Shown here: piece by piece, positions 1-64,000 of the stretch
Position numbering within the stretch: position 1 is the first letter of the stretch
Layout: the number at the start of each line of letters is the position of its first letter
Virus record (IMG/VR): IMGVR_UViG_3300035703_000008
Span: 1-64,000 of that record
Strand: one strand, 5' to 3'
Length of the DNA stretch: 64,000 bases
Notes under the pieces: generated by a model
Seen by the model: only the letters and a program-made list of their open reading frames with translations
What the model was told of the DNA's origin: nothing
Databases searched by the model: none
Program-made: the position numbers and the translations under genes

Positions 1-67
1 CGACGGACGATATCGAATTGTCTATAACAACAACTGTGATGACCTATTGATCATGCCTCCGGGTCTT

Positions 68-75
68 TATAAATA
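68..75 (+). promoter_or_regulatory. T4-type late promoter TATAAATA
   Basis: Exact T4 late consensus 4 nt upstream of ORF 80; the core TAAATA recurs before many genes (1041, 1809, 2216, 32025, 60418, 61203, and 59003-59010 on the minus strand). Confidence 0.7.
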
Positions 76-79
76 ACTG

Positions 80-271
80 ATGCGTGCTCAAGAATTCCAA
101 CGACGCGGTCTCAAGACTTATGCGGCCAAGATAAAACTCCGGCAAATCGGGTATGTCAACATCATTGACACCACTGTGCAAGCACGCACTCCTGAGATGG
201 CACGTCGACTGCTGCGCCAGCTCTACGGTGATCGCCATGTGATCGTAGGTCAACCACGAGAGCTCAAATGA
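80..271 (+). CDS. small protein with MRAQEF leader (putative head-internal protein)
   Basis: Follows late promoter; ATGA overlap with next gene; N-terminus shared with three neighbours. Confidence 0.7.
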   Translation: MRAQEFQRRGLKTYAAKIKLRQIGYVNIIDTTVQARTPEMARRLLRQLYGDRHVIVGQPRELK

Positions 272-1047
272 GAGCCAGTGAATTCTCCAATTCCAAGCTG
301 GTGATCTTCGACATCGACGACACCTTGGTCAACACCGACACCCGTGTCAATGTGGTGCATGATGGCCGAGTGGTCAAACAGCTCAACAGCCACGACTTTA
401 CGCACTACAATCTCCAACCCGGTGAAGAATTTGACTTTGGTGCTTTCCGTGATGCTCGAGAATTTTTCACCAAGGCTCGACCTATACCGGGCATGATACG
501 TCAACTCAAACAAGACATCGCCACTGGCAACAAAGTCATCATGCTCACGGCACGCAGCGACTTCAATGATCGTGATGTGTTCTTGGACACATTCCGGCAA
601 TATGGCATAGACATGGATCGTGTGCATGTGTACCGTGCCGGAAATCTCGCCATCCGGGCCGCCACCGAAGAAAAGAAAAAGATCATACTCCAGCACCTTT
701 TGGGCAAACAGCACTATGACAAAGTGATCATGTATGATGACTCTGTGCCCAATCTCAATGCTTTCCTCAGTCTCCAACAAGACTACCCGTGGAGCCGGTT
801 CTATGCCTGGCATGTGGATCCCAATGGGCAGGCCTCAGAATATCACAGAACCAATGCAGGCGTCAAAGAAAACTTTGCGGATGGTAAGAAGCCTGGACGC
901 AAGGGCTTGAGTCGCAGAGTAGGTATACCCAAGAAAGCCACGCTGGGACAGTTGGAAAAGATAGCCAAGAGCAGCACAGGTGAGCGTCGCAGGATGGCAC
1001 AATGGCAACTCAACATGCGGCGTGGCAAAGCAAGAAGGAATAAATAA
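268..1047 (+). CDS. HAD-superfamily phosphatase with MRASEF leader and a basic C-terminal module
   Basis: IFDIDDTL (motif I), LTAR (motif II), MYDD (motif IV). Confidence 0.8.
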   Translation: MRASEFSNSKLVIFDIDDTLVNTDTRVNVVHDGRVVKQLNSHDFTHYNLQPGEEFDFGAFRDAREFFTKARPIPGMIRQLKQDIATGNKVIMLTARSDFNDRDVFLDTFRQYGIDMDRVHVYRAGNLAIRAATEEKKKIILQHLLGKQHYDKVIMYDDSVPNLNAFLSLQQDYPWSRFYAWHVDPNGQASEYHRTNAGVKENFADGKKPGRKGLSRRVGIPKKATLGQLEKIAKSSTGERRRMAQWQLNMRRGKARRNK

Positions 1048-1107
1048 AAATGTGGATCGCGAGGCGGCAACCTCCACCCACTCTAACATGAAAGGACCAT
1101 ATCAGCT

Positions 1108-1764
1108 GTGTATTTACAAAACAAATACAGCCGTTGGTATAATAGCATTGTTGATCGAGCAAGATCAAGAACCATCACGGGATATACCGAACGACATCAC
1201 ATCATCCCTCGCAGTTTAGGCGGCGATAACAGTCCATTCAATCTTGTAAATCTCACAGCCAGAGAACACTTCGTTTGCCATCTCTTGCTTACTCGTATGA
1301 CCACAAACGAAGCCCGTAAAAAAATGGTGATGTCTGTGTTCTATCTCACAGGTCGAGGCAAAGCAGATAGACAAAATGTCATCAAACAGTCTCGTCTTTA
1401 TGAAAAACTGCGACAAGAGTTGTCACAGATAGTGAGCCAGAAGAAAAAAGGTTGCCGCCAACCACCTCGCAGCGAACTGGCTAAACAGAGATATTCTCAA
1501 TCAAAAATAGGTCGAAACAATCCCAATGCTCGTGGATACTTTATCACGCCTTGGGGCCAATATGAATCGTCGAGATTAGCAGCTAAACATTGCCCGGTGC
1601 CAATTACCGGCAACTATATCATAAGACTCTGTACCACTAACAATCATATTCCAATAAATCTTTTGAGCGTGTGCAGAAGCAAAGCATATCTTGAAGAGAA
1701 ACACATAGGAAAAACACCATTTGAGATGGGCTTTGAATTTCATCCGTATGAAGTCAGGCCGTAA
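1108..1764 (+). CDS. HNH homing endonuclease
   Basis: ERHHIIPRSLGG..N...NLV.LTAREHFVCH; AT-rich; own TAAATA promoter at 1041. Confidence 0.85.
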   Translation: MYLQNKYSRWYNSIVDRARSRTITGYTERHHIIPRSLGGDNSPFNLVNLTAREHFVCHLLLTRMTTNEARKKMVMSVFYLTGRGKADRQNVIKQSRLYEKLRQELSQIVSQKKKGCRQPPRSELAKQRYSQSKIGRNNPNARGYFITPWGQYESSRLAAKHCPVPITGNYIIRLCTTNNHIPINLLSVCRSKAYLEEKHIGKTPFEMGFEFHPYEVRP

Positions 1765-1818
1765 AAAATCCTAATTGACTAGATACTCTGGTCATAAAAA
1801 TCCCCCACTAAATACAGT

Positions 1819-2124
1819 GTGGACACAACATATATCAGAGCTGTGATAGACATCCGCTGTGAGTGGGAAGGCCTTGAGCCAGCCTATCGCATCTACGTCA
1901 ACGAAGAACTGTTCACTGAACGCACCTGGACTTGGACTGATCACTACCTCGAAGAAGTGATACAGATACAGGCCTCGCCAGGGCGCTATCAAGTAAGATT
2001 GGAACCTGTGCCACCCACCCTGGCACGATTCACTGTGGGCAATCACAGAGTGGAACACGGACCTGCACAGTGGGTCAATGATCAAACATTGGAGATATCA
2101 GCGTGCGAGCCCGAGAATTCATAA
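1819..2124 (+). CDS. hypothetical protein
   Basis: ORF after CTAAATA late-promoter motif. Confidence 0.6.
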   Translation: MDTTYIRAVIDIRCEWEGLEPAYRIYVNEELFTERTWTWTDHYLEEVIQIQASPGRYQVRLEPVPPTLARFTVGNHRVEHGPAQWVNDQTLEISACEPENS

Positions 2125-2264
2125 ACGAAAATGCGGGCGTGACCACCGCGGCCTCTATGGCTCCTGTGAGCCAGAGCCTGGGCACACCGTTGACACGAGT
2201 ATCAACAAAGCCTGCTAAATATGCTAATAGCTTAACGAAACGGAAACCCAATGCTGGTAGATGA
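2103..2264 (+). CDS. 53-aa protein MRAREFINENAGVTTAASMA... (absent from ORF track)
   Basis: GTG start with GGAGA RBS at 2091; MRAxEF leader. Confidence 0.6.
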   Translation: MRAREFINENAGVTTAASMAPVSQSLGTPLTRVSTKPAKYANSLTKRKPNAGR

Positions 2265-2694
2265 CCTCAAAACACTGTTGGCCACGCAATATGCCTTCGT
2301 GATCAAAGCACAGTTCTTCCACTGGAACGTGGAAGGTCCTGACTTTGCACAACTGCATCGATTCTTTGGCAAGATCTACGAAGAAGTCTACGAAAACAGC
2401 ATAGACCAGACCGCAGAATTCATACGCATACTCGACGACTACACTCCCGGCAGTTTTGAGAGATTCGGCGAGCTCAGCCTCATCACCGGCCAGATCAAGG
2501 TACCGCGTGCTCGTCTCATGATCCAGGAACTCTTGGCCGACACGCAGACCTTGATCGATCAGCTCAACACCACTTTTGACGCAGCCGAATCCGAAGATCA
2601 GCAAGGCATCATGGACTTCCTGGCCAGTCGCATCGACGCCATGGGCAAGCATGGTTGGATGCTGAGGAGTTTCTTGAAAGAGGAGCGAGCATGA
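2251..2694 (+). CDS. dps: Dps/ferritin-like protein
   Basis: HWNVEGPDFAQLHRFF..IYEE and DQTAE ferroxidase motifs; KHGWML C-terminus. Confidence 0.9.
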   Translation: MLVDDLKTLLATQYAFVIKAQFFHWNVEGPDFAQLHRFFGKIYEEVYENSIDQTAEFIRILDDYTPGSFERFGELSLITGQIKVPRARLMIQELLADTQTLIDQLNTTFDAAESEDQQGIMDFLASRIDAMGKHGWMLRSFLKEERA

Positions 2695-3185
2695 GCCACG
2701 ATCTCCGCGACATACTGGGTCGTTTATCGGCCATCGAAGAAGGCCTGGACGCTGATCAGCGCCGGGTGAAACAACTGCCAGCCCTGTTCCGGCCTCGGAA
2801 AACATCACCGGTCCTGGACGGACCCTACGGCAAACGCGATGCCATGGACGGATACCTCGTGGGCGAAGACATGGTCAGTGCCGAGAAAAAGCGTCTCAGT
2901 GACTATCTACATGACGTGGCCCAGGCCATCGAAAAAGACGCAGATCTCGTCAACACCGACTCGCGTGGCCAGGACACCGTGAAGTCAGTGAAGACCATAC
3001 GCACCGACGACGGACATGAGATCAAGATCGTGGGCAACGAAGACGACGGATTCCGTGTGAGCATACGGGACCAGCAAGGTCACACACGATTCAATAACCT
3101 CGACGAGGCCGTGATGGCCTGCGAGATGTACTGCGCCCGCCGCCGCCAGCGCCGATCCAGCCAAGATTACATAGAAGAAGCCTGA
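2691..3185 (+). CDS. hypothetical (putative head-internal) protein
   Basis: GAGGAG RBS; MSHDLRDILGRLSAIEE leader ending in Glu. Confidence 0.65.
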   Translation: MSHDLRDILGRLSAIEEGLDADQRRVKQLPALFRPRKTSPVLDGPYGKRDAMDGYLVGEDMVSAEKKRLSDYLHDVAQAIEKDADLVNTDSRGQDTVKSVKTIRTDDGHEIKIVGNEDDGFRVSIRDQQGHTRFNNLDEAVMACEMYCARRRQRRSSQDYIEEA

Positions 3186-3187
3186 CC

Positions 3188-4789
3188 ATGAACCTACGAG
3201 ATCTATTTGAGAACAACGAACCCACTGCCATGGCCCAGGCTGTGACACGGAGGATACTGAGCACACGCAGTGACCTCTTGAGCCGCTACGGAGTCGAAGC
3301 TGTGAGCCAGGCCATTGATGATGTCACCCAAGGTGACGACTGGGAAGAGATCGGCAGCTCAGACGTGAGTACCTATGTGCGATATGTGGAAGATTACCTG
3401 CGCGATCACCATGGCAGCCGTGAGGAGATGGCGGATCGTCGACCATTCGCCGAACAAGGTGTCTCGGAAATGGATTCGCAAGGTTATCGAGGTCATCGCG
3501 GTGATGAAGATCCAGGCAAAGGTCCAGAAAAAGTAGTCAAGCCAGCCAAGACAAAAGATGTTGCCAAAGACGCAGAAAAAGAATTAACCAAAGCAATGGA
3601 TAAGGCACACAAGAAAGGTGTGGCGGAAGGCACTGAACAAGTTTATAAAGTTCTAGCAGTAGACAAGAGCAATGCATTGTCTGATAAAGTTATGCTAACT
3701 GTAAAAGCAGGTTCTATAGCAGAAGTGTTTGAACGATTGGCCATGAGTGATTGGTATCCATTGTCAATCAACGGTGCGGAAGTCATCGACGGCCGGCGTC
3801 TAAAGCCGGGTGTGGCGGAAGGCTCCGAACAAGTGTATAAAGTCATAGCCGTTGACAAAAACAATGCCCTAGGTAAAAAAGTCAAACTGAATGTCAAGGC
3901 CAGTTCCGTAGAAGAAGTCTTTGAACGATTGGCAATGAGTGATTGGTATCCTTTGGAAATTAATGGTGTTGAAGTCATTGCTGGCAAGCGTCTAAAGCAA
4001 GGTGTGGCGGAAAACCAACGCCGTTTCAACAATGTCAACGACGATGATCTCTATGCTGTAGATCCCCGAACCAAAGAGATCATAGCCCACCTTGGCAATC
4101 CCTACAACAATAGAACGGCTGTATTGATCAAAAAACGCCAGCACGAACAGCAGGGCCACGAGGTCATGTCAGGTATGCGAGCTAAATTCTACAGAGACGT
4201 CGATGAGCAAGGTGTGGCGGAAGGCACTGAAGGCAACTGGTATGTTCGTGTTAAAGGTAAAGTTCTCAAAGATAGCAAATTTAATGCTATCCCTTTTGCA
4301 TCACAAGATGAAGCAAGAAATCATGCATTGACACTTGCTAGAAAGAAAAATATACCATTATCTCAAGTAAAACTTACAAGAAGTTGGATGGATGCACCTG
4401 AGTCAGAGGTTTCGGAAGGTGAATCACAAACTGTAGAAGTTGTGATCAGTGATGGCACACAGCGTCAGCGTCGCAGAGTTCGTGTTAGTCCCAATACACG
4501 CAATGTCGAAGCTGCAGTGTTAAAGTACTATGCCAAAGTAGGACTGCCAGTTGTATCTATCAATGGCCGACCTGTGAGGGCTGCCATGGCCGAGGGCGAT
4601 GGCAGCACATGTCCTGAGTGCGGTGGTCCCATATTCAAGAGCCGGTTCATGGCCGAAGAGCAGGACGCCTGCTATCGCAAAGTCAAAAGCAGATACAAGG
4701 TGTGGCCATCGGCCTATGCGTCAGGCGCTCTGGTGCAGTGCCGCAAGAAAGGTGCTGCCAACTGGGGCACAGGAGGTAAGAAAAAATGA
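3188..4789 (+). CDS. modular polyprotein with repeated GVAE junctions (putative protease-processed head protein)
   Basis: GVSE, four GVAE, EVSE and two MAE junctions separate ~50-70 aa modules. Confidence 0.8.
   Translation: MNLRDLFENNEPTAMAQAVTRRILSTRSDLLSRYGVEAVSQAIDDVTQGDDWEEIGSSDVSTYVRYVEDYLRDHHGSREEMADRRPFAEQGVSEMDSQGYRGHRGDEDPGKGPEKVVKPAKTKDVAKDAEKELTKAMDKAHKKGVAEGTEQVYKVLAVDKSNALSDKVMLTVKAGSIAEVFERLAMSDWYPLSINGAEVIDGRRLKPGVAEGSEQVYKVIAVDKNNALGKKVKLNVKASSVEEVFERLAMSDWYPLEINGVEVIAGKRLKQGVAENQRRFNNVNDDDLYAVDPRTKEIIAHLGNPYNNRTAVLIKKRQHEQQGHEVMSGMRAKFYRDVDEQGVAEGTEGNWYVRVKGKVLKDSKFNAIPFASQDEARNHALTLARKKNIPLSQVKLTRSWMDAPESEVSEGESQTVEVVISDGTQRQRRRVRVSPNTRNVEAAVLKYYAKVGLPVVSINGRPVRAAMAEGDGSTCPECGGPIFKSRFMAEEQDACYRKVKSRYKVWPSAYASGALVQCRKKGAANWGTGGKKK
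3617..4224 (+). repeat. dispersed in-frame repeat GGTGTGGCGGAA(GG)
   Basis: Exact copies at 3617, 3809, 4001, 4211 (spacing 192, 192, 210); degenerate copies at 3458 and 4406. Confidence 0.9.
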
Positions 4790-5181
4790 GAGACATCATT
4801 GATCTACTGGAGGCCATCGAACAGGGTTGCCCTCCAGCCACGCAGAACATCGATCTCAACTTGAAGAATCGCCAGCGGGCCATTGACGAATATCATTATG
4901 GTCCGCTCAATCCTGCCCGGCCCAGCCTGGAGTATTGGCAAGAACTGGCAGATCAATGGAATACATCTGTAGAAGAAGCACAGAGTGCCAGATGTAGAAA
5001 CTGTGCCGCTTTCGACATCACCCAAAAGACCTTGGATTGTATCGACCGAGGCATAGGTGGCGACGACGATTGGGATATCATCAAAGCCGGCAAACTGGGC
5101 TATTGTAGATTCCTCAAGTTCAAATGCAATGCTTTGCGTTCGTGCTCGGCGTGGGTGGAAGGCGGACCTGTTCGAGACTGA
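4786..5181 (+). CDS. Cys-rich hypothetical protein
   Basis: MRDIIDLLEAIE leader; CRNC...GYC....FKC....SC zinc-binding-like pattern. Confidence 0.7.
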   Translation: MRDIIDLLEAIEQGCPPATQNIDLNLKNRQRAIDEYHYGPLNPARPSLEYWQELADQWNTSVEEAQSARCRNCAAFDITQKTLDCIDRGIGGDDDWDIIKAGKLGYCRFLKFKCNALRSCSAWVEGGPVRD

Positions 5182-5182
5182 T

Positions 5183-5557
5183 ATGAGAGCCCAAGAATTC
5201 GTCACCGAAAAGTGGAGCACCAAGTATAAACGCTCTATCAATTGCTCTGACCCTCGGGGATTCAGCCAGCGTGCCCATTGTCAGGGTCGTAAGAAAAACA
5301 ATGAAGATCAAGACCTGGCGGAAGATCTACGCAAGTGGTTCCGAGAAAAGTGGGTTCGTTTTGGCCCTGATGGAAAGATTCGCGGGGATTGTGCTCGCGG
5401 ATCCGACGCTGAGGGCAAGCCCAAGTGCCTGCCACAATCAAAGGCACATGCCCTGGGCAAGAAAGGTCGTGCGAGTGCGGCAGCCCGTAAGCGCAGACAA
5501 GATCCCAATGCCGACCGCCGTGGCGCTGCACGGAATGTTCCCACGAAAAAATCATGA
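5183..5557 (+). CDS. basic two-module protein with MRAQEFVTE leader
   Basis: ATG at 5183; modules separated by LAE. Confidence 0.7.
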   Translation: MRAQEFVTEKWSTKYKRSINCSDPRGFSQRAHCQGRKKNNEDQDLAEDLRKWFREKWVRFGPDGKIRGDCARGSDAEGKPKCLPQSKAHALGKKGRASAAARKRRQDPNADRRGAARNVPTKKS

Positions 5558-5779
5558 CATTCGTTGATCCCAATAACTACCCTGTGTGGCCCGAAGACGA
5601 CGGCACAGATCAAAAAAGAAATCCCTATAGTCCAGTTTAACGATGAAAAAACCCACTCCACAAAAACCCGCATTCCAACCCCAAGTGGTCCAGCACGGCA
5701 GCCCCATACGACGCATGACACCACCGCCCCGGATGAGCCAGCGAGCAGTATTCGTGAGTGTGCCAATCCGCCTCAACGG

Positions 5780-6466
5780 ATGAGTGTCATGCATGATATT
5801 CCATCCGTGGAATCTCTGGAAATAATCAACGAAAAAGAACTGGATTTGATATCCAATGATTTTCATGATCGTATACTGACCCACGGACAAGATCGCATCG
5901 ACTATGATGAGGAGACTGCCATGGATCGTCGATTGACATTGTCGCTCACAGATCCCATGCACCAACTGATAAGCAACATCATATGGCGTGGCATAGAACG
6001 ATTTCCGTCACCGGGCAAGATCACTGGACTCTATATTGCTTATCAACGACAGTATATCCCACACAACTTACATGTAGATGTCGGCGATGACCCCAATGTC
6101 GACAATCGCGGCGGATTCAGTATGATTATTCCCATCAGCGAAGACCCAGGGTTCCAAACCCTGATATGGAATCTGGAATGCAACGTCAAATCGACGTTTC
6201 TACGTTGGGTGTCATCCATTGACTGGAAAAATGATGCTGTTCTCAGCGATGTTGGAAAAGACTACAACGTCGATCACTGTCGAGGACCCGATGGTTCGCT
6301 GGCAATGAATTATCTAGAGTTCCTGGGAGCCTATCAATATCGTCGCGGCACAGTAGGCAAGTTTCCCAGGAATCATCCACACTGCAGCTCGAACTGGAAA
6401 GCGTCGGGTCGACACTCGCACAAAGATTTCGTTATAATACACAGCCTAGTTATCGACAATGTCTGA
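5780..6466 (+). CDS. putative 2OG-Fe(II) oxygenase-like protein
   Basis: HVD plus distal H (HPH); paralogue of 10223..10897; start uncertain. Confidence 0.55.
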   Translation: MSVMHDIPSVESLEIINEKELDLISNDFHDRILTHGQDRIDYDEETAMDRRLTLSLTDPMHQLISNIIWRGIERFPSPGKITGLYIAYQRQYIPHNLHVDVGDDPNVDNRGGFSMIIPISEDPGFQTLIWNLECNVKSTFLRWVSSIDWKNDAVLSDVGKDYNVDHCRGPDGSLAMNYLEFLGAYQYRRGTVGKFPRNHPHCSSNWKASGRHSHKDFVIIHSLVIDNV

Positions 6467-6505
6467 CCCTTTTTCAATCAACCATAGATTTTATAAAATA
6501 AACTC

Positions 6506-7447
6506 ATGTCGTCACGTATCAAAGACCGTCTGAAACTTTGGAACTTGCCTAGAGATATTTGGAGGCAATTGGCCCGAGTGCAAGGGCGTACCATCGTTCC
6601 ACCCTATGGCTGCGACAGTGCCGATGGTTGTTTGCTCGGCAGTGACTACTGGAACAACTATCCAATAAGGGATTACAAATACATTTATAACTCCTGGGGA
6701 TTTCGATCTTCCCAGGACTACGAGTCACTCCAGGGACAAGAAATCAATCTTTGTATAGGCGACAGTGTCACTGTCAACATGGGAGGCCCTGTTGAACATA
6801 GCTGGCCCTCTTTGCTGGCAAAAAAATTCACGATACCCACCTTGAATTTCGGAATTGACGCGCTGTGTTACTATCATTACCCAGATATTGTTGCCAAGGC
6901 CCGGGACTATTTTAAAATACGACATATTTTTGTTCTTTATAATTTGTTAGAAAAAAGCGAGAGAGTTGGTAACTTGTTGAATCCGCCTAACATCGACCTG
7001 GATATCAAAATAAATTCTCTCAAAAACAATTTTTGGGTCATCGGATCCATTGACGCATTTGTACCCCCATGGAGCTTTCATCCGGAAGAACTTCCCACTC
7101 TTTATCGACATTTCCCCGGTTGCCATGACTATCTCAAACATGTGAAATTCGATTATACCACCATTGATCCTGCAGCAGTGATCCACAACGCTGCAATGAA
7201 AGAAAAATACCAAACACTCTCGGGCGCACGATGGCCCATGTTTGAACGCTGGGCAGAAACTGTGGTATCCGGGATTGATCCATTTGTAGAATTCAATCAT
7301 CCCAGAGACCGTTTGTTGATTTCCCAGATACTATATGAATTTTTACATCCCTACATTTTAAAAAATCGTGACGGATTCCATATGAGTCAAATTTCCAATC
7401 AGGCCCTGGCCGACTACTTTTATCAAAAATCTCAGGGTGTAAAATAA
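6506..7447 (+). CDS. SGNH/GDSL-like protein
   Basis: YNSWGFRS, GDS, NFG and DGFH motifs. Confidence 0.6.
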   Translation: MSSRIKDRLKLWNLPRDIWRQLARVQGRTIVPPYGCDSADGCLLGSDYWNNYPIRDYKYIYNSWGFRSSQDYESLQGQEINLCIGDSVTVNMGGPVEHSWPSLLAKKFTIPTLNFGIDALCYYHYPDIVAKARDYFKIRHIFVLYNLLEKSERVGNLLNPPNIDLDIKINSLKNNFWVIGSIDAFVPPWSFHPEELPTLYRHFPGCHDYLKHVKFDYTTIDPAAVIHNAAMKEKYQTLSGARWPMFERWAETVVSGIDPFVEFNHPRDRLLISQILYEFLHPYILKNRDGFHMSQISNQALADYFYQKSQGVK

Positions 7448-7449
7448 CC

Positions 7450-7692
7450 ATGTCCAACGATGCAAAGACTTTCATCTACGAAAGCCCCGACGGAGGAGAC
7501 ACGGTATATGTTCGCGAGGCCGGTAGCACGGAGAAAACTTTGCACAGTGTCAGTGCGAAAAAACAAACACTCATGGAAGACCTTCGCGAATCCAAGCTCT
7601 GGGGCGACATACATCGAGCCGCTAAATCCGATCCTGCTCTGCGCGACATGTTGGAAAAAATCAAAACTTATTGGGCCCTCGGAAAAAAATGA
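7450..7692 (+). CDS. hypothetical phage protein
   Basis: IYESPDGG.TVY.R N-terminus; tightly packed between neighbours. Confidence 0.7.
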   Translation: MSNDAKTFIYESPDGGDTVYVREAGSTEKTLHSVSAKKQTLMEDLRESKLWGDIHRAAKSDPALRDMLEKIKTYWALGKK

Positions 7693-8804
7693 CTCACCGA
7701 GACCTGTTGCCACAGTCAGTGACTGGGCATGGAAGAAATCAGTTGATATCAGCAGTGAAACAGGAAGCTGCCTGGGCAGATCTAGAGTCTCTAGATTGGC
7801 CCGAGGATGTCTCTTTTGGATTCAATCTCCAATGGCCCAGTTTCTTTTTGCCAAAGCCCGTGATCGAGCGTGCATCATTGATCGTCTTGACTTTTCATAC
7901 CGAACCTGTTGATCTGGTATTCGTCAGAGAAATGATTGACAACTATCCTGATGCGAAAATTTTGATACTCCACGACGGGTACATCGAAAAGCAACCCGAT
8001 TGGCCCGATCGAGTATTCTGGGCCAGATGGATCACCTGGGGGCATCAAATCAGATATATCACCGAGATCTGGACCAGTCCTTATAGATCGCGCACCAGCA
8101 AATATCACCTCAGCAGTCTGTCACATCGCATCGATCTTTTTAAATGTTATATATCAGCGGTGGTGCTACAGCATCCACGTCGGGGAGATTTTTTAATCAG
8201 CTGGCATAGATATCAAACGTCGGGAACAGAAAAAAAACTAAAGTACACCAACAGAGGAGACCCGTATCTAGATTCCCTAGCCGAATGGATATTAAACCAC
8301 GATTCTGTCAGTGCCGACGACTGGTACAATGTAGAACACAACAATCCAATCAGCAATTCCAACTGGGATCATCCGGCTTATATGGATTCAGTGATCAATA
8401 TCAACAACGAAAGTTTTTGGCATAGTTTTCGACATGGATCCAAATACGTCCATCCCGGACCGTTCTTCACTGAAAAAACCTGGAAGCCTATGATAGCTGG
8501 GTGCCCGTTCCTGATCGCAGGTCAAGTCCATTCTCACAGTAGTCTCGCTGAAGTAGGGTTCAAATTCGACTATGGAATGGATCTAGATTTCGACCTTGAG
8601 CCCGACGATCATGATCGTGTAAAGAAGATACTGTTATTGTTACAAGAGATCGCTGACATGGACTCCCAACAACTCAAGTCAATGGTACAGCCCTCGGCGG
8701 ACTACAATCGCGATCATGCTTTTTCACCTGCATTGATCCAGGCCTGCAGTAGGATCAATCAGTCCTCGTTGGAATACATACACAAAGTTATTGATCTAGG
8801 ATAA
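7689..8804 (+). CDS. glycosyltransferase-like protein (TEKT family)
   Basis: NNES...FFTEKTWKP.IAG.PF motif shared with three paralogues. Confidence 0.55.
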   Translation: MTHRDLLPQSVTGHGRNQLISAVKQEAAWADLESLDWPEDVSFGFNLQWPSFFLPKPVIERASLIVLTFHTEPVDLVFVREMIDNYPDAKILILHDGYIEKQPDWPDRVFWARWITWGHQIRYITEIWTSPYRSRTSKYHLSSLSHRIDLFKCYISAVVLQHPRRGDFLISWHRYQTSGTEKKLKYTNRGDPYLDSLAEWILNHDSVSADDWYNVEHNNPISNSNWDHPAYMDSVININNESFWHSFRHGSKYVHPGPFFTEKTWKPMIAGCPFLIAGQVHSHSSLAEVGFKFDYGMDLDFDLEPDDHDRVKKILLLLQEIADMDSQQLKSMVQPSADYNRDHAFSPALIQACSRINQSSLEYIHKVIDLG

Positions 8805-8844
8805 CAATAGTCGATAAGTAACATTTCTTACAGGAACAACGTTT

Positions 8845-10122
8845 ATGAACTATAAAGTAGCAGATATCTCACTGGCCGCTTGGGGCCATCGCGAAATCGC
8901 CATTGCCGAGCACGAAATGCCGGGTCTCATGGCCATCCAGAGCAAGTACCAAGGTCAGCTGCCTTTAAAGGGCGCTCGAATCGTGGGCAGCCTGCACATG
9001 ACCATCCAGACAGCGGTACTGATCAAAGTTCTAGTGGCGCTCGGTGCCGAAGTGCGCTGGAGTTCCTGCAACATCTTCTCTACGCAGGACCATGCTGCTG
9101 CAGCCATTGCTGACCTTGGCATCCCTGTGTTTGCTTGGAAAGGCGAAACCGAAGAAGAATACTGGTGGTGCATCGATCAGACCATCGAGGGCTGGCAGCC
9201 CAACATGATCCTCGACGACGGTCACGATCTCACCGATCGTATCATCACCCGGTATCCTGATCTCGTGCCTGGCATCCTGGGAGTCAGCGAAGAAACCACC
9301 ACAGGTATCCTGCGTCTCAGAGAAAAGGCCGCTGCTGGTCAACTACCATTTCCAGCCTTCAACGTCAACGACTCAGTGACCAAGTCAAAGTTTGACAACC
9401 TCTACGGCTGCCGTGAAAGTCTCGTGGATGGCATCAAGCGTGCCACCGATGTCATGATCGCCGGCAAAGTGGCCGTGGTCTGCGGATTTGGTGATGTGGG
9501 CAAAGGATCCGCTGCTGCCTTGCGCACGCTCAGTGCCCAGGTCTGGGTCACTGAAAGCGATCCCATCTGCGCCCTGCAGGCCGCCATGGAAGGCTATCGT
9601 GTTGTGACCATGGACTGGGCCGCTGACAAGGCCGACATCTTTGTCACAGCCACCGGCAACATCAATGTGATCACACGTGCCCACATGGATGTGATGAAGC
9701 ACAACGCCATCGTATGCAACATCGGCCACTTCGACAACGAAATTGATGTGGCTGCCCTCGATGATCTTGCCTGGGAAGAGATCAAGCCCCAAGTGGATCA
9801 CATCTGCTGGCCTGATGGCAAAAGAATCATTCTCTTGGCCCGAGGACGCTTGGTAAACCTGGGCTGCGCTACAGGACATCCTAGTTTCGTGATGTCAAAT
9901 TCGTTTACCAATCAAGTGTTGGCACAGATCGAGCTGTATCAGAATCATAGAGACTACGATTCAGGAGCAGTGTATGTGTTGCCTAAACGACTCGACGAGG
10001 AAGTAGCTCGTTTGCATCTTGCACAGATTGGTGCCCAGCTCACCGAGTTGACTCCGGCACAGGCCGAATACATCAGTGTGCCTGTGGAAGGCCCTTACAA
10101 GCCCGACGCATATAGATACTAA
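8845..10122 (+). CDS. ahcY: S-adenosylhomocysteine hydrolase
   Basis: [56 protein letters not shown]. Confidence 0.97.
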
Positions 10123-10127
10123 GAACT

Positions 10128-10212
10128 TGCCTTAGGACCGTTGACCCTATGGCCAGTGGGCGGCTGCTGCCCCGATCCTGGATTCGCTACCCCGGCATCG
10201 GAAGTGAGCATA
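10128..10212 (+). ncRNA. candidate structured RNA downstream of ahcY
   Basis: GC-rich intergenic segment folding into three hairpins, with a possible pseudoknot. Confidence 0.4.
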
Positions 10213-10222
10213 TATAATCCAT

Positions 10223-10897
10223 ATGAAACTAGAAATATTAGATCTGTTTGAACCCGGCGAGTGGGATTGGTTAAAACAGGACATGCTGGATCGCATCGAC
10301 GCAGAAGGAGTTGATAGACTCTTTGACGAGAGTTTCGCTGATTCAGTGTGGGGGATCAAAGGCCTGTGTCGAGTGGATCGTCGCGTGGTATTGGCCTACA
10401 ATGATCCGGCTTTCATGATGATAAAACAAATACTGGACCGACATTTTCACGGGTCACAGTGGTTTTATATCGCCTATCAGAGACAGTACATTCCCCACGG
10501 GCTCCATGTCGACATCGGCGATCGACACTATGCCAGCAGTGAAGGTTATAGCCTGGTAATCCCCATGCAACAATCTCCGGAATTCAAATTGTTTCTCTGG
10601 GACAAAAAATTTGACAGCATGGATCAGTTGCAAGAATTTCGCAACGAAATAAAAACACATCCCGAAAAATATATTCCGGTCAACAATCTCAGCCAGGATC
10701 ATCAACTTGCTCATTGCAATCTTGATCTTCCCATCACTGACTATATGGAGCTAGCAGGTATCTATGAGTATAAAATCGGTACCATAGCTAAATTTCCCAA
10801 AAATCATGTTCATGCCAGTCACGACTGGCTGGCGTCCAAAAACCACACGCACAAAGATCTTATCATAATACACAGCATGCCACCTTCCCATGACTAA
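10223..10897 (+). CDS. putative 2OG-Fe(II) oxygenase-like protein
   Basis: YIAYQRQYIPHGLHVD plus HVH; paralogue of 5780..6466. Confidence 0.55.
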   Translation: MKLEILDLFEPGEWDWLKQDMLDRIDAEGVDRLFDESFADSVWGIKGLCRVDRRVVLAYNDPAFMMIKQILDRHFHGSQWFYIAYQRQYIPHGLHVDIGDRHYASSEGYSLVIPMQQSPEFKLFLWDKKFDSMDQLQEFRNEIKTHPEKYIPVNNLSQDHQLAHCNLDLPITDYMELAGIYEYKIGTIAKFPKNHVHASHDWLASKNHTHKDLIIIHSMPPSHD

Positions 10898-12257
10898 TAT
10901 ACACATACCCGTAGAAACTATCCAGCAATGGAAAGCCAGAGTGCTAGATGTCAAAAGCCCCACATTTTGCGGAGCCAAATGGTATCATGCTTCTATGTGG
11001 CTCAACGCTGGAGTGACCACCAGCTGCCACCACAACCCTCCGCATGCCATCGATCGGGAAGCCATTAAAACCAATCCCAGTGCCTTGCACAATACCCCGA
11101 TCAAAAAGCAAGAAAGAGGTATGCTGCAGCGTGGAGAAAAACCCAAGAATTGCCAATTTTGCTGGGTCATGGAAGACCTTGATTCCAACAATGTCAGTGA
11201 TCGGGTATGGCAAAGCACTGTGAGTTCCGAGGAAAGCCTACAATTTGCCTACGAGCAAAGCAACGAAATCGATGTAGCTCCGCATTACCTAGAAGTCAGT
11301 TTCGACCCTACATGCCAGCTGGCCTGCTCATATTGTTGCCCTAGCATATCCAGCAGCTGGGCCAGAGATGTCAAGCAAAACGGTCCCTACCAAAATCTGC
11401 CAACAGATCATCGCAATCACTATATCTATGACGGCAGCGACGCCAGACTGTTTGGCATACAAGAAGTGAATCCCTATGCCGAAGCCTGGTTCCGCTGGTG
11501 GGACACCGAACTACACAAGAGCCTACGGCAGTTAAGGATCACCGGCGGCGAGCCCATGATGAGTCCGCACACTTGGCGTCTTTTAGATTGGCTGGCCAAG
11601 AATCCCAATGAAAGCGAGACACGTATCGAGATGACCACCAATCTCACCTACAACGATGAGATACTGGATCGTTTCCTGGACCATGCCAGTAAAATCAAAC
11701 AACCTATCTGGATCTATACTTCAGGCGAAAGTGTGGGTGCTCGTGCCGAGTACGTGAGAGATGGTCATTCCTGGGAACAATGGCTGAAAAATGTCGAACA
11801 TGTACGCACCAGTGGAGTGATCGAAAATGTCAGTATCTGTGGCACCATGAGCGCGATCAGCAATGATGGGTTCGTGGAGTTCTTGCATTTTCTCTTGGAT
11901 CAGAAACGCCAGTACGGTGCCAACTGGATGTTGATGAGTGTGAACTTGGTTCGATTCCCCACGTTCCAAAACATAGTGGTACTGCCCATGGAACTCAGGA
12001 TGGAGTATGCCCGGGAAATCGAAGACTTCATGGCCATACCCGACGTAGAAACTTTGTTTGTGCCATTTGAAAAAGATCACATCAATCGTTACATACGATA
12101 TCTACGCGGTGTGATCAAACCCCACGACGACGCCGACACCAACATTGATGCGTTGCGTCGCGACTTCCGCAGTTTCTTTGATCAGTATGACCAACGCAGG
12201 AACAAGGACTTTTGTGCCACGTTCCCGCGCTTGGCCGATTGGTATCGCAGTCTCTAG
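10890..12257 (+). CDS. radical SAM protein with N-terminal Twitch/SPASM-like Cys cluster
   Basis: CQLACSYC, TGGEP; N-terminal C...CHH...CQFC. Confidence 0.9.
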   Translation: MTNIHIPVETIQQWKARVLDVKSPTFCGAKWYHASMWLNAGVTTSCHHNPPHAIDREAIKTNPSALHNTPIKKQERGMLQRGEKPKNCQFCWVMEDLDSNNVSDRVWQSTVSSEESLQFAYEQSNEIDVAPHYLEVSFDPTCQLACSYCCPSISSSWARDVKQNGPYQNLPTDHRNHYIYDGSDARLFGIQEVNPYAEAWFRWWDTELHKSLRQLRITGGEPMMSPHTWRLLDWLAKNPNESETRIEMTTNLTYNDEILDRFLDHASKIKQPIWIYTSGESVGARAEYVRDGHSWEQWLKNVEHVRTSGVIENVSICGTMSAISNDGFVEFLHFLLDQKRQYGANWMLMSVNLVRFPTFQNIVVLPMELRMEYAREIEDFMAIPDVETLFVPFEKDHINRYIRYLRGVIKPHDDADTNIDALRRDFRSFFDQYDQRRNKDFCATFPRLADWYRSL

Positions 12258-12958
12258 TTTGTGACTGGCTTGCTGGTGGCCACATAAGGCGCCGTGGGCG
12301 CCTGATACCTCTCCAATGGCACAGCATTTACTGTGAGACCCAGGAGACTGCTATAGCGTATCTCATCGGTGTCGTTGACACCACCGTGCCAGGAATTGTT
12401 GGTGTTGGCATGCCACCATCCGTCACCGTAGGCAGTAGTGATGCGTGTGGGATTATTTCTTTCTAGATCATCCCAGAAAAAACTGCTGAGTCGAGGATCA
12501 TCGTGCTCGCTCCAGTAAACAAGCCCGGTAGCTACCAAAAGGCGATAATCAGTGTGTATATCGTTGACGAACCCAGGTAGGTCTTTGGTGAGTTCACCGT
12601 GTATGGCGCAGTGTTTGAACATGCTGTCTGGCTGCCATCCCCACCAAGACGGGAATTCAGGCAAGCGATCGTACATGGCATCGATGAGCTTGCGCTTGAG
12701 TTCATCCGAGCAGAAATATCTCTGCAGTTCCCAGAGTTTGCGATTTTCCTGGCGTGGCCACAGTACCTTGAACCGCTTGCCAGGCCAGTGATTGATGTTG
12801 ACCTCGCTGGTGGCTCCAAAAGGTTGCCAGTTCTCGCACTCGAACTCTTCTAGTAGCTCATTGCGAGTATAAGGGATATCGATTTTGAGACGAAACAAAT
12901 GACGCTTTTCTTCTACTGCATCCATGCGGATATTAAAACCCGGGAATGATTTTTCCAT
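12254..12958 (-). CDS. 2OG-Fe(II) oxygenase-like protein
   Basis: IHTD...SWHG......R facial triad pattern; start uncertain. Confidence 0.6.
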   Translation of the reverse strand: MEKSFPGFNIRMDAVEEKRHLFRLKIDIPYTRNELLEEFECENWQPFGATSEVNINHWPGKRFKVLWPRQENRKLWELQRYFCSDELKRKLIDAMYDRLPEFPSWWGWQPDSMFKHCAIHGELTKDLPGFVNDIHTDYRLLVATGLVYWSEHDDPRLSSFFWDDLERNNPTRITTAYGDGWWHANTNNSWHGGVNDTDEIRYSSLLGLTVNAVPLERYQAPTAPYVATSKPVTN

Positions 12959-12971
12959 ATATAAAGTTCCA

Positions 12972-14183
12972 ATGAATAAAAATTCTAAACTGTACTGCGT
13001 ATGGGCCGATTCGGGCCTGGCCTTGCACAACAGCGGGCGCACTCTCTTGTGTTGTCACAGTCGTAAATATCTACAGGACGAGAGCGGCAACGATATTTAC
13101 CTACACACCCACTCCCTGGAGCAAAGTCTCGACAGTCCCACACGGCAGGAAATACAGGCGGCCCTGGAACAAGGCGAGCAGCATTGGAACTGCCAGGCCT
13201 GCTGGGACGAGGAATCTGCCGGCAGAGACAGTCGCAGGGTAGTATCCAACCGCATGAATCAACACATAGATACCAGTGGTCGTAATCCCAAGCTCTTGGA
13301 TCTCAAGCTGGGCAACACCTGCAACCTGGCCTGCCGTCATTGCTGGCCCGAAGTTTCCAGCAAGTGGGTCCGAGATTTCTACGAGATCGCTGTGCGGAAG
13401 ACCGGGCAGAGCTATCCTGAATACCTTGCACGCTGGGACTCGATACAAAAGAGCTATGATCGAGACAACGAACCCTTGTGGACACAGTTGCGAGAATACG
13501 TGGATGGCGCCGAGTACATTGATGTGTATGGTGCTGAACCCATGCTGCTGCATCGGCTCTGGGAGATACTGGACTACAGTGTACAATCGGGACACAGTCA
13601 GCATCAAAGCATACATGTCAACACCAACGGAACCATCTGGAATCCCCGATACATCGAGACACTGGGTAAATTCCGTCATGCGCAGATCGATCTCAGCATC
13701 GACGGTGTAGATCAGCACTTCGACTACATACGTTACGGAGAGCCTTGGTCAGTGATGGCCGAGAATCTCGATCGTTACAAGGCCTGGAGTGATCCTCTGC
13801 CCAACGTCAATATCTGTGTGTGTATCACTGTGTTCGCCCTCAATGTCTGGTATCTGCCTGAGCTTTATCGATTTTTCCGAGAACGAAAAATCAGCGTGTT
13901 CTTCAACTTCTTGCACATGCCCCAGTACCTCAATCTCAAGACCTTCCCTGATCCCATCAAACAGGCCATCATAGAAAAACTCGACAGCGTGACCATCGAC
14001 TCGAGGTGGGAGCAAGAGATCCCAGCCGTAAAAAACTTCTTATTGGCCCGAGATCATGACCCCCAGCAACAATGGAAAGATTTCTGCCGTAACACCGATC
14101 ACCTTGACCAACTAAGATCTCAGTCGTTCAGTGACACATTCCCGGAGTTTTGGTCAGTGGTCAAGCCCCATTGGCAAGCCTGA
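12972..14183 (+). CDS. radical SAM protein (Twitch/SPASM-like)
   Basis: CNLACRHC, YGAEP, NTNGT, LSIDG; N-terminal C..CC..CQAC. Confidence 0.9.
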   Translation: MNKNSKLYCVWADSGLALHNSGRTLLCCHSRKYLQDESGNDIYLHTHSLEQSLDSPTRQEIQAALEQGEQHWNCQACWDEESAGRDSRRVVSNRMNQHIDTSGRNPKLLDLKLGNTCNLACRHCWPEVSSKWVRDFYEIAVRKTGQSYPEYLARWDSIQKSYDRDNEPLWTQLREYVDGAEYIDVYGAEPMLLHRLWEILDYSVQSGHSQHQSIHVNTNGTIWNPRYIETLGKFRHAQIDLSIDGVDQHFDYIRYGEPWSVMAENLDRYKAWSDPLPNVNICVCITVFALNVWYLPELYRFFRERKISVFFNFLHMPQYLNLKTFPDPIKQAIIEKLDSVTIDSRWEQEIPAVKNFLLARDHDPQQQWKDFCRNTDHLDQLRSQSFSDTFPEFWSVVKPHWQA

Positions 14184-14949
14184 TGTCGGGTTCCAAGAGA
14201 TCGGCGATGCGACGGTGGCAACCCGGTCCGGGATGCAACAGGTCTCGACCGTAATCCATCTCCCCAGCAAAGAAATCGTTGATGTCGATCTCAAACAAAG
14301 GTATGCCAAGGCTTTCACAAAGGTATCGCATGGTGCAGGCATTCTTGATGGCTGCCAGGCGACGATTCTCATCGTGTTCTACCCACACACGATAATAGTT
14401 GTCCGATGTCGTGGGAGGTTCGCCGCCTCCGCAAGCGTTGACACCGTAGACTGATGCATGCTTGTAGTCTTCGATGAGTTCGTAGCGATGATCAAAGGTT
14501 TTCTGCCAGATCACAAACCTCGGGCTCAACTTGGGTAACCATGTCATGGCCAGTCTCACTGCCGACGAATCGCTGCTGCCGTTCATTCCAAAGTTGTAAC
14601 TGGCTAGCCCCAATCTCTGTGCCAGGTCTTGGTGATAGAGATCCGATTCACACAATGCAGCACCAAAGGTCACACTGTCACCGAACACGCAAAAATGGGA
14701 GCGATCGCTACGGTGTTCCTCGCCGCGAAATCCATGTCCATTGAACCGGTATTCGATAGTGCGGTCCATCCACCCGTTGCGTTCCAGTTGGCTGCGCTGA
14801 CTGCGATCGCGTAGCTTTTTTTCGAAACTCTCTTGATTGTCCTCGCCGAACCATTCCAGTGTTTGGTCCCTCATGTAGTCCTGCCAAGTCTTGATCTCGG
14901 TCAGTTCTGGCATGTCAAATATGTCAGTGTGTTTTTGGTAGTAGAGCAT
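14161..14949 (-). CDS. SGNH/GDSL-like protein
   Basis: FNGHGFRG, FGDSVTFG, NFG, DLLHPG. Confidence 0.65.
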   Translation of the reverse strand: MLYYQKHTDIFDMPELTEIKTWQDYMRDQTLEWFGEDNQESFEKKLRDRSQRSQLERNGWMDRTIEYRFNGHGFRGEEHRSDRSHFCVFGDSVTFGAALCESDLYHQDLAQRLGLASYNFGMNGSSDSSAVRLAMTWLPKLSPRFVIWQKTFDHRYELIEDYKHASVYGVNACGGGEPPTTSDNYYRVWVEHDENRRLAAIKNACTMRYLCESLGIPLFEIDINDFFAGEMDYGRDLLHPGPGCHRRIADLLEPDIRLANGA

Positions 14950-15042
14950 AGAGATATTTACTGGTTGTCCAAAACGGCGGGAAACTATTTGATTTACGCC
15001 CTACACACATGTATAATTACAGCTCTTGTACTAGGAGATCAC

Positions 15043-15303
15043 ATGGACACACGTACTTTCAGCGCCGAACAAAAGGCCAAACTCACACAGCTCATCAACG
15101 AAGGCATGCAGGTCATGCATGAAGTGGAAACACTCAACGGTGGACTCACTGATACCATCAAGGCCGTGGCCGAAGAGCTGGACGTCAAGCCCAGCATCCT
15201 GAAAAAAGCCATCCGCTTGGCACACAAGGCCGAGTTTGGCAAAGAGCAACAGGACCATGCCTTGCTGGAGCATATCTTGACCACGGTGGGCAAAACACTT
15301 TAA
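15043..15303 (+). CDS. T4 DsbA-like dsDNA-binding protein
   Basis: 86-aa helical protein; AGGAG RBS; sigma70-like TTGATT-17-TATAAT at 14989-15017; upstream of the polymerase. Confidence 0.6.
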   Translation: MDTRTFSAEQKAKLTQLINEGMQVMHEVETLNGGLTDTIKAVAEELDVKPSILKKAIRLAHKAEFGKEQQDHALLEHILTTVGKTL

Positions 15304-16019
15304 TGATTATTTTGAGTTTTCCGGGCGGAGCTGGTGGTAACTGGCTTAAACGACTCATCAGAGACGACTTCGAAGAGTTTAAAACACCCGGAATCAACTT
15401 TCATCGTAAAAGAAACACCGATTCCACTGTAAAACTGATTCACGAATTGGATCGTACCAAATTCACTCATCTATACAGCGGAACCTTTTACTTTAATTTT
15501 TATGTCAACGTGTTGTACAAACATTTTGTACATGAACGAAAAATACAAAATCTGGATTACGAATCAGCATTGTTGACTTGTGTAGACACTGCAAAGTATA
15601 TTTGCAGCTTTGATCTGATCAAAGACTCTATCCACTTTGATTTCGACGATCTGGTGCACCGCCCTGATGAGTTTATTCGCAAAGTCAATGCAGTCCAACT
15701 GGAATATCAATTGCCTATCACCCACAGCGACAGATATTTCAGTTTTAGAAAAGACTTCTTTGATACCTGCGTCAACATCTCGGATTTGCACGAAAATTTT
15801 GACAACATGATATGGACATCCTTTGTGATCGGGCAACTCATGAATTTAAATATTGTACCCAACGATTTTGAGATCCACCGTGTTGACAATCAGTCCTTGT
15901 GTAAAAAATTTGCCATTGACAACTACAGCAATTGTATGTTAAAAAACAGCTATGAGTTTCAATCATCGGTGTTGTTAGATGATTTCTTGAGCGGAAACGT
16001 ATTTACTGGAAGCCTGTGA
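15303..16019 (+). CDS. sulfotransferase/P-loop-like hypothetical protein
   Basis: N-terminal FPGGAGGNWL; AT-rich. Confidence 0.45.
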   Translation: MIILSFPGGAGGNWLKRLIRDDFEEFKTPGINFHRKRNTDSTVKLIHELDRTKFTHLYSGTFYFNFYVNVLYKHFVHERKIQNLDYESALLTCVDTAKYICSFDLIKDSIHFDFDDLVHRPDEFIRKVNAVQLEYQLPITHSDRYFSFRKDFFDTCVNISDLHENFDNMIWTSFVIGQLMNLNIVPNDFEIHRVDNQSLCKKFAIDNYSNCMLKNSYEFQSSVLLDDFLSGNVFTGSL

Positions 16020-18673
16020 GTTACATCGACGCACTTTTTGATCGCGACCGCGATCGCATACACATCGTGGGCCGGAGAAACGGCGAGCGCTACTACGAAG
16101 ATCATCCGGCCACTTATGTGTTCTACTACGACGACCCCAGGGGCAAGTTCCGCAGCATCTACGGAAACCCAGTGTCGAGATTTTCGAGCAGGAACAACAA
16201 AGAGTTTCGCAAAGAGCTAAGGATTCAAAGCGGCAAGAACACCTACGAAGCCGACATCAATCCTGTGTTCCGATGCTTGGAGGAAAACTACAAAGGACAA
16301 GATGCGCCGCGCTTGCACACCGCGTTCTTTGACATCGAAGTAGACTTTGACCCCGAGCGCGGATTCAGCCGTCCCGAAGATCCGTTCAATCCCATCACTG
16401 CCATCTCGGTATACCTGGACTGGCTAGACCAGCTAGTGACCCTGGTGCGTCCGCCGCGACATATGAGCGCAGAGACCGCACAAGAGATCGCAGCCGAGTT
16501 CCCCAACACGTTTGTATTCCACGACGAAGCCGAACTGCTAGACACTTTCCTTAATCTCATCGAGGATGCCGATGTCTTGAGTGGCTGGAACTCCGAGGGC
16601 TATGATATTCCTTACACCGTGATGCGTACCACACGGGTGATGAGCAAAGACGACACGCGTCGTTTCTGCCTTTGGAATCAACTGCCCAAGCAGCGTACCT
16701 TTGAAAGATTTGGCGCCGAGAACATCACATTCGATCTCATCGGTCGTGTGCATCTCGACTACATGCAACTGTATCGTAAATACACCTATGAAGAACGACA
16801 CAGCTACAGCCTGGATGCCATCGGAGAATACGAAGAACTGGGATCAAAAACAGCCTTCGAAGGAACCTTGGATCAGCTCTACAACCAAAACTGGAAAACC
16901 TTCATCGAGTACAACCGCCAAGACGTGCAGCTCTTGGCAGCCATTGACAAAAAACTGCGTTTCCTGGATCTAGCCAACACACTGGCTCATGAAAACACAG
17001 TGCTCCTACCCACTACCATGGGTGCGGTAGCAGTTACCGAGCAAGCCATCATCAACGAAGCCCACGAACGTGGAATGGTAGTACCTGTCAGAAAGGAACG
17101 CCTCACTGATGAAGACACACAAGCCGCAGGTGCCTATGTTGCTTATCCCAAAAAAGGTATGCACGAATGGATCGGGTCAATCGACATCAACAGTCTATAC
17201 CCGTCAACCATCCGCGCTCTTAACATGGGGCCGGAAACCATCGTAGGCCAGTTGAGGCCCACGATGACTGACCGCTACATCGCAGAAAAGATGCGTGGCG
17301 GTGCCAGTTTCGCGGCAGCCTGGGAGGGCCTGTTCGGCACACTCGAATACATGGCCGTGATGGAACAGCAGCGTGGCACAGAGATCACCATCGACTGGCA
17401 AGATGGCGAGGAAACTGTGCATTCGGCCGCGGAAGTATGGCGCATGATCTTTGATTCAAACCAGCCCTGGATGATATCGGCCAATGGTACTATCTTCACT
17501 TATGAGACCGAAGCCGTGATCCCGGGCTTGCTCAAGCGTTGGTATGCCGAGCGTAAGGACATGCAGAAAAAGCTAAAGGAATCCACTACCAAGGAAGATG
17601 AAGAATACTGGGACAAGAGACAGCTGGTCAAGAAGATTAACCTTAACAGCCTTTATGGCGCTATCCTTAATCCTGGCTGTAGGTTTTTTGACAAAAGGAT
17701 CGGTCAATCCACCACGCTTACCGGTCGTGCCATCGCGCAACACATGGATGCCTATGTAAACGAATGTGTGACTGGCAGCTATGATCACGTTGGTGAGGCC
17801 ATCATCTACGGTGACACAGACTCGTGTTACTTTTCTGCGTGGCCGGTGCTGCAGCGAGAAGTGGCCGAAGGGCGCATGGCATGGTCCAAAGAGACCTGCA
17901 TCCAGCTCTATGACAGCATCGCTGACCAAGTCAATGACTCATTCCCGGGATTTATGGAACGAGCTTTCCACTGTCCCAGGGAGATGGGCTCGGTGATCCG
18001 AGGCGGTCGCGAGATTGTGGGATCCAAAGGCCTGTTCATCACCAAGAAACGCTATGCCGTGATGATCATCGACAAGGAAGGCAAGAGGATTGATGTGCAA
18101 GGTCGGCCTGGACGGGTCAAGGCCATGGGCCTGGATCTCAAGAGATCTGACACGCCGCGTGTGATCCAGGACTTCCTCAGCGACGTTCTCAACGATGTGC
18201 TCACTGGTGTCACAAGAGAGCAAGTGATCGAGAAGATACGTGACTTCAAATACCAATTCTCTGAGCGTCCGGGCTGGGAGAAAGGTTCGCCCAAGCGTGC
18301 CAACAACATCACCATGTATGGCAAGAAAGAAGAGCGAGAAGGCAAAGCCAACATGCCAGGCCATGTGCGGGCGAGTTTGAATTGGAACACTCTACGACGC
18401 ATGAATTCAGACAACTACTCGATGCAGATCGTGGACGGCATGAAAGTGATCGTGTGCAAGCTCAAATCCAATCCCTTGGGCTGGACATCGATCGCGTACC
18501 CCACTGACGAACTGCATCTGCCACAGTGGTTCCGTGATCTGCCATTTGACGACGCCGAGATGGAGGCCACCGTCATAGACGGCAAGATTGACAACCTATT
18601 AGGTGTTTTGGACTGGGATCTTGGGTCGGCTACCAACACCGAAAACACTTTCCAGACCTTGTTTGAGTTCTAG
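16016..18673 (+). CDS. family B DNA polymerase (T4 gp43-like)
   Basis: FFDIEVD exonuclease I motif, DINSLYPS, KINLNSLYG, YGDTDS, KKRY. Confidence 0.97.
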   Translation: MSYIDALFDRDRDRIHIVGRRNGERYYEDHPATYVFYYDDPRGKFRSIYGNPVSRFSSRNNKEFRKELRIQSGKNTYEADINPVFRCLEENYKGQDAPRLHTAFFDIEVDFDPERGFSRPEDPFNPITAISVYLDWLDQLVTLVRPPRHMSAETAQEIAAEFPNTFVFHDEAELLDTFLNLIEDADVLSGWNSEGYDIPYTVMRTTRVMSKDDTRRFCLWNQLPKQRTFERFGAENITFDLIGRVHLDYMQLYRKYTYEERHSYSLDAIGEYEELGSKTAFEGTLDQLYNQNWKTFIEYNRQDVQLLAAIDKKLRFLDLANTLAHENTVLLPTTMGAVAVTEQAIINEAHERGMVVPVRKERLTDEDTQAAGAYVAYPKKGMHEWIGSIDINSLYPSTIRALNMGPETIVGQLRPTMTDRYIAEKMRGGASFAAAWEGLFGTLEYMAVMEQQRGTEITIDWQDGEETVHSAAEVWRMIFDSNQPWMISANGTIFTYETEAVIPGLLKRWYAERKDMQKKLKESTTKEDEEYWDKRQLVKKINLNSLYGAILNPGCRFFDKRIGQSTTLTGRAIAQHMDAYVNECVTGSYDHVGEAIIYGDTDSCYFSAWPVLQREVAEGRMAWSKETCIQLYDSIADQVNDSFPGFMERAFHCPREMGSVIRGGREIVGSKGLFITKKRYAVMIIDKEGKRIDVQGRPGRVKAMGLDLKRSDTPRVIQDFLSDVLNDVLTGVTREQVIEKIRDFKYQFSERPGWEKGSPKRANNITMYGKKEEREGKANMPGHVRASLNWNTLRRMNSDNYSMQIVDGMKVIVCKLKSNPLGWTSIAYPTDELHLPQWFRDLPFDDAEMEATVIDGKIDNLLGVLDWDLGSATNTENTFQTLFEF

Positions 18674-18674
18674 C

Positions 18675-19619
18675 ATGCAACTGAGCCGACTCATCGCTTT
18701 CCGAAACATGCTACGAGATCTGCGTCCTCGTGACACCGACAATGTGATACGGCAACACGTAGGTCCCAGCCTACATTGGACTCAGACACATCAGGTGCGT
18801 TACGAAGGATTGGTAGACGAGCTCGAGCGTGGATTCAAGGGCATACAAACCGCCTATGCCGAATATGAAAACACCATTGACGTGATCTTAGATCGAGTGC
18901 AGCGCGACATCGACGCCATGGAAACACGCTATTTCGCTGACAGTCAGCGACTCTACGAAAATGATTTCCGCTTTGAACCTGCGGACTATGTGCTGGATCG
19001 TAGGCTGCAGTTTGATGCTGCTACCCAAGAGTATCTCATGGGTCGTATCCAACTGTTCAGTGACTGGCGCCATGCTGGCATGATCTTGCATCCAGGTCGC
19101 GAAGATTGGGTGGAACATCTGGTTGGGTGTGATCCTCTCTATCTAGTGGATGTCAACAGCGAACTAATGATACCAGCACGCGATCGGTTCAACGAGCAGT
19201 ATCAACGTCGCTTGAGGATCTACAGCATACGCGAAAGCACCGATGCTGACATGATGTCAAGGATCCCAGAATCTCAGTTTGGGTTCTGCTTGGCCTACAA
19301 CTTCTTCAACTATCGACCCATGGAGATCATGGAAACCTATCTCGCCCAGATCTATCAACGCCTAAGACCTGGCGGTGTGTTTGCGTTCACTTTCAACGAC
19401 TGTGATCGCCACGGCGCTGTTGAACTCACCGAGCGCTTTTTTATGTGCTACACTCCGGGCAGCCTTGTTGAAGCCTTTTGCGATCGCCTAGGCTTCGTGA
19501 CACGAGAGAAGCGAGCCCTAGACAATGCCACTACCTGGATGGAAGTGGCCAAGCCCGGCGAGTTTGTCACCCTCCGCGGCGGACAAAGTTTGGCCAGAGT
19601 GGTTGCTGATTCTAAATAG
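18675..19619 (+). CDS. class I SAM-dependent methyltransferase-like protein
   Basis: IYQRLRPGGVFAF motif. Confidence 0.6.
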   Translation: MQLSRLIAFRNMLRDLRPRDTDNVIRQHVGPSLHWTQTHQVRYEGLVDELERGFKGIQTAYAEYENTIDVILDRVQRDIDAMETRYFADSQRLYENDFRFEPADYVLDRRLQFDAATQEYLMGRIQLFSDWRHAGMILHPGREDWVEHLVGCDPLYLVDVNSELMIPARDRFNEQYQRRLRIYSIRESTDADMMSRIPESQFGFCLAYNFFNYRPMEIMETYLAQIYQRLRPGGVFAFTFNDCDRHGAVELTERFFMCYTPGSLVEAFCDRLGFVTREKRALDNATTWMEVAKPGEFVTLRGGQSLARVVADSK

Positions 19620-19654
19620 ATGCTGTACACTGAAACGACTTTCAAGGAGAAAAC

Positions 19655-20386
19655 ATGAGGGATTATCTACTGGATCTGGTGGGACACACCTATGATCTTG
19701 GCTGTATCGAACTGATCAAAATCACCGGCACTGATCAAGAAACCACCATCGACGGCATCGCCGAAGATCGCAGCGTGGTTGTACAAGGTCGATTCCTGAA
19801 TCCTGTGCCCGACTTCGTCGGTACCTTTGGTATGCCCAATCTCGGCAAGCTCAAGGTACTGTTGAATCTACAGGAATATCGCGAAAACGCTGACATCACG
19901 GTCACGCATCAGGATCGCAATGGCGTAAACGCACCCGTGGGTCTGCATTTCAAGAATGCCACTGGCGACTTCAAAAACGACTATCGTTTCATGACTGCTG
20001 AGATCATTGGAGAAAAGCTCAAGACCGTGAAGTTCAAGGGAGCCAATTGGAACATCGAGTTCGAGCCCACAGTGAGCTCGGTGCAGCGACTCAAGATGCA
20101 GGCACAGGCCAATGCCGAGGAATCCACGTTCCAGGCCAAGACCAACGGCAAGGATCTCCAGTTTGTGTTTGGTGACCATTCAACACACGCTGGTGAATTT
20201 ATTTTCCAGCATGATGTAGGCGGCACATTGAAACGTGCATGGAGTTGGCCAGTCAAACAGTTTATCAGCATCCTGGATCTTACTGGTGACAAAGTAGTAC
20301 GCATCAGCGACGAGGGTGCGGCTATGATCACTGTGAACTCAGGCATCGCTGAGATCAACTATATCCTACCGGCACAGAGCAAGTGA
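19655..20386 (+). CDS. sliding clamp (gp45-like)
   Basis: 243 aa, beta-rich; near the polymerase; C-terminal NYILPA. Confidence 0.65.
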   Translation: MRDYLLDLVGHTYDLGCIELIKITGTDQETTIDGIAEDRSVVVQGRFLNPVPDFVGTFGMPNLGKLKVLLNLQEYRENADITVTHQDRNGVNAPVGLHFKNATGDFKNDYRFMTAEIIGEKLKTVKFKGANWNIEFEPTVSSVQRLKMQAQANAEESTFQAKTNGKDLQFVFGDHSTHAGEFIFQHDVGGTLKRAWSWPVKQFISILDLTGDKVVRISDEGAAMITVNSGIAEINYILPAQSK

Positions 20387-21411
20387 TCAACCATATCCCC
20401 ATCTATCTCCAGAGTACCTATGAAGCCATTCCCCGGAGAGACATGGGGGTGGCCATCGACTATGACTGCAACATACCTGATCGCAATCTCTTGATTGACT
20501 GGAGTGGCAACTGTTTCCTTTGCCACTGCGAAGCATGGTTGCCGGTGAGCGTGGGGCAGATACAAGAATTTGACACATTGGAACAGGTCTGGAACAATCC
20601 TCGATCCCAGGTCATACGAGCAGACGTGCGAGATCGACGGTTCACACACTGCGCCGTAGATCGATGTGGTATACAGCACGGCAACATACACTGGGATCGA
20701 TATCAGATCAGCATCAACATCGATGAGAGCTGCAATCTCCGTTGTCCCAGTTGCAGGACCGATCTCATAATGCGAGACTCCGGCGCCGAGTACGAAGCCA
20801 AACTGGCACAAGTACGTCATGTGGTGCGGTTGTTAGAGGATTTTGATCAACCTGTACACATAGTCATGAGCGGCAATGGCGATCCACTGGCATCTGCGAT
20901 CATGCGCCCACTCATACATGAGTTCCAACCAAGGTCCACACAGACTTTCCGTTTGTTTACCAATGGACTTTTACTGAAGAAGCAGCTGGAAAAAAGCCGC
21001 ATCGTTCCCAACATCACCCAGTATTTCATATCCATTGATGCTGGTTCTGCTGACGTGTATCATCATGTGCGACAGCCAGGCCGTTGGTCTGTGCTGATCG
21101 ACAATCTCAATTATCTGCAGGCCGTGGCCAAAACACACAGGGCTGAAGTGCTGTTGAAATTTGTTCTACAACGCGACAACTGGCACGACATGGAAAACTT
21201 TGTGAACCTCTGTGTGAGCTATGGGTTCCACGGAGTTATCAATCGCTTGGAAGACTGGGGTACTTGGCCACAATTCCGTGATCACGACGTGATCGGTAAC
21301 CAAGATCATGTCCTCCATGATCAAGCTGTCACCGAGCTGGGGAGGGTTTACAGACTCTACGGTGATCGTGTACAATTCAATTCCAGCCTCAAGGATCTGG
21401 CCACTAAATGA
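20383..21411 (+). CDS. radical SAM protein (Twitch/SPASM-like)
   Basis: CNLRCPSC, SGNGDP, TNG, ISIDAG. Confidence 0.9.
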   Translation: MINHIPIYLQSTYEAIPRRDMGVAIDYDCNIPDRNLLIDWSGNCFLCHCEAWLPVSVGQIQEFDTLEQVWNNPRSQVIRADVRDRRFTHCAVDRCGIQHGNIHWDRYQISINIDESCNLRCPSCRTDLIMRDSGAEYEAKLAQVRHVVRLLEDFDQPVHIVMSGNGDPLASAIMRPLIHEFQPRSTQTFRLFTNGLLLKKQLEKSRIVPNITQYFISIDAGSADVYHHVRQPGRWSVLIDNLNYLQAVAKTHRAEVLLKFVLQRDNWHDMENFVNLCVSYGFHGVINRLEDWGTWPQFRDHDVIGNQDHVLHDQAVTELGRVYRLYGDRVQFNSSLKDLATK

Positions 21412-22949
21412 CTGACTCATCCAAAGACATCACGCACGATTTCACTGCCAATCAACGAGATTATGCGGTATTTTTACCGGCTATCTCCAGTTTCTACGCT
21501 GGTTACATAGGTCGCGAACGCCACGGCGTGGGACTCGAACCCGGGCGTTTACCCGCTGCCTTGGGCACCATGGAAGCCATGAACTGGCTCAACCCCACAA
21601 AAAGCCTGTTCCCTTACCGGTGGAGTCTTTACTCGGCTGGTCACGCTGACCTTGATCTCAAGAGATTCAATGCCAAAGAAGACATGGTCAGGAACAGAGA
21701 TCCCGGTTCTACCCTGGTCATGGACTCGGGTGGATTCCAGATCGCCAAAGGTGTGTGGCCTGGGCGCTGGGCTGATCCCACAGACAAGGCCGCAGAAAAG
21801 AAACGCCGAGCCGTGTTGGAATGGCAATGCGGGGTGGCCGATTATGGCATGACCATGGATATTCCCACATGGACTTTCCGTGATCCTGTGGCCGCAGAAA
21901 AATGTGGAATCCACAGCTACGAAGATGCTGTCAAGGCCACCAAGTTCAACAACGACTATTGGATCGCTAATCGCCACGGATCCACCAAGATATTGAATGT
22001 GCTGCAAGGTGGTAATCATGCCGAAGCCGATCACTGGTACGATCTCATGAAAGGCTACTGCGATGCTGGCCAACACGAAAATCCCTTCAATGGGTGGGGC
22101 ATGGGAGGCCAGAACATGTGTGACGTGCATCTCGTGCTCAAACGCATTGTAAATCTCATACACGATGGTCTCTTGGAACCGGGCCTGCACGACTGGATGC
22201 ACTTCCTGGGCACAAGCAAACTGGAATGGGCAGTGCTGCTCACAGACATCCAGAGAGCCGTGAGATACTATCACAATCCCAATTTCACCATCAGCTTCGA
22301 CTGTGCTTCACCGTTCTTGGCCACAGCCAACGGCCAGCTCTATCACAACATCAACGTGGCCAATCGCACCAAATGGAGCTACAACATGAGCGCCACTGTG
22401 GACGACAAGAAGTATGCCACAGACACTCGCTTGTTTGGTGATGCTGTGCGGCAAGACGGCATCCATCCCCAATTTGAAGATTCACCGATCACCAGTCGCA
22501 TACAAGTGTCAGATGTGTGTTGGTACCGGCCCGGCGATCTCAACAAGATCGGCAAAGAAGGTCGCACATCCTGGGACAGCTTCAGCTATGCCCTGCTCAT
22601 GGGACACAATGTGTGGACTCATATCGAAGCAGTACAGCGTGCCAATCATGCCTATGATTCGGGCACAGCACCTGACATGATGGTGCATCCCTTGGATCCC
22701 ATCTATGACGCCAGATCGGTGATCAATCGAGTATTTGCTGCTCGTGATCGCCAAAAGAGCTTGGCTATAATTGATGATCATGCTAAAGTTTGGGAAAGGA
22801 TCATAGGCACACGTGGTTTCACAGGAAAACGAGCAGTAAACGCACACACCATGTTCAACAACTTTTTCCCTGATGACGACGTCCAAGATCAAGAACCCGA
22901 ACTCGACCCTGATAAACTGGCCCAACTAGAGGAGAATGATGATGTATGA
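21408..22949 (+). CDS. TGT-fold guanine transglycosylase (DpdA-like)
   Basis: MDSGGFQ, MDIP, VLQG, HFLG and SFDCASP motifs; deazaguanine genes nearby. Confidence 0.8.
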   Translation: MTDSSKDITHDFTANQRDYAVFLPAISSFYAGYIGRERHGVGLEPGRLPAALGTMEAMNWLNPTKSLFPYRWSLYSAGHADLDLKRFNAKEDMVRNRDPGSTLVMDSGGFQIAKGVWPGRWADPTDKAAEKKRRAVLEWQCGVADYGMTMDIPTWTFRDPVAAEKCGIHSYEDAVKATKFNNDYWIANRHGSTKILNVLQGGNHAEADHWYDLMKGYCDAGQHENPFNGWGMGGQNMCDVHLVLKRIVNLIHDGLLEPGLHDWMHFLGTSKLEWAVLLTDIQRAVRYYHNPNFTISFDCASPFLATANGQLYHNINVANRTKWSYNMSATVDDKKYATDTRLFGDAVRQDGIHPQFEDSPITSRIQVSDVCWYRPGDLNKIGKEGRTSWDSFSYALLMGHNVWTHIEAVQRANHAYDSGTAPDMMVHPLDPIYDARSVINRVFAARDRQKSLAIIDDHAKVWERIIGTRGFTGKRAVNAHTMFNNFFPDDDVQDQEPELDPDKLAQLEENDDV

Positions 22950-23151
22950 ATCGCGTATCCGGCATCTCGAAATCACGCACGAGACTCTGAACAAGAAAAT
23001 CGATGCCTTGGAAAAGACCGGTGTATTCACGGATCCGCATCTAGCGGAAATGAAGAAACAAAAACTGCAGGTGAGAGATCAACTCAGTGACCTGCGTCGT
23101 CGGCAGTGGGAACACGACCACGAAACAGTTGACATGGATGATGGCCGATGA
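22936..23151 (+). CDS. DUF465/YdcH-like coiled-coil protein
   Basis: H..L...I..LE....MKKQKLQVRD pattern. Confidence 0.6.
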   Translation: MMMYESRIRHLEITHETLNKKIDALEKTGVFTDPHLAEMKKQKLQVRDQLSDLRRRQWEHDHETVDMDDGR

Positions 23152-23738
23152 ACGAAAATCCTCTCACTCACTGGTCGATCTATCATGACTACATCTCAGA
23201 AAAATTCTTGTATGTCTGCAAAGATCGAAAAGTGCTAGAAATAGCCAGCTTCAACGGGCATCAGACGCTGGCTATACAACACAATCAGCCCAGTGATCTA
23301 TTACTGGTGGAGCCTAACACCGAGACAGTCACGACCCTAGAATCGAAATTTCCCGAAGCTGAAATCATCAGCCAGGACATATTCGAAGTCTACAAAAATG
23401 ATTTACCAGCTGATGTAGTAGTTTGTTGTGGATTGTTATATCATTTGCATTGCCCGATCTATCTACTCGAGCTGATAGTAGAAAAGTCTGATCCTGAATT
23501 TATCATACTTGACTCAACTAATGTCAAAGATTTCACGCACGGGCAAGAAAAAATCAACGAACCCGGACATCGTTATTCGGCACTTAAAAAAACTGCTGGT
23601 TTATATGTAGTTTTTCCGCATCAGTATATCAATCAGGCATTGGAAAATCTGGGATATGCCATGACAATCTATCACGAACTCGAAGATTTAAAAATCCATA
23701 CCAAAGAAAACTGGATGGCAATGTGGAGAAAAAAATGA
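23148..23738 (+). CDS. class I SAM methyltransferase
   Basis: VLEIASFNG, VEP, DVVVCCGLLYH. Confidence 0.8.
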   Translation: MNENPLTHWSIYHDYISEKFLYVCKDRKVLEIASFNGHQTLAIQHNQPSDLLLVEPNTETVTTLESKFPEAEIISQDIFEVYKNDLPADVVVCCGLLYHLHCPIYLLELIVEKSDPEFIILDSTNVKDFTHGQEKINEPGHRYSALKKTAGLYVVFPHQYINQALENLGYAMTIYHELEDLKIHTKENWMAMWRKK

Positions 23739-24247
23739 ATCGCCCAGGGCACGAGCAGATAGCATTTTTCTGGGGCAACGAAGTCGAGCACACTCCCATG
23801 CTGGGACGACCCACCTTGTTTGTGGTAGGCTTGCGCAGCGTGTCAGACATCGAGCGAGAATTGGAAAAACGACCCGATGTCGAGCACATCTTTTTTGGAG
23901 CCAACGACAGTTATCTCCCCAGTGACTGGAAAGATCACCAGGCCTGGGAAAGCATGATCGCTACATTCCTGGATCGTGGCCATTGGTGCAGTCTGGATAT
24001 TCCATTCCGGTATGTGGAAGAGTTTCATGAAGGTGGTCTATGTGAACACCATCGTTTCATTCCCATCATCAAAGTTCCGATCCCTTACTCGGGACTCTGG
24101 AACTACAATACCTGTGTCAAGATCGACGATCGAGACTTCGCTGCCACCAATCCCGGTGTGTGGGTACATCAACTCCATGCGCTCATGAGTCGTGATCGAT
24201 TCACCGATTGGAGCCAATATAGCAAGGATGCCCCAGTCAATGACTGA
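23735..24247 (+). CDS. hypothetical protein in the deazaguanine neighbourhood
   Basis: GNEVEHTP..G.PTLFV and DF.ATNPGVW; core-like codon usage. Confidence 0.65.
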   Translation: MNRPGHEQIAFFWGNEVEHTPMLGRPTLFVVGLRSVSDIERELEKRPDVEHIFFGANDSYLPSDWKDHQAWESMIATFLDRGHWCSLDIPFRYVEEFHEGGLCEHHRFIPIIKVPIPYSGLWNYNTCVKIDDRDFAATNPGVWVHQLHALMSRDRFTDWSQYSKDAPVND

Positions 24248-25424
24248 CGATCGGTACTGGAACCAATCTTCTTTTTGCCCAGTGGCCTGGCGTGGGATCT
24301 ATGTAGATCCTGAAGGAAAAGTTGACAACTGTTGTATTTCATCCAATCGGTTGGGCAATCTTCATGATTCACCTATTGGGGAGATAGTGCAAGGTCGACG
24401 GTTCTTGGAAATAAGACAATCCATGATCGACGGCAACATCCCTCAGGGCTGTCAGGTATGCTACAATGGAGAATCTACAAATCTTCGGAGAGCATTTTTA
24501 GACAAGTTTTCCAAATACGATCGAGACATCTACGACGATGTTCGCGGATTTCGTCTTAATTATCTAGACCTAAGATGGAGTAATACCTGTAATTCTGCCT
24601 GTGTTTATTGTGGTCCAAAATTGAGTTCGAAGATCGCAGCCGAACAAGGAATAGAAATACGAAAAGACTCTGCAAACATAGATCGAACCAAGCAGTTTGT
24701 TGCTGATAACATCCACGACGTCAAGGATATCTATCTAGCCGGCGGAGAGCCTTTGCTGATAAAAGAAAACGAATGGTTATTGTCCTTGTTGCTAGAAAAA
24801 GGAATAGCACCGAGGATCCTGGTCAATACCAATCTCAGCCAAATTGACAACCGTGTCTTTGATCTACTCTGCCAATTCAACAATGTGCATTGGTTGATCA
24901 GTGGCGAGCATGTGGGAGAACACTATGAATACATCAGATATGGTAGTTCCTGGTCGCAGTTTGAAAAAAACGTTGATCATCTCTTAGAAAAGACAGTCCC
25001 GCTTGGTCATAGGTACGAATTTAATTTGGTATATTTTTTATTGAATTTGCAAGGGTTTTGGCAATACCTTGACTGGCTTAAGAGTAAAAAGATACCCGAT
25101 ATGGTGGTGCATCCGGCTTGGATCAGCAATGGTGTCATTGATCCACTGGATCCAAGGCGGGTACCCGAATCGTATCAACATCTCATACTAGAAAACATAC
25201 AGAAAAGATTGGAAAATGGAGATCATTGGGATAGGCAATTAGCACAACATCTGCTAAACTGTTGGCAAGAGACACAACGATACCCTAACCCCATATGGAG
25301 TTGTCGGACCAAATTGGCTTCGCTGGACAAGTCTAGAAATCTCAACAGCAAAAAATTATGGCCCGAAATCTGGGCCATGTTTGACCAACTAGCAAAAGAA
25401 TGGAAAGAAAATGAATCAAGATGA
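24240..25424 (+). CDS. radical SAM protein (Twitch/SPASM-like)
   Basis: CNSACVYC, AGGEP, NTN; N-terminal C..CC..CQVC. Confidence 0.9.
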   Translation: MTDDRYWNQSSFCPVAWRGIYVDPEGKVDNCCISSNRLGNLHDSPIGEIVQGRRFLEIRQSMIDGNIPQGCQVCYNGESTNLRRAFLDKFSKYDRDIYDDVRGFRLNYLDLRWSNTCNSACVYCGPKLSSKIAAEQGIEIRKDSANIDRTKQFVADNIHDVKDIYLAGGEPLLIKENEWLLSLLLEKGIAPRILVNTNLSQIDNRVFDLLCQFNNVHWLISGEHVGEHYEYIRYGSSWSQFEKNVDHLLEKTVPLGHRYEFNLVYFLLNLQGFWQYLDWLKSKKIPDMVVHPAWISNGVIDPLDPRRVPESYQHLILENIQKRLENGDHWDRQLAQHLLNCWQETQRYPNPIWSCRTKLASLDKSRNLNSKKLWPEIWAMFDQLAKEWKENESR

Positions 25425-25860
25425 AAGAGAAACCGCACAACGCATCCAAGACCAAGCACGGCGTTGGATCTGGGTCACATTCCAGCGAGAAGGCATACAC
25501 CGATACCCAGCGGCAGCCACCGATCCCAAGCTCGCCACCGGCAGCTGGGACGACGTTTCATTCTTGGCTAATGCTCATCGTCATATCTTCCATTTTCGTG
25601 TGGCTCTCCAAGTATTCCACAATGACCGAGATGTGGAGTTCATTCAGTTCAAGCGGTGGCTTGAACGGTTGTATAGTAGCGACTCGGGTGTACTGTCTCT
25701 CGACTTCAAAAGTTGTGAGATGATGGCCGATGACCTATATATACAGATAGCAGACCGCTATCCAGGACGAGCGGTCTGTGTCGAGGTAGCCGAAGATGGA
25801 GAAAACGGCTGTCGCATCGAGTATGAAACCCATCGTCCATCAATGTCAATCAATATCTAG
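25411..25860 (+). CDS. QueD paralogue (DpdL-like T-fold protein, candidate CDG decarboxylase)
   Basis: LANAHRHIF matches LxxxHRHxF; SCE and EDGENG T-fold C-terminus. Confidence 0.65.
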   Translation: MNQDERETAQRIQDQARRWIWVTFQREGIHRYPAAATDPKLATGSWDDVSFLANAHRHIFHFRVALQVFHNDRDVEFIQFKRWLERLYSSDSGVLSLDFKSCEMMADDLYIQIADRYPGRAVCVEVAEDGENGCRIEYETHRPSMSINI

Positions 25861-25873
25861 AAGGAAAAAGAAC

Positions 25874-26086
25874 ATGGCACGTCCAGCGTTCCGACCCAAT
25901 CCTCGAGTCACCCAGGTCTTCGAAGACCTAGAGCAATACCTACGTTTCTGCCAGGACTTTGGCTACAAGTACGACGAGCGCGACCTGTACAACTGGAAGA
26001 GCTACCCTTATCAACAATTCAACAAGCATCTCCAAGGCAAAACAGCCAAGGACATGTGGACACAAGACCAAAGGCGATCTCGATAG
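25874..26086 (+). CDS. hypothetical protein
   Basis: AAGGA RBS; packed between neighbours. Confidence 0.6.
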   Translation: MARPAFRPNPRVTQVFEDLEQYLRFCQDFGYKYDERDLYNWKSYPYQQFNKHLQGKTAKDMWTQDQRRSR

Positions 26087-26092
26087 TTGCCG

Positions 26093-26986
26093 ATGATTCA
26101 TATATTTTTTGTTCCAGGAATGTTTGGATCAATGTTGGAATATGTACTTAGATCCTATACCAATGAAGGATCTCCTGTTGTTGCAGACATACGTTCCGAC
26201 GGATCAATGCACAGCTTTGACAAACGATATCATCCAGTGACGATTCAACAAATACTTGATGAATTTGATCACGAGGCTGATATTACCACTCCTATATATC
26301 CTTGTATCGGCGGAGAACTGGCAGATATTGTGGAATCTTTTCGACTAAGGTCTAAAACCTGGAATCAGGATCACAAGATCCTGATCTCTAGCCCAAATCA
26401 GGCATGGACGGAAATTAATATTTTATTCCACTATCACAAAACTTTTCTTCGTGGCAGCCCAGGATTAGAAATATATGCTAAACAAAATCCTCCAATGGCA
26501 TCCAAATGGAACACAAATTATTCTGACTGGTCTCAGATGCATGTGTGGGAAATGCGAGAATGGTTTAGTCTTTTTTATAGAAAATGGTCAGAGTCCTGGA
26601 TAGTGTCAGAGATTGACGAAGATTTTTTACACATTACTAACCAAGATCTAATGCAGGATACTAAAAAGACTGTACAAAAAATATTGTCGTGGTGTAATCT
26701 TACCCCAAAACCAGGATTAGATAAATTCATTGATGAATACGTTTCAAAACAAACTTATATACTTGACGAATACAACAAAATAGAAAATGCAGTTGATTGT
26801 GTCGTTAATAATCGAGACTACCATTGGGACAGACTCAGCCCTGTTGGAGAAGCGATGATACAAACCAAGCTCAGGGATCATGGACTGGAAATACAATGTC
26901 ATGGGCTTGACACTTTTCCAACATCCAGTGTAGAGTTAAAAAAACTAACATATCCGTCTATCAATCTACATACAATACAATCATGA
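26093..26986 (+). CDS. sulfotransferase/P-loop-like hypothetical protein
   Basis: N-terminal FVPGMFGS resembles 15303; AT-rich. Confidence 0.45.
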   Translation: MIHIFFVPGMFGSMLEYVLRSYTNEGSPVVADIRSDGSMHSFDKRYHPVTIQQILDEFDHEADITTPIYPCIGGELADIVESFRLRSKTWNQDHKILISSPNQAWTEINILFHYHKTFLRGSPGLEIYAKQNPPMASKWNTNYSDWSQMHVWEMREWFSLFYRKWSESWIVSEIDEDFLHITNQDLMQDTKKTVQKILSWCNLTPKPGLDKFIDEYVSKQTYILDEYNKIENAVDCVVNNRDYHWDRLSPVGEAMIQTKLRDHGLEIQCHGLDTFPTSSVELKKLTYPSINLHTIQS

Positions 26987-28188
26987 GAAAACTTTTTTAC
27001 ATGGGCCTTGAAGCCTATCAAGAACGCTACACTCTACAACTCACCGAGTGGAACCGGCGTGTGTTTGACCGGCGTGGACTGGACGTGGTCTATGTGCCAG
27101 GACTTACACTGGACAATGCCCAAAAGATATCAGTGGGACAGGTCTTGGACGCGCATGGTCGCAGTTATTTTGCCATGAGCCAGATGATGAATCTCGTCAG
27201 ACTCATGCAACAAGGAGATGTCACCAGCGAAGATGTTGTCTACTTTGAAGACATGTTCCAGCCCGGTATTGAAAGCCTGCCTTACATCCTGGATCAAGTG
27301 CCCGACAATCTTCGTCCTAGGATCTTTGTTCGCTGTCTTGCTCAAGCCATTGATCCCGATGACTTCGTTCATGTCTGGGGCATGGCGGGCTGGATGTCAA
27401 CGTATGAACGGATGGTGAATCAGATTCCGGGACTCACTGTGCTGGCCACCAACGAAGAGATGGTGGCACACATGAGGATCGCAGGCTGGACTGCTCCCAT
27501 CTACAACATCTCGGGCCTGGCTTTTGGCCGCGAAGAAGTGCTGGAGCGTATTGGTGGTCGAGACCGGATCCGACCCTTTGCTGAACGTCCTCGCAGGGTG
27601 GCATTTGCTGCTCGATTCGATCAAGAGAAGCAGCCGGGATTCTTCATGGATCTCATCGAGATGACCGGCGAACTCAACTCCACGCCCACCGAATGGTGTA
27701 TCTATTCCGGTAGCGCATTGAGATCCAACAATCCCGAGTTCGTAGAACGTGCCCGTGCCATGGAAAAGAAAGGTCAGCTGCGTATCTATGAAAATCTCTC
27801 CAAGAACGACTACTATGCCTTGCTCAATGATACCAGGGTGTTGTTTAACTGTGCCCTGCAAGATTGGGTTTCAAACACTGTAAGCGAAGCCGATACCCTG
27901 GGCGCCAATGTGGTATACCCAGCCTATCGTAGTTTCCCGGAAACATTTGCCAATGATCCTGAGCGACTCTACGTGCCCTGGAGCATCGACGATGCCTATC
28001 ACAAAGTTCAGAATGCCTTGTATGCACCACATCACAACATGGGCCTGATCTCCGCCTGGAACGATGGCACTGTGGATCGCATCGTGGACATCATCACAGG
28101 ACAAGGCGAACAATGGAATCGCGCAGGCAATCGCTATCGCGATCATGTCGCACACGAAAAATATCAAGTAGTCAAAATCGAAGGATAA
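26983..28188 (+). CDS. GT-B glycosyltransferase
   Basis: FAARFDQEKQP and ALQDWVSNTVSEADTLG (variant of the GT4 E-x7-E region). Confidence 0.75.
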   Translation: MRKLFYMGLEAYQERYTLQLTEWNRRVFDRRGLDVVYVPGLTLDNAQKISVGQVLDAHGRSYFAMSQMMNLVRLMQQGDVTSEDVVYFEDMFQPGIESLPYILDQVPDNLRPRIFVRCLAQAIDPDDFVHVWGMAGWMSTYERMVNQIPGLTVLATNEEMVAHMRIAGWTAPIYNISGLAFGREEVLERIGGRDRIRPFAERPRRVAFAARFDQEKQPGFFMDLIEMTGELNSTPTEWCIYSGSALRSNNPEFVERARAMEKKGQLRIYENLSKNDYYALLNDTRVLFNCALQDWVSNTVSEADTLGANVVYPAYRSFPETFANDPERLYVPWSIDDAYHKVQNALYAPHHNMGLISAWNDGTVDRIVDIITGQGEQWNRAGNRYRDHVAHEKYQVVKIEG

Positions 28189-28190
28189 TC

Positions 28191-29150
28191 ATGGCCAAGA
28201 TGGTGTTAGTCACAGGAGCTGCCGGTTACATCGGCGGCGAAACAGTTTTACGTCTCAAAGATCAAGGGCACACTGTGATAGGAGTGGATACCCGAGCTGC
28301 TCCAATGCATCTACGACACAGTGCAGATCGGTTTTTCCAGGAAGACTTCAGTTCTAAACTGGGGCTTGACATCATCGCCAAATTCAGTCCCGATGTGATC
28401 GTGCATTGTGCTGGGTCTAGTTTGGTGGGACCCAGCATTGGCAATCCACGACAATACTATCACAACAACTTCTGCAAGACCAAGACCATGGTGGATTATC
28501 TCTTGGACAATGCCCAACGCAAGTTGCCCAGGATCGTGTTTTCTAGTTCGGCTGCGGTGTACGGAGAACCAGTGATGACACCGTGCCGTGAAGAAGATCC
28601 AGCCCTGCCCATATCGCCCTATGGCGAGAGCAAGCTCATGATCGAGATGCTGCTGAACAGCTATCATCATGCCTACAATCTCGAGTCGGTGTCGTTCCGC
28701 TATTTCAATGCCTGCGGTGCTGACAGTCTCAACCGACATGGTCAAGAACCCGGGGCCACACACATCATCGCACGTGTGCTGGAGAGCATACGCAATGATC
28801 AAGACTTTGTGTTGTTTGGTGATGCCTATGCCACTGCTGACGGTAGCTGTGTAAGAGATTATGTGCATGTGGAGGACATCGCCAATGCACACGTGGCTGC
28901 CGTGGAAAGCGACATCACCACTGGTTCCTATAACTTAGGCACCAATCAAGGTATCAGCAATCTCGAGATAGTGAACATGGCCGAGAAAATCACCGGTCGT
29001 CGGGTGCGAGTCATGCATGGACCTAACCGCGCCGGTGATCCCGCTGTGCTCACAGCCAATGCCGAAAAGTTCCAAAAGACATCGGGCTGGCAGGCACGAT
29101 TCTCCCTGGAAGACATGATCACACATGCATGGAAATGGTATAACCAATGA
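28191..29150 (+). CDS. galE: UDP-glucose 4-epimerase
   Basis: TGAAGYIG, FSSSAAVYG, YGESK, RYFNACG, RDYVHV. Confidence 0.9.
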   Translation: MAKMVLVTGAAGYIGGETVLRLKDQGHTVIGVDTRAAPMHLRHSADRFFQEDFSSKLGLDIIAKFSPDVIVHCAGSSLVGPSIGNPRQYYHNNFCKTKTMVDYLLDNAQRKLPRIVFSSSAAVYGEPVMTPCREEDPALPISPYGESKLMIEMLLNSYHHAYNLESVSFRYFNACGADSLNRHGQEPGATHIIARVLESIRNDQDFVLFGDAYATADGSCVRDYVHVEDIANAHVAAVESDITTGSYNLGTNQGISNLEIVNMAEKITGRRVRVMHGPNRAGDPAVLTANAEKFQKTSGWQARFSLEDMITHAWKWYNQ

Positions 29151-29728
29151 GTTTTGACACCATCCGTAGATTTGAACAGGCCTTGGGTGAATACACCGGT
29201 GCTCCCTACGTGATCATGACCGATTGCTGCACCCATGCCATTGAGCTGTGCTTGAGACATGAACGGCCCAGCAATCTCGCTTTCACAGCCTACACCTATC
29301 TATCCGTCCCCATGCTGATGCACAAGTTGAACATAGAGTATCGGCTCATTCCCGAGGATTGGACCGGCGAGTATCAATTCCATGGTAGCCGAGTCTGGGA
29401 TTCAGCCCGTAGGTTGGAGCGTGGCATGTATAGACCCGGGCAGATGCAGTGCCTGAGTTTTGGGCATGGCAAGCCTTTACAGATAGGCCGTGGCGGTGCT
29501 ATACTGTTGGATGATGCCCAGACCTATGATGTCATGATCCAGCAACGCTATGATGGTCGCGACCTAAATATCCTACCCTGGGAGAAACAGCAAACATTCC
29601 GGGTGGGTTATCATTATCGTCCCACCATAGAAGAAGCCGAACGCGGACTGGAACTGTTGCCACAGGTCGCAGAAGCACCACGGTATGTGAAGTATCCTGA
29701 TTGTAGAAACATCACTATCATTAAATGA
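29147..29728 (+). CDS. short DegT/DnrJ-family PLP aminotransferase-like protein
   Basis: FE..L..Y.G, CT.A, DSA, SFGHGKPL..GRGG. Confidence 0.7.
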   Translation: MSFDTIRRFEQALGEYTGAPYVIMTDCCTHAIELCLRHERPSNLAFTAYTYLSVPMLMHKLNIEYRLIPEDWTGEYQFHGSRVWDSARRLERGMYRPGQMQCLSFGHGKPLQIGRGGAILLDDAQTYDVMIQQRYDGRDLNILPWEKQQTFRVGYHYRPTIEEAERGLELLPQVAEAPRYVKYPDCRNITIIK

Positions 29729-29765
29729 TAACTCGGCGATCCACCGCCCTAACTCGGAGACAAGA

Positions 29766-30467
29766 ATGGAAAAACAAACCAAGTACCTCAGCGATGCCAT
29801 CCGTGATCGCATGCAGAGCACCAGCAAGCGATTTTGGGCCAGCGACAACATCAGCGAATACATCGCACCAAGCGACAAAGAACATCTGATCAACGAGGCC
29901 ACCGAAGCCTTTGAATTGGTCTTGGACCGACTGCTCATTGACAGGAAAACCGATCCCAACAGTCGGGGCACAGCACGACGATTGGCCAAGATGTATTTCA
30001 ACGAAATCATGGCCGGTAGGTATGATGCTGCGCCCGACTGCACCGCTTTCCCCAATGATTCCGAGGATCGCTACGAAGGCATGTTGGTGGTGCGGAGCGA
30101 AATCCGCAGCATGTGCAGCCATCATCACCAACCTGTGGTGGGTGTGGCTTATATTGGTATCTTGGCTGCAGAAAAACTGATTGGACTTAGCAAGTATACC
30201 CGCATCGCTCAGTGGTGCAGCCGGCGTGGTACGCTGCAGGAAGAACTCTGCAACGACATCGCGCGGGAAATCATGCGGGCAACTGATTCAAAAGATGTGG
30301 GCGTGTATATCCAAGCTACGCATGGCTGTTGCGAGAATCGTGGCATCATGGCGCATAGTTCCTTGACCCAGACCACGGTTTTGCACGGTGCTTTCAAGAC
30401 CGATCCGGCAGTGAAGAAAGAGTTCATCGACAACATCAAGCTACAACAAGACTTTGCACCTAGGTAA
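29766..30467 (+). CDS. folE: GTP cyclohydrolase I
   Basis: SMCSHHH, GLSKY.R, LQEE, HGCCENRG. Confidence 0.95.
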   Translation: MEKQTKYLSDAIRDRMQSTSKRFWASDNISEYIAPSDKEHLINEATEAFELVLDRLLIDRKTDPNSRGTARRLAKMYFNEIMAGRYDAAPDCTAFPNDSEDRYEGMLVVRSEIRSMCSHHHQPVVGVAYIGILAAEKLIGLSKYTRIAQWCSRRGTLQEELCNDIAREIMRATDSKDVGVYIQATHGCCENRGIMAHSSLTQTTVLHGAFKTDPAVKKEFIDNIKLQQDFAPR

Positions 30468-30474
30468 CATGCGG

Positions 30475-30503
30475 TTGACCTAAAATTCCCCAGATCGTAT
30501 AAT
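30475..30503 (+). promoter_or_regulatory. sigma70-type promoter
   Basis: TTGACC-17-TATAAT. Confidence 0.8.
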
Positions 30504-30536
30504 ACAAACATCTTATTACCTTCTGGGGATATGCAC

Positions 30537-32015
30537 ATGAAAACCAAATTGGCATTGGCTGTTTCTTCGTTGTTTGTACTGTATGGTTGCGGTGGCGGGG
30601 AATCAACCACCCCTTTGAGTCAGGCATCAACTCCATCGACTGCGGCCGCAAATGAGATCTCAACTCAGGCCAGTCCGATTTTCTCTCGAGCTGGGCTACA
30701 AAAAAGCTATGTGAGTCAAACCCACTTCGACCTCGATTCTACTGCTTACAGTCATGTGGTATTTTACGGAACCATCATCGATGACATTGATCGCGACGGA
30801 GAAATTGACATCGTATCCTTTCCCAGCAACGGATGGGGCGGAGCACCAATGCAGCCCATCGTTTGGCGTAATCAAGGCGGCAAGTTTGTGTCATCGCTGT
30901 GGCTGATCAAAAATTCAGAAAAAAATGAATTTGTGCGTGAACTGGTATCAGCTGACTTCAACAACGACGGTATAACCGATCATATGGTCATCGACGTCGG
31001 ACACGAACACGAAACTGGATCGCCTTCGTTGGGCGGTATCCCTTTCATGCTCGAAGGATCAGCCAATGGACTGGTACATCGAGCCGCTGATAAATGGCTG
31101 TCGGCTCCCAATGGTGGGCGAGCATTCAACCATATATCTGCGCACATGGACTTTGACAACGACGGCGATGTTGATGTGGCCATTGCTACCATCAATCATC
31201 GTGGGCACAAATTCCGTATCTACGAAAACCTCGGCAACTTCCAGTTCAAGCACCGCCCAGATCTCGTGCCCGAATCAGCTGATGCGGCATCTGGTACTGG
31301 ATTTGTTAAAACCAAAAACGGTCCAATCCTAGTGGCTGGATTTTATCGTACATGGTCGCGAGACAATCCGGCGCCGCCACCGCGTGTCTACTCCTATACC
31401 GGAGGCAAGTTTATAGAAAGTTACAGCCTTGCTAAACCCAATCTAGGTGGCCGAGAAATCAACTACGGTGCCAGTGACATGTTCAACTTGGATGTCAACG
31501 GCGACGGTCTCGAGGACCTCCTGATCACCTGGGAAACCAACAGCTTCGATGGCATCGACGATGGCTCTAGTTTCATGGGCAGGAGCCATATGATTCCCAG
31601 ATACAAAGATATCAGCAACAGTGTCATGACTGTCTGGTTGCAAGATCAAAACGGAAAACTCATCTCTGATCCCAACGGCGTGGTCTATAATCTTTCAAAG
31701 GCATCTGCAGGAGGGCCTTTGAAGTTTGCTGATTTCAATGGCGATGGCGTACTAGACTTTTATCAGCTGGCCTATGATGTATTACCACGCGATTTTGATT
31801 CCATGGTATGGATCAACGACGGTCGTGGGCGATTCTCTAACCCGCAAGGGCAATTCAAAATTGATCCCGCCGATGACACCAACAAGCATCTTATTCCATT
31901 CTTTTTTGATGCCAATCGCGACGGCAAGATCGATGTGGTAGCCATCGAGCCGATATTTGAACAGCCGCCGACCAAGACCATTGGGCAGGCAGTGCGTGTT
32001 TTCTTGTCTCATTAA
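30537..32015 (+). CDS. lipoprotein with FG-GAP/VCBS beta-propeller repeats
   Basis: Signal peptide with lipobox LYGC; six D(I/F/V/A)(D/N).DG..D repeats. Confidence 0.85.
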   Translation: MKTKLALAVSSLFVLYGCGGGESTTPLSQASTPSTAAANEISTQASPIFSRAGLQKSYVSQTHFDLDSTAYSHVVFYGTIIDDIDRDGEIDIVSFPSNGWGGAPMQPIVWRNQGGKFVSSLWLIKNSEKNEFVRELVSADFNNDGITDHMVIDVGHEHETGSPSLGGIPFMLEGSANGLVHRAADKWLSAPNGGRAFNHISAHMDFDNDGDVDVAIATINHRGHKFRIYENLGNFQFKHRPDLVPESADAASGTGFVKTKNGPILVAGFYRTWSRDNPAPPPRVYSYTGGKFIESYSLAKPNLGGREINYGASDMFNLDVNGDGLEDLLITWETNSFDGIDDGSSFMGRSHMIPRYKDISNSVMTVWLQDQNGKLISDPNGVVYNLSKASAGGPLKFADFNGDGVLDFYQLAYDVLPRDFDSMVWINDGRGRFSNPQGQFKIDPADDTNKHLIPFFFDANRDGKIDVVAIEPIFEQPPTKTIGQAVRVFLSH

Positions 32016-32035
32016 ATCCCAAGATAAATATGTAT

Positions 32036-32079
32036 AGTGGACTTTGGCGCTCATCCCACTTTAAAAATTCTGCGTGTCA
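32036..32079 (+). promoter_or_regulatory. preQ1-I-like riboswitch candidate upstream of queD
   Basis: AGTGG/CCACT stem, loop ending CATC, A-rich tail TTAAAAA, possible pseudoknot TGGCGC/GTGTCA. Confidence 0.45.
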
Positions 32080-32112
32080 TCAAACTTGCTCACTCAATAA
32101 AGGAGACTAGTG

Positions 32113-32616
32113 ATGGCAAATCAACCCCGTACCTACCGGTACACATCCACCAAAGAGTATCACGACGCTTTTCCCTGTGCCTATCGTCAATGGCGCGCGG
32201 ACAGTCATTGCAACTTGATACATGGCTACAGTTTTAGCATGAAGTTCTATTTTGGCACTGACGATCTCGATGTGCGTAACTGGTCCGCAGACTATGGTGG
32301 TCTCAAAGAACTCAAACACACCCTGGAAGATCAGTTTGATCATACCTTGCTGGTAGCACAGGATGATCCTGAACTGGCCACTTTCCAGCTTTTGCAGGAA
32401 CGCAACCTGGCCAAGCTCACTGTGCTGCCACGCCTGGGCTGCGAAGGTCTGGCAGACATGCTGTACAAATATGTCAACGGTGTTTATATCCCCGATATGT
32501 GGGGACCTGGTGAAGCCGAAAGGCTTTGGTGCTATCGTGTCGAAGTGCGAGAGACACAGGCAAACATGGCTTTCCGCGAAGGCCATAGAGAATGGAACGA
32601 AGATCTTTTCCAATGA
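32113..32616 (+). CDS. queD: 6-carboxy-5,6,7,8-tetrahydropterin synthase
   Basis: CNLIHGYS, DYGGLK, FDH, GCEGLA, VRET. Confidence 0.85.
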   Translation: MANQPRTYRYTSTKEYHDAFPCAYRQWRADSHCNLIHGYSFSMKFYFGTDDLDVRNWSADYGGLKELKHTLEDQFDHTLLVAQDDPELATFQLLQERNLAKLTVLPRLGCEGLADMLYKYVNGVYIPDMWGPGEAERLWCYRVEVRETQANMAFREGHREWNEDLFQ

Positions 32617-33437
32617 CCCAATCAATCCCACCCATCAGTATATTGCTGCCCACCCGTGGCAGGACCACACAGCTAGAACGCAGTGTGATGAGCTTGATCA
32701 ACCTCGCCGACGACCCCACTGGAATACAGTGGTTGCTTGGGTTCGACACCGACGATCAGCCCAGTTTTGACTACTTCCAGACCAATGTCGCATCTCGTAT
32801 ATCTGAGTCGGGCGGTCGATACACCTGCCTGGGCTTTGAACCCCTGGGCTATCATCGCCTCAATGAGTATGTGAATCGCCTAGCACATGCCAGCACCGGT
32901 GAATGGATGGTGTTCTGGAACGACGATGCTGTGATGCAGACACAAGGCTGGGACACAGTGATCGCCAGCCATACCGGACGTTTTTGCCTGCAGGCCTTCG
33001 ACACACACAAAAAACACCCTTACTCGATCTTCCCTATCGTGCCAAGGAAGTGGCTGGAAATCATCGGACACCTCAGCCTACATCAGCTCAATGATGCTTG
33101 GTTGAGCCAGATCGCTTGGTTGTTGGACATCATGGTCAGGATCGATGTGGTGGTAGATCATGAGAGGTACGATCTCACTGGCAAGAACAACGACGACACA
33201 TTCAAGCAACGCCAGATATTCGAAGGGAATCCCAGCGATCCCAGGGATTTCAATCACGAAACTTTCCGAAAAACACGCATACACGAAGCCGGTCGTATCG
33301 CATACTATCTACACAATCAAGGCTATGATCTCACGCACTGGGAAGAAGTAGTCACTGGACGCCGTGATCCCTGGGCCAAGATGCTGGAGGCCGATGTCAA
33401 TGGTCAAATGACCAAACTGGATATACCTAAAAAATGA
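32613..33437 (+). CDS. GT-A (family 2-like) glycosyltransferase
   Basis: ISILLPTRGR, DTDD, WNDD. Confidence 0.8.
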   Translation: MTQSIPPISILLPTRGRTTQLERSVMSLINLADDPTGIQWLLGFDTDDQPSFDYFQTNVASRISESGGRYTCLGFEPLGYHRLNEYVNRLAHASTGEWMVFWNDDAVMQTQGWDTVIASHTGRFCLQAFDTHKKHPYSIFPIVPRKWLEIIGHLSLHQLNDAWLSQIAWLLDIMVRIDVVVDHERYDLTGKNNDDTFKQRQIFEGNPSDPRDFNHETFRKTRIHEAGRIAYYLHNQGYDLTHWEEVVTGRRDPWAKMLEADVNGQMTKLDIPKK

Positions 33438-34168
33438 ATCTGCAACGATATCTCTACGACGTGGCCAATGCCCGCAGACAAGAGCTGATACCTTTTGTTT
33501 ACTATCACACCAAGGGGCAGGTGCAGACCGGTCCCTTTGCCGGCATGACTATCGTGCCCAATTTCATGTGGGGCGATGCCGATGTATGCGGCAAACTCTT
33601 GGGAGTCTACGAAGACGAGTTGCATGCCAATATAGAGCGTGCCATCGAGCTTGATCCTGATCTAGTGATCAATGTGGGCAGTGCCGAAGGCTACTATGCT
33701 GTGGGTATGGCGCGTAGATGCTCACAGGCTCGCGTGATCTCTGCCGACCTCGAATCAGCGGCACAGCAGATATCAGTGTTGAATGCCGGGGTCAATGGTG
33801 TCACCAATCTCGTACCACACGGTGGTGTGGATCCCGTGATGCTGAGCCAGCTTTTGGTGGAAGGTCAACGACCCCTGATCATCAGCGATTGTGAGGGCTA
33901 TGAAAACGTGTTGCTAGATCCAGCCACTGTGCCCGACTTGGATCGATGCATGATCCTGGTGGAAACACACGATTGCCTGGATGCCGGTATCACCGATCGC
34001 ATCGCCCAGCGATTCTCGGGCACACATCACATCACTCGCATCGAGCAGCAGGGCAAAGATCCCTATCGGTTTGAGTTCCTGCGCACTGTTAGTGACTGTG
34101 ACAAGTGGTGTTTGGTTCACGAAGGCCGGCCCGAGACCGGATATTGGCTATGGATGGAGCCTGTATGA
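33434..34168 (+). CDS. FkbM-like methyltransferase
   Basis: INVGSAEGYY, SDCEGYE, LVETH. Confidence 0.75.
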   Translation: MNLQRYLYDVANARRQELIPFVYYHTKGQVQTGPFAGMTIVPNFMWGDADVCGKLLGVYEDELHANIERAIELDPDLVINVGSAEGYYAVGMARRCSQARVISADLESAAQQISVLNAGVNGVTNLVPHGGVDPVMLSQLLVEGQRPLIISDCEGYENVLLDPATVPDLDRCMILVETHDCLDAGITDRIAQRFSGTHHITRIEQQGKDPYRFEFLRTVSDCDKWCLVHEGRPETGYWLWMEPV

Positions 34169-34884
34169 AAATCAAAAATTATCTAGTAAAAAGTCTGTAT
34201 CGGGTACGAGACCCCAATTGGCTGGTGCACGATCGAGGCCACGAAACCGATCTCTACGAACGCTATCTCGACATGCATCGTGTCAGTGTTGCCAGCTTCA
34301 AGAAGCACTTATTGGGTGACTGGGAGCTGAAATTTTTCACCGGCGAAGTTGATTCCATCAACCAGGCCTTTGAACAGACATTCTGGCGCATACATGAACT
34401 CTGGCACAACGAACCCTGTAACATACTCTACGCCGACCCCGACACTGTGGCCAGGAATGGCCTAGACCCTTGGAATCTAGATGGGTTCCGCATGTTCAAC
34501 TTCACAGACCCACGCAGTTTTGAAAAAGAAAATCCCTACGGTGCCAAGTTTAAATGGTTTTTCAATGCCGGTGTGAGATACTTCTCACATACCATGGATG
34601 AAAAAGTCTGGCAGGTGGGCACAGACATAGCTCGCAACTGGGATCACACTACCTATGACACCGAGCAGATCATACTCAATTCCATGCTGTGGAGCCAGAA
34701 AGTGCGGTTGGATCAAGTCCTGATGCCGCGAGTGGCCTATCAGGCCATGAGCCTGGACCAACGTCCCGTTTGGTGGCACGATGTCTGGAACGGATGCTCG
34801 CTCAATCAGGCCGCTGTGATCCACGTGCATGGCAGCAGGAATGCTCAGTCTAGGCTAGAGCTTATGAAGCAGTTGACCAACTAG
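34165..34884 (+). CDS. nucleotide-diphospho-sugar transferase (GT-A)
   Basis: YADPD, FNAGV, EQ.ILN, IHVHG. Confidence 0.7.
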   Translation: MKIKNYLVKSLYRVRDPNWLVHDRGHETDLYERYLDMHRVSVASFKKHLLGDWELKFFTGEVDSINQAFEQTFWRIHELWHNEPCNILYADPDTVARNGLDPWNLDGFRMFNFTDPRSFEKENPYGAKFKWFFNAGVRYFSHTMDEKVWQVGTDIARNWDHTTYDTEQIILNSMLWSQKVRLDQVLMPRVAYQAMSLDQRPVWWHDVWNGCSLNQAAVIHVHGSRNAQSRLELMKQLTN

Positions 34885-34893
34885 GAAAATATC

Positions 34894-35199
34894 ATGACCA
34901 ACGAAAACATCACCACTGATCCTGAATGGGATAAACTACTGTCACAAGTGAAATCGGCCATTTCCGACTATGAGCAATGCATAGCCGATGGTCGTGAGTG
35001 GGCCGACCCTTTCGCACAGACCAAATCTGAAAAAAAGCCAGCTGCACGCAAGACCAAAAAATCTGCTCGATTTGATCAAGACACCTTGTTGTCCATGACC
35101 AAAGAACAGCTCGAACAACTGGGACGTGAACACGGCATCGAACTGGATCGCCGTCGGCGCAAGCAAGATCTCGTGGATCAACTCATGACCGCAAAATGA
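34894..35199 (+). CDS. protein with C-terminal Rho-N/HeH-like domain
   Basis: MTKEQLEQLGREHGIELDRRRRKQDLV. Confidence 0.6.
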   Translation: MTNENITTDPEWDKLLSQVKSAISDYEQCIADGREWADPFAQTKSEKKPAARKTKKSARFDQDTLLSMTKEQLEQLGREHGIELDRRRRKQDLVDQLMTAK

Positions 35200-35810
35200 A
35201 CGATACCGAAAAAATATTCACAGACATCATACAAAAACATCGATGGCGTGACCATGTTTGTGGTACTGGCAGTACCATGTCCAACACCGAAAACATCCGT
35301 CGAGAACTGCCAGTGATCGTTGCGAAATTAGGGTGCACCAGCCTTTTAGATGCGCCCTGCGGCGACTACAGCTGGATGAGTCAAGTGGAATGGCCCAAGG
35401 GATTCCAATACATCGGTGCCGACATCGTGGCTCCCATGATCGATCGATTGAAAACACAATGGCCAGATCGAGATTTTCGACACATCAACATCATCACAGA
35501 TACACTGCCCAAAACGGACGTCATGCTGTGTCGAGATTGCCTGATCCACTTGCCCTGGGCCGACATCCGGCGAGTGATACAAAATGTGGTAGATTCGGGC
35601 ATTGGATATCTGGCTACCACTTCCTACTCGCGTGGTGAACAAAACGACATCGGCATGGGCGGGTGTCATCACATCAATCTCCAGGCCAAACCCGCTTGCT
35701 TTCCCGAGCCGTTGCATGCTATACTAGATCAAGGACACCAGATCCTAGAACATCACATCATGTTCTGGAGTCGAGATCAACTCATAACAGTATTGGAGAA
35801 TTGGCATTGA
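35196..35810 (+). CDS. class I SAM methyltransferase
   Basis: GTGS, LDAPCGD, GADIV, RDCLIH. Confidence 0.8.
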   Translation: MNDTEKIFTDIIQKHRWRDHVCGTGSTMSNTENIRRELPVIVAKLGCTSLLDAPCGDYSWMSQVEWPKGFQYIGADIVAPMIDRLKTQWPDRDFRHINIITDTLPKTDVMLCRDCLIHLPWADIRRVIQNVVDSGIGYLATTSYSRGEQNDIGMGGCHHINLQAKPACFPEPLHAILDQGHQILEHHIMFWSRDQLITVLENWH

Positions 35811-36319
35811 AAAAGAACTGCTTGGACTGGCAGCAAACACAAGCTCTGACCCAGGAGATCTTGCGGCAGATGCACCGTGACTCCTGGCAACCCGACTATG
35901 TGGTAGGACTCACCCGAGGCGGACTTGTCCCAGCAGTGATGATCAGCCAATATCTCGATTGTCCCATGCATGCCCTGGGCGTGAGTCTCAGAGACAATGC
36001 AGACAACGGTTGTGAAAGCAATCTCTGGATGGCCGAAGATGCCCATGCTGGAAAGAAGATCCTTGTCGTGGACGACATCAACGACACTGGAGCCACGCTG
36101 GACTGGATCATGCAGGATTGGTCAGCGGGATGCTTGCCCCATGACACGAGATGGGATTCAGTATGGAACCATAATGTGAGATTCGCTGTGCTGGTAGACA
36201 ATCTCGCCAGCCAGTGCAGTCGTGGCATGGACTACTTTGGCCAAGAAATCAACAAAGCCGAGGATCCGCAATGGGTGGTATTTCCCTGGGAATCCTGGTG
36301 GAAAGGACAACAGTCATGA
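35807..36319 (+). CDS. type I phosphoribosyltransferase (Gpt-like)
   Basis: GLTRGGLVPA, VVDDINDTGAT, WVVFPWE. Confidence 0.9.
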   Translation: MKKNCLDWQQTQALTQEILRQMHRDSWQPDYVVGLTRGGLVPAVMISQYLDCPMHALGVSLRDNADNGCESNLWMAEDAHAGKKILVVDDINDTGATLDWIMQDWSAGCLPHDTRWDSVWNHNVRFAVLVDNLASQCSRGMDYFGQEINKAEDPQWVVFPWESWWKGQQS

Positions 36320-36687
36320 GCGATGTATTCAGTGACCAGCGTAAATTCATGCAGGCTTGCGGTCAGACCACAGGCTATTTCAATCAAGATCAGTTTGATC
36401 TTTATCTCAGACTCATCGACGAGGAAGTCGAGGAACTCAAAGAAGCCAACCGCCTCGGGGATCGCGTGGAGTGTCTAGATGCCCTAGTCGACATCATGGT
36501 TGTCACTGCTGGTGCCTTGCACAGTCTGGGTGTGGATGCTGACGGCGCCTGGAAAGAAGTCATGCGTAGCAACTTTGACAAAGTAGATCCCAGGACTGGT
36601 CGTGTAAACAAAAGAGAAGATGGGAAAGTCCTCAAACCTGACAACTGGGAACCTCCCCGTTTGGCGCCTTTCGTGAGATCGGAATGA
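36316..36687 (+). CDS. MazG/HisE-like all-alpha NTP pyrophosphohydrolase
   Basis: LIDEEVEEL, DALVD, EV.RSN..K, REDGKVLKP. Confidence 0.85.
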   Translation: MSDVFSDQRKFMQACGQTTGYFNQDQFDLYLRLIDEEVEELKEANRLGDRVECLDALVDIMVVTAGALHSLGVDADGAWKEVMRSNFDKVDPRTGRVNKREDGKVLKPDNWEPPRLAPFVRSE

Positions 36688-37193
36688 TCCAACCCTTGCG
36701 TGATGACCTCATGGTGCAGCAACAACTGCCGGCGGGCTATACCCACAAGGGTGCCTGGCAGCACATGGTGGCTGTGATCATGTTGAATCAGACTGGTCGC
36801 CGACCTGTGAAAACTGTGTTCCCCGTATTCATCAATCGTTGGCCAGGTCCCGTGGAGTTCTTGCATGCCGATTGCGACAATGTGCGTGATGTGATCTGGC
36901 CCTTGGGCATGGTCAATGTGCGCACCAAACGATTGCAACGGATGACCCAGGATTTTTTGAACTGGGATGGCGTAGATGCCACTGACTTGTACGGCATTGG
37001 CAAGTACGGATCAGATTCCTACGAGATCTTTTTCAAACAAAACTACGCCGTCGAACCCACAGACAAAGAACTGACACGATATCTCCGAGAGGAAATTTTC
37101 AGGAATCAACCATGGCACGATACTCAGTCTCACCACAGTACAAAAAAAGCATTGAAGAACGAGAAATCTGGCACCGCAATGGTGTTGAGCTAG
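36684..37193 (+). CDS. HhH-GPD DNA glycosylase (MBD4-like)
   Basis: IMLNQT, PLGM..VR, LYGIGKYGSDSY.IF, DKEL..Y. Confidence 0.8.
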   Translation: MIQPLRDDLMVQQQLPAGYTHKGAWQHMVAVIMLNQTGRRPVKTVFPVFINRWPGPVEFLHADCDNVRDVIWPLGMVNVRTKRLQRMTQDFLNWDGVDATDLYGIGKYGSDSYEIFFKQNYAVEPTDKELTRYLREEIFRNQPWHDTQSHHSTKKALKNEKSGTAMVLS

Positions 37194-37507
37194 TAAGGAC
37201 TCAGGGCTGGCGCGGAGGCAGCGTCTGGCTTATAACCGAAGACGACGAGCCGCTGGAAATTGATGCTGCAAATCCCGACGGCTTGCTGGTCACAGACTGC
37301 GGTTACGAATACGAACTTGACAGCTTCTGGGATGGTGTCTACGAAGACTGGGCCTGGCCTGAAGATATGAGCGAGGAAGAGCAGGAACAGATCCGGGCCG
37401 CATGGGAAGAGGACAGCTACGAAGCCTTGGAAAATCTAGGCTGGACCAATGTGGACACTGAAACCTGGTTCCATGGGCCCTTGGAGATCGTGCTCGAAGA
37501 TGAATAG
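37112..37507 (+). CDS. acidic hypothetical protein
   Basis: AGGA RBS; continuous ORF. Confidence 0.6.
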   Translation: MARYSVSPQYKKSIEEREIWHRNGVELVRTQGWRGGSVWLITEDDEPLEIDAANPDGLLVTDCGYEYELDSFWDGVYEDWAWPEDMSEEEQEQIRAAWEEDSYEALENLGWTNVDTETWFHGPLEIVLEDE

Positions 37508-37691
37508 CATCGAAAAAATCTGGGCCAGAGCTACCGGGCATGTCATGGGCGAAAACGACCACGATCGCCCCGATGTGCCCATTCTCACTTTACGCGAAGC
37601 CAGGATTGCGTTAATATTAAAAACATCCTGGGTGGTCATACATGTGATCACCTGCTTTTTTATCATGGCAAATGTGATAAGGCATTGGTAA
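37500..37691 (+). CDS. small membrane protein
   Basis: Hydrophobic C-terminal half; overlaps both neighbours. Confidence 0.6.
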   Translation: MNSIEKIWARATGHVMGENDHDRPDVPILTLREARIALILKTSWVVIHVITCFFIMANVIRHW

Positions 37692-38584
37692 TGGAAAAGA
37701 TAACATACACCGAGATTTTTTACAGCCTGCAGGGCGAAGGTCGTTGGACCGGAGTTCCTTCAGTGTTCTTTCGTACTTTTGGATGCAACTTCCGCTGCCG
37801 TAAGTTTGGACTTCCGCAGGATCAAGAAGTAGCAGGGCACAACCCCGAAGTGATCGAAGTCATACGACTGATAGAGCAAGATCCTGATCGCTATCAACGA
37901 TTCGAGGACCTGCCCTTGGTCACGACAGGTTGCGACAGCTATGCTTCGATCTATCCCGAGTTCAAGCGATTTAACGCCCAAGAAGACGTGACCACTATCG
38001 CATCTCGCATACACGACTTGATACCCAATCAAACATGGACACAGGATTCGGGCAGCGACATCCACTTGGTGATCACTGGCGGCGAGCCTTTGCTGGGCTA
38101 TCAACAGCTTTACCCTGAACTACTCGACCACTGTCGCCAGCGTGGGTTGCAAAATCTCACTTTCGAGACCAACGGTACCCAAGTGCTCTACGACCAAGTC
38201 TATGACTACCTTTTCAATGATTTTACTCGTTTAGGTCGAGATCGTGATCGTCTCACCTTCTCGGTGAGTCCCAAGTTGCCCTGTTCTGGTGAAGCCTGGG
38301 AAACTGCCATATGCCCCGACGTCGTCATGGAATACCAAGAAGTTGGTATGACCTACCTCAAGTTTGTGGTAGCCACTGATCAAGATGTAGCTTATGCTGC
38401 TGCTGCAGTGGAACTTTATCGCAGTGCTGGATTCACAGGACCGGTGTATCTTATGCCCGCCGGTGGTGTTCCGCAGATATATAATCTAAACACTCAGCAG
38501 GTAGCGTCATTGGCACTCCAGAAAGGCTGGCGATACAGTCCGCGTCTGCAAGTGGATATCTGGCGCAATGCCTGGGGCACTTGA
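37691..38584 (+). CDS. queE: 7-carboxy-7-deazaguanine synthase (radical SAM)
   Basis: EIFYSLQGEG, F.RTFGCNFRC..CDS, TGGEP, ETNGT, SPK, RLQV. Confidence 0.88.
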   Translation: MEKITYTEIFYSLQGEGRWTGVPSVFFRTFGCNFRCRKFGLPQDQEVAGHNPEVIEVIRLIEQDPDRYQRFEDLPLVTTGCDSYASIYPEFKRFNAQEDVTTIASRIHDLIPNQTWTQDSGSDIHLVITGGEPLLGYQQLYPELLDHCRQRGLQNLTFETNGTQVLYDQVYDYLFNDFTRLGRDRDRLTFSVSPKLPCSGEAWETAICPDVVMEYQEVGMTYLKFVVATDQDVAYAAAAVELYRSAGFTGPVYLMPAGGVPQIYNLNTQQVASLALQKGWRYSPRLQVDIWRNAWGT

Positions 38585-38826
38585 TGTTTGGATCCAATTA
38601 TAGATTAAGCGACGAAGAAAACGAGCCCACATGGCTGAGACGAGCATATGTGACACTGGAGTTCTGTGCTGTGCCGAGACGGTGCCATGCCACAGGCCGG
38701 TTGCTTTGGCTACGACGAGCCGTAAAAACCACAAGGATTTATACTGGTCCCGGTGAACCAGTGGAAGAATCTCGCTGGTACGATCAGCATGAATTCTTGA
38801 TGATACAACTAAAAGGAAAACGATGA
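38584..38826 (+). CDS. hypothetical protein
   Basis: Packed ORF with overlaps. Confidence 0.55.
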   Translation: MFGSNYRLSDEENEPTWLRRAYVTLEFCAVPRRCHATGRLLWLRRAVKTTRIYTGPGEPVEESRWYDQHEFLMIQLKGKR

Positions 38827-39920
38827 CATATCTCTTTACCAGCGAATCAGTGAGCGAAGGACACCCAGACAAGGTAGCTGATGCTATTTCTGACACAGTG
38901 GTTGACTACTTCATGGAACAAGGCACAGATCAAGTACGCTGTGCCTGCGAAACCCTGGTCACAACCAATCGCGTGATCATCGCCGGCGAGTACAAGGGCG
39001 AGTTTGATCCCGTCCGGATCGAACGCCGTATCAGAGAAACCGTGAGAAAGATCGGGTATTTCCAATCCGGATTCCATGCCTATGCCATGGAAGTCACAAA
39101 TCTCATGCACGGACAGAGTGCCGACATCGCATTGGGCACTGACTCGTTTGGTGCCGGAGACCAGGGTCTCATGTTCGGTTATGCTTGTCGTGAGACACCT
39201 ACCCTGATGCCGGCAGCCATCTACTGGAGCCATCGCATCGTGGAACGCTTGTCAGAACTGAGAAAAGACGGTTCTATCAAGTGGTTGGGACCTGATGCCA
39301 AGAGCCAGGTCACGTTTGAGTACAACGAGGATGCTACTCCTCGGCGTGTGGCCAAAGTAGTGTGCAGCACACAACACGACGAATCTGTCAGTATCGATGA
39401 AGTACGCACAAGAATCGAGTCAGTGCTGCGGTCAGTGTTGCCACCAGAATACCTAGACGGTCGTACCGAATTCTATGTCAACCCCACTGGTAGATTCGTG
39501 ATTGGTGGGCCCGATGGCGACACCGGCATCACTGGTCGCAAGATCATCGTAGACACCTATGGTGGTTCAGCACCGCATGGCGGAGGTGCTTTTTCTGGCA
39601 AGGATCCCACCAAAGTGGATCGCAGCGCCAGCTACATGATGCGCTACATCGCCAAGAACATCGTGGCTTCGGGACAGGCCACATGGGCCACCTGCCAGAT
39701 CAGTTATGCCATCGGCATGGCCGAGCCCATGAGCTTCTATGTGGAAAGCGACGGTGATAGCCGTGGTATCACAGAGTGGGTGCAAAAAAATGTAGATCTC
39801 ACACCACGTGGTATCATCGATCGATTCGATCTGTTCCGTCCCATCTATGGCTCTACAGTAAACTACGGGCACTTCGGCAAAGATTATCTGCCCTGGGAAA
39901 AGGTCGACCTTTTCAAATGA
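38823..39920 (+). CDS. metK: S-adenosylmethionine synthetase
   Basis: FTSESVSEGHPDK, GAGDQG, GGGAFSGKDPTKVDRS. Confidence 0.97.
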   Translation: MTYLFTSESVSEGHPDKVADAISDTVVDYFMEQGTDQVRCACETLVTTNRVIIAGEYKGEFDPVRIERRIRETVRKIGYFQSGFHAYAMEVTNLMHGQSADIALGTDSFGAGDQGLMFGYACRETPTLMPAAIYWSHRIVERLSELRKDGSIKWLGPDAKSQVTFEYNEDATPRRVAKVVCSTQHDESVSIDEVRTRIESVLRSVLPPEYLDGRTEFYVNPTGRFVIGGPDGDTGITGRKIIVDTYGGSAPHGGGAFSGKDPTKVDRSASYMMRYIAKNIVASGQATWATCQISYAIGMAEPMSFYVESDGDSRGITEWVQKNVDLTPRGIIDRFDLFRPIYGSTVNYGHFGKDYLPWEKVDLFK

Positions 39921-41125
39921 ATCCAGACGTCCTCTATGTGGCGGACATCAACGACGCCAATCTAATCACGTTGCAGAACTGGGCCGGTGCTCCATTGGAA
40001 TCAATGGAGTTAGTTAATGGCTACAAGAATCTAGAAAAATTTCATAAAAAGATCATCATCGTCGAAGCCAAAGAAGCCAACTATCAAATCGATGTTATTA
40101 AAAAAATAGTAGCTAATGGAAATTATTTAATCATAATGGATCCGACGGAAGTTTTTAGTTTTGCGCAGATAGGATTGTGTGAGAGTATACCCGGGATCGA
40201 GCATTTCCCTCGCATCGTGGCCGGTGCCAGCGATTGTGTCACATCAGCCGACGGTGTCATGCGAATTGACGAATTGAGGTCCAAAGATTTTAACCTTGAT
40301 AGTTTTTATTTTCTCACCCACAACGATGACAATGTGTTAAAGGCTGTGGTGTATACCATGACCGAGTATTTCAAAACTGCCAACAAGCCTTTCAAGTTCC
40401 TGTATCTCAACGGCAGAGATAGGCCGCATCGAGCTCATCTTTGGCAACTGTTAGAGCAAAAAAATCTTTTAAAAAGTTCTCTTTGCTCCTATCTGAAATT
40501 TTCAATACCAGGCCGCGAGTCTGAACACAGCGAAATAAAGCCCACCCTGTTGCCCAGAGAATACGATTCTCCATATCTGGGCATAGATTCTTTGCCGAAA
40601 ATGAAAGGCGATGAACGGAATTGGAAAGTTTTCAAGCATGACTTTTGGCGACGCCAGTGGGTAGACAATCATATCGTCCCTGCACAATACATCGATAGCT
40701 ATTTTACCGTGGTCACAGAATCCACGGTAGAACGGATGTTCCCCACAGAAAAGACTTTCAAGCCTCTGTTAGCCGGTCATCCTTTTCTCATACTAGCCGC
40801 CCCGGGGATCTACGAATATCTACATGGTCTGGGATTTAAAACGTTTGATGGTATCATCGATGAACGATTTGCCTCTGAACCCAATCTCGACAGGAAGATC
40901 GAGATGTTGTCTGCCGAGATAGAACGACTCTGCAGCATCGATCTAGAACAGTTCCTGGAAGATGTCAAACCCATCTGCGAGCACAACCAACGTCACTATG
41001 CCAACGGTAGACAAGAGTTTTTCCTCAAAAAACATCTCGAGCTACAGGAATTTTTCAAAAGAGTAGAACAAGATGCCTGTGATTTTTTCAACAAAACAGG
41101 AAGATACAGCCATGGGACTGTTTGA
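39917..41125 (+). CDS. glycosyltransferase-like protein (TEKT family)
   Basis: LNGR.RPHR, VTES..FPTEKTFKPL.AGHPF. Confidence 0.55.
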   Translation: MNPDVLYVADINDANLITLQNWAGAPLESMELVNGYKNLEKFHKKIIIVEAKEANYQIDVIKKIVANGNYLIIMDPTEVFSFAQIGLCESIPGIEHFPRIVAGASDCVTSADGVMRIDELRSKDFNLDSFYFLTHNDDNVLKAVVYTMTEYFKTANKPFKFLYLNGRDRPHRAHLWQLLEQKNLLKSSLCSYLKFSIPGRESEHSEIKPTLLPREYDSPYLGIDSLPKMKGDERNWKVFKHDFWRRQWVDNHIVPAQYIDSYFTVVTESTVERMFPTEKTFKPLLAGHPFLILAAPGIYEYLHGLGFKTFDGIIDERFASEPNLDRKIEMLSAEIERLCSIDLEQFLEDVKPICEHNQRHYANGRQEFFLKKHLELQEFFKRVEQDACDFFNKTGRYSHGTV

Positions 41126-41510
41126 TAGATTCAAGAAAAAACCTCAACCTGTTGCCAAGGACGTTGAACCTAAGCCTCGCACAGAAAAAAAGGAAGCGAA
41201 AAAATCTGCACGCGAGTTGGCCACCGAACGCGGCGAACCATACGTGAACATCATCAGCATCGATGTCAATCCCGACAATCTACACGAAGGATCGTTTGAG
41301 CTGGAGTGGAACGAAAAGTTTGTTGTCAATCTCGTTCGAGCTGGATATCAGATGCAGCCCAACGAGCCCGAGGATGTGATCGTGGATCGTTGGTTCCAGA
41401 ATGTGTGCCGGCACGTGGTCATGGAAACCTGGGAGCAAGAACAGGCCATGAATCCCCAACGCTACGTGAGAGAAAGAAATCTCGGTGGCGGAAGGAAAGA
41501 GATATCATGA
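41112..41510 (+). CDS. hypothetical phage protein
   Basis: MGLFDRFKK start; core-like codon usage. Confidence 0.65.
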   Translation: MGLFDRFKKKPQPVAKDVEPKPRTEKKEAKKSARELATERGEPYVNIISIDVNPDNLHEGSFELEWNEKFVVNLVRAGYQMQPNEPEDVIVDRWFQNVCRHVVMETWEQEQAMNPQRYVRERNLGGGRKEIS

Positions 41511-41782
41511 AGATCCAAGATCCCATACAAGAAATACTGGTGATCGCCCAGGAAGAAGCAGCCGAAGTCATACAAGAGATCAGCAAATGCCAGCGATTTG
41601 GCATAGACGAACCGCATCGAGATGGTATGCTGCATCGTGAACGACTGGCGCAAGAAGTGGGCGATCTCATGTGCATGATCGATCTCATGATGGATCGTGG
41701 CATCGTCGATGCCGGACAAGTTGATCTGGCTCGACAGAAAAAACAAGACAAACTCAAAATTTATAGCAGGATTTATCAATGA
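41507..41782 (+). CDS. MazG-like pyrophosphohydrolase
   Basis: QEEAAEVIQ...EVGDL. Confidence 0.75.
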   Translation: MKIQDPIQEILVIAQEEAAEVIQEISKCQRFGIDEPHRDGMLHRERLAQEVGDLMCMIDLMMDRGIVDAGQVDLARQKKQDKLKIYSRIYQ

Positions 41783-42267
41783 TATTCAACCACATCAAAG
41801 AACTCAAAGCACAAGGTAAAAAGATCGGCATCACCTTTTCCACATTTGACATGCTGCATGCCGGGCATATCGCTATGCTGAGCGAAGCCAAGAACCACTG
41901 CGATTATCTCATCTGTGGCTTGCAGACCGATCCCACTATAGATCGCCCTGACACTAAAAATCGCCCAGTGCAGAGCATAGTAGAACGCCAGATCCAGTTG
42001 GCCGCTTGCCGTTATGTGGACGAAGTAGTGGTGTATCAGACCGAGCAAGATCTCGTGGATCTCTTGCTGATCCTGCCTTTGGATGTTCGCATACTGGGCG
42101 TGGAGTACGAAGGCCGACACTTCAGCGGCCGTGACGAATGTGAGCATCGTGGTATCGATATCATCTTCAATGCCCGAGATCATTCGTTCAGTTCCAGCAG
42201 CCTCCGCAAGCGTGTGGCACAGGCTGAAACAGAAAAAGCCCTAAGGCAAAACAATCAAGAAAGGTAA
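41779..42267 (+). CDS. cytidylyltransferase (TagD-like)
   Basis: TFDMLHAGH, GLQTD, YVDEVV, SSS.LR. Confidence 0.88.
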   Translation: MIFNHIKELKAQGKKIGITFSTFDMLHAGHIAMLSEAKNHCDYLICGLQTDPTIDRPDTKNRPVQSIVERQIQLAACRYVDEVVVYQTEQDLVDLLLILPLDVRILGVEYEGRHFSGRDECEHRGIDIIFNARDHSFSSSSLRKRVAQAETEKALRQNNQER

Positions 42268-42272
42268 TTCTC

Positions 42273-42923
42273 ATGTTTATCTATTTCAATGGAGACAGCA
42301 ATGTGGCCGGTGAAGAACTGGCAGATCGATCCAAGAGCATGGCCGGTGTGATCGCGCAACAGCTCGATGCTGACTACTTCAATGAAGCAGTGAGTGGAGC
42401 CAGCAACGATCGCATCTATGACACAACACTCGAATATCTACGCAACAATCCCAAGCCCGACCTCATGGTGATCGGATGGACCGAGCACGGTCGAGAACAA
42501 TGGTACTTTGATGGACGCATGCACGAAATCAATCAGCTGGATGTAGGCGATCGTGTGCCCGAAGAATTCCGTCGGAGATATCAGTTCTGGAAACATCAGG
42601 TCAAGAACGACGAACATTGGTTCCGTGTCATGGGCAATTATTGGCACAACAAGATCTATAACCTGCATACCATGCTAAGGGAGCAGGAAATTCCGCATTA
42701 TTTCTTTAACATCTTTTTCCACTTCCACCACGACGAAAGACAACGCCTGGAATGGCATAATTCGTTCTATCGACCATATGCTGCCAACAAAACCTACATC
42801 AACTGGTGTAATGAAAACAAATTCTATGAGATTACCCCGGGGTGGCAACACTATGACGAAACTGCACATGCTATGTGGGCCACAGAACTAGTGACCACCA
42901 TGCGACAGGATGGCATAGTATGA
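42273..42923 (+). CDS. SGNH-like protein
   Basis: NGDS, GASNDRI, WQHY. Confidence 0.6.
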   Translation: MFIYFNGDSNVAGEELADRSKSMAGVIAQQLDADYFNEAVSGASNDRIYDTTLEYLRNNPKPDLMVIGWTEHGREQWYFDGRMHEINQLDVGDRVPEEFRRRYQFWKHQVKNDEHWFRVMGNYWHNKIYNLHTMLREQEIPHYFFNIFFHFHHDERQRLEWHNSFYRPYAANKTYINWCNENKFYEITPGWQHYDETAHAMWATELVTTMRQDGIV

Positions 42924-43630
42924 TCTTGTATGTGAACGGCGACAGCCACACCGCGGCCGCAGAAGCCGTGAATCCCCACGCATTCGCCGAAGATGACGGA
43001 AGGTATGCACATCTACGACGACTGCCGCACCCCGACAATCTACAGGTGAGCTGGGGGCGCGTTTTGTCTGACATCATCAAAGCCGGATTCAAATGCGACG
43101 CCGAATCTGCGGCCAGCAACAGTCGTATCTTGCGTACCACCCGGGATTGGTTGGCACAAGCACCCTTGGCCAATACCAATGTTTTAGTGGTCATACAGTG
43201 GAGCACCTGGGAACGCCAAGAATGGCTTATCGACGGCGTCTACTATCAGGTAAACGGATCAGGCGTGGACCAGGTTCCCCCAGACTGGGAAACTCGCTAC
43301 AAGCAATGGATCGTGGACATCGACTGGAATCAAGTCACTCAGCGAGCGCACGACGAAATCTGGCAGTTCCATCTCGAACTCCTGGACCAGAACATACCCC
43401 ATGTGTTTTTCAATGGCAACAACCATTTCGGTAAAATCGCACCAGATCAAAGACGGGATTGGGGGTGCAACTATATCTCCCCGTATGATGCCGGTTCCAC
43501 CTATGATGCTTGGTTAAAAGGCCAAGGACACGACACTGTTTCGCCCAATTCCTGGCATTTTGGACGAGAAGCTCACACAGCTTGGGCAAGATTTATGTTA
43601 CAATACATTATCCGAAACCAACTGATATGA
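42920..43630 (+). CDS. SGNH-like protein, tandem paralogue
   Basis: NGDS, ASNSRI, WHF..EAH..WA. Confidence 0.6.
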   Translation: MILYVNGDSHTAAAEAVNPHAFAEDDGRYAHLRRLPHPDNLQVSWGRVLSDIIKAGFKCDAESAASNSRILRTTRDWLAQAPLANTNVLVVIQWSTWERQEWLIDGVYYQVNGSGVDQVPPDWETRYKQWIVDIDWNQVTQRAHDEIWQFHLELLDQNIPHVFFNGNNHFGKIAPDQRRDWGCNYISPYDAGSTYDAWLKGQGHDTVSPNSWHFGREAHTAWARFMLQYIIRNQLI

Positions 43631-43637
43631 GCCCAAG

Positions 43638-44645
43638 ATGCGATATGTGCTGATTGACACAGCCAATACTTTTTTCCGTGCCCGCCATGTAGCATTCCGA
43701 GCCAGTGATTCCTGGGAACGAGTGGGCTACGCCTTGCACATCACCCTCAGTGCCATCAACAAAGTGGCCGCCAAGTTCCAGGCCGATCATGTGGTTTTTG
43801 CTCTAGAAGGGCGCAGTTGGCGCAAAGACTTTTACCCGCCTTATAAACGCAATCGCAGTGATGCTCGTGCTGCACAAACCGAATCAGAACAGGAAGAAGA
43901 TCGCTTGTTCTGGGAAACTTACGACAACTTTACTAAATACCTTGCTGAGCAGACCAACTGCTCAGTGATCCGGCACCCCGAAGCCGAAGCTGATGACGTT
44001 ATCGCTCGCTGGATCGCTTTACACCCACAAGACCAACACACTATCATTTCAAGCGACACTGACTTCGTGCAACTCATTGCCGAAAACGTAGATCAGTACA
44101 ACGGCATCACCGATGAACTGATCACCATCCAGGGCATCTTTGATGCTCGTGGACGACCTGTGGTTGATAAAAAGACCAAAGAGCCCAAGTCTGTGCCTGA
44201 CCCCAAATGGTTGTTGTTTGAAAAATGTGTGAGGGGCGATGCCACTGACAATGTGTTTTCGGCCTATCCTGGTGTGCGCACCAAAGGCACCAAGAACAAG
44301 GTCGGCTTGCTGGAAGCCTTTGAAGATCGTGATCGTCGAGGTTATGCCTGGAACAACCTCATGCTGCAACGCTGGACCGATCATGATGGGCAAGAGCATC
44401 GTGTGCTGGACGACTACGAGCGCAACCGCACTCTCATCGATCTCGCGGCACAGCCCGAGGAGGTAAAGATCAAAGTGGACACAGCCATACGTGAGCAGAT
44501 CAGCCACAGAGATGTGGGACAAGTGGGCGTGAGATTCATGAAGTTCTGCGGACGATTTGAACTCAACCGTGCCTCAGAATCAGCTGAACAGTATAGCCGT
44601 TGGTTAAATCAAACTTATCAAGGAACCTTAGATGATCGTAGCTAA
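43638..44645 (+). CDS. rnh: 5'-3' exonuclease / T4 RNase H-like
   Basis: LIDTAN, YKRNR, EADD, SSDTDF.QL, GDATDN. Confidence 0.9.
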   Translation: MRYVLIDTANTFFRARHVAFRASDSWERVGYALHITLSAINKVAAKFQADHVVFALEGRSWRKDFYPPYKRNRSDARAAQTESEQEEDRLFWETYDNFTKYLAEQTNCSVIRHPEAEADDVIARWIALHPQDQHTIISSDTDFVQLIAENVDQYNGITDELITIQGIFDARGRPVVDKKTKEPKSVPDPKWLLFEKCVRGDATDNVFSAYPGVRTKGTKNKVGLLEAFEDRDRRGYAWNNLMLQRWTDHDGQEHRVLDDYERNRTLIDLAAQPEEVKIKVDTAIREQISHRDVGQVGVRFMKFCGRFELNRASESAEQYSRWLNQTYQGTLDDRS

Positions 44646-45075
44646 AGCAGTGATACCCAATCAGTACTGGATCTTGCGGCAGGATGATCGCAAGATCGGC
44701 AACATCGAAGCCGGGCCCGATGGTTATCAGGTCCGTATCGACAATCAAGTGCATCGATTCAAAACCATACGCATGATGAAACAGCGTGTGCCCATCGATT
44801 TTGAAGCGCCCACGCAAAAGAAACCCGCTAAATTGGCCAACGAAGTGAATGGGTATCACACCACTGGAAGACCCTACAATGCCATCTATGATGTGAGACA
44901 TCAGGTTCCGTTGTGGACACGAGAGCCACGCAGCAAGAGCTGGTACGCAGCTGGATGGTATCGTGTCAAGCAAGGACGCACCTGGAGCGTGATCGAGTGC
45001 CCCAAGCTGATCATGCTGGATCGCTACCAGTATCAAGGCCCTTTTCGAACACAAGCCGAAGCAGAATCACAATGA
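44632..45075 (+). CDS. hypothetical protein
   Basis: Coupled to rnh. Confidence 0.65.
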   Translation: MIVAKAVIPNQYWILRQDDRKIGNIEAGPDGYQVRIDNQVHRFKTIRMMKQRVPIDFEAPTQKKPAKLANEVNGYHTTGRPYNAIYDVRHQVPLWTREPRSKSWYAAGWYRVKQGRTWSVIECPKLIMLDRYQYQGPFRTQAEAESQ

Positions 45076-45284
45076 GCATGCACATCAATCGATTCATTGA
45101 TCGTGTACGAGCCGCTGACACCAAGGGGCAACGAGACATCGTGATCAGCCTGGCCGATGCCAAGAATCTACACGCCGATATAACCAAACTCTTGCTGGCT
45201 GTGCAGGAAATGCATGATCGCATGTCAGCTGCCGGCAACAACAATCAAGTGATCAATGTGGAAGTGGAGGGTGGCTCGTTCTAA
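45072..45284 (+). CDS. hypothetical protein
   Basis: ATGA overlap. Confidence 0.6.
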   Translation: MSMHINRFIDRVRAADTKGQRDIVISLADAKNLHADITKLLLAVQEMHDRMSAAGNNNQVINVEVEGGSF

Positions 45285-45327
45285 AACTGCTTACATAAAG
45301 GCATAAATAAATGTAGGAGTTTATTGA

Positions 45328-45633
45328 ATGAGCAGACCCAAACCCAAAGTGTTGGTGGAAGTCACTGACAAAAGTACTTACAAAACCGAACAAGTCCTAG
45401 CTGCCGAAGGTATTTGGGCAGTGTTCTTTGACGGCGCTCCCATCAATCTCAAGACCAGCAACCTCCTGGTACAGTACCCAGGCCCCAAGTACAAAAAAGT
45501 CAGTTTCAGTAATCAAGGGCATGCCATCAACTTGGCCAAGAAGCTCAACAGCCAGTTCAAGACTGACAAGTTTTCTGTGGTGCTGTTAAAGCAAGGGGAG
45601 CAGATCTTCCCTGATGACAAATCGAAAACTTGA
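45328..45633 (+). CDS. hypothetical phage protein
   Basis: ATAAATA promoter and AGGAG RBS. Confidence 0.7.
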   Translation: MSRPKPKVLVEVTDKSTYKTEQVLAAEGIWAVFFDGAPINLKTSNLLVQYPGPKYKKVSFSNQGHAINLAKKLNSQFKTDKFSVVLLKQGEQIFPDDKSKT

Positions 45634-46006
45634 TATAGTATCTCAGTTACTGAGATCTCACACCAGCGATCACTCAGCGAGTGTGGAACGAGCCATGACC
45701 ACCTGGTGGTACAACACCAGAGACATCGGCGGCCTGAGACTCACGGACACCGGCTATCATGCCATGGTATCTGAGTTTGGTGTAGAAAACTGGCAGCTAT
45801 CCATCAACGATCCCAAAAAGTCACTGACCAAAAGGCTGCTGTTAGAGATGGACCAGAAGATGGAGTGGCCCTACTACATCGATTACAAGAACAAGTGCGT
45901 GATGTTTTTTGGCAGCCAAGAAGCCGTGATGGCTAGTCTTTACGGAGACCTACTTGCGTGGTTAAAAAATCGTCCAGCTCGAGCACACGTGCATGATAGT
46001 CATTGA
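45614..46006 (+). CDS. hypothetical protein
   Basis: Packed ORF. Confidence 0.6.
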   Translation: MTNRKLDIVSQLLRSHTSDHSASVERAMTTWWYNTRDIGGLRLTDTGYHAMVSEFGVENWQLSINDPKKSLTKRLLLEMDQKMEWPYYIDYKNKCVMFFGSQEAVMASLYGDLLAWLKNRPARAHVHDSH

Positions 46007-46967
46007 GTATTTTTTCGTTCCAACCCCAGCGTACCCAGTCCTGATTTTTCTTTAATCTCTGTTTCAACGGCACAAACGATTTGTGTTTGCGATTGATACC
46101 GGAGAGCAAGAGCTCGCGATTGAGTTCGATGGCTGCACGCCAGCGTTCGCCGTCGGGTAGGTAATCATAGGAAGTGTCCACGATGTCGCGGAACATGTCG
46201 AAACCCAGCTGCTCGCAGTGGTCCACGATGCCACGATAGCCGATCACGATGGGTATCTGTTGGGCTAAAAACGCCATCTGCGTTTTTTCTGTGATGATGC
46301 CCAAGGGATTATGATATATGGTCTCAGTGACTATGTTGATGTCACAGCTGGAATACACCGGTAAAAGACGCAGCCAATTGTCTTCGTTTTCCACACCAAA
46401 GTAGTCACGATAAGGAAACAGCGGCAAGGGTATGTCATCGCCGAGGCTGACTATGCCGTGGGGGTATTTCTGCATCTCTGTGGCCACCCAGCGGCGAACA
46501 TCACTGACTCGTCCATTGAGACATTGCCAATGATATTGTCGCTGACCGCGTTCAATCACCGATTCCCACTGTTCACTGCGAGCATTGAGGTGATGCATGA
46601 GTTCATAGCTGTGACAAGGAAAGTATACGAGATTGAGTGGGCCTTGATAAAAGTCCCCGAGATCTACATCCCAGTGCACCACTATGACTTGACGAGCACG
46701 ATCACCAAAGTAGCGTTCCATCTCTACCAACTCAACACATATGCCGTCGTCGTTGACTGTGAGGAAATCAAAACACTGCATGATCACCACGGTGTTGTCC
46801 AACCAGATCAGGTCTTCGGGCCAGCGTATAGGCCATCCGTTGTCGCTGGTACCGGGACCATGCTGCCCGCGATAATCGGGAATCTGGCAACAGTGTTGAA
46901 ATATCACATCATAGCCTAGATCGTTCCAGGGTGTTGTGAAAACGCGATTAAAATCAAATATTCCCAT
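45933..46967 (-). CDS. glycosyltransferase-like protein (TEKT family)
   Basis: CLNGR, VTET...IITEKT, LGFD.F.D.VD.SYD. Confidence 0.55.
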   Translation of the reverse strand: MGIFDFNRVFTTPWNDLGYDVIFQHCCQIPDYRGQHGPGTSDNGWPIRWPEDLIWLDNTVVIMQCFDFLTVNDDGICVELVEMERYFGDRARQVIVVHWDVDLGDFYQGPLNLVYFPCHSYELMHHLNARSEQWESVIERGQRQYHWQCLNGRVSDVRRWVATEMQKYPHGIVSLGDDIPLPLFPYRDYFGVENEDNWLRLLPVYSSCDINIVTETIYHNPLGIITEKTQMAFLAQQIPIVIGYRGIVDHCEQLGFDMFRDIVDTSYDYLPDGERWRAAIELNRELLLSGINRKHKSFVPLKQRLKKNQDWVRWGWNEKILNDYHARVLELDDFLTTQVGLRKD

Positions 46968-47046
46968 TGGTTGACCAATAAAGATTTCTACTGTAAAGTG
47001 TTGTTTTTATACCACAAAATTAGTTAGTAAGCACTGACTTGTGCGG

Positions 47047-47075
47047 TTGACCAGAAATTCTATTTCGGTTATAAT
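47047..47075 (+). promoter_or_regulatory. sigma70-type early promoter
   Basis: TTGACC-17-TATAAT; a weaker TTGACC-17-TAAAGT lies at 46971. Confidence 0.85.
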
Positions 47076-47081
47076 GTATGT

Positions 47082-47423
47082 ATGGACGCTAAGAAAACGA
47101 CCCGCAAAAAACGAACGGATCGCACCCACATCGTGTACCGCATTTCGTCGGGACGCGACTTCTACATCGGAGTCACGGCCAAGACTGAGTCAACGGTGCT
47201 GAAGTCGGTGCGAGTTCGCATGAACAAGCATCTCTATCGTAGTCGTAGCGAAGACAAGAGCTGGGCCTTGTACGAGGCACTCCGTGCTCGTGGTCCCGAA
47301 TCGTTTGTGTTTGAGATCGTGGCTGTGGTGCGTGGCAAGTCGGCTGCTCACCAATTCGAGCGTGCCTTGATCCGCGAACTGCGTCCTAACTTGAACACCG
47401 ATGTGCGCGAAAGGAGAGTATGA
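47082..47423 (+). CDS. GIY-YIG-like nuclease domain protein
   Basis: HIVY.I....FYIGVT, R...H, E..LI....P.LN. Confidence 0.7.
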   Translation: MDAKKTTRKKRTDRTHIVYRISSGRDFYIGVTAKTESTVLKSVRVRMNKHLYRSRSEDKSWALYEALRARGPESFVFEIVAVVRGKSAAHQFERALIRELRPNLNTDVRERRV

Positions 47424-47511
47424 TGGCTACACCTATCACAGCAAAAGAGTTTCGGGCGTGGGTCCGACGGACATTTAAAGAATGCCAAGAACGGGCCAGG
47501 AAGGAATCACG

Positions 47512-47727
47512 ATGAACGAACGGATCCGAGAACTTGCTATACAGGCGGGTGCGGGTGAATGGGGTGATTCTGCTGTGCCAGCAATGATGGATATTGAAAA
47601 GTTCGCCGAGTTGATCGTAAGAGAATCTATCGTAGATTTCTACAGGCGTTATCTTGATCTGGAGAGTGAAGAGGATATCACCGAGCAGGTCAATCGTTAT
47701 GTCAAAGACAATTTTGGAGTTAAATGA
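47512..47727 (+). CDS. MNERIRELA-family small protein 1
   Basis: Paralogue of 47898. Confidence 0.7.
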   Translation: MNERIRELAIQAGAGEWGDSAVPAMMDIEKFAELIVRESIVDFYRRYLDLESEEDITEQVNRYVKDNFGVK

Positions 47728-47897
47728 TGAATGTGTTCTTAGTGTATTACAATGAAGCAGATTACGCTGGTGATGTGGGTCGTACGGTATGGGACAATGT
47801 ATACGATTCAAAAGAAAAAGCACAGGCTCGAGTAGATGAATTGAACAAAGAAGAAGGTGTCGAGGATGCCGATTACAAACTATTTAAGGTTAAATAG
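47724..47897 (+). CDS. 57-aa acidic protein (absent from ORF track)
   Basis: GGAG RBS; fills the gap exactly. Confidence 0.55.
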   Translation: MMNVFLVYYNEADYAGDVGRTVWDNVYDSKEKAQARVDELNKEEGVEDADYKLFKVK

Positions 47898-48110
47898 ATG
47901 AACGAACGTATACGAGAACTTGCTGAACAGGCTGGATTTACGGAGTGGCATCGCATGAACAATCCCAATGGTGATGCTGTTATTCAAACCTTTGCCGAGT
48001 TGATTGTTCGGGAATGTTGTGGTGCCGCTGATGAGTGGTATCAAAAGCATAACGAACTCCATTGGGACCCGGCTCAACATATTAGAAATCATTTCGGAGT
48101 TGAAGAATGA
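47898..48110 (+). CDS. MNERIRELA-family small protein 2
   Basis: Paralogue of 47512. Confidence 0.7.
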   Translation: MNERIRELAEQAGFTEWHRMNNPNGDAVIQTFAELIVRECCGAADEWYQKHNELHWDPAQHIRNHFGVEE

Positions 48111-48249
48111 AGATGCGAGTTTACATGAGCCGGCACCGCAACCTCTCAGGCGAGCTCACACCCATCGTGGTAGAGACCAACCTTGCCTGGGCCTTGCCCT
48201 ATTGGCACAAGCGTAGGACCATGAATCCCAAGATCTTCTGGGAGATCCA

Positions 48250-48582
48250 GTGACATCGAAGCTGATCCGCGATGGGTTCGTGGCTGTGCTGTACTCGCCG
48301 GGCTATGGAGCAGGGTGGTCCACATGGTGCGTCGGTGATCAACGGATGAGCATGTTGTTCGACCCGCAGATCGCCGACATCGTGGATCGTGGCGGCGAGA
48401 CCTGGCCGGACCAGGCCGAGGCCATCGCCCGGGTCAAATATCCTGATGCCTATTTCAACATCAACGGCTTGAAGAATCTCAGGGTGTGCTGGATCGAGTC
48501 AGGAACTCGTTTCCGTGTCACAGAATACGACGGTGACGAGAGCATAGAAATCATCTCCGAGCTGGATTGGATCACAGCATGA
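48250..48582 (+). CDS. hypothetical phage protein
   Basis: VAVLYSPGYGAGWSTW...EYDG.E. Confidence 0.7.
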   Translation: MTSKLIRDGFVAVLYSPGYGAGWSTWCVGDQRMSMLFDPQIADIVDRGGETWPDQAEAIARVKYPDAYFNINGLKNLRVCWIESGTRFRVTEYDGDESIEIISELDWITA

Positions 48583-48721
48583 TCTGGATCATCGTGGCCT
48601 TGATCGTGGTCGTGATCGCGGGCTTGCTGGCCACTCTGGTACTGCAACGCATTACCTGTACCGATGCGCTGATCCCCGATCACTTGACCAAAAAATCAAA
48701 TCCTAGTAAAATTGATAGATA

Positions 48722-48859
48722 ATGAAGACCCTGCTGACTCTACCTCGCCCAAGAAATTGGGTGGCCAAAAACGATCGCAATCGAGCTGCTCGTCATCGAG
48801 TGGCCGTTAAATATCAGCGGCGTGCCAAGCATCGCTCAACCGAAAGGAACGACTCGTGA
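48722..48859 (+). CDS. 45-aa very basic protein (absent from ORF track)
   Basis: Behind TTGACC-17-TAAAAT (48684-48712); GTGA overlap with next gene. Confidence 0.6.
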   Translation: MKTLLTLPRPRNWVAKNDRNRAARHRVAVKYQRRAKHRSTERNDS

Positions 48860-49080
48860 AACTACATGGACTCACTCCCTTGCAACATCAGATCTGCGAA
48901 GAGATCTGGAGCATGGATACGCAGGAGCAACTCACGTCATGGTTCAATGGCTTGCCCCGTAGCATACAAGCACAGGCTCTCTCGATGATGCATCTCATCA
49001 CCATCGAAGCCATCGATGAAGAAGGTATCACGGACATGTCCCAAGCACAGGCCGTGATTGATCGAGCAAGACGAGGTTGA
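48856..49080 (+). CDS. hypothetical protein
   Basis: AAGGA RBS. Confidence 0.6.
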   Translation: MKLHGLTPLQHQICEEIWSMDTQEQLTSWFNGLPRSIQAQALSMMHLITIEAIDEEGITDMSQAQAVIDRARRG

Positions 49081-49114
49081 CTCGGCATCGAGACTCAGTT
49101 ATAATCACTAACAT

Positions 49115-49191
49115 GCCCTGGTAGCTCAGTTGGTCAGAGCAGGCGACTCATAATCGCTTGGTCGGGGGTTCAAGTCCCTCCCGGGGTACCA
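49115..49191 (+). tRNA. tRNA-Ile2 (CAT)
   Basis: Cloverleaf with CCA; anticodon arm GGCGA-CTCATAA-TCGCT resembles bacterial ileX; promoter TTGACT-17-TATAAT at 49077-49105. Confidence 0.85.
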
Positions 49192-49275
49192 CTATATCTA
49201 TTGACATGGAAAATGACTGGATAGCATTGGCAGGAAGATGGACGGCTCTGATATTCTCCATATCTGTGTGGAGTC

Positions 49276-49938
49276 TTGTTTATTATTTTTACATCAGGAT
49301 TTGAATTGTCAAACTGTTTTGTTAATCGCCCTAGTTTAGTTGTAATTATTGATTGCTGGAAAAATCGGCCATGGAACTTTGAATCTTTCAACCCCATGGT
49401 GGAAAACATAAAAAATTGGTGCGAAAACGATCCAAATATTCAAACCGTAATACTTTCTACATATCTAAATCGTGCAAATAGTATGTGTATAGAAAATCCC
49501 TGGTGGCAGAATTCCAAAGAAATTTTTTTTGATACAACGAGATGGGAGAAATTGAGAGATATCTGGAAATCTACCAATTTTGTTAATGATTCGCACACAC
49601 ATCATAGTATACTAAACATGTCGTTGAAAACAAGTCAGTTAAAACTCATGGCCTGGGACGAATTACAACTGATATATTATTGTAACTACATCAATCCGAG
49701 TATTGAGAACATATATATTGTTGGACAATCATGGAATGTGTGTTTAGAAGGACGACCAACGGGATGGTCTAGGTTGGTCCGTGCCAAACAATACAATCTA
49801 TTCCGTCGATCTATTAGAATCATGTCTCGTCGAGATTGCGTAATACACATGGACGGACGACCTGTTATGGATCCCGGTCCTGACTGGGACGAAGTCAATC
49901 AAAACGTGCTAATCAATAAAACTCAATGCCATGACTGA
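49276..49938 (+). CDS. isochorismatase-like hypothetical protein
   Basis: VIIDCW and VGQSWNVC; AT-rich; start uncertain. Confidence 0.4.
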   Translation: MFIIFTSGFELSNCFVNRPSLVVIIDCWKNRPWNFESFNPMVENIKNWCENDPNIQTVILSTYLNRANSMCIENPWWQNSKEIFFDTTRWEKLRDIWKSTNFVNDSHTHHSILNMSLKTSQLKLMAWDELQLIYYCNYINPSIENIYIVGQSWNVCLEGRPTGWSRLVRAKQYNLFRRSIRIMSRRDCVIHMDGRPVMDPGPDWDEVNQNVLINKTQCHD

Positions 49939-50173
49939 TAAAAAATTGAAAATCGAATTCGCCCCCGGATGTTTTGATCAATGGGATGGCACACAGGAGG
50001 AGCTGGATGAACTCATGGCCGAGCTCGAGCGCCAGGTCGACACCGGAGAGATTTTTGAAAACAGTGTTCCTCTCACCGATGATGTCATTGATGATCTCAG
50101 CGACGAAGAACAAGAGGCCATATTGGCACAGCTGGAGGCCATGATCCATGGTCAAAAAAAATCTTTCCATTAG
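49931..50173 (+). CDS. acidic hypothetical protein
   Basis: Packed ORF. Confidence 0.6.
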   Translation: MTDKKLKIEFAPGCFDQWDGTQEELDELMAELERQVDTGEIFENSVPLTDDVIDDLSDEEQEAILAQLEAMIHGQKKSFH

Positions 50174-50675
50174 TCCTGATCGACATCGCTTCCAATTGGA
50201 ACGATATCTAGAGCGACAAGCCGAAGAAGGGAAAAGTCCTGACAACGACGACGATGTCCAGGCCATGGTGGAGTACATGGAGAAGACTGTGAGAGAACAT
50301 CAAGATCCCAATCGTTTCGCAGGCCAAGAAACCAACAATCTCGAATACGATCTACTCACCACTGACTGGATCCTGTCCAAAGTGCGTGACAGCGACGCGT
50401 ATGCTCAGAATCTCTATGCGGCCATGTGCAACAGATCGTTCCAACGCAACGATGTCATGCCCATACTGAAAAACCAGACCTGGTCATGCTCATGGCGCTA
50501 TGCCGGCGGCATCATCGCTGACATGCGCGAATCCGGCGACTACATCGACTGGTACTGCTCGGGCATCAGTGATAAAGACGATCCCAGTGGCTATGTAGGC
50601 GAAGGCACAGTCACCGACGAGATACGCGCGGATCTGCTCGAGTTGGGTTGGATAGTAATTGACGATAACCAGTGA
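50148..50675 (+). CDS. hypothetical phage protein
   Basis: AQNLYAAMCN, SWR.AGGI.A, DYIDWYCSG. Confidence 0.7.
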   Translation: MVKKNLSISPDRHRFQLERYLERQAEEGKSPDNDDDVQAMVEYMEKTVREHQDPNRFAGQETNNLEYDLLTTDWILSKVRDSDAYAQNLYAAMCNRSFQRNDVMPILKNQTWSCSWRYAGGIIADMRESGDYIDWYCSGISDKDDPSGYVGEGTVTDEIRADLLELGWIVIDDNQ

Positions 50676-50910
50676 TGGATGGACTCGAGTTGAGCTCTGG
50701 AACATCGACTATCGAGAAATTTCTGGTATCATACAATCGGCCAAGGGGCTTGGTCTCATCATCAACCAAGACTTTTCCATCACTGTGATACCGGCCTGGA
50801 CCAATCGGGATCTACATGGCCGCGATGAAAAATCCATAATCGTGGCTTTCCGGGACCCGGCTTGGGCAACATGGTTCCAACTCAAACAGCCGAGATCAGA
50901 TGTCCACTAA
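50659..50910 (+). CDS. hypothetical protein
   Basis: C-terminal F.DP..ATWF.LK. Confidence 0.5.
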   Translation: MTITSDGWTRVELWNIDYREISGIIQSAKGLGLIINQDFSITVIPAWTNRDLHGRDEKSIIVAFRDPAWATWFQLKQPRSDVH

Positions 50911-52167
50911 CCAAGGAAACAACGATGGCCAATCAGTGCCACGACGTCGATCGATCTCAGTGAGATAGGTCCTTAGATCGCGTATGCGATCTGGCTGTCG
51001 CGGTGCTGATGTGATCTGCCGCATGATGCCACGCATGTGCTCTTTGGCATTGACTTCGCTGGGATTCGATTCACGCATCACTGACAGTATGCGTTCAAAG
51101 TCCTCTTCGAAAACACCAGCACCAAAGATGTCAGGCACTAGTTCAGGCGGAGTCATGGCGCTCATGAAACTGTAGCTGATCTGATTCCAGGCCGGTCTTT
51201 GATCGTTCCAGCCATTGATCAGCTCAATGAGCTCAGGTGCGGTCTTGATGGTGAGGCCCGTGATGGCAGCGTTTACACACTGTACCACGAAAGGCTTGTC
51301 CAGGAGATATTCCCAGTTCTCTCGCCATTCTTGGAGATCCAAGCCCCAACGCACGTATTCTTCCTGCGGTCCCCAGGCATCAATGCTGCCCGTGATTTGC
51401 AGTCGCTTGAGTGCTCCTGCTTCGACCATGCGACCAAAGCGATCGATGTAGTCGCGGAACTTCTTGGGCGGCACTTTGAGATTGGTGATGATGTTGAAAG
51501 TGAGTTCGGGATTGGGATGGCTCTCCCAGAAATCCAAGCTCATATCAAACTCGCGCTGGAAGAACGGTTCTCCGCCCAGGATCTGGTAGTAGCGTATGTG
51601 GCGATATCGATCTTTCTCATCCAGGTAGCGCCAAAAATCCGCCAGCATTTTATCGTAGTTGGGGTTCCACTCTTGGTTATAACCAAAGTTCACGCCGTCC
51701 TGCTTGAACACACCGAACCTCTTGTTTTCTTCTTCCCACTTGGTGCTGAAGTGGCTGCCGCAGTACAAACAGGCCATGTTGCACACATTGTTGAAGTAGA
51801 CTTCGAGAATGGTGGGCGTGACTTCGTTGGTTTCGGGATCGATGATCAATTCCGGAGGAGTGCGATCGAGATCGTGCTGCATCAACAGCTGATATTGGCG
51901 ATCACTAGTCCCGCCCGCGGCTTCGATCTTTTCGCAGTACTGGCAACCTTCCTGTGGCCATTCGTCACGGCGCATCATCTCTCTGGCACGGATCTTGTTG
52001 GGAAGATTGTGGAAACTGGCAAAGTCGTCCACGGGTATAGGGCGTTGATCGGTCCTATGACAACTGCTGGAGGTGCCTTGGCCCAGGTACACTGTGCTCC
52101 AGGCCCACTTGAGCAGACAGGCAGTTTTGCTTCGTATGGGAAAGACTCGGGATTCTTGTTCAGGCAT
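50896..52167 (-). CDS. radical SAM protein (Twitch/SPASM-like)
   Basis: CNMACLYC, LGGEP, SIDAWG; N-terminal C..CH..CQYC. Confidence 0.9.
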   Translation of the reverse strand: MPEQESRVFPIRSKTACLLKWAWSTVYLGQGTSSSCHRTDQRPIPVDDFASFHNLPNKIRAREMMRRDEWPQEGCQYCEKIEAAGGTSDRQYQLLMQHDLDRTPPELIIDPETNEVTPTILEVYFNNVCNMACLYCGSHFSTKWEEENKRFGVFKQDGVNFGYNQEWNPNYDKMLADFWRYLDEKDRYRHIRYYQILGGEPFFQREFDMSLDFWESHPNPELTFNIITNLKVPPKKFRDYIDRFGRMVEAGALKRLQITGSIDAWGPQEEYVRWGLDLQEWRENWEYLLDKPFVVQCVNAAITGLTIKTAPELIELINGWNDQRPAWNQISYSFMSAMTPPELVPDIFGAGVFEEDFERILSVMRESNPSEVNAKEHMRGIMRQITSAPRQPDRIRDLRTYLTEIDRRRGTDWPSLFPWLVDI

Positions 52168-52250
52168 AATGTTATGTATCTGATCTGCCCAGACAGGTTG
52201 ATTTATCATGGTCGGCATGCTAGAATCGTCATAACTATCTGGAGACTGCA

Positions 52251-52526
52251 ATGAAATGGCTTAAACGACGGATCTATCGTTGGGTACAAGACGTGCGCAA
52301 CGAAGAAGAAAAAGCACAGGTCCTGACCTGCGAAGAATCGCCCACCTGGAGCGACGGCCTGCGTATCACAGTGAAACGGGTGATAGGTGGCAATATCGTG
52401 AGCTTCCGAACCTATGATCGTCGCAGAGACGAGAGCAACGAGCGCCACTACATCATCACTGATGATCAGGACTTCGATCGCGAACTGGGCAAGATGATCA
52501 CCATGGAATCCATGCGCAACACATGA
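52251..52526 (+). CDS. hypothetical protein
   Basis: GGAGA RBS. Confidence 0.65.
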   Translation: MKWLKRRIYRWVQDVRNEEEKAQVLTCEESPTWSDGLRITVKRVIGGNIVSFRTYDRRRDESNERHYIITDDQDFDRELGKMITMESMRNT

Positions 52527-53602
52527 CGTTCGAACAAGACAACACACATCAATCGGAGATATATGTAATGAGCAACTATTTGACGCGCGAGTTCTCTGTA
52601 CGTCGTGAACTCATACAAGATCTCCAAAAATTGGGGTATAGGTATCATGGTACCTTGGGCAATCATCCCATTAATACTTGCATGACCGGGCATGGACGAA
52701 ACATTTACATCTGTCTAGTAGATGACATCCGCCAACTGGCCGACAAACCATTGGTAGAATTTAACACCAATGACATAGTGATCACCGACAATGTATTTTG
52801 TCGTCCAGTGAATTGTACCATGATTCCCATGCCCGAATCCTGGCGTGGTATTTTTTCCTACGTTCCCAAGATCGTCCACGAGCCTGATCGCTCTTTTGTG
52901 CTGTCCGTGAATCGTATCACGCCCGAACGCATGCATATTTTCTTGGACACTGTGCAGCATTGGCGGCATCCATGCCGCGTGATCGGCGAAGAGATACCAC
53001 AAGGGTACATGAGTTTCCGTTGTGTGCCCATGAATGTGAATCTTCCAGAAACGTTTCCCGAAGATCAGAGCCAAAAATTATGGCATAGTACCTGGGAAGA
53101 ATTGGATTTTGACAAATCTTATATCCAACCTTTCTACGAGAGATTTTCAGAATCTGGCGATTATCGGTTTGTCAATCACGATCTCAAGTTCGATGAAGTC
53201 ATGCAACGAGGTATGTTAAACATGACCATCGAAAGCTACTGTTTCGACCATGTGATCACTTACAGCGAAAAGATGATGCGAGCATTGTCCATGCCCCGGC
53301 CCTGGGTGGCATTTGGTAGCCAATTCATGATCGCACAACTCCGAGTCATGGGTTTTGATGTCATGGATGATCTGGTTGATCACAGCTACGACGAAATCGA
53401 ATTTGGTGAGCGAAAAATGCGAACCTACTCATATGCTGCAGTCACGGCAGCAGAAACATTGAAGTGGCCAGACATACGAGATCGTTGCTATCAGGCCGCT
53501 GAACACAATCAACAGATTTTGCAGTCCTGGAGCCAAGACTGGAAAAATGACTATGCACAATGGCGGAGCGATCTATTAGATTTTCTTGGCTCCACTGCAT
53601 GA
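52523..53602 (+). CDS. glycosyltransferase-like protein (TEKT/SEK family)
   Basis: TIES...YSEK..RAL, GFDV.DDLVDHSYD. Confidence 0.5.
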   Translation: MTFEQDNTHQSEIYVMSNYLTREFSVRRELIQDLQKLGYRYHGTLGNHPINTCMTGHGRNIYICLVDDIRQLADKPLVEFNTNDIVITDNVFCRPVNCTMIPMPESWRGIFSYVPKIVHEPDRSFVLSVNRITPERMHIFLDTVQHWRHPCRVIGEEIPQGYMSFRCVPMNVNLPETFPEDQSQKLWHSTWEELDFDKSYIQPFYERFSESGDYRFVNHDLKFDEVMQRGMLNMTIESYCFDHVITYSEKMMRALSMPRPWVAFGSQFMIAQLRVMGFDVMDDLVDHSYDEIEFGERKMRTYSYAAVTAAETLKWPDIRDRCYQAAEHNQQILQSWSQDWKNDYAQWRSDLLDFLGSTA

Positions 53603-53852
53603 TGCTCAGCCTATGAGCATCATAGAAAAAAAGTAATAAAAAACACGAAAAAATAGCTCGACTCTATGATATATACTCAGTACAATTACTGAGAAACCAG
53701 TTGACTTTGTCAACGGTGTTGTATTAAAATCAAGGAGCGATTACATGAGCTATCGTGAACGTTTTGATTATCTAAAAACCTATCATTGCCCCACCTGCGT
53801 GATGCCACGCCGGTAAGCAATTTGTTTCACCTCCCTCAACAAAAGGAAAACC

Positions 53853-54416
53853 ATGAACCTTATCAACAAACCCATCCCCGAATTCCGTACCCAGGCCTTC
53901 CACAACGGCAAGTTCGTGGAAGTCTCCAACGAAAGCGTAAAAGGCAAATGGACTGTGTTCATTTTCATGCCCGCGGCATTCACATTCAACTGCCCCACCG
54001 AGATCGAAGATGCTGCCGACAACTATGCTGCTTTCCAAGCAGCCGGTGCCGAAGTCTACATCGTCACGACTGACACACACTTCAGCCACAAAGTATGGCA
54101 CGAGACTAGCCCTGCAGTTGGCAAGGCCCTGTTCCCCTTGGTGGGAGATCCCACCCATGCCATGACCCGAGGATTTGGTGTTCACATCGAAGAAGAAGGT
54201 CTGGCACTGCGCGGCACTTTCATCGTCAATCCCGAAGGCCAGGTCAAGACAGCAGAAGTACACAGCAACGAAATCGCGCGTGATGTGCAAGAAACCCTGC
54301 GCAAGCTCAAAGCTGCACAATACACCGCTGCCAATCCTGGCCAAGTGTGCCCGGCCAAATGGAAAGAAGGTGCTGCCACCATCGCTCCCAGCCTTGACCT
54401 TGTAGGCAAGATCTAA
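53853..54416 (+). CDS. ahpC: alkyl hydroperoxide reductase C (peroxiredoxin)
   Basis: [22 protein letters not shown]. Confidence 0.96.
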
Positions 54417-54617
54417 ATGAACCAATGGCTTCAGGCCAACATAGATGCCCTCACTCACTTGGGCATCTATGCTCTCATCGCTTACATGATCTTCGTGATC
54501 GTGATGATATGCCGCGAGAGTGGTGTGCCCAGGTCTGGAGTGATCTGGGTCTTCATCGCCTTGGGCGGAGGATTTACTGGATGGATAGTCAAAGACATCA
54601 TCCAGTGGTTTTTATAG
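54417..54617 (+). CDS. small membrane protein with two hydrophobic segments
   Basis: Two hydrophobic stretches; directly follows ahpC. Confidence 0.55.
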
Positions 54618-54625
54618 GACGAAAA

Positions 54626-55834
54626 ATGAATACCCCGATTTACCTCGACTACTCCGCAACGACCCCTATTGATCCACGGGTTGTGGACGCCATGCTGCCG
54701 TTCCTGCGCCAGGACTTCGGTAATCCAGCCTCGCGCAGCCATGCCTTTGGTTGGCGAGCTGAGGAGGCTGTTGAAGCTGCGCGCCAACAAGTTGCCGATT
54801 TGGTGAACTGCGACGCAAAGGAACTCGTCTGGACCTCTGGCGCTACCGAGTCGATCAACCTCGCACTCAAGGGCGCTGCCCACTTCTACAAAGACAAAGG
54901 CCAACACATCATTTCGGTCAAGACCGAACACAAGGCAACGCTAGACACCTGCCGTGAACTCGAGCGCGAAGGCTATGCGCTCACACTCCTCGATGTGCAA
55001 GAGGATGGCCTCATCGACCTGGCCGCGCTCGAGGCTGCCATGCGTCCCGACACCATCCTGGTCTCGGTCATGCTGGTTAATAACGAGATCGGTGTCATTC
55101 AAGATGTGCAAGCCATTGGTGAGCTCTGTCGGGCGCGCGGCATTATTTTTCACATCGATGCCGCCCAGGCGACCGGCAAGGTTGCGATCGACCTCGCTTC
55201 ACTGAAGTGCGACCTCATGTCTTTTTCGGCTCACAAAACCTATGGCCCCAAAGGGATTGGGGCGCTGTTTGTCCGTCGAAAGCCACGCGTGCGGCTTGAG
55301 CCACTGATTCACGGGGGCGGGCATGAGCGTGGCATGCGCTCTGGAACCCTTCCCACCCATCAAATTGTTGGCATGGGTGAGGCTTTTCGCCTCGCTCAGC
55401 TCGAGATGTCTACCGAGAACGAGCGCATTCGAGCCCTTCGCGATCGGCTGTGGGCAGGTCTCTCAGAAATGGAAGCGGTGTACCTGAATGGAGACCTCGA
55501 CCAGCGAGTGCCGCACAACCTCAATGTCAGCTTCAATTATGTCGAGGGCGAGTCGCTACTCATGGCTGTGAAGGACATCGCTGTCTCATCCGGATCAGCC
55601 TGCACCAGTGCCAGCCTCGAGCCCTCGTATGTCTTGCGTGCCCTTGGCCGCAGCGATGAGCTGGCGCACTCATCCATTCGCTTTTCGGTGGGGCGCTTTA
55701 CCACCACGGAAGAGGTCGACTTCACCATTGCGCTCATGAAAGACCGGGTGGCCAAATTGCGCGAGATGTCTCCCTTGTGGGAGCTCGTGCACGAGGGAAT
55801 CGACCTCAACACCATTCAATGGGCAGCACACTAA
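54626..55834 (+). CDS. iscS: cysteine desulfurase
   Basis: [33 protein letters not shown] end. Confidence 0.97.
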
Positions 55835-55844
55835 AGGATAAAAT

Positions 55845-56474
55845 ATGTTAGAAACCATCTGTGACACCATGCTTGAAGCTTACCGACGCAACTGGATCAC
55901 CAGCCGCGACGGCAATGTTTCGATACGTCATCATGACCGTGACCATTTCTACATCACTCCTTCGGGCGTGCGAAAACAAACTTTACAGCCTGATCAATTC
56001 AAGAAGATTGGGCTGATGTCCAATGGCTCCTGGTCTGAGTTGCCTTACACTGATATCAGTGCCCAACTACGACCCAGTGGGGAAATACCATTGCATTTTG
56101 GTCTTCAGAAGATGATGGGACAGCATGGGCATGATGTGAGAGTGGTCATGCATTTCCATCCCACCTATTGCGTGGCTGCCATGCATGCTGGCATCGAACT
56201 AGCAGACCTGGCCCAGGATTTCCCTGAACTGAGTCGCTATACTCGGGTCGGCAAGAATGTCGGGGACGTTGCCCCCATCAGCCAGGAACTGGCAGATCAA
56301 TGCTTTGAGAGTTTTAAACTAAACAGCCAGGGATTCATCGATTATGACATCGTGGGTATCCGAGGGCATGGTGTGGTCAGTATCGATACATCACCATGGC
56401 GCGCATTCGAGCATATCGAGCGCCTGGAACACATCTGCCAGATCGTGCTGGCGTCAGGAAAAATACAATGCTAG
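55845..56474 (+). CDS. class II aldolase/adducin family protein
   Basis: DGNVS, ITPSG, PSGE..LH, HFHP, RGHGVV. Confidence 0.88.
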   Translation: MLETICDTMLEAYRRNWITSRDGNVSIRHHDRDHFYITPSGVRKQTLQPDQFKKIGLMSNGSWSELPYTDISAQLRPSGEIPLHFGLQKMMGQHGHDVRVVMHFHPTYCVAAMHAGIELADLAQDFPELSRYTRVGKNVGDVAPISQELADQCFESFKLNSQGFIDYDIVGIRGHGVVSIDTSPWRAFEHIERLEHICQIVLASGKIQC

Positions 56475-57961
56475 ATACCGCTATCAAACAACAACTAGCT
56501 CAATACCTTGCCTTGATGGAAGGTGACATCACTGTCCGGGTCAGTGCCGGCGACAACCGCGAAATGACCGAACTGGTCAATGAACTGGCTTCAATGTCCT
56601 CGAAGATACATGTAGAGCAGGCCGAATTGCCACACACTCCCAGTTTCCAAATCGGTGACCGCGTGACATTTGCAGGCGTGCCCATGGGACACGAATTCAC
56701 TAGCCTGATCATGGCCTTGCTACAGGTCAGCGGACGCCGGCCCAAGATCGAAGACAAAATCGTCGATCAGATCAAAGCGATCCGCGGCGACTATGAGTTC
56801 ACTACCTACATCAGTCTTTCGTGCCACAACTGTCCGGATGTGGTGCAAGCACTCAACATCATGTCAGTGCTGAATCCCGGTATCCGTCATGTCATGGTGG
56901 ATGGGGCCGAGTTCAAGGCCGAAGTGGAGGCCAAAAACATCATGGCCGTGCCTTATGTGGAACTCAACGGCGAAGCATTTGGATCTGGTCGCATGACCGT
57001 GGAAGAGATCTTGGCTAAAATGGGTAGCCAAGCCGATGTGTCAGACATCGATGGTCGTGAGTATGATGTGTTAGTCATAGGTGGCGGTCCCGCTGGCGCC
57101 AGTGCTGCCGTGTATGCTGCCCGCAAAGGCATCCGCACTGGGATCGTGAGTGAACGCTTTGGCGGACAAGTAATGGACACCATGGGCATCGAGAACCTGA
57201 TCGGTACACGGTACACAGAAGGTCCCAAGCTCGTGGCACAGTTAGAAGAACATGTACGAGAGTATCCCGTAGACATCCACAACCTACAGCGTGCTAAAAG
57301 CATCAAACGCAACAAACTTGTAGAAGTAGAACTGGAGTCAGGTGCCACGCTACGATCAAAGACTGTGATCATCGCCACAGGTGCCCGCTGGCGTAATCTC
57401 GGCGTGCCCGGTGAGGCTGAATTCCGGAACCGCGGTGTTGCCTACTGTCCGCACTGCGACGGTCCTTTGTTCAAAGGCCGGCATGTTGCTGTGATAGGTG
57501 GTGGCAACTCGGGAGTTGAAGCAGCCATTGACCTCGCCGGCATCGTGAGTCATGTCACTGTGTTCGAATTCATGCCAGACCTCAAGGCCGACGCTGTGCT
57601 ACAGCAACGACTCTTCAGCCTACCCAACGTCACTGTATTAAAGAATGTGCAGGTCACTGAGATCCTAGGAGATCAACGAGTCATGGGCATGACCTATCAA
57701 CAACGCGACACCGGTGAGGTCAAACAGATCGATCTAGCCGGTGTGTTTGTGCAGATTGGTCTGGTGCCCAATACCGAGTTTGTGGACGTGGACAAGGATC
57801 GTTTTGGCCAGATCGTTGTTGATTCCCACGGTGCCACATCAATGCCCGGTGTGTTTGCTGCCGGCGATTGCACCACCGAGCCCTACAAGCAGATCATCAT
57901 CTCAATGGGTGCTGGTGCTGGTGCTGCCTTGGGTGCGTTTGATTACATGATCCGCAACTAA
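56468..57961 (+). CDS. ahpF: alkyl hydroperoxide reductase F
   Basis: CHNCPDVV, GGGPAG, CPHCDGP, GGGNSG. Confidence 0.95.
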   Translation: MLDTAIKQQLAQYLALMEGDITVRVSAGDNREMTELVNELASMSSKIHVEQAELPHTPSFQIGDRVTFAGVPMGHEFTSLIMALLQVSGRRPKIEDKIVDQIKAIRGDYEFTTYISLSCHNCPDVVQALNIMSVLNPGIRHVMVDGAEFKAEVEAKNIMAVPYVELNGEAFGSGRMTVEEILAKMGSQADVSDIDGREYDVLVIGGGPAGASAAVYAARKGIRTGIVSERFGGQVMDTMGIENLIGTRYTEGPKLVAQLEEHVREYPVDIHNLQRAKSIKRNKLVEVELESGATLRSKTVIIATGARWRNLGVPGEAEFRNRGVAYCPHCDGPLFKGRHVAVIGGGNSGVEAAIDLAGIVSHVTVFEFMPDLKADAVLQQRLFSLPNVTVLKNVQVTEILGDQRVMGMTYQQRDTGEVKQIDLAGVFVQIGLVPNTEFVDVDKDRFGQIVVDSHGATSMPGVFAAGDCTTEPYKQIIISMGAGAGAALGAFDYMIRN

Positions 57962-57964
57962 AAG

Positions 57965-57990
57965 AAAAACCGCCCCCAGGGGGCGGTTTT
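57965..57990. terminator. bidirectional rho-independent terminator
   Basis: AAAACCGCCCC...GGGGCGGTTTT between convergent genes. Confidence 0.85.
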
Positions 57991-58075
57991 GCCAGTTACG
58001 ATCATCTGGCTCGGATCTCTCACACCGACGAATAATTGATTAGATTTATTTAATCGTACAACTGTTACAAATCAG

Positions 58076-58246
58076 TTACTTTTTCTGGCACCGACCTTCG
58101 ACTCGGAAACTGGAAAATTTCAACTGATAGGTCATGGTAGAAAGCACTGTTTCGCAGGCGTGTTGATCAGGGAATGTGAGTTCGACCCGGCCGGGTTGAT
58201 CCTGGGGATTATTCGAGTGTACTGCTATCAGTATCATTATCCACAT
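58076..58246 (-). CDS. 56-aa protein with hydrophobic N-terminus and two Cys (absent from ORF track)
   Basis: AGGAG RBS; architecture like 60939..61121. Confidence 0.5.
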   Translation of the reverse strand: MWIMILIAVHSNNPQDQPGRVELTFPDQHACETVLSTMTYQLKFSSFRVEGRCQKK

Positions 58247-58997
58247 AGGTTTTCTCCTGGGTCCAGGTCACGATCTCCCAGCGACCGTCATGATGTTCGA
58301 CCAGGGCTGTGCATGATTCCACCCAGTCCCCATCGTTCATGTAGCGTATGCCATCTATGACCTTGATCTCTGCATGATGTATGTGCCCGCAAATCACGCC
58401 ATCGAATCCACGCTTGCGGCAGTAGACAGCGAGATTGCGCTCGAACTGGAATATGAAATCCACGGCCTGCTTGACCCTGCGCTTGAGGTAGCTGCTGAGA
58501 CTCCAATATCCAAATCCCAGGCGGTGTCGTAGATGATTGAATCGCGTGTTGAGCCACAGTACCGCATCGTAGGCACGATCTCCCAGGAAGCTGATCCAAG
58601 GTGCCAGATCACTGATGCCATCAAAGAGATCACCGTGCGTGACCAGATACCTCATCCCGTCCGCACCGCGATGCTCGGCTTGGTTGCAGATCTCTACACG
58701 CCCGAATGTGATGCCCATGGGTATCATGGGTCGCAGGAACTCGTCGTGATTGCCGGCCACATACACCACCCGGGTGCCACGCTTGGCATGTCCCAGTACA
58801 CGGCGCACCACATTGCTGTGGCTCTGGCGCCAGCGGAAACGATTCTGTTGCACCCTCCAACCGTCGATGATGTCACCCACGAGATACAGGGTGTCGCAGG
58901 TATGATGTTTGAGGAAATTGTTGAGCAAATCGGCCTTGCAATCGCGCGTGCCAAGATGTACATCACTGACAAAGATGCTACGGTAGGTGCGTTGCAT
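58209..58997 (-). CDS. LpxH-like metallophosphoesterase
   Basis: SDVHLG, GDIID, GNHD, HGD, GHIH, N.GDWVE. Confidence 0.88.
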   Translation of the reverse strand: MQRTYRSIFVSDVHLGTRDCKADLLNNFLKHHTCDTLYLVGDIIDGWRVQQNRFRWRQSHSNVVRRVLGHAKRGTRVVYVAGNHDEFLRPMIPMGITFGRVEICNQAEHRGADGMRYLVTHGDLFDGISDLAPWISFLGDRAYDAVLWLNTRFNHLRHRLGFGYWSLSSYLKRRVKQAVDFIFQFERNLAVYCRKRGFDGVICGHIHHAEIKVIDGIRYMNDGDWVESCTALVEHHDGRWEIVTWTQEKTYVDNDTDSSTLE

Positions 58998-59077
58998 CTA
59001 GATATTTATAGCATGCCGGGTTGTTGTTTGTTACATCAATAAGACACCAGATACAGTAAATCATCAGTAAATAGAGA

Positions 59078-59662
59078 ATGGAACTCATAAAAGTAAATCA
59101 AGACTTGATCGCCAAGTTTCCTTATCCTGGAGATGTGTATGATCTCTATGATTCTATCCGATCCAAGCTGGATGTGTTGTTTTCTCGTGGAAATCATTGG
59201 ATACGCATGGATGACGGGGTTTCTACCTACAAAGATCAAGAATTCCCCGAGCAAGGCACTGGACTGCATCACTGGCCTGAGTTGCGACCTTTCCTAGACT
59301 GTGTCTGGCCCAGTGTGAAAGAGTATGCCAGACTGGTGGACCTTGATCCTGAAAGATGTGAGATCCGTACCATGTGGGCCAACATATATCATCCCGGCGG
59401 TCGTGTCAATCGCCATCGGCATTTTTACACCGACAAACTGCCCACTTTCTCGTTGATATGCTATCTAGTAAGACCGCCTGAGTCAGGGAATCTGTTTGTC
59501 TCAGTGCCCGGGGAGGACGATGTCGTGGTCAAAGAGATCGACTATGCCGAGGGCGACATCGTGATTTTCCCCAGTCGCAGGCTGCACTGGAGCGGGCCAA
59601 ATCTCAGCGACCAAGATCGTGTGTTGATCGCATTTGACTGGTATCAGACACCGAGCGGTTGA
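59078..59662 (+). CDS. 2OG-Fe(II) oxygenase
   Basis: WAN...HRH, GD.VIFPS..LH....N....R..IAF. Confidence 0.8.
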   Translation: MELIKVNQDLIAKFPYPGDVYDLYDSIRSKLDVLFSRGNHWIRMDDGVSTYKDQEFPEQGTGLHHWPELRPFLDCVWPSVKEYARLVDLDPERCEIRTMWANIYHPGGRVNRHRHFYTDKLPTFSLICYLVRPPESGNLFVSVPGEDDVVVKEIDYAEGDIVIFPSRRLHWSGPNLSDQDRVLIAFDWYQTPSG

Positions 59663-59718
59663 CCATTAAATAGCACGATGCTATACTAGTGGAACAGTAA
59701 GCAACACGCTCTTTAACA
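59659..59718 (+). promoter_or_regulatory. sigma70 promoter followed by rrn-type boxA
   Basis: TTGACC-17-TATACT (59659-59687); GCTCTTTAACA at 59708-59718. Confidence 0.8.
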
Positions 59719-59749
59719 ACTAGGAAAAGTATGTGGCCCAGAAGTTGGG

Positions 59750-60106
59750 CACCATATTGAAGCACATTACTCTCAGAGCACAGAGCATCCGCGGAGAGGA
59801 CCGATCACGTTCGGCTGCACGGTCGCCGACTCAGTAGTGTGTTTCAATATGGTGACACCATATCCAAACGCATTGAGATTCGGAGTGATCAACCGCGGCA
59901 ATGCAGACAACAGGAGATGAGCGGCCTGCCAGTGCGTTTGGATATGGTATCAAAAGGTCACAGCAGATGCAGGTATCGTGCGTGGACGCATGCACTATTC
60001 GGGCCCTCCCAGCCGGGGACGGGTCCTGAGACAACTGCGGGCTCGGCTACGGACCCTTTAGCGAGGGATTCCCAAATCGCCCCGATCTCTGCTGTGACCT
60101 TTTGGT
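59750..60106 (+). ncRNA. tandem array of three long-stem RNA elements
   Basis: 19-22 bp stems in which every mismatch is G-U; units 1 and 2 are homologous and covary. Confidence 0.7.
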
Positions 60107-60129
60107 ATCATACTAGCCTCAAGATTTTT

Positions 60130-60212
60130 GGATGACGGGCGGCATTGGCGACCGCAGCGGACTGTAAATCCGTGCCTTCGGGAACGGGGTTCGAATCCCT
60201 GGTCATCCACCA
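60130..60212 (+). tRNA. tRNA-Tyr (GTA)
   Basis: Cloverleaf, long variable arm, CCA. Confidence 0.88.
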
Positions 60213-60326
60213 AGATGCACAGCGTCGCTCTACGCTGTGGCAGGACGGCCTCTCGATGCTAGCCACGAAGCCTCTCAAACTGCGACTAGAGCTCTACTTG
60301 CAAGGTTGAGCATAGCACCATTTCAT

Positions 60327-60401
60327 GCACCGTTCGTCTATCGGTTAGGACACATCCCTTTCACGGATGGAAGAGGAGTTCGATTCTCCTACGGTGTACC
60401 A
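60327..60401 (+). tRNA. tRNA-Glu (TTC)
   Basis: Cloverleaf, CCA. Confidence 0.92.
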
Positions 60402-60443
60402 TTTTAGGTTAGTTTGCTAAATAAAGTAAAGGAAAACTAACCA

Positions 60444-60887
60444 ATGGCATTAGGAACTTGTAAAACCTGTAGTAAAGAGTTTAGATTCTTCGGAAGTCAA
60501 TCATCGGGTCAATTCTGTTCGAGAGAATGCACCCACGATTACAGAACTAAACTGATTATGGAAAGCGGTAAAGGTAATAAGACCAATGCTGCAACATATT
60601 TGCGAAGATTTGTAAAATACGAATGTTCTTATTGTGGAATCAGTAATTGGCAAGGAAAGCCAATCTCACTGCAAATCGATCACATAGACGGAAACAATAA
60701 AAATAATACAATCGAAAACATAAGATGGTTATGCCCAAATTGTCATAGTCAAACTCCAACTTGGGGATTTAAAAATGCTAGTGAATCCTCGAAACAGGCA
60801 AGCCAACAAGGAGCAAAAAAAGGCAACCAAAAAAATCATCTAAACAATAAATCTTGTCTATCGATAGCAGATTTAGAAAGGTTGTAA
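60444..60887 (+). CDS. HNH homing endonuclease
   Basis: CSYC, LQIDHIDGN..NN..EN.RWLCPNCH; AT-rich. Confidence 0.9.
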   Translation: MALGTCKTCSKEFRFFGSQSSGQFCSRECTHDYRTKLIMESGKGNKTNAATYLRRFVKYECSYCGISNWQGKPISLQIDHIDGNNKNNTIENIRWLCPNCHSQTPTWGFKNASESSKQASQQGAKKGNQKNHLNNKSCLSIADLERL

Positions 60888-60914
60888 GGGGTTCGATTCC
60901 CCTACGGTGTACCA
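60856..60914 (+). pseudogene. remnant second copy of tRNA-Glu (T arm, acceptor 3' strand, CCA)
   Basis: AGGGGTTCGATTCCCCTACGGTGTACCA versus AGGAGTTCGATTCTCCTACGGTGTACCA; GTCTATCG D-arm fragment. Confidence 0.8.
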
Positions 60915-60938
60915 TATATACAGAGCAAGGAGAAAGCC

Positions 60939-61121
60939 ATGCTCACAGGTTGGTTTCTGGTAGTGATGTTGTCCACGGTGGATCGATATCAGATCATCGG
61001 GCTCTATGCCACCGAACAGCACTGCCTCAAGGCACGAGAAAAATTGATGGTACATGTGTATCGTCAAGAACAGCGTGGCATGGAGTGTGTGTCGGTGGAA
61101 CAAGCCAGGCGTTGGAAATAA
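60939..61121 (+). CDS. small protein with hydrophobic N-terminus and two Cys
   Basis: AAGGAG RBS. Confidence 0.6.
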   Translation: MLTGWFLVVMLSTVDRYQIIGLYATEQHCLKAREKLMVHVYRQEQRGMECVSVEQARRWK

Positions 61122-61125
61122 CTGT

Positions 61126-61200
61126 CGCGGGATGGAGAAGAGGCAACTCGCCAGCCTCATAAGCTGGAGATCGCAGGTTCGATTCCTGCTCCCGCTACCA
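61126..61200 (+). tRNA. tRNA-Met (CAT), initiator-like
   Basis: C1:U72 mismatch, CGCGGG start, CCA. Confidence 0.85.
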
Positions 61201-61209
61201 TATAAATAC

Positions 61210-61283
61210 GCGGCGGTCGTATAATGGTAATACCTTAGCCTTCCAAGCTAAAGCCAGGGGTTCGATTCCCCTTCGCCGCTCCA
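61210..61283 (+). tRNA. tRNA-Gly (TCC)
   Basis: Cloverleaf, U73, CCA. Confidence 0.92.
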
Positions 61284-61291
61284 AGTTTTTT

Positions 61292-61367
61292 TGACCGAAA
61301 CGCACAACGGTGTGCGGCCGGACTGTTAATCCGTGTGAGTCAGGTTCGATCCCTGATCGGTCAGCCA
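61292..61367 (+). tRNA. tRNA-Asn (GTT)
   Basis: Cloverleaf with atypical D arm, G73, CCA. Confidence 0.82.
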
Positions 61368-61374
61368 AGATCAT

Positions 61375-61448
61375 TCCGGCGTGGTATAGTGGCATTACAG
61401 CGGTCTCCAAAACCGTTAAGGGGAGTTCGATTCTCTCCGCCGGAGCCA
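61375..61448 (+). tRNA. tRNA-Trp (CCA)
   Basis: Cloverleaf, CCA. Confidence 0.9.
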
Positions 61449-61453
61449 AACAT

Positions 61454-61531
61454 GCAACGATGGCAGAGTGGTCCAATGCACGGGCCTGCAAAACCCGAAA
61501 GTCGCTGGTTCGAATCCAGCTCGTTGCTCCA
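61454..61531 (+). tRNA. tRNA-Cys (GCA)
   Basis: Cloverleaf, U73, CCA. Confidence 0.9.
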
Positions 61532-61558
61532 CAAAAAAACACAAGAAAGGAGGCGATG

Positions 61559-62164
61559 ATGCCAGCAGTATTTCTAGTCAGCGACACGCATTTTGGTCAT
61601 GCCGGCGTGTGTCGCTTCACAAGATCGGATGGTGTGACCAAACTGCGTCCCTGGGACGACGCCGCGGAGATGGATGAAGCCATGATCCGGGCCTGGAACG
61701 AGCGTGTGCGGCCTAACGACAAAGTCTATCACCTAGGCGATGTTGTGATCAATCGCAAATCATTGACGACATTGGCTCGTCTGAATGGCGACAAAGTGCT
61801 CATCCGTGGCAATCACGACATCTTCAAAGATGAGGATTACGCTCCTTACTTCAGGAGCATCCGTGCTTACCATGTCATGAACGGCATGATCCTTAGCCAT
61901 ATCCCTGTTCACGAAGCCAGCCTGGGTCGATTTGGTGTCAACATCCACGGACACTTGCATGCCAACCGAGTGACGCGAGCTAGGGGTGTCAATGCCCGGT
62001 CTGGAGAAATCCAGTACACCGACGAGATTGACCCCAGATACCATTGCGTGTGCGTGGAACAGACTCCGGACTTTGCTCCCATCCTTTTCGAAGACGTGAT
62101 CAAGAGGATCGAAGCCGAAGGCGGTCAAATAGGGTTCCGCAACGGCAATGGTCCGGTGATGTAG
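61559..62164 (+). CDS. calcineurin-like metallophosphoesterase
   Basis: SDTHFGH, HLGD, GNHD, SH.P, HGHLH; AAGGAGG RBS. Confidence 0.9.
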   Translation: MPAVFLVSDTHFGHAGVCRFTRSDGVTKLRPWDDAAEMDEAMIRAWNERVRPNDKVYHLGDVVINRKSLTTLARLNGDKVLIRGNHDIFKDEDYAPYFRSIRAYHVMNGMILSHIPVHEASLGRFGVNIHGHLHANRVTRARGVNARSGEIQYTDEIDPRYHCVCVEQTPDFAPILFEDVIKRIEAEGGQIGFRNGNGPVM

Positions 62165-62167
62165 ATT

Positions 62168-62243
62168 CCGACCGTAGCTCAGTGGATAGAGCATCTGCCT
62201 TCTAAGCAGAGAGTCGCAGGTTCGATTCCTGCCGGTCGGGCCA
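62168..62243 (+). tRNA. tRNA-Arg (TCT)
   Basis: Cloverleaf, CCA. Confidence 0.93.
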
Positions 62244-62461
62244 GTAAAAAGCATATTGCTACAAGTGCAAACAGATTTCGAGACGATGTCATATAATAAT
62301 ACATGCGTTCAAAATCTGTCGTTCCTGTTGTTTTGCTCATACTCTTTGCCTTGGCTCTGATCGCTGTCGGCGAAGTCCTGGAGTGTGTGATGTTGATCAA
62401 TCCCTATGAGACCTGGTGCGATTGATTTTGATCCACTGCCACACAAAGTTTAAATATCCAT

Positions 62462-63202
62462 ATGGCCACTTATACTCGTCAAACCGTTACCCATGTGCAT
62501 CACTGGAGTGATCGCACCTTTACCTTTCGTTGCACACGTGATCGGTCATTCCGATTCGCTGCCGGTGAATTCGTCATGATCGGACTCGAAGTCGAGGGTC
62601 GGGCCGTGCTGCGTGCCTATTCAGTGACCTCGGCGCCCTGGGAAGAAGAACTGGAGTTCCTGTCGATCAAGATCGCCGACGGCGAACTCACCAGCCGACT
62701 ACAACACATACAAGTGGGCGATACCGTGTTGATCGGCGAACGTGCCACCGGTACGTTAAGGAACGAAGCTCTTGCGCCCGGGCGCGATCTCTGGATGCTG
62801 GCCACTGGCACAGGACTGGCACCATTCATGAGCCTGATGCGTGACCTTGACACCATCGAGCGTTGGCAGCATCTACATGTGGTACACAGCGTGAGACATG
62901 GCCAGGACTTGGCCTATCACAACCAGCTGGCGGAGGCCTTTGCCGGCGAAGACCTGCATGACTTGGTGGCCGCCAAACTGGTCTATCATCCAGTGGTCAC
63001 TGGCGAGGGTGCAGCTCGCATCGGCGATCAGCTCAAGTCAGGTCAGTTGGAGTTGGATCCTGATCAGGATCGTGTGATGCTGTGCGGCAATCTCGAGTTC
63101 AATCATGAACTGGCCGAATGGTGCCGCGGTGCAGGCATGACCGAGGGTTTGATGCGTAGGCCTGGTGGCTTCGTGCTGGAACGAGCCTTTGTGGAAAAAT
63201 AA
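62462..63202 (+). CDS. fpr: ferredoxin/flavodoxin-NADP+ reductase
   Basis: RAYS, GELTSRL, ATGTGLAPF, MLCG, ERAFVEK. Confidence 0.92.
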   Translation: MATYTRQTVTHVHHWSDRTFTFRCTRDRSFRFAAGEFVMIGLEVEGRAVLRAYSVTSAPWEEELEFLSIKIADGELTSRLQHIQVGDTVLIGERATGTLRNEALAPGRDLWMLATGTGLAPFMSLMRDLDTIERWQHLHVVHSVRHGQDLAYHNQLAEAFAGEDLHDLVAAKLVYHPVVTGEGAARIGDQLKSGQLELDPDQDRVMLCGNLEFNHELAEWCRGAGMTEGLMRRPGGFVLERAFVEK

Positions 63203-63213
63203 TAGATCTAGAT

Positions 63214-63287
63214 GCGGGTATGGTTTAATGGTAAAACGAAACCTTGCCAAGGTTTAGTTGCGAGTTCGATTCTCGCTACCCGCTCCA
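63214..63287 (+). tRNA. tRNA-Gly (GCC)
   Basis: Cloverleaf, CCA. Confidence 0.92.
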
Positions 63288-63293
63288 CGCTGG

Positions 63294-63322
63294 TTGACAT
63301 CTAAAACCCGATATTGTATACT
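63294..63322 (+). promoter_or_regulatory. sigma70 promoter
   Basis: TTGACA-17-TATACT. Confidence 0.85.
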
Positions 63323-63332
63323 AACAACAACT

Positions 63333-63423
63333 GGAGACGTGACCGAGAGGCCGAAGGTGCTCCCCTGCTAAGGGAGTATGCGCCAAAAGCGCATCGTGGG
63401 TTCGAATCCCACCGTCTCCGCCA
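63333..63423 (+). tRNA. tRNA-Ser (GCT)
   Basis: Cloverleaf, long variable arm, CCA. Confidence 0.93.
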
Positions 63424-63427
63424 AGAC

Positions 63428-63625
63428 GTGCTGTCTAATCAACAGCTAGTGTGGTCCGCATGTCGAGAAGTGGTGTGATAGCCACAGGACCTTACCATTT
63501 GGAGCAAATGGCGCTGGCAATGCGACAATCCTCCCTGGTCGGGAAGCGGGTGGAAGGCATGCGTGATGGGATTGAGACCGCTCGGTTCTTGATGTGCTAC
63601 AATTACCGCCGCAGGGGGGAAGCAC
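63428..63625 (+). ncRNA. unassigned multi-stem RNA A
   Basis: Closing GTGCT/AGCAC with several internal helices. Confidence 0.55.
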
Positions 63626-63626
63626 C

Positions 63627-63837
63627 TGTTGTCATCAGTGAAGGCGTGAGCGAAAGTATGGCCATGCCCCAACTACCAGGGGAGAGCACCACCCCGAGCT
63701 TCTGCGACTCTGTTATAGAGCGGACCTGATCCTGGCCGGTCAGGATGAGCATGCGGCGGGGGACATTGGCGTTGGATTCATAGTCCAGATAACGTTCGGG
63801 TCTTAAACACAGGGTAGTGCCTTCACCGATGACGATA
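63627..63837 (+). ncRNA. unassigned multi-stem RNA B
   Basis: Long closing stem GTCATCAGTGAAGGC/GCCTTCACCGATGAC. Confidence 0.55.
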
Positions 63838-64000
63838 TCGCCACAGATATCTCGGCATAAAACGATGTCTTTGCTGTGTCTGGGTTAAATATTTTCCTAT
63901 ACGGAGTCAAATCATGGATATATCCATATTACTATTATTGGCAGCAGTGGCAGTGCTTGTATTTTTGTTGAGCAAAAAACAGAACCGTCCGCAAAATCTC

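What the first reader, a model, noticed from the sequence alone, without database searches (positions are those of the whole stretch)
21408..38584. 7-deazaguanine modification pathway with a DpdL-like second QueD and no QueC or QueF in the window
Seen: TGT-fold protein (21408), folE, queD, queE and a T-fold paralogue with LxxxHRHxF (25411). Known: FolE-QueD-QueE convert GTP to CDG, and phage DpdA proteins insert deazaguanines into DNA. As I recall, a QueD paralogue with this motif (DpdL) was proposed to decarboxylate CDG to 7-deazaguanine. Inference: the genome carries dDG, dCDG or a new derivative as anti-restriction protection. The unknown gene at 23735 is a candidate extra step.
Basis: partly seen in the sequence, partly recalled or inferred. 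Interest (0 to 1): 0.7.

Follow-up and report, generated by a model that had tools for sequence, protein, structure and literature searches.

The report
Jumbo-phage 7-deazaguanine DNA-modification cluster with sugar genes
An uncultivated jumbo phage has a gene cluster that most likely replaces guanine in its DNA with a 7-deazaguanine made without the usual QueC step. The same cluster always carries sugar-transfer genes, so the final base may be sugar-decorated, which has not been described for this pathway.

Summary
21408-22949 encodes a TGT-fold protein (AF2 pLDDT 90; VIA-align Z 19.7 to tRNA-guanine transglycosylases). It keeps the DSGGFQ, D151 and FDC motifs and matches the validated DNA transglycosylase DpdA2 of phage VH7D at profile level. 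FolE (29766), QueD (32110) and QueE (37685) are present. 25411-25860 is a DpdL-family protein with LANAHRHIF. No QueC or QueF was found in the 209-kb record or in three 95-100% complete relatives.

The cluster lies in the replication module of a widespread clade of ~345-kb phages. Its conserved core also holds a GT-B glycosyltransferase (26983), a GalE epimerase (28113), a short DegT-like protein and the unknown gene at 23735. All 16 GT-B homologues detected in isolated phages lie within 2 kb of a DpdL gene, in PA5oct, ACP17, Xanthomonas BUDD/X1 and cyanophage BUCT-ZZ01. PA5oct DNA is known to be G-modified, with unknown chemistry.

The most likely product is a CDG-derived 7-deazaguanine inserted into DNA and probably glycosylated. 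In this phage it may be tailored further by two radical-SAM enzymes and several methyltransferases. The chemistry is inferred, not shown.

The parts
16016..18673 (+). Family-B DNA polymerase. Context only: it shows the cluster lies in the replication module.
   Evidence: 48-49% identical to the PA5oct and Phosso DNA polymerases. Present in 26 of 26 full-flank related loci.
19655..20386 (+). Sliding-clamp-like protein (context).
   Evidence: Homologous to the Phosso gene annotated 'sliding clamp beta' and to PA5oct EST35_0314. Present in 26 of 26 relatives.
20383..21411 (+). Radical-SAM enzyme with an N-terminal SPASM/twitch domain. Accessory tailoring candidate.
   Evidence: PF04055 38.5 bits and PF13186 28.5 bits. 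The CNLRCPSC motif is intact. Its stop overlaps the TGT-like start. Present in only 6 of 26 relatives.
21408..22949 (+). TGT-fold, DpdA-like base-exchange enzyme (P0001).
   Evidence: AF2 pLDDT 90.2. Foldseek and VIA-align match TGTs, Z 19.7. Family-invariant residues are D106, S107, G109, D151, H265, G268 and D298. hhalign gives 96.3% to VH7D DpdA2 and 96.7% to ACP17 DpdA. Present in 26 of 26 relatives.
22936..23151 (+). DUF465 small protein (accessory).
   Evidence: PF04325, 44.7 bits. Present in 7 of 26 relatives.
23148..23738 (+). SAM-dependent methyltransferase-like protein, specific to this genome.
   Evidence: Methyltransf_23, E 6.4e-5, below the cut-off. Found in 0 of 80 related loci.
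23735..24247 (+). Conserved unknown protein (P0003), a partner of the pathway.
   Evidence: Present in 24 of 26 relatives, between the TGT-like gene and DpdL. Among isolated phages, homologues occur only in the PA5oct group and ACP17. AF2 pLDDT 89.8. No clear fold match; weak resemblance to the QueE/radical-SAM core.
24192..25424 (+). N-terminal-twitch radical-SAM enzyme. Accessory tailoring candidate.
   Evidence: NF033640, 231.9 bits against a cut-off of 170. CNSACVYC motif present. Present in 6 of 26 relatives, at varying positions.
25411..25860 (+). DpdL-family T-fold protein (P0002), the proposed CDG decarboxylase.
   Evidence: Motif L52/H56/R57/H58/F60. Homologous to the ACP17 and phiST DpdL proteins. 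phrog_17812, E 9.4e-35. hhalign to phage QueD gives 70.7%, E 3.8e-5.
25874..26086 (+). Small conserved protein of about 70 aa, function unknown.
   Evidence: Present in 26 of 26 relatives directly after DpdL. The likely start is the ATG at 25874, which follows a GAAGGA motif.
26983..28188 (+). GT-B (GT4-like) glycosyltransferase, a core partner of DpdL.
   Evidence: Atlas feature matches to Glycos_transf_1 clusters, score 1.00. Homologues give sub-threshold GT1-clan Pfam hits. The family profile matches the GT4 enzyme WlaC at E 0.024. Present in 25 of 26 relatives. All 16 phage records with a homologue have it within 2 kb of DpdL.
28113..29150 (+). UDP-hexose 4-epimerase (GalE).
   Evidence: TIGR01179, 291.6 bits against a cut-off of 262.3. 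PF01370, 167 bits. Present in 24 of 26 relatives.
29147..29728 (+). Short DegT/aminotransferase-like protein (193 aa).
   Evidence: PF01041, E 1.2e-10. It aligns to an aminotransferase in two blocks with about 110 residues missing, and the Lys-containing block is kept. Length is 192-210 aa in 48 relatives.
29766..30467 (+). GTP cyclohydrolase I (FolE).
   Evidence: PF01227, 135.8 bits. Present in 24 of 26 relatives.
32110..32616 (+). QueD-type CPH4 synthase (P0004).
   Evidence: PF01242, 57.6 bits. 53% identical to ACP17 QueD. The motif is CxxxHGY, as in phiST QueD.
32592..33437 (+). Second glycosyltransferase.
   Evidence: phrog_14945 'glycosyltransferase', E 2.6e-12. Present in 12 of 26 relatives.
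35196..35810 (+). Methyltransferase-like protein, specific to this genome.
   Evidence: Weak Methyltransf_12/23/25 hits. Found in 0 of 80 relatives.
35663..36319 (+). Purine (xanthine/guanine-type) phosphoribosyltransferase.
   Evidence: PF00156, 65.5 bits. Best PDB matches are purine PRTases, E 1.6e-11. Homologues sit in the PA5oct and BUCT-ZZ01 clusters. Present in only 1 of 3 complete relatives.
36214..36687 (+). MazG-like NTP pyrophosphohydrolase.
   Evidence: PF01503, 46.8 bits. It lies next to DpdL in relatives L055 and L069. phiST also has a MazG-like gene beside DpdL.
36684..37193 (+). HhH-GPD DNA-glycosylase-like protein.
   Evidence: PF00730, 26.2 bits, exactly at the cut-off. It lies directly upstream of DpdL in relative L049.
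37685..38584 (+). QueE-like CDG synthase (P0395).
   Evidence: phrog_2076, E 3.4e-48. Cys34 and Cys38 are separated from Cys83 by an insertion. Present in all three complete relatives at 51-75% identity.
38823..39920 (+). SAM synthetase (MetK). It would supply SAM for the radical-SAM enzymes and methyltransferases.
   Evidence: PF02773, PF02772 and PF00438 at 187, 147 and 105 bits.

Best explanation
This is a QueC-independent 7-deazaguanine DNA-modification module sitting in the replication region of a jumbo phage.

Proposed steps:
1. FolE, QueD and QueE turn GTP into 7-carboxy-7-deazaguanine (CDG). This follows from the established functions of these families.
2. The pathway does not continue to preQ0, because no QueC or QueF is present. 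This absence was shown here.
3. The DpdL-family T-fold protein processes CDG. The published proposal is decarboxylation to 7-deazaguanine, but that is unproven.
4. The DpdA2-like TGT-fold enzyme exchanges guanine in phage DNA for the deazaguanine base. This is inferred from homology to validated DpdA2 enzymes and from the G-modified DNA of PA5oct.
5. The GT-B glycosyltransferase, supplied with UDP-hexose by the phage GalE, then most likely adds a sugar to the deazaguanine, either as free base or already in DNA. This is inferred from strict gene linkage only. A second glycosyltransferase may act as well.
6. In this particular phage, two N-twitch radical-SAM enzymes, two to three methyltransferases and a SAM synthetase are interleaved in the operon and may tailor the product further. 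This is speculative.
7. The purine PRTase and MazG-like enzyme are auxiliary. One possibility is that they salvage released guanine and manage nucleotide pools.

The expected benefit is protection from restriction enzymes and from host enzymes that recognise simpler deazaguanines.
For: -
- TGT fold. Catalytic-type motifs are invariant across 63 diverse family members.
- Profile homology to VH7D DpdA2 and ACP17 DpdA. The ACP17 DpdA is in turn 34-36% identical to the nt-1 and VH7D DpdA2 proteins, and both of those insert deazaguanines into DNA (PMC10516641).
- DpdL homology and motif.
- No QueC or QueF in this record or in complete relatives.
- The core gene set is conserved beside the polymerase in 21-26 of 26 full-flank loci.
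- GT-B and DpdL are adjacent in five unrelated phage lineages. The BUCT-ZZ01 operon holds two GTs around its TGT-like gene and DpdL.
- PA5oct DNA resists G-containing restriction sites and is attacked by nucleases specific for hypermodified DNA (PMC12191111).
- ACP17 dpdA plus dpdL alone gave no dDG in E. coli, which suggests that partners were missing.
- There is chemical precedent for methyltransferase plus GT decoration of 7-deazapurine bases in huimycin.
- Genes from 20383 to 29728 overlap or abut, and no + strand terminator-like site was found before 37629.
Against: - No chemical or read-level evidence of modification exists for this phage. Only assembled contigs are available.
- DpdL activity has never been demonstrated.
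- The window's GT-B has no Pfam hit of its own, and its acceptor is unknown.
- phiST makes dDG without any GT, so a sugar step is not obligatory for DpdL systems.
- 7-deazaguanine has no obvious handle for a sugar other than N2/O6 or a retained carboxylate.
- The phage encodes tRNA-Tyr(GTA) and tRNA-Asn(GTT), which are possible TGT substrates.
- The TGT-like protein fails the Pfam TGT model and lacks the CxCxxC zinc motif.
- The radical-SAM genes occur at variable positions among relatives, as mobile accessory genes would.
Confidence: 0.6

Rival explanations
1. The DNA carries plain dDG or dCDG. DpdL decarboxylates CDG and the DpdA-like enzyme inserts DG or CDG, as in Cellulophaga phage phiST. 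The glycosyltransferases, GalE and the DegT-like protein would serve something else, such as virion or host-surface glycans or another base.
For: phiST, with DpdA3, DpdL, FolE, QueD, QueE and MazG, contains dDG at full replacement. Vibrio phage VP1 DNA is fully 7-deazaguanine. VH7D DpdA2 can insert CDG. The window's GT-B gives no Pfam hit of its own.
Against: All 16 GT-B homologues found in isolated phages lie within 2 kb of a DpdL gene, and Phosso's GT is also adjacent to DpdL. In ACP17 and PA5oct the GT gene lies between dpdA and dpdL. ACP17 dpdA plus dpdL without the GT gave no dDG.
Confidence: 0.22
2. Incorporation is pre-replicative, through nucleotides. The purine-type PRTase would couple CDG or DG to PRPP, as TubE does in tubercidin biosynthesis. 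The nucleotide would be converted to a dNTP, MazG would remove dGTP, and the phage polymerase would incorporate the analogue. The TGT-like protein would then have a secondary or repair role.
For: TubE is a demonstrated CDG-PRPP phosphoribosyltransferase (PMC6112128). A purine-type PRTase sits in the clusters of the window, PA5oct and BUCT-ZZ01. A MazG-like gene accompanies DpdL here and in phiST.
Against: The PRTase is missing from two of three 95-100% complete relatives that keep the TGT-like gene, DpdL and QueE. The TGT-like gene is universal in the clade. No dedicated kinase or reductase for the analogue was identified, though none was searched for systematically.
Confidence: 0.1
3. The target is tRNA rather than DNA. 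The TGT-fold enzyme would insert a deazaguanine into phage or host GUN-anticodon tRNAs to tune translation.
For: The fold matches tRNA-guanine transglycosylases. The window encodes 11 tRNAs, including Tyr(GTA) and Asn(GTT).
Against: The nearest characterised relatives are DNA-acting DpdA2 enzymes. The Pfam TGT model does not match, and the zinc subdomain motif used by tRNA TGTs is absent. The gene lies between the DNA polymerase/clamp genes and DpdL in 26 of 26 relatives. PA5oct DNA itself is G-modified.
Confidence: 0.06

Closest known systems
Cellulophaga phage phiST dDG system (DpdA3, DpdL, FolE, QueD, QueE, MazG; Hutinet et al. 2023, PMC10516641)
   Same: Both have FolE, QueD and QueE with no QueC, a DpdL protein with LxxxHRHxF, and a MazG-like gene nearby. 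The QueD subtype carries CxxxHGY in both.
   Different: phiST's transglycosylase is a 259-aa DpdA3 that relates only weakly to the 513-aa protein here (hhalign 58.6%). phiST has no glycosyltransferase, GalE, DegT-like protein, P0003, PRTase or extra radical-SAM genes in the region shown.
Pseudomonas jumbo phage PA5oct (Wroclawvirus) and Acidovorax phage ACP17 clusters
   Same: Both carry a TGT-like/DpdA gene, the GT-B, DpdL, QueE and QueD. PA5oct also has a PRTase and a Rossmann fragment, and both have a P0003 homologue. PA5oct's polymerase is 48% identical to the window's. PA5oct DNA is G-modified.
   Different: Identity is low: 35% for the TGT-like protein and 23% for the GT-B. Neither has the two N-twitch radical-SAM genes, the extra methyltransferases or a full-length GalE in its cluster. 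The modified base has not been identified in either phage.
DpdA2 systems of Vibrio phages VH7D and nt-1
   Same: The DNA transglycosylase is homologous at profile level (96.3%, E 1.6e-9) and shares the DSGG, D and (Y/F)D motifs.
   Different: Those phages encode QueC and QueF or ArcS, and insert preQ0, preQ1 or G+ at low levels. This cluster lacks QueC and QueF and has DpdL instead.
Actinomycete 7-deazapurine natural-product pathways (tubercidin TubE; huimycin HuiC/HuiG)
   Same: They start with the same GTP-to-CDG/preQ0 core. A PRTase then acts on CDG, or a methyltransferase plus a GT-B-type glycosyltransferase act on the deazapurine base.
   Different: Those products are small-molecule antibiotics, not DNA bases. 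They use a UbiD-family decarboxylase rather than DpdL. No sequence comparison with TubE or HuiG was made here.
T-even phage glucosyl-hydroxymethylcytosine
   Same: A phage-encoded GT-B enzyme uses a UDP-sugar to decorate an already modified base in DNA as counter-defence. This comparison rests on established knowledge and on the abstract listed.
   Different: The base there is a pyrimidine made at the nucleotide level. No homology to the window's GT-B was tested.

Membership tests
TGT/DpdA superfamily | TGT-type (beta/alpha)8 barrel fold | tested here: met
   AF2 pLDDT 90.2. The top 50 Foldseek PDB hits are all TGTs. VIA-align Z is 18.6-19.7 over about 300 residues.
TGT/DpdA superfamily | Substrate-binding and nucleophile aspartates in the DSGG(F/Y)Q, xxD and (F/Y)D(C/S) motifs | tested here: met
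   LVMDSGGFQ (D106), MTMDIPT (D151) and ISFDCASPF (D298) are present. D106, S107, G109, D151 and D298 are invariant in 63 family members. Equivalence to TGT D102/D156/D280 is inferred from motif position and the hhalign alignments.
TGT/DpdA superfamily | Match to the Pfam TGT model PF01702 | tested here: not met
   No hit at E <= 0.01 by hmmscan, and none at E <= 1 in a six-frame search of the whole record.
tRNA-guanine transglycosylase (tRNA-acting) | CxCxxC...H zinc subdomain | tested here: not met
   Only two cysteines (C299, C371) follow the barrel core, and there is no CxCxxC.
DpdA2 (phage DNA transglycosylase) | Homology to experimentally validated members | tested here: met
   hhalign of the family profile gives 96.3%, E 1.6e-9 over 173 columns against VH7D DpdA2. 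It gives 96.7% against ACP17 DpdA, which is 34-36% identical to the nt-1 and VH7D DpdA2 proteins. The relationship is distant, at superfamily level. No tree was built.
DpdA3 (phiST type) | Homology to phiST CGPG_00065 and a short architecture of about 260 aa | tested here: inconclusive
   hhalign 58.6%, E 9.6e-5 over 82 columns. Foldseek E 2.7e-3. BLASTP shows nothing. Length is 513 aa against 259 aa.
DpdA (any subfamily) | Exchanges guanine in DNA for a 7-deazaguanine | not testable with these tools
   This needs an enzyme assay or nucleoside mass spectrometry.
DpdL | Homology to phiST CGPG_00067 and ACP17 DpdL | tested here: met
   tblastn gives 51.5%, E 1e-36 for ACP17 and 34.7%, E 9e-10 for phiST. 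phrog_17812, E 9.4e-35.
DpdL | LxxxHRHxF in place of QueD's CxxxHGH | tested here: met
   L52, H56, R57, H58 and F60 are present. L52, H56, H58 and F60 are invariant in 14 diverse members.
DpdL | QueD/T-fold paralogy | tested here: inconclusive
   hhalign of the DpdL profile against the phage QueD profile gives 70.7%, E 3.8e-5 over 84 columns. There is no PF01242 hit, and the structure was not predicted.
DpdL | Occurs with FolE, QueD, QueE and a DpdA, without QueC | tested here: met
DpdL | CDG decarboxylase activity | not testable with these tools
   This has not been demonstrated for any member.
QueD (CPH4 synthase) | PTPS/QueD domain and the CxxxHGH motif | tested here: inconclusive
   PF01242 scores 57.6 bits, above its cut-off. 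The motif, however, reads C-NLI-H-G-Y. The same variant occurs in phiST and ACP17 QueD, and phiST makes dDG, so the subtype is presumably active.
QueE (CDG synthase) | Radical-SAM QueE family match and cluster cysteines | tested here: met
   phrog_2076, E 3.4e-48, full length. C34, C38 and C83 are present, with an insertion of about 40 aa. NCBIfam QueE equivalog models score below their cut-offs.
FolE (GTP cyclohydrolase I) | PF01227 above its cut-off | tested here: met
   135.8 bits against a cut-off of 27.
GT-B / GT4 glycosyltransferase | Match to GT1-clan models or a GT-B fold | tested here: inconclusive
   The window protein has no Pfam hit of its own. Homologues give sub-threshold hits to PF00534, PF13524 and PF13692 (best E 8.3e-5). 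Atlas feature score is 1.00 to GT1 clusters. The profile matches the GT4 enzyme WlaC at E 0.024. One GenBank record annotates a homologue as 'glycosyltransferase family 4'.
GalE | TIGR01179 equivalog above its cut-off | tested here: met
   291.6 bits against 262.3.

The most novel reading that the evidence does not exclude
Phages carrying the DpdL plus GT-B module (this clade, PA5oct, ACP17, Xanthomonas BUDD/X1 and cyanophage BUCT-ZZ01) would have a glycosylated 7-deazaguanine in their DNA. To my knowledge that would be the first sugar-decorated purine in a viral genome. The phage in this window would add a further radical-SAM and methyl tailoring layer, giving a derivative beyond the eight 7-deazaguanines described so far. 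P0003 and the short DegT-like protein would be new pathway enzymes.
Probability: 0.35. Interest if true: 0.85.

Novelty: new variant of a known kind. Interest (0 to 1): 0.65.

Why it matters
7-Deazaguanine DNA modifications are an active front in the contest between phages and bacteria. Restriction enzymes, END nucleases and Dag glycosylases all act against modified phage DNA.

The DpdL branch is the least understood part of this pathway, because its enzyme activity has never been reconstituted. The analysis here finds that DpdL travels with a specific GT-B glycosyltransferase in several unrelated phages, and in this clade with sugar-nucleotide genes and a conserved unknown protein as well.

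That gives a concrete reason why dpdA plus dpdL alone failed in E. coli. It also gives a testable prediction for the unidentified G modification of the therapeutic-candidate phage PA5oct.

The TGT-like family is very large in metagenomes: 884 clusters at 50% identity and more than 7,800 at 90%. Whatever the base turns out to be, it is environmentally common.

Tried and rejected
- **Nucleotide similarity.** Megablast of the region against isolated phages found nothing.
- **Sequence searches for the TGT-like protein.** Searches against PDB, Pfam, PHROGs and NCBIfam found nothing. Only the fold and profile comparisons worked.
- **P0003 as a TIR or nucleoside-deoxyribosyltransferase-like protein.** This lead came from Atlas features scoring 0.82-0.90. 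The predicted fold did not support it.
- **P0003 as a cluster-less QueE paralogue.** Structural resemblance is weak: Z 5.4-6.4 and TM 0.55-0.59. hhalign to QueE gives under 1% probability. It is kept only as a lead.
- **P0003 profile against PDB.** It hit only designed 'Cake' repeat proteins, which I treat as spurious.
- **GT-B as a queuosine mannosyltransferase.** This lead came from Atlas ranks 40 and 57. PF12038 does not match anywhere in the genome, so the lead was rejected.
- **Weak QueC hits in relatives.** They fall in a NAD synthase.
- **Weak QueF hit in one relative.** It scored 15.5 bits, below the cut-off, and was not followed up.
- **The 193-aa DegT-like gene as a broken gene.** This was rejected because 48 relatives keep the same length.
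- **PRTase as an obligatory pathway step.** This is weakened by its absence from two complete relatives.
- **Read-level evidence of modification.** Only Logan contigs of a subsurface metagenome hold the sequence.
- **Promoter and terminator scan.** Counts did not differ from shuffled sequence.
- **Supplementary tables of Hutinet et al. 2023.** They are not held, so I could not check whether PA5oct or ACP17 proteins were already classified there.

Full report
**Source and setting.** The window is the first 64 kb of a 208,932-bp IMG/VR virus record that CheckV estimates to be 60% complete. The only run holding all of it is a subsurface metagenome. Relatives carrying the same cluster reach 342-347 kb, and one of them has terminal repeats. 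The phage therefore belongs to a widespread clade of ~345-kb jumbo phages. All genes discussed here are on the + strand. From 20383 to 29728 they overlap or abut. No + strand terminator-like site was found before 37629, although the promoter and terminator scan as a whole did not differ from shuffled sequence.

**Checking the observation.**
- FolE (29766-30467): PF01227, 135.8 bits.
- QueD (32110-32616): PF01242, 57.6 bits.
- QueE (37685-38584): phrog_2076, E 3.4e-48.
- The 149-aa protein at 25411 reads LANAHRHIF. L52, H56, H58 and F60 are invariant across 14 diverse homologues. It is homologous to the DpdL proteins of ACP17 (E 1e-36) and phiST (E 9e-10).
- The 513-aa protein at 21408 is invisible to Pfam, PHROGs, NCBIfam and PDB sequence searches. 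It belongs to a very large family: 884 clusters at 50% identity and more than 7,800 at 90%.
- A model built from 63 diverse members has pLDDT 90.2. It matches only tRNA-guanine transglycosylases at the top: Foldseek E about 1e-7 and VIA-align Z 19.7.
- The family-invariant residues lie in the TGT signature motifs DSGGFQ (D106), MDIPT (D151) and FDC (D298).
- QueC and QueF are absent from the whole record and from three 95-100% complete relatives. The faint QueC hits in those relatives fall in a NAD synthase.

**Which kind of transglycosylase.**
- The family profile aligns with VH7D DpdA2 at 96.3% probability, E 1.6e-9, from the DSGG motif to the (Y/F)D motif. VH7D DpdA2 has been shown to insert preQ1, preQ0 and some CDG into DNA.
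- It aligns with the ACP17 DpdA at 96.7%. That protein is 34-36% identical to the nt-1 and VH7D DpdA2 proteins.
- Similarity to the short DpdA3 of phiST is weak, at 58.6%.
- The Pfam TGT model does not match, and the CxCxxC zinc motif of tRNA TGTs is missing.
- The gene lies between the DNA polymerase/clamp genes and DpdL in 26 of 26 full-flank relatives.
- PA5oct has a 35%-identical homologue in the same arrangement. Its DNA resists restriction at G-containing sites and is targeted by nucleases specific for hypermodified DNA.

A DNA substrate is therefore the better-supported reading. The phage does encode tRNA-Tyr(GTA) and tRNA-Asn(GTT), so a tRNA role is not excluded.

**What else belongs to the system.** I compared the window's genes with 80 related IMG/VR loci.

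The conserved backbone, with counts out of 26 full-flank loci, is:
- polymerase (26)
- a 338-aa methyltransferase-like protein (24)
- clamp (26)
- TGT-like (26)
- P0003 at 23735 (24)
- DpdL (26)
- a ~70-aa protein (26)
- a 401-aa protein at 26983 (25)
- GalE (24; TIGR01179 291.6 bits against a cut-off of 262.3)
- a 193-aa DegT-like protein (22)
- FolE (24)
- QueD (21)

QueE is present in all three complete relatives.

The 401-aa protein is best read as a GT-B/GT4 glycosyltransferase. The evidence is Atlas feature matches, sub-threshold GT1-clan Pfam hits in homologues, a profile match to the GT4 enzyme WlaC (E 0.024), and one GenBank GT4 annotation. Its fold was not predicted.

**The linkage that matters most.** In the isolated-phage collection, all 16 records with a detectable homologue of this GT-B are DpdL phages, and the GT-B lies within 2 kb of DpdL in each. 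These are the PA5oct group, ACP17, Xanthomonas BUDD and X1, and cyanophage BUCT-ZZ01.
- Phosso has a GT 43% identical to PA5oct's immediately after its DpdL.
- In ACP17 and PA5oct the gene order is dpdA, GT, dpdL.
- BUCT-ZZ01 has a compact operon: QueE, purine PRTase, an unknown gene, QueD, FolE, a GT, a TGT-like gene, DpdL, then the GT-B.
- P0003 homologues occur only in the PA5oct group and ACP17. In ACP17 the gene lies directly upstream of dpdA.

phiST is the only DpdL phage with a chemically defined product (dDG), and it lacks the GT. Hutinet et al. reported that ACP17 and phiST dpdL plus dpdA gave no dDG in E. coli, and suggested that other enzymes might be needed.

**Genome-specific extras.** This genome interleaves additional genes into the backbone:
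- two radical-SAM enzymes with N-terminal SPASM/twitch domains (20383; 24192 = NF033640, 231.9 bits), both with intact CxxxCxxC motifs
- DUF465
- methyltransferase-like genes at 23148 and 35196, and a weak FkbM-like one at 33434
- an unknown gene at 26087
- a second GT at 32592
- a SAM synthetase at 38823

Most of these are rare or absent in relatives. The twitch radical-SAM genes occupy different positions in different relatives. They may be tailoring enzymes, or simply mobile accessory genes.

**Auxiliary genes.**
- The PRTase at 35663 is of the purine (xanthine/guanine) type. It has homologues in the PA5oct and BUCT-ZZ01 clusters.
- It is missing from two complete relatives. That argues against an obligatory TubE-like nucleotide route. 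Salvage of released guanine is my own suggestion for its role.
- A MazG-like gene (36214) and an HhH-GPD-like gene (36684) accompany it, and in some relatives they sit next to DpdL.

**P0003.** The model is confident (pLDDT 89.8), but it has no convincing structural neighbour. The best leads are QueE and other radical-SAM cores at Z 5.4-6.4 and TM 0.55-0.59. P0003 has no cysteine motif and no profile similarity to QueE. Its 26 invariant residues suggest an enzyme, but the function remains unknown.

**Mechanism and confidence.**
- Well supported by family assignments: GTP is converted to CDG, and the pathway does not proceed to preQ0.
- Inferred from homology and from PA5oct: a DpdA2-like enzyme puts a CDG-derived base into DNA.
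- Proposed in the literature but unproven: DpdL decarboxylates CDG.
- Inferred here from gene linkage only: a GalE-fed GT-B, and perhaps a second GT, glycosylates the base. The huimycin pathway provides chemical precedent, since a methyltransferase and a GT decorate a 7-deazapurine there.
- Possible selective reason: host glycosylases that attack plain dDG phages.

I put 0.6 on the overall model. Of that, about 0.75 applies to 'DNA carries a QueC-independent 7-deazaguanine' and about 0.4 to the sugar step.

**Novelty.** The pathway type is known, and the clade's cultured cousins are already suspected of G modification. Full-text searches found no report linking DpdL to glycosyltransferases or describing a glycosylated deazaguanine in DNA. 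I classify this as a new variant of a known kind.

Noticed in passing
window 29147-29728: A 193-aa DegT/aminotransferase-like protein aligns to full-length sugar aminotransferases in two blocks, with about 110 residues missing between them. It keeps the Lys-containing block (GHGKPL). The short length is conserved (192-210 aa) in 48 relatives, so this is a minimised domain and not a broken gene.
   Followed up: partly
window 20383-21411 and 24192-25424; relatives L014-L079: Radical-SAM enzymes with an N-terminal twitch/SPASM domain (NF033640 type) are scattered at different positions of the replication/deazaguanine cluster in different relatives, at 20-46% identity. They behave like a diversifying or mobile accessory family.
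   Followed up: partly
window 32110-32616; L003:7802-8278; L005:5472-5966: The phage QueD proteins of this window, ACP17 and phiST carry CxxxHGY instead of the canonical CxxxHGH. The position of the first zinc histidine is also changed (YRQW). phiST still makes dDG, so this looks like an active QueD subtype with altered metal ligands.
   Followed up: partly
window 26983-28188 versus L092:9001-10167: The GT-B is 64% identical to that of the T4-like cyanophage BUCT-ZZ01 (host Synechococcus elongatus, from a lake), while the neighbouring DpdL proteins are only 34% identical. That suggests recent horizontal exchange of the GT gene alone.
   Followed up: no
window 30531-32015: A 494-aa FG-GAP/VCBS-repeat protein lies between FolE and QueD (PF13517, 81.7 bits, plus a weak sub-threshold TcdB_toxin_midN hit at E 0.009). 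It is absent from all 80 related loci. The best promoter-like site of the region (11/12) lies just upstream, at 30475-30503.
   Followed up: no
window 49115-63423: There are eleven tRNA genes: Met x2, Tyr-GTA, Glu, Gly x2, Asn-GTT, Trp, Cys, Arg and Ser. Most lie in a cluster at 60.1-63.4 kb.
   Followed up: no
window 38823-39920: A full-length SAM synthetase (MetK) lies directly after QueE. It fits the heavy SAM demand of three radical-SAM enzymes and several methyltransferases.
   Followed up: no
window 18603-19619: A 338-aa protein with a weak methyltransferase signal sits between the polymerase and the clamp. It is conserved in position in 24 of 26 relatives but only about 35% identical, so it evolves much faster than its neighbours.
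   Followed up: no
window 36684-37193; L049 about 9606; L002:14379-14912: An HhH-GPD glycosylase-like gene travels with the cluster, and in relative L049 it lies directly upstream of DpdL. Phosso has a gene annotated 'glycosylase' in the same position, but that gene has no Pfam hit and no detected similarity. Host END nucleases use an inactivated EndoIII domain to sense modified bases, so a phage copy could be a decoy or a processing enzyme.
   Followed up: partly
L086 (G001:91637-92476): Relatives encode a NAD synthase (PF02540, 173.5 bits). Its PP-loop gives faint false QueC hits.
   Followed up: yes

What the first reader, a model, noticed from the sequence alone, without database searches (positions are those of the whole stretch)
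59750..60112. Tandem array of long covarying RNA stems each enclosing different cargo (candidate small-RNA cassette system)
Seen: three abutting units, 59750-59771/59833-59854 (22 bp), 59857-59875/59930-59948 (19 bp) and 59949-59967/60088-60106 (19 bp). Every deviation from perfect complementarity is a G-U pair on the + strand, indicating selection on RNA. Units 1 and 2 have homologous arms (CACCATATTGAAGCACATT versus CACCATATCCAAACGCATT) with compensatory changes in the partner arms, but unrelated 54-61 nt interiors. Unit 3 encloses ~120 nt of GC-rich, further-structured sequence. They are the first items transcribed after boxA, ahead of the tRNAs. Known: RNase III cuts ~20-bp stems flanking rRNAs. 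Inference: a conserved processing scaffold releasing variable small RNAs (antisense guides, decoys or anti-defence RNAs). I do not recognise it as a named family.
Basis: partly seen in the sequence, partly recalled or inferred. Interest (0 to 1): 0.85.

Follow-up and report, generated by a model that had tools for sequence, protein, structure and literature searches.

The report
Shared stem framing phage small RNAs
Three adjacent hairpins at the start of a phage tRNA operon belong to a large, apparently undescribed family found only in viral contigs. In it, one conserved 20-base-pair RNA stem encloses over a hundred different small RNAs, most likely as a processing and protection scaffold.

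Summary
Three abutting stems of 22, 19 and 19-25 bp lie at 59750-60112. They are the only stems of this size in the 64-kb window.

They are not a local oddity. The unit 1/2 arm sequence (ACCAUAUUGAAGCACAUU / AGUGUGUUUCAAUAUGGU) occurs in more than 120 IMG/VR viral contigs. Those that could be typed are T4-superfamily phages. It is always in tRNA arrays and on the tRNA strand in 122 of 123 cases. It often starts at the ACCA end of the preceding tRNA and ends at the first bases of the next.

It encloses about 130 unrelated interior types, from a 4-6-nt loop to about 140 nt. I found it in no cellular genome, no cultured phage and no Rfam family.

Each window unit is its own conserved small RNA family. 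The arms covary, and the interiors of units 1 and 2 are nearly invariant.

A sigma-70-type promoter and a boxA lie just upstream.

Best reading: an RNA-level closing and processing helix, probably cut by RNase III, that frames small RNAs inside rrn-like phage tRNA operons. Cleavage and cargo function are unproven.

The parts
59659..59687 (+). sigma-70-type promoter-like site, TTGACC-17 nt-TATACT with TG before the -10
   Evidence: 10 of 12 consensus positions. The same TTGACC-N17-TATAMT plus boxA module sits ahead of related arrays in L016, L017/L059/L078, L061 and L073.
59708..59719 (+). boxA-like antitermination box, GCTCTTTAACAA
   Evidence: Read. The exact 12-mer recurs downstream of the shared promoter in 10 loci. 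The identification as boxA rests on my knowledge of the E. coli rrn boxA consensus.
59736..59750 (+). short leader hairpin (GCCCA-GAAGU-UGGGC) ending just before the ACCA of unit 1
   Evidence: Read. Conserved in L073 and L016. It fits the general rule that the ACCA is preceded by the 3' strand of a helix.
59750..59854 (+). unit 1: closing stem 59750-59771/59833-59854 (22 bp) around a 61-nt interior (59772-59832)
   Evidence: Model R1 scores 58.9 bits on + against 43.3 on -. The interior family is found in L133-L136, L073 and L109, with a conserved core and covarying arms. An identical copy sits in different flanks in run X24.
59856..59949 (+). unit 2: closing stem 59857-59875/59930-59948 (19 bp) around a 54-nt interior (59876-59929)
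   Evidence: R1 scores 48.4 bits on + against 40.4 on -. The interior family is in L016, L065, L109 and L031. L031 carries the consensus arms instead. A near-identical copy is in run X15.
59943..60112 (+). unit 3: closing stem 59943-59967/60088-60112 (25 bp, core 59949-59967/60088-60106) around a 120-nt G+C-rich structured interior
   Evidence: The interior family is in L073, L010, L005, L074 and L071, with 30 of 44 predicted pairs showing compensatory change and conserved motifs GGUAUCGU, a GACG loop, ACUA and GUCCUGA.AUAAC. The arms are unrelated in sequence to units 1 and 2 except for the AUCA/UGGU base, and R1 does not detect them.
60130..60212 (+). tRNA-Tyr(GUA), the first tRNA of the operon, 17 nt after unit 3

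Best explanation
The three units are three different small non-coding RNA genes. Each belongs to an interior family conserved in other uncultivated phages, and all share one kind of closing helix: a 19-25-bp RNA stem whose base reads A(C/U)CA...UGGU. This helix is a module of the tRNA operons of T4-superfamily environmental phages, some of them jumbo-sized, and I found it only in viral contigs.

Shown:
- It sits only in tRNA arrays, on the tRNA sense strand, at roughly three per locus.
- Its wobble pairs are G-U on that strand.
- Its arms covary.
- It begins at the ACCA 3' end of the preceding tRNA, or of another RNA that ends helix-ACCA, and can end at the first nucleotides of the next tRNA.
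- It encloses anything from a 4-6-nt loop to about 140 nt of unrelated, often structured RNA.

Inferred:
- The whole array is transcribed from a strong promoter with boxA antitermination, like an rrn operon.
- The two-turn helix is then cut on both strands by the host's RNase III. This would separate neighbouring RNAs, leave tRNAs with short tails for RNase P and 3' exonucleases, and release the enclosed RNA capped and protected by the remaining half-stem.

The functions of the enclosed RNAs are unknown.
For: 123 of 135 matches have a partner arm 6-160 nt downstream. 122 of 123 copies within 1.5 kb of a tRNA are on the tRNA strand. In 58 copies the first bases are the C-ACCA end of an upstream tRNA, and about 18 copies end 4 nt into the next tRNA. 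In 64% of the other upstream contexts the 4 nt before ACCA are predicted to be paired as a 3' strand, against 10% at control positions.

RNA-level selection: a strand-neutral inverted-repeat scan gave 247 G-U against 45 A-C non-Watson-Crick positions in the tRNA sense. In 40 aligned elements 97.2% of cells are paired, 14 of 20 pairs show compensatory change, and no shuffle out of 500 reached the observed values. Model R1 scores the + strand 8-16 bits above the - strand.

Stem length: lengths peak at 18-20 bp and range up to 27. About two helical turns is what bacterial RNase III needs; that requirement is established knowledge, not tested here.

What the stems enclose: only 8 of 382 stems enclose a tRNA.

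rrn-like operon: the promoter plus boxA module is shared by several related arrays.

Conserved interiors.

Viral contigs only: 10 chance-level hits without a partner arm in 185,579 species genomes, none in 50,697 cultured-phage records, and no R1 hit in the T4 tRNA region or the E. coli rrn operon.

A contig from an RNA-seq run (X23) spans upstream RNA, a unit-1-like element and a tRNA. This is weak support because DNA carry-over cannot be excluded.
Against: There is no evidence of cleavage or of mature termini. Only assembled contigs, not reads, were available.

The arm sequence is far more conserved than RNase III is known to require. For example, the U-G wobble at stem position 17 (counted from the A of ACCA) is kept in 38 of 40 aligned elements. 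This hints at a sequence-specific partner or at homogenisation by recombination.

Where tRNAs abut the element, the ACCA/UGG base pairs compete with the tRNAs' own acceptor stems.

The ends could be made by RNase P plus a cut after CCA, without any RNase III.

Cargo-less 44-nt copies show that releasing a cargo is not the only role.

The window's unit stems overlap by 2-10 nt, so their bases cannot all form at once.
Confidence: 0.6

Rival explanations
1. The stems are not cut. They are permanent closing helices that hold the 5' and 3' ends of each small RNA together, as in 6S, 4.5S or Y RNAs, and that insulate folding between neighbours. The ends are made by the tRNA machinery: RNase P at the start of the next tRNA, and an endonuclease plus exonuclease trimming after the upstream CCA.
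For: The element's borders coincide with tRNA borders: ACCA at the 5' base and the first tRNA nucleotides at the 3' base. Upstream non-tRNA RNAs also end helix-ACCA. Removing both neighbours would leave a blunt hairpin of about 15 bp. The sequence after CCA (AU/AUU) resembles the RNase E preference as I recall it.
Against: In the window the three units abut with no tRNA between them, so RNase P and CCA trimming alone cannot separate them. A fully paired stem is a poor RNase E substrate. The consistent stem length of about 20 bp is not explained.
Confidence: 0.25
2. A DNA-level element. The arms are terminal inverted repeats or recombination sites of a mobile or homing cassette (MITE-like, attC-like or moved by homing endonucleases) that shuffles RNA genes between phage tRNA arrays.
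For: Presence/absence polymorphism: L085 has tRNA-Tyr, an 83-nt element, then tRNA-Asp, while L058 has the same two tRNAs 6 nt apart. The same stem at the same site carries a 6-nt loop in L072 and L100 but 29- and 62-nt interiors in L103. The same interior occurs with different arms and in different flanks. HNH and GIY-YIG endonuclease genes are common in these arrays and one lies 330 nt downstream in the window.
Against: 122 of 123 copies are co-oriented with tRNAs. The G-U to A-C asymmetry is 5.5 to 1. No target-site duplication is seen at the filled/empty pair. Private arm variants keep pairing by compensatory change. No transposase or integrase appears among the ten most widespread neighbouring protein families. 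There is no GTTRRRY-type attC core in the arms (read).
Confidence: 0.1
3. The conserved double-stranded stem itself is the active part. It would be a sequence-specific decoy or ligand for a host or phage protein, for example a dsRNA-binding defence factor or a dedicated nuclease or chaperone. The interiors would be secondary.
For: The arms are almost identical across more than 100 contigs whose neighbouring tRNAs and interiors differ. The U-G wobble is kept in 38 of 40 elements. Cargo-less copies exist. The element was found only in viral contigs.
Against: Many functional-looking copies, including unit 3 and the variants, have quite different arm sequences but keep the structure. The interiors are themselves conserved and structured. 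No candidate partner protein was found: the most frequent neighbour, an RNase H-like PF04308 protein seen in 20 loci, has no homologue in this window.
Confidence: 0.1

Closest known systems
RNase III processing stems flanking 16S and 23S rRNA in bacterial rrn operons
   Same: Long (about 20 bp or more) helices made from sequence on both sides of a stable RNA. They lie inside a long precursor transcribed from a strong promoter with a boxA element, together with tRNAs.
   Different: Here the stems enclose 4-140-nt small RNAs, not rRNAs. One stem sequence is reused hundreds of times with over 100 different interiors. The base of the stem is the ACCA/UGG of neighbouring tRNAs. Cleavage is not shown.
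Phage T4 species 1 and species 2 RNAs (rnaC, rnaD)
   Same: Small stable RNAs of unknown function encoded inside the tRNA cluster of a T4-type phage, next to a homing endonuclease gene. In T4, rnaD is followed immediately by A, giving a CACCA 3' end.
   Different: There is no ACCAUAUUG-type closing stem, model R1 does not match the T4 tRNA region, and no similarity was seen to the window interiors.
tRNA-miRNA encoding RNAs (TMERs) of murine gammaherpesvirus 68
   Same: A viral tRNA-like gene followed at once by stem-loops of about 20 bp that are released by tRNA 3' processing. This comparison is from memory and is an analogy only.
   Different: TMERs belong to a eukaryotic virus, use RNase Z and Dicer, and yield miRNAs. 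There is no sequence relation.
Spacer-derived small RNAs of E. coli tRNA operons (for example 3'ETS-leuZ)
   Same: Functional small RNAs that come from transcribed spacers of polycistronic tRNA precursors. This comparison is from memory.
   Different: Those are single, unstructured or terminator-bearing spacers. They have no shared long closing stem and no family of interiors.
Miniature inverted-repeat elements and integron attC sites
   Same: Conserved inverted repeats around a variable middle, many copies, and presence/absence between relatives.
   Different: The phage elements are strand-fixed relative to tRNAs, have G-U asymmetry, no target duplication, no attC core, and no transposase or integrase among the ten most widespread neighbouring families.
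Bacterial Y RNAs (YrlA)
   Same: A long closing stem formed by the two ends plus, in some family members, a T-arm-like module. Both have been reported near tRNAs in phages.
   Different: There is no Rfam YrlA match in the window. The only hit is a sub-threshold 24.6 bits (gathering score 69) elsewhere in L040. No Ro/Rsr gene was seen among the ORFs examined.

Membership tests
RNase III processing stems of stable-RNA operons | uninterrupted double-stranded RNA of about two helical turns formed by sequence flanking a stable RNA | tested here: met
   The window stems are 22, 19 and 25 bp. Across the family, lengths peak at 18-20 bp and reach 27. The interiors are conserved RNAs.
RNase III processing stems of stable-RNA operons | part of a polycistronic precursor with promoter and boxA antitermination signal | tested here: met
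   Met at sequence level only. Promoter-like site at 59659-59687, GCTCTTTAACAA at 59708-59719, and the same module in related loci. Transcription itself is not shown.
RNase III processing stems of stable-RNA operons | staggered cleavage of both strands by RNase III | not testable with these tools
   Only assembled contigs of public runs could be laid, so there are no read ends.
Any Rfam 15 family | covariance-model match at or near the gathering score | tested here: not met
   (window, E up to 10) returned only tRNA. One search (six related loci) found nothing on the elements.
T4 species 1/2 RNAs (rnaC, rnaD) | sequence or structure similarity to the T4 RNAs | tested here: not met
   T4 region fetched and folded. 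R1 gives no hit there.
MITE / terminal-inverted-repeat transposon | target-site duplication flanking the inverted repeats | tested here: not met
   In the filled (L085) versus empty (L058) site, ACCA-AATTTA-GGTTCC is replaced by ACCA-TATTGAAG...CTTCAATAT-GGTTCC, with no direct repeat. This rests on a single pair.
MITE / terminal-inverted-repeat transposon | insertion in either orientation | tested here: not met
   122 of 123 copies lie on the tRNA strand. G-U to A-C counts are 247 to 45.
Integron attC site | R''/R' core sites (RYYYAAC / GTTRRRY) and an integron integrase nearby | tested here: not met
   The arm consensus is ACCATATTGAAGCACATT / AGTGTGTTTCAATATGGT and has no such core. None of the ten most widespread neighbouring protein families is an integrase.
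Y RNA / YrlA | match to the YrlA model and an associated Ro/Rsr protein | tested here: not met
   No match in the window. A 24.6-bit sub-threshold hit in L040 lies outside the elements. No TROVE-domain protein was found among 10 large window ORFs; the remaining ORFs were not scanned.
CRISPR array | direct repeats of constant length separated by spacers of near-constant length | tested here: not met
   The repeats are inverted, not direct, and the interiors range from 4 to about 140 nt.

The most novel reading that the evidence does not exclude
A phage RNA cassette system. A portable, sequence-conserved 20-bp docking helix, read by a dedicated host or phage factor, would let T4-superfamily phages plug more than a hundred different small RNAs (decoys, tRNA-like mimics, anti-defence RNAs) into rrn-like tRNA operons. 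Interiors would be gained, lost and exchanged at the stems between co-infecting phages.
Probability: 0.2. Interest if true: 0.9.

Novelty: new variant of a known kind. Interest (0 to 1): 0.7.

Why it matters
Phage tRNA arrays are usually annotated as tRNAs plus empty spacers. These data show that in a large group of uncultivated T4-superfamily phages the spacers are filled with structured RNAs. Hundreds of copies share one closing helix around over a hundred different conserved interiors, and further RNAs ending in ACCA sit between them. None is in Rfam, and none was found in cultured phages or cellular genomes.

This gives a simple handle, one 19-nt motif or model R1, for harvesting a large set of unknown phage small RNAs. 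It also raises a testable question: how is a viral polycistronic RNA operon punctuated and matured? If the stem proves to be read by a specific factor, it would also be a compact natural scaffold for expressing and stabilising arbitrary small RNAs in bacteria.

Tried and rejected
- Rfam at gathering and permissive thresholds, on the window and six related loci: only tRNAs.
- Cultured phages (INPHARED): only tRNA or chance coding hits for the region, for unit 1, for a 48-nt minimal element and for unit 3.
- Cellular genomes: 10 arm matches, about what chance predicts. None has a partner arm or tRNAs.
- T4 rnaC and rnaD: no relation.
- Sarcin-ricin loop: I noticed that the unit 1 interior shares GAGAGGACCG with the 23S sarcin-ricin loop. 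A local alignment against the E. coli rrn operon scored within the range of shuffles (23 against a mean of 20 and a maximum of 27). Rejected as chance.
- Hammerhead: I read the recurring CCGAACAG...CCGAUGAG interiors as a possible type II hammerhead. There is too little sequence for stems I and III and the core does not fit. Rejected by inspection.
- Orthogonal arms: adjacent elements might use mutually incompatible arms to avoid mispairing. They do not. Adjacent pairs are slightly more cross-compatible than random pairs (15.3 against 14.7 of 16).
- Outside-in pairing, with arms enclosing tRNAs as rRNA stems do: only 8 of 382 stems enclose a tRNA, and all private arm variants pair around non-tRNA interiors.
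- Antisense targets of the three interiors within the 64-kb window: longest matches are 10-13 nt, the same as shuffles.
- Partner protein: the most frequent neighbouring families are an RNase H-like PF04308 protein (20 loci), HNH (19), a metallophosphoesterase (18), and T4 RNase H, UvsX and dCMP deaminase. PF04308 has no homologue in the window. Ten large window ORFs gave no RNA-processing or Ro-like protein.
- Public runs: only assembler contigs were available. They show where units 1 and 2 occur but give no RNA ends.
- Three full-text literature searches found no description.

Full report
**1. The observation.**
The region was read and every claimed pair was checked by script.
- Unit 1 (59750-59771 with 59833-59854) has 22 pairs: 20 Watson-Crick and two G-U.
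- Unit 2 (59857-59875 with 59930-59948) has 19 pairs, one of them U-G.
- Unit 3 (59949-59967 with 60088-60106) has 19 pairs, one of them U-G. It extends outward to 25 pairs (59943-59967 with 60088-60112).

The repeat finder returns the same three inverted repeats and the direct homology of the unit 1 and unit 2 arms. The + strand folds into exactly these three hairpins at -170.6 kcal/mol (z = -7.2). The - strand is weaker at -157.2 (z = -4.7). A scan of the whole window for G-U-tolerant stems of 16 bp or more found only these three.

**2. Surroundings.**
Upstream lie a 2OG-Fe(II) oxygenase-like ORF, a promoter-like site TTGACC-17-TATACT at 59659-59687, GCTCTTTAACAA at 59708-59719, and a small hairpin that ends just before the ACCA of unit 1. 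Downstream come tRNA-Tyr, tRNA-Glu, an HNH endonuclease gene and eight more tRNAs.

The window is part of a 208.9-kb IMG/VR contig from a subsurface metagenome. Its family-B DNA polymerase is 50% and 46% identical to those of Sinorhizobium phage Phosso and Agrobacterium phage Atu_ph07, followed by Rak2-like jumbo phages.

**3. The key result: a large family found only in viral contigs.**
- In 123 of 135 matches a partner arm (consensus AGTGTGTTTCAATATGGTG) lies 6 to about 160 nt downstream.
- 122 of 123 copies within 1.5 kb of a tRNA lie on the same strand as the tRNA.
- In 58 copies the first bases of the arm, C-ACCA, are the last acceptor base, the discriminator and the CCA of an upstream tRNA.
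- In about 18 copies the last four bases of the 3' arm are the first four of the next tRNA, and about 14 more end within 8 nt of one.
- Where no tRNA precedes, the four bases before ACCA are still predicted to be the 3' strand of a helix in 64% of contexts, against 10% at control positions. The upstream sequences fall into recurring conserved non-tRNA RNAs.

Neighbouring genes in these loci include T4 RNase H, UvsX, dCMP deaminase, and HNH and GIY-YIG endonucleases, so the carriers are T4-superfamily phages.

Controls were negative. The narrower pattern gave 10 hits in one genome for each of 185,579 bacterial and archaeal species, about what chance predicts, and none has a partner arm or tRNAs. 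Cultured phages in INPHARED have no copy.

**4. RNA-level selection.**
A strand-neutral inverted-repeat finder, oriented afterwards by the nearest tRNA, gave 211 distinct stems. In these, non-Watson-Crick positions are G-U in the tRNA sense 247 times and A-C 45 times; A-C would be G-U on the other strand.

An alignment of 40 elements (A3) has 97.2% of cells paired. 14 of 20 pairs show compensatory changes, and every measure lies above all 500 shuffles and all slid registers. Two caveats apply: the elements were chosen for having stems, and they are related.

One wobble (U at stem position 17, counted from the A of ACCA, paired with G) is kept in 38 of 40 elements.

Many diverged arm classes keep the ACCAU...AUGGU base and change the rest in a compensated way. 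Model R1, built from A3, finds units 1 and 2 in the window with 8-16 bits more on the + strand, and nothing else in the window. It gives 505 hits at E <= 0.001 in 886 kb of related loci, counting both strands. It finds nothing in the T4 tRNA region, the E. coli rrn operon or the chance genome hits.

**5. What is enclosed.**
Stems almost never enclose tRNAs (8 of 382). Interiors range from a 4-6-nt loop (44-nt elements in L045, L072, L100 and L108) to about 140 nt. 235 clean elements carry 176 distinct interiors in about 130 sequence clusters, and some have T-arm-like GGTTCGAATCC motifs.

The three window interiors are each members of a conserved family.
- Unit 1's interior recurs in L133-L136, L073 and L109. 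Its roughly 45-nt core is identical in the five aligned copies (window, L133-L136); L073 and L109 carry a variant with an inserted hairpin. The arms differ, with 10 compensated pairs among the five sequences.
- Unit 2's interior recurs nearly unchanged in L016, L065, L109 and L031. In L031 it has consensus-type arms.
- Unit 3's interior is a structured RNA family found in L073, L010, L005, L074 and L071. 30 of 44 predicted pairs are compensated, and it has several invariant single-stranded motifs.

Contigs of public runs hold unit 1 (100% identical) and unit 2 in other flanks.

**6. Turnover.**
At the same site between the same neighbours, L072 and L100 have a bare hairpin where L103 has 29-nt and 62-nt interiors. 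L085 has an 83-nt element between tRNA-Tyr and tRNA-Asp where L058 has only AATTTA, with no target duplication. Elements and interiors are therefore gained and lost on short evolutionary scales.

**7. Mechanism.**
Shown: this is a strand-specific, pairing-constrained RNA helix in tRNA operons found only in viral contigs. It is bounded by tRNA-type ends and frames conserved small RNAs.

Inferred: the operon is transcribed as one precursor from the promoter, with boxA antitermination as in rrn operons. The helix of about two turns is then cut by host RNase III. This would free the neighbours for RNase P and exonucleases and release the enclosed RNA with a protective half-stem.

I rate the RNA-level scaffold reading at about 0.85 and the RNase III step at about 0.4, for 0.6 overall. 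The main rival within the RNA reading is an uncut permanent closing helix, with ends made by RNase P and trimming after CCA.

A DNA-level mobile or recombination element is disfavoured by the fixed orientation, the G-U asymmetry, the lack of target duplication and the compensatory arm evolution. However, the presence/absence data and the abundance of homing endonucleases leave room for recombination at the arms as the way modules spread. The near-identity of the arm sequence across very different contigs is not explained by RNase III and may point to a specific partner. None was found.

**8. Comparison with known systems and novelty.**
The element works most like the processing stems of rrn operons. 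It sits where T4 keeps its unexplained species 1 and 2 RNAs, but it is related to neither in sequence or model score. It matches no Rfam family, and three literature searches found no description. I class it as a new variant of a known kind: a reusable closing and processing stem with many interiors in phage tRNA operons.

**9. Verdict.**
Interest is 0.7. The find is real, widespread and apparently undescribed, and it exposes a large hidden set of phage small RNAs. Processing and function remain to be shown.

Noticed in passing
window 60444-60915: An HNH endonuclease ORF (60444-60887; PHROG HNH families) sits directly after tRNA-Glu (60327-60401). It is followed at 60889-60915 by a second copy of the tRNA-Glu T-arm, acceptor 3' strand and ACCA (GGGGTTCGATTCCCCTACGGTGTACCA). 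This looks like a homing or insertion event that carried a replacement tRNA 3' end.
   Followed up: partly
window 61559-62161: A calcineurin-like metallophosphoesterase gene is embedded in the tRNA array between tRNA-Cys and tRNA-Arg. The same family (73% identical to the L005 copy) lies in 18 of the related loci. It could be an RNA-end healing or repair enzyme.
   Followed up: partly
window 60213-60326: The 113-nt spacer between tRNA-Tyr and tRNA-Glu is absent from a relative: a contig in run X15 joins 60212 to 60326 with TACAC between. It ends in GCACCA (60315-60320) but shows no fold signal (z = 0.43).
   Followed up: partly
related loci, e.g. L041 (rc) about 11800-11925, L029, L046, L061, L007: Several conserved non-tRNA RNAs lie between hairpin elements and end helix-ACCA. 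One example is a roughly 125-nt RNA, GAATTGATGGGTGG...GACGGGAAAGACCGT. Others end GGAATTCCCC, AGCAACACTGG, CAGGAGAGTGA or CCATCACCACC; the last looks like an odd tRNA-Tyr-like RNA. None is in Rfam where tested.
   Followed up: partly
L049:771-913, L007:216-363, L023 (rc 46-198): One interior family of 105-115 nt (AAAAUCCC..AACU..GCAACC..GGGUAAG..GGGAUA plus a terminal hairpin) appears to have several covarying helices. It looks like a complex structured RNA of unknown class.
   Followed up: no
L023:7406-7593 (- strand): A sub-threshold match to the group I intron model (32.9 bits, gathering score 50, E = 1e-4) lies inside a related tRNA array.
   Followed up: no
window 59788-59797: The unit 1 interior contains GAGAGGACCG, identical to 10 nt of the 23S sarcin-ricin loop. 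Alignment to the E. coli rrn operon is not above shuffles, so this is treated as chance.
   Followed up: yes
window 8845-14183, 24192-25424, 54425-55834: The window carries unusual auxiliary genes for a phage: S-adenosylhomocysteine hydrolase, three radical SAM proteins (one with a SPASM domain) and an IscS-like cysteine desulfurase.
   Followed up: no
window 63294-63322: A second near-consensus promoter-like site (TTGACA-17-TATACT, 11 of 12) lies just before tRNA-Ser (63333-63423). In several related loci a TTGACA box follows directly on the 3' arm of an element. The arrays may therefore be split into several transcription units.
   Followed up: no

Follow-up and report, generated by a model that had tools for sequence, protein, structure and literature searches.

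A structured non-coding RNA family within the tRNA arrays of large uncultivated phages

The locus

We examined a 64,000-nucleotide stretch (the window) comprising the first 64 kb of the IMG/VR virus record IMGVR_UViG_3300035703_000008, which is 208,932 bp long and estimated to be 60% complete. The family-B DNA polymerase of this phage is 46-50% identical to those of the jumbo phages Sinorhizobium Phosso and Agrobacterium Atu_ph07, and the window carries host-like metabolic genes at 8845-10122, 24192-25424, 54425-55834 and 56396-57961 (S-adenosylhomocysteine hydrolase, a radical SAM/SPASM protein, a cysteine desulfurase-like class-V aminotransferase and an AhpF-like thioredoxin-fused disulfide reductase). 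Positions 60130-63423 hold ten tRNA genes detected by ARAGORN, interleaved at 60444-60887, 61595-62164 and 62462-63202 with an HNH endonuclease, a calcineurin-like metallophosphatase and an FNR-like FAD/NAD oxidoreductase. The last tRNA is tRNA-Ser(GCU) at 63333-63423 (+) (Rfam tRNA, 55.7 bits), with an encoded CCA end at 63421-63423. Between tRNA-Gly and tRNA-Ser, and ending 10 nt before the latter, a near-consensus sigma70-type promoter-like site (63294-63322, +) was read directly from the sequence, with TTGACA at 63294-99, a 17-nt spacer and TATACT at 63317-22; its function is inferred.

Beginning 3 nt after this CCA, the region 63427-63624 (+) encodes a structured RNA. An earlier note, made from the sequence alone, had placed a multi-helix RNA at 63428-63625 and inferred a novel structured RNA or ribozyme co-transcribed with tRNA-Ser. 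The conserved limits obtained here agree with that placement to within one base. The roughly 285 nt that follow (63625-63910) have a GC content of 0.55-0.58, contain no credible ORF, tRNA or family match, and are conserved only in the contig of the closest relative.

Thermodynamics alone would not have revealed the element, as its minimum free energy was no better than that of shuffled sequences on either strand (z-scores of +0.46 on the + strand and -0.07 on the - strand). Rfam 15, searched at gathering scores and at E values up to 10 for the window's region and the elements in nine other loci, returned only tRNAs and noise.

A family of homologous RNAs

Three ORFs overlap the element: 63451-63729 on the + strand (92 aa), and 63439-63672 and 63446-63625 on the - strand (77 and 59 aa). 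None matched a Pfam or PHROG family. The decisive lead came from treating ORF 63451-63729 as a protein, which retrieved 16 "proteins" of 52-118 aa that share only a core of about 55 residues, with unrelated starts, ends and flanks. This is the signature of gene callers tripping over a conserved RNA. The corresponding contigs showed sharp conservation limits at about 63427 and 63624, compensatory changes and, in some copies, an inserted hairpin; in one 162-kb contig the element sits exactly between tRNA-Glu and tRNA-Asp.

To enlarge the family, we gathered loci with an exact, conserved 16-mer, a procedure that biases the set towards close kin and underestimates its diversity. By nhmmer and a covariance model (R1), 87 of these loci, on uncultivated phage contigs, are true homologues scoring 58-216 bits, with the window at 178.9 bits (E 2e-62). 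Members are 109-288 nt long (median 207), the shortest being cut by contig ends. The window's genome and five other carrier genomes, three of them complete at 172-175 kb, each have one copy. Carriers are related to several groups of large phages (PA5oct-like, DLP_6-like and Atu_ph07-like), and runs holding parts of the stretch come from subsurface, freshwater, lake, soil and peat metagenomes. Relatives sought in IMG/VR through the neighboring FNR-like protein gave none.

The element was not found in cultured phages: searches with blastn, using the element and a divergent member against 50,697 INPHARED records, gave nothing, and covariance-model scans of seven whole genomes chosen as the nearest cultured relatives of carrier phages (Phosso, Atu_ph07, PA5oct, DLP_6, BUCT-ZZ01, Xanthomonas X1 and RHph_I1_18) gave no true hit; a 15-bit hit in Atu_ph07 lies antisense inside a CDS. 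No paper containing the conserved 16-mer, and no description of such an RNA, was found in the literature searched.

We next asked whether conservation follows the codon pattern of ORF 63451-63729, the observation that the earlier note said would refute a structured RNA. It does not. Column entropy by codon position is 0.71, 0.72 and 0.60 (Kruskal-Wallis p=0.43), element lengths fall evenly into the three classes modulo 3, 65 of 68 distinct homologues have one or more stops in the homologous frame, and 59 of 68 have no open forward frame at all. The ORF is spurious, and a small protein-coding gene, for which the open frames and the repeated calls by gene callers would otherwise speak, is refuted by these data.

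A fold conserved by covariation

On the model-based alignment of 68 distinct sequences, 97.1% of cells form standard pairs, against 78.2% in shuffles and 31-45% when partners are slid by 1-3 columns. Changes on both sides were observed in 26 of 34 pairs, and none of 500 shuffles reached the observed value on any measure. The fold comprises nine helices, arranged as a 5' domain (P1-P5) and a 3' arm (P6-P9).

The element is preceded by a purine leader, AGA, at 63424-63426, which reads GAA, AGA, AAA or GGA in homologues whether or not a tRNA precedes, and thus belongs to the element. The conserved start CGU is followed by the P1 hairpin (GCUGU/ACAGC, 63430-34/63442-46; loop L1, CUAAUCA), in which all 5 pairs show double-sided changes. 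The P2 hairpin (GUGU/GCAU, 63449-52/63458-61) has double-sided changes in 3 of 4 pairs, with 99% of cells paired. P3 (GUGGU/GCCAC, 63470-74/63481-85; loop L3, GUGAUA) shows double-sided changes in all 4 modeled pairs. P4 (CCAUUU/AAAUGG) lies at 63495-500/63506-11. The P5 mini-hairpin (CGC/GCG, 63512-14/63522-24) carries the 7-nt loop UGGCAAU and is the most conserved block of the family. P5 is invariant by construction in the pattern-derived loci, although it is also invariant in the 16 independently found hits; a T-loop-like reading of its loop (U1...A5) is inference only.

Long-range contacts tie the 5' domain together. L1 AUCA (63438-41) kisses L3 UGAU (63476-79), with at least seven Watson-Crick versions across the family (AUCA/UGAU, UAACG/CGUUA, GUCA/UGAC, UCAU/AUGA, UAAU/AUUA, GCCA/UGGU and UGACU/AGUCA). 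Of a sequence's own loop pairs, 74% give 4 or more bp, against 34% of cross pairs, and mutual-information pairs were also seen. In a pseudoknot (PK1), the P2 loop L2 GGUCC (63453-57) pairs with GGACC just after P3 (63487-91) in four covarying versions, ACCC/GGGU, GUCC/GGAC, ACUC/GAGU and AUCC/GGAU, of which the window's GUCC/GGAC is a minority form. The next four bases, in J3/4, probably pair with the P4 loop (PK2), as GGUU/AACC in most members and in a swapped CC/GG arrangement in the window's subtype. We regard PK2 as tentative, since it rests mostly on conservation rather than covariation.

The 3' domain is closed by P6 (63529-37/63612-20), followed by P7a (63540-41/63610-11), a GGAA bulge (63542-45), P7b (63546-49/63606-09), an internal loop (GUGGAA opposite ACAAUUA) and P8 (63556-61/63593-98). 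Double-sided changes occur in 12 of 15 pairs of helices 6-9, and P6 of the second subtype covaries (UCCC/GGGA against AACC/GGUU). At 63562-63592 the sequence matches a kink-turn consensus, with bulge CGU (63562-64), G63565-A63592 and A63566-G63591 as sheared pairs, and U63567-U63590, such that P8 is the C stem and P9 the NC stem. The bulged strand has G in 48/54 and A in 44/54 sequences, and the opposite strand G in 46/54 and A in 50/54. The pattern P8-NNN-GA-N...N-GA-P8' is present in about 80% of members, and the 3b-3n position switches from U-U (GAU...UGA) to A-G (GAA...GGA). The motif assignment is inferred from sequence. P9 (63568-63589; GGGAUUGAG/CUCGGUUCU) is a terminal hairpin that differs widely in length and sequence between members, with mutual information at its base, and the element ends in a conserved single-stranded tail, AGCA (63621-63624). 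Many members carry one or two extra hairpins of 28-55 nt between PK2 and P4, and P9 arms of up to about 90 nt occur (for instance, homologue loci L003:2909-3135, L007:627-855, L010:3866-4117 and L084:7157-7444). These lineage-specific expansions on a constant core are typical of peripheral elements.

Five of the six helices proposed in the earlier note are confirmed. GCTGT/ACAGC is P1, GTGG/CCAC is P3, CCATTT/AAATGG is P4, TCCTCCCTG/CAGGGGGGA is P6 and GGGATTGAG/CTCGGTTCT is the variable hairpin P9, while GGTCC/GGACC is real but is PK1, involving the loop of a hairpin (P2) that the note did not describe. Its closing helix GTGCT/AGCAC is not supported, as its GCT belongs to P1 and most members read CGTTCC...GAAGCA, which cannot form it. 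Its pseudoknot between CGCAT and ATGCG is likewise not supported, as CGCAT is the 3' strand of P2 and ATGCG is part of the P5 hairpin.

A divergent member of a known family (a reduced RNase P RNA, tmRNA, 6S, SRP RNA or T4 species 1/2 RNA) appears very unlikely. The only trace in Rfam was a weak tmRNA_permuted hit (12.5 bits, E 4.2), and ARAGORN found no tmRNA. By eye, GGGUGGUACC resembles the T-box sequence and GAGAAGUGG resembles RNase P CR-I, but the RNase P-like strand is paired locally in P3, with covariation.

Genomic context and proposed role

Among the 68 distinct copies, 48 have an upstream tRNA on the same strand, and in 33 of these the encoded CCA ends 2-4 nt, most often 3 nt, before the conserved CGU. 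A downstream tRNA is present in 46, and 29 of these tRNAs begin 2-12 nt after the AGCA tail. Of 73 full elements, 46 have a tRNA within 30 nt. The upstream tRNAs differ between lineages (Ser, Gly, Cys, Ala, Met, Tyr, Glu, Pro, Ile, Asn, Asp and Arg). Copies with no tRNA nearby are followed at once by a terminator-like run of 5-8 T (e.g., loci L039, L111, L069, L019, L018, L108 and L009), and some phages therefore seem to make the RNA as its own transcript. The RNA thus behaves as a discrete unit whose ends coincide with tRNA-processing sites or with a terminator. In the window there is no room for a promoter between tRNA-Ser and the element, making co-transcription the natural reading, and the promoter-like site suggests a short tRNA-Ser plus RNA transcription unit inside the array.

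No phage-encoded partner was identified. L7Ae (PF01248) is absent from six carrier genomes in which the controls were detected, although a host protein is not excluded, and the Ro60/TROVE (PF05731) and RtcB (PF01139) proteins expected of Y RNA-like (YrlA) RNPs are absent from five. No neighboring gene family occurs in more than 17 of 87 loci; the commonest are a metallophosphatase (17 of 87), also present in the window's array, and an RNase H-like protein, which looks like synteny among kin. The RNA either works on host components or works alone.

The element represents a genuine, well-supported new family of structured phage RNA of unknown function; we favor, with a probability of about 0.6, the reading that it is a stable, elaborately folded non-coding RNA matured from the tRNA operon. 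In the absence of RNA-level data, we infer that it is transcribed in the window from the promoter-like site together with tRNA-Ser and released by the host's tRNA-maturation nucleases, with trailer cleavage behind the tRNA making its 5' end and, in arrays, RNase P cleavage at the next tRNA making its 3' end. About 30% of copies have no tRNA within reach, so tRNA processing cannot be the only route of release. The RNA may then act in trans during infection, as a scaffold or decoy tied to translation or tRNA-directed host defense, a role proposed for other non-tRNA residents of phage tRNA islands; this proposal rests on analogy alone.

The same context raises the possibility of a self-cleaving ribozyme that cuts at its own 5' edge, between the CCA and the conserved RAA-CGU, and so trims the 3' trailer of the upstream tRNA, as proposed for the HDV-like theta ribozymes of gut phages. 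Theta ribozymes are defined as tRNA-associated when a tRNA 3' end lies within 5 nt of the cleavage site (PMC10879173), and here the gap between the CCA and the conserved start is 2-4 nt in 33 of the 48 copies with an upstream tRNA; the purine leader is conserved even without a tRNA, and a pseudoknotted core is typical of ribozymes. However, nucleotides 4-20 form the local, covarying hairpin P1 rather than the long-range P1 of the HDV fold, and no HDV-like, hatchet, glmS or other ribozyme family matched at E values up to 10. Moreover, only one copy occurs per array of 10-30 tRNAs, next to tRNAs of many identities, about a third of copies have no upstream tRNA, and 170-290 nt is large for trailer trimming. 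We consider this reading unlikely, though not excluded.

A cis-acting riboswitch or attenuator is still less likely. The size and complexity of the RNA, including a k-turn, resemble large riboswitch aptamers, and some copies are followed by a T-run. On the other hand, the downstream neighbor varies (tRNAs of many kinds, unrelated small ORFs or nothing), there is no room for an expression platform, no alternative pairing is conserved, and no riboswitch family matched.

Covariation cannot distinguish intra- from intermolecular pairing, and the L1-L3 kiss could instead join molecules into an RNA-only assembly, as in phi29 pRNA rings or the kissing-loop bridges of ROOL and GOLLD cages. In one subtype (6 distinct loci) both loops are the same near-palindromic GUAGCA, which can pair only as G-C, U-G, A-A, G-U, C-G, and the "tertiary" kissing loops of ROOL and GOLLD, found in the same genomic setting, turned out to be quaternary (PMC12286853). 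This reading is doubtful, as the RNA is 3-4 times smaller than ROOL or GOLLD, and PK1, and probably PK2, already pull P1-P4 into one compact domain, making an intramolecular kiss the simplest reading. Taken together, a new class of catalytic or self-assembling RNA remains a speculative possibility, in which a large ribozyme would act on its own tRNA precursor or on tRNAs in trans, or a compact multimer would be held by L1-L3 kissing, and which diverse large environmental phages would use to secure their tRNA supply or to blunt tRNA-targeting host defenses.

Complex-folded RNAs with pseudoknots, kissing loops and k-turns that are conserved across many lineages have almost always turned out to be ribozymes, riboswitches or cores of RNPs, and few such classes remain unassigned. 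The family also corrects annotation, given that gene callers repeatedly call a false ORF over it.

Comparison with known phage RNAs

Candidate structured RNAs have been catalogued from IMG/VR with the same kind of evidence (Fremin et al. 2023, PMC10690425). Those candidates are 29-151 nt long, and pieces of this RNA may be among the 8,495 unnamed ones; the text of that paper describes no such tRNA-array RNA. The phi29 pRNA is probably of similar size, with two loops whose 4-nt complementarity appears to covary between relatives. It sits at the genome end of small phi29-like phages and works in the packaging motor, whereas the present RNA has no Rfam match and lies in tRNA arrays of phages of 170-350 kb.

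The closest positional analogues are the species 1 and species 2 RNAs of phage T4 (rnaC and rnaD; T4 locus L130:2909-3172), which occupy the same kind of slot at the end of the T4 tRNA array, separated from the neighboring tRNA and from each other by 1-6 nt. They lie next to the homing endonuclease segB, paralleling the HNH gene in the window's array. No sequence or structure similarity was detected, as R1, with filters off, scores at most 3.9 bits (E 0.48) over the T4 locus. The T4 RNAs are shorter, at 139 and 119 nt, and rnaC ends in a tRNA-like T-arm (GGGTTCGAATCCCGG), which this RNA lacks.

GOLLD and ROOL are likewise structured RNAs with pseudoknots and kissing loops, encoded by phages often beside or inside tRNA islands, for which no protein partner and no function is known (PMC12286853). 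The present RNA matches neither Rfam model at any threshold tried, its helices and conserved blocks are unrelated, and it measures 170-290 nt, against roughly 500-800 nt or more for GOLLD and ROOL.

What the first reader, a model, noticed from the sequence alone, without database searches (positions are those of the whole stretch)
63627..63837. Second ~210-nt RNA closed by a ~19-bp stem
Seen: TGTTGTCATCAGTGAAGGC pairs with GCCTTCACCGATGACGATA. Inside are ACTACC/GGTAGT, CCCGAGC/GTTCGGG, a CTCTGTTATAGAG hairpin and ATCCTG/CAGGAT. It follows the same long-stem-plus-cargo plan as the 59750 array. Inference: another processed ncRNA; a 6S-like or reduced RNase P-like role is conceivable but unsupported.
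Basis: partly seen in the sequence, partly recalled or inferred. Interest (0 to 1): 0.6.

Follow-up and report, generated by a model that had tools for sequence, protein, structure and literature searches.

The report
Conserved structured RNA in phage tRNA array
The ~210-base stem-closed element is real: it is one copy of a previously uncatalogued, evolutionarily conserved structured RNA gene that a clade of giant freshwater and subsurface phages carries inside their tRNA gene arrays; what the RNA does is still unknown.

Summary
The 19-position closing stem (63627-63645 with 63819-63837) exists as described: 16 Watson-Crick pairs, 2 G-U, 1 A-C. BLAST-level searches found no homologue. One 21-nt seed led to related copies in other jumbo-phage contigs. 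Covariance models built only from those relatives collected 23 loci (17 distinct sequences). A profile built from them hits the 209-kb genome once, exactly at 63630-63830 on the + strand (E 9e-15).

Covariation is strong. All 13 family-wide pairs of the closing helix show compensatory double changes, 86% of cells are paired against 67% in shuffles, and the covariation score is 0.49 against 0.18.

In relatives the RNA lies on the tRNA strand. It often fills the gap between two tRNAs to within 1-14 nt, and an initiator-type tRNA-Met often follows it.

It has no match in Rfam 15 (RNase P, 6S, SRP, tmRNA, Y RNA, GOLLD/ROOL). It is not coding, is not repeated, and is unrelated to T4 rnaC/rnaD, although it sits in the same kind of place.

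Best reading: a stable non-coding RNA, co-transcribed with tRNAs and released by tRNA-processing nucleases. Its target is unknown and there are no expression data.

The parts
63294..63322 (+). sigma-70-like promoter candidate (TTGACA, 17 nt, TATACT) upstream of tRNA-Ser; probable start of the transcript that carries the element
   Evidence: 11 of 12 consensus matches; consensus match only, not shown to be active
63333..63423 (+). tRNA-Ser(GCT), upstream neighbour in the same transcription unit
63424..63626 (+). separate conserved structured RNA ('A family'); it starts directly after the tRNA 3' end and abuts the finding
   Evidence: 86+ related contigs, covarying helices, no Rfam match
63627..63837 (+). 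the finding: G000 copy of the conserved tRNA-array RNA family ('C family'), 211 nt from end to end of the closing helix
   Evidence: relatives-only profile hits 63630-63830, E 9.3e-15, and is the only hit in the 209-kb genome
63627..63645 (+). closing helix P1, 5' strand. The inner 13 nt (63633-63645) correspond to the family-wide helix; the outer 6 are a G000-specific extension
   Evidence: all 13 family pairs covary
63819..63837 (+). closing helix P1, 3' strand (A-C mismatch 63637/63827)
63646..63656 (+). conserved joining segment GUGAGCGAAAG, identical in the G001/L142/G003 subgroup
63672..63677 (+). helix P2, 5' strand (ACUACC), preceded by conserved CCCAA
   Evidence: ACUACC/GGUAGU, ACCAUC/GAUGGU and ACUGCU/AGCAGU in different members
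63813..63818 (+). helix P2, 3' strand (GGUAGU), stacked directly on P1
63679..63695 (+). hairpin GGGG...CCCC after P2; the stem sequence changes in relatives (GGA/UCC, AGG/CCU)
   Evidence: read from alignments; weaker support (helices 4-5)
63708..63720 (+). small hairpin CUCU...AGAG
   Evidence: relatives have a covarying 3-bp hairpin at this place
63723..63746 (+). hairpin containing AUCCUG/CAGGAU
   Evidence: family helix with 7 of 8 pairs covarying
63760..63764 (+). 5' strand of the inner helix that pairs with 63800-63804
   Evidence: 88% paired, 4 of 6 pairs covary
63772..63788 (+). variable hairpin enclosed by the inner helix (UUGGA...UCCAG)
   Evidence: 5 pairs, all with compensatory changes among 4 sequences
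63800..63808 (+). 3' strand of the inner helix running into the invariant UUAAAC (63803-63808), the most conserved letters of the family
63603..63884 (-). 93-codon stop-free frame on the opposite strand; judged not to be a gene
   Evidence: no ATG/GTG/TTG before 63752, no Pfam/PHROG/tblastn hit; intermediate codon score; frame not kept in any relative

Best explanation
Window 63627-63837 (+ strand) is a gene for a structured non-coding RNA of a conserved family. Members are 145-221 nt from end to end of the closing helix, and jumbo phages of this clade carry them inside their tRNA gene arrays.

Shown here:
- The fold is kept by compensatory evolution. It has a long closing helix P1, a stacked 6-bp helix P2, several internal hairpins, and an inner helix ending in an invariant UUAAAC.
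- There is one copy per genome.
- The copy is always on the tRNA strand, and in many genomes it fills the gap between two tRNAs.

Inferred:
- It is transcribed with the tRNAs, in this genome probably from the promoter-like site at 63294-63322 together with tRNA-Ser and the neighbouring 'A' RNA.
- It is released by the nucleases that mature the flanking tRNAs: RNase P at the 5' end of the next tRNA, and 3'-end processing of the previous one.
- It is then kept stable by the closing helix, which hides both ends.
- It most likely acts in trans as a protein- or RNA-binding small RNA in translation or tRNA metabolism during infection. Its neighbours are tRNAs, often an initiator-type tRNA-Met, and a phage tmRNA.

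The molecular target is unknown.
For: Homologues and membership.
- Copies in relatives were found from a 21-nt seed.
- MAFFT alignments made without any structure already show P1, P2 and the inner helix kept by double changes (22 of 46 pairs).
- Covariance models R1 and R2, built from relatives only, find 23 loci and 17 distinct sequences.
- On alignment A8, 86.4% of cells are paired against 66.7% in shuffles. 38 of 47 pairs have double changes. The covariation score is 0.487 against 0.182 +/- 0.012 in shuffles and 0.04-0.13 when partners are slid. For P1, 13 of 13 pairs covary; for P2, 5 of 6 (similar figures).
- A relatives-only profile HMM hits this genome once, at 63630-63830 (+), E 9.3e-15, over its full length. 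The G000 copy forms 12 of 13 P1 pairs and 6 of 6 P2 pairs.

Context.
- In 22 of 23 loci every predicted tRNA is on the element's strand (none opposite); the 23rd locus, L091, has no predicted tRNA.
- A tRNA ends within 17 nt upstream in 13 of 23 loci, and one starts within 14 nt downstream in 13 of 23.
- 5 of 12 near-complete relatives have exactly one copy.
- Promoter-like site upstream.

The element is not coding.
Against: - There is no expression evidence.
- In this genome no tRNA follows the element. A small ORF starts 77 nt later and no terminator is predicted, so its 3' end is undefined and it could remain part of an mRNA leader.
- The single-sequence fold is only marginally better than shuffles (z = -1.67).
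- 7 of 12 near-complete relatives lack the RNA, so it is dispensable for the clade.
- Alignments A7 and A8 were fitted to the model's structure, which inflates pair counts somewhat.
- The proposed function rests only on gene neighbourhood.
Confidence: 0.8

Rival explanations
1. A cis-acting processing or insulator element. The long helix would bring the flanking tRNA ends together, or act as an RNase III/RNase E site that separates stable RNAs from the downstream mRNA, and the excised piece would have no function of its own.
For: The RNA lies at tRNA junctions. A 13-19 bp helix approaches RNase III substrate length. The 59750 array shows the same stem-plus-cargo design with very stable stems. 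In G000 the element separates the RNA genes from ORFs.
Against: Unpaired letters (UUAAAC, CCCAA, GGGA) and several internal hairpins are conserved, which a spacer does not need. There is only one copy per genome, although arrays have dozens of tRNA junctions. No RNase III gene was found in the 60%-complete genome, so any RNase III cleavage would depend on the host enzyme.
Confidence: 0.12
2. A member of a known RNA class in disguise: a reduced RNase P RNA, 6S RNA, Y RNA, SRP RNA or a tmRNA piece.
For: The ends are paired as in RNase P, 6S and Y RNAs. The size is close to minimal RNase P RNAs. The setting is translation-related.
Against: No Rfam 15 family reaches its gathering score on the window, E = 10 on this stretch, or E = 1 on relatives' copies. 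The consensus is multi-branched, not rod-like. No Ro60/TROVE gene is present in G000 or in 10 near-complete relatives. The real tmRNA lies elsewhere.
Confidence: 0.03
3. A small mobile element (MITE-like) whose terminal inverted repeats give the stem.
For: There are 19-nt inverted termini. The element is absent from many relatives and sits at different places within tRNA regions.
Against: There is a single copy in the genome and no target-site duplication. The arms differ completely between relatives while pairing is kept, including strand-specific G-U pairs. Orientation always follows the tRNAs.
Confidence: 0.02
4. A small protein gene, or a decayed one, on the minus strand (93-codon open frame 63603-63884).
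For: The stop-free frame is longer than expected, and its codon-usage score is the best of the six frames.
Against: There is no canonical start before 63752 and no ribosome-binding site. There are no Pfam, PHROG or tblastn hits. The codon score lies between the coding and non-coding distributions. No relative keeps an open frame through the element on either strand. The frame would also overlap the conserved A RNA.
Confidence: 0.02
5. A chance inverted repeat in an intergenic spacer.
For: About 0.33 such stems are expected per genome-strand, and the fold z-score is weak.
Against: There is homology and covariation across 17 distinct sequences.
Confidence: 0.01

Closest known systems
Phage T4 small stable RNAs rnaC and rnaD (species 1 and 2), encoded directly after tRNA-Arg in the T4 tRNA cluster
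   Same: Same kind of place and probably the same biogenesis: non-tRNA stable RNAs of 119-139 nt placed head to tail after a tRNA in a phage tRNA cluster. Here the order is tRNA-Ser, A RNA, then this RNA. The phage is a distant T4-type relative by its DNA polymerase. The function of the T4 RNAs is annotated only as 'small, stable RNA'.
   Different: No detectable relationship: model R2 with filters off gives no hit on rnaC or rnaD. T4 rnaC contains a tRNA-like T arm, which this RNA lacks. This RNA is larger and has a long closing helix.
GOLLD and ROOL large ornate RNAs (Rfam), often next to tRNA genes in phages and prophages (from my own knowledge)
   Same: Structured RNAs of unknown function, carried by phages beside tRNA genes.
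   Different: About 200 nt rather than roughly 600-800 nt; no Rfam match.
Y RNAs / bacterial YrlA
   Same: The 5' and 3' ends form a long stem that closes a variable structured module.
   Different: No YrlA or Y_RNA model match on the element. No T-arm-like module. No Ro60 (TROVE) gene in G000 or in ten near-complete relatives.
6S RNA and RNase P RNA
   Same: Paired termini; the size is near that of minimal RNase P RNAs.
   Different: No model match even at E = 10. The consensus is a multi-branched fold without a central bubble, and I could see no P4-type conserved strands.
tRNA-linked small RNAs released by tRNA processing, such as the tRNA-linked RNAs of murine gammaherpesvirus 68 or 3' external transcribed spacer RNAs of bacterial tRNA operons (from my own knowledge)
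   Same: Maturation of a non-tRNA RNA by the nucleases that cut the adjoining tRNA.
   Different: Different organisms, sizes and folds. The resemblance is in biogenesis only, and that biogenesis is inferred here, not shown.

Membership tests
tRNA-array RNA family defined here (models R1/R2, 'C family') | Sequence profile match over the full length | tested here: met
   A profile HMM built from 17 relatives only hits 63630-63830 (+), 51 bits, E 9.3e-15. It is the only hit in the 209-kb genome.
tRNA-array RNA family defined here (models R1/R2, 'C family') | Closing helix P1 stacked on 6-bp helix P2, both kept by compensatory changes | tested here: met
   G000 forms 12 of 13 P1 pairs and 6 of 6 P2 pairs. 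In the family, 13 of 13 P1 pairs and 5 of 6 P2 pairs covary.
tRNA-array RNA family defined here (models R1/R2, 'C family') | Invariant UUAAAC between the inner helix and P2, and CCCAA before P2 | tested here: met
   UUAAAC at 63803-63808 and CCCAA at 63668-63672.
tRNA-array RNA family defined here (models R1/R2, 'C family') | Located in a tRNA array, on the tRNA strand | tested here: met
   G000: after tRNA-Gly, tRNA-Ser and the A RNA, on the + strand. Relatives.
RNase P RNA | Match to any Rfam RNase P model (types A, B, archaeal, T) | tested here: not met
   No hit at gathering score or at E up to 10. None on relatives' copies at E up to 1.
RNase P RNA | Pre-tRNA 5' cleavage activity | not testable with these tools
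   Needs an in vitro assay.
6S RNA | Rfam 6S model match and a rod-like fold with a central bubble | tested here: not met
   No model hit. The consensus has 8-9 helices and several branch points.
tmRNA / SRP RNA | Rfam model match | tested here: not met
   The only hit is a 12.5-bit, E 3.3 tmRNA_permuted match that starts in the tRNA-Ser T arm and covers the neighbouring A RNA. The true tmRNA is at G000 68634-68987.
Y RNA / YrlA | Model match, and a Ro60 (TROVE) partner gene | tested here: not met
   No Y_RNA or YrlA hit on the element. No TROVE gene in G000 or in 10 near-complete relatives. A host Ro protein cannot be excluded.
T4 rnaC / rnaD | Stable RNA gene directly following a tRNA in a phage tRNA cluster | tested here: met
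   T4 annotation; G000 layout. This is an analogy of position only.
T4 rnaC / rnaD | Sequence or structure similarity | tested here: not met
   R2 with filters off gives no hit on rnaC or rnaD.
MITE-like mobile element | Several copies with conserved terminal repeats and target-site duplication | tested here: not met
   Single copy. The arms are not conserved in sequence. No duplication at the ends.

The most novel reading that the evidence does not exclude
This RNA, the equally uncatalogued A RNA next to it (63424-63626) and the stem-closed RNAs of the 59750 array would together form a phage-encoded RNA toolkit that acts directly on translation. For example, this RNA could be a partner or regulator of the phage's own initiator tRNA, which follows it within about 10 nt in many relatives. 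Alternatively it could be a new catalytic or scaffold RNA that handles the phage's 30-60-gene tRNA arrays.
Probability: 0.1. Interest if true: 0.85.

Novelty: new variant of a known kind. Interest (0 to 1): 0.6.

Why it matters
Phage tRNA clusters have been known since T4 to hold extra 'stable RNAs' whose role has never been explained. This element shows that a whole clade of environmental jumbo phages (genomes of roughly 200-520 kb, apparently infecting Betaproteobacteria by their tmRNA type) keeps at least one, and probably three or more, distinct structured RNA genes inside its tRNA arrays. Their folds are preserved by compensatory evolution and none is in Rfam.

A defined family now exists, with a covariance model, exact boundaries set by flanking tRNAs, and a recurrent link to an initiator-type tRNA. 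That makes the old question of what non-tRNA RNAs in phage tRNA clusters are for testable in new systems. It also adds annotation for stretches that are otherwise read as empty intergenic DNA.

Tried and rejected
- blastn of the region against GenBank phages: no match.
- blastn of G000 63199-64599 against five long relatives: only the upstream A RNA, tRNAs and one 21-nt seed matched.
- Local blastn against about 200 related loci: only the 21-nt seed.
- Two-arm DNA pattern in IMG/VR: no match.
- Synteny through the FNR-like gene found nothing. Synteny through the 129-aa downstream gene found 16 loci, none with the element.

Coding reading rejected. Repeat or MITE reading rejected.

Known families rejected:
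- Rfam at gathering score and at E up to 10: nothing.
- No RNase III gene in the genome.
- No Ro60 gene.
- No relationship to T4 rnaC/rnaD.
- blastn of relatives' copies against GenBank phages: no match.

Expression. The look-up of sequencing runs listed only DNA metagenomes. The best holder is a subsurface metagenome with 0.95 of the sampled words, probably the source sample.

Literature. A 2023 survey of IMG/VR structured RNAs (PMC10690425) predicted 8,495 motifs of 29-151 nt. Its alignments are not held as text, so I could not check whether part of this family is among them.

A model search of 50 further, mostly short, related records found no more copies.

Full report
SETTING. The window is the first 64 kb of a 208,932-bp IMG/VR virus record that is about 60% complete. 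The record is a jumbo phage. Its family-B DNA polymerase is 50% identical to that of Sinorhizobium phage Phosso and 46% to Atu_ph07, and it is related to T4-type polymerases. Nearly 600 IMG/VR contigs encode a polymerase 81-89% identical.

From 59.7 kb onward the window holds a tRNA array, all on the + strand. The finding lies in a 490-nt gap with no credible ORF. The gap runs from tRNA-Ser(GCT) at 63333-63423 to a small membrane ORF that starts at 63914. A strong sigma-70-like site (TTGACA, 17 nt, TATACT) lies at 63294-63322.

THE OBSERVATION. Positions 63627-63645 pair with 63819-63837: 16 Watson-Crick pairs, 2 G-U and 1 A-C. A scan of the 209-kb genome finds only six stems of this quality on the + strand. 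Three are in the 59750 array and one is in the tmRNA. Block shuffles give 0.33 per genome-strand. The single-sequence fold is only 1.7 sd better than shuffles. On its own, then, the stem is suggestive and no more.

A RESTRICTION THAT SHAPED THE WORK. The look-up of sequencing runs listed DNA metagenomes only: a subsurface metagenome with 0.95 of the sampled words, probably the source, and a second study with 0.52.

From that point no letters of window 63000-64000 (G000 63000-64999) were sent to any search tool.
- Covariance models were built from relatives' loci only and were run on relatives' loci and records only.
- The one later DNA pattern was written from relatives' sequences.
- The G000 copy was compared only with alignment and folding tools and with local scripts.
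- Read-level evidence is therefore missing.

FINDING THE FAMILY. BLAST-level searches had suggested an orphan sequence. The exception was a 21-nt exact match in two relatives. Reading those places showed a stem-closed element of about 200 nt with three shared blocks:
- GUGAGCGAAAG after the 5' arm;
- AACUACCAGGG;
- UUAAACACAGGGUAGUGCC before the 3' arm.
The arms themselves have a different sequence but still pair. A third copy came from a motif scan of loci already held.

A MAFFT alignment made without any structure, followed by RNAalifold, gave the closing helix, the ACUACC/GGUAGU helix and an inner helix, with 22 of 46 pairs kept through changes on both sides.

Model R1 (three relatives) and then R2 (eight relatives) found further members. 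A pattern scan of IMG/VR written from one subgroup added eleven loci. In all there are 23 loci and 17 distinct sequences, 145-221 nt between the ends of the closing helix. Five of 12 near-complete relatives have exactly one copy.

A sequence-only profile built from the 17 relatives hits the whole G000 genome once, at 63630-63830 on the + strand, over its full length, with E 9.3e-15.

COVARIATION. Figures are from the 17 distinct sequences (one search is similar on 12 sequences).
- 86.4% of cells are paired, against 66.7% in shuffles.
- 38 of 47 pairs show changes on both sides.
- The covariation score is 0.487, against 0.182 +/- 0.012 in shuffles and 0.04-0.13 when partners are slid by 1-3 columns.
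- All 13 pairs of the closing helix and 5 of 6 pairs of P2 show compensatory changes. P2 is 99% paired.
These alignments were fitted to the model, which favours the structure. The structure-blind alignment shows the same helices.

ARCHITECTURE IN THIS GENOME.
- P1: 63627-63645 with 63819-63837. The inner 13 pairs are family-wide.
- Conserved joiner: 63646-63656, followed by a small hairpin.
- CCCAA, then P2: 63672-63677 with 63813-63818, stacked on P1.
- Hairpin: 63679-63695.
- Hairpins: 63708-63720 and 63723-63746.
- Conserved CAUG: near 63750.
- Inner helix: 63760-63764 with 63800-63804, enclosing a variable hairpin at 63772-63788.
- Invariant UUAAAC: 63803-63808.

GENOMIC CONTEXT IN RELATIVES.
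- In 22 of 23 loci every predicted tRNA lies on the element's strand (none opposite); L091 has no predicted tRNA.
- In 13 of 23 loci a tRNA ends within 17 nt upstream.
- In 13 of 23 loci a tRNA starts within 14 nt downstream.
- In ten loci the element fills an inter-tRNA gap with spacers of 1-14 nt on both sides.
- In 13 of 23 loci the next tRNA downstream is tRNA-Met(CAT). The nine of these read mostly begin CGCGG and end CCGCAACCA, with a C1-A72 mismatch like bacterial initiator tRNA. That comparison is from my own knowledge of the E. coli initiator.
- In G000 the element directly follows another conserved RNA (A, 63424-63626). A directly follows tRNA-Ser. No tRNA or terminator follows the element.

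WHAT IT IS NOT.
- No Rfam 15 family matches at gathering score, at E up to 10 on this stretch, or at E up to 1 on relatives' copies. This covers RNase P, 6S, SRP, tmRNA, Y RNA/YrlA, GOLLD and ROOL.
- The genuine tmRNA is a permuted, Betaproteobacteria-type gene at G000 68634-68987.
- No Ro60 gene is present in G000 or in ten near-complete relatives.
- No RNase III gene is present in G000.
- T4 has the same layout, with tRNA-Arg followed by rnaD and rnaC, but R2 finds nothing there and rnaC has a tRNA-like T arm.
- The 93-codon open frame on the minus strand has no start and no homologue, and it is not kept in relatives.
- The element is single-copy and has no target duplication.

MECHANISM.
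- Shown: a conserved, covarying fold; single copy; a position inside tRNA arrays on their strand with minimal spacers.
- Inferred from established knowledge of bacterial tRNA maturation: the element is co-transcribed with the tRNAs. RNase P cutting at the next tRNA's 5' end sets its 3' end, and 3' processing of the preceding tRNA sets its 5' end. P1 then protects both ends, giving a stable RNA.
- Inferred from neighbourhood only: a trans-acting role in translation or tRNA metabolism.
- The main rival is a purely cis-acting processing element. The conserved unpaired letters and the single copy per genome argue against it.

NOVELTY. The kind of feature (non-tRNA stable RNAs in phage tRNA clusters) has been known since T4. 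This family has no match in Rfam 15 or in GenBank phages by blastn. A 2023 IMG/VR survey of 29-151-nt motifs (PMC10690425) may contain part of it, but that could not be checked.

LIMITS. There are no expression data and no isolate. The host is inferred only from the tmRNA type. The covariation test used here is not phylogeny-aware.

Noticed in passing
window 63424-63626 (+): A second uncatalogued structured RNA ('A family', about 200 nt). It starts directly after the CCA end of tRNA-Ser and abuts the finding. It is found in at least 86 related IMG/VR contigs, always right after a tRNA and often followed at once by another tRNA. It has highly conserved blocks (GAUGAGAAGU, GCUGGCAAUGCGA, AGCGGGUGGA, UAUAAUUACCGCC) and covarying hairpins (20 of 35 predicted pairs with double changes). 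The only Rfam signal is a weak, non-significant tmRNA_permuted match that starts in the tRNA T arm.
   Followed up: partly
window 59750-60112 (+), the '59750 array': Three abutting hairpins with 22-25-bp stems and 54-120-nt cargos. Fold z-score is -7.2 and there is no Rfam hit. The cargo of the third (about 59966-60048) is conserved in 12 or more relatives, where it lies just after the A RNA and is closed by a stem of different sequence. A promoter-like site (TTGACC, 17 nt, TATACT with TG) lies at 59659-59687.
   Followed up: partly
window 59750-59771 / 59833-59854; loci L121, L150, L098, L172: The arm sequences of the first array hairpin (CCAUAUUGAAGCACA / UGUGUUUCAAUAUGG) recur several times, in both orientations, in the tRNA regions of relatives (six or more times in L121). 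In L121 they form the closing helix of that phage's copy of the finding's family. The reason for this reuse is unexplained.
   Followed up: no
loci L101, L162, L099, L175, L124, L252, L085, L234 (downstream of the element): The tRNA(CAT) that follows the element in many relatives looks like an initiator tRNA: 5' CGCGG, 3' CCGCAACCA, C1-A72 mismatch. G000's similar tRNA is at 61126-61200, not next to the element.
   Followed up: partly
G000 68634-69014 (beyond the window; L002 5635-6015): A phage-encoded permuted (two-piece) tmRNA of Betaproteobacteria type (155 bits), with tag peptide ANDEVFALAA. Relatives carry similar genes. This suggests a betaproteobacterial host.
   Followed up: partly
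window 60374-60402 and 60887-60915, flanking the HNH ORF 60444-60887: The 3' end of tRNA-Glu is repeated (93% identical over 29 nt) just after an HNH endonuclease ORF that sits inside the tRNA array. This looks like the footprint of a homing-endonuclease insertion.
   Followed up: no
G000 64105-64494 (L002 1106-1495) and loci L212-L227: A 129-aa protein of unknown function, encoded just downstream of the finding, has relatives (45-55% identity) that are also embedded in the tRNA arrays of other phages.
   Followed up: no
loci L212-L214, about 5365-5516: ARAGORN predicts a tRNA with anticodon CTA (an amber suppressor, labelled tRNA-Pyl) next to a tmRNA in more distant phages. This may hint at stop-codon recoding.
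   Followed up: no
G000 140456-140740 (+) and 156976-157087 (-), beyond the window: These are the only other long stems of comparable quality outside the tRNA/tmRNA region in the genome-wide scan. They were not examined.
   Followed up: no
locus L085 1425-1500 (G003): A tRNA-like gene missed by ARAGORN (weak tRNA-Sec model hit, anticodon region reads TCC) directly precedes that phage's A RNA.
   Followed up: no
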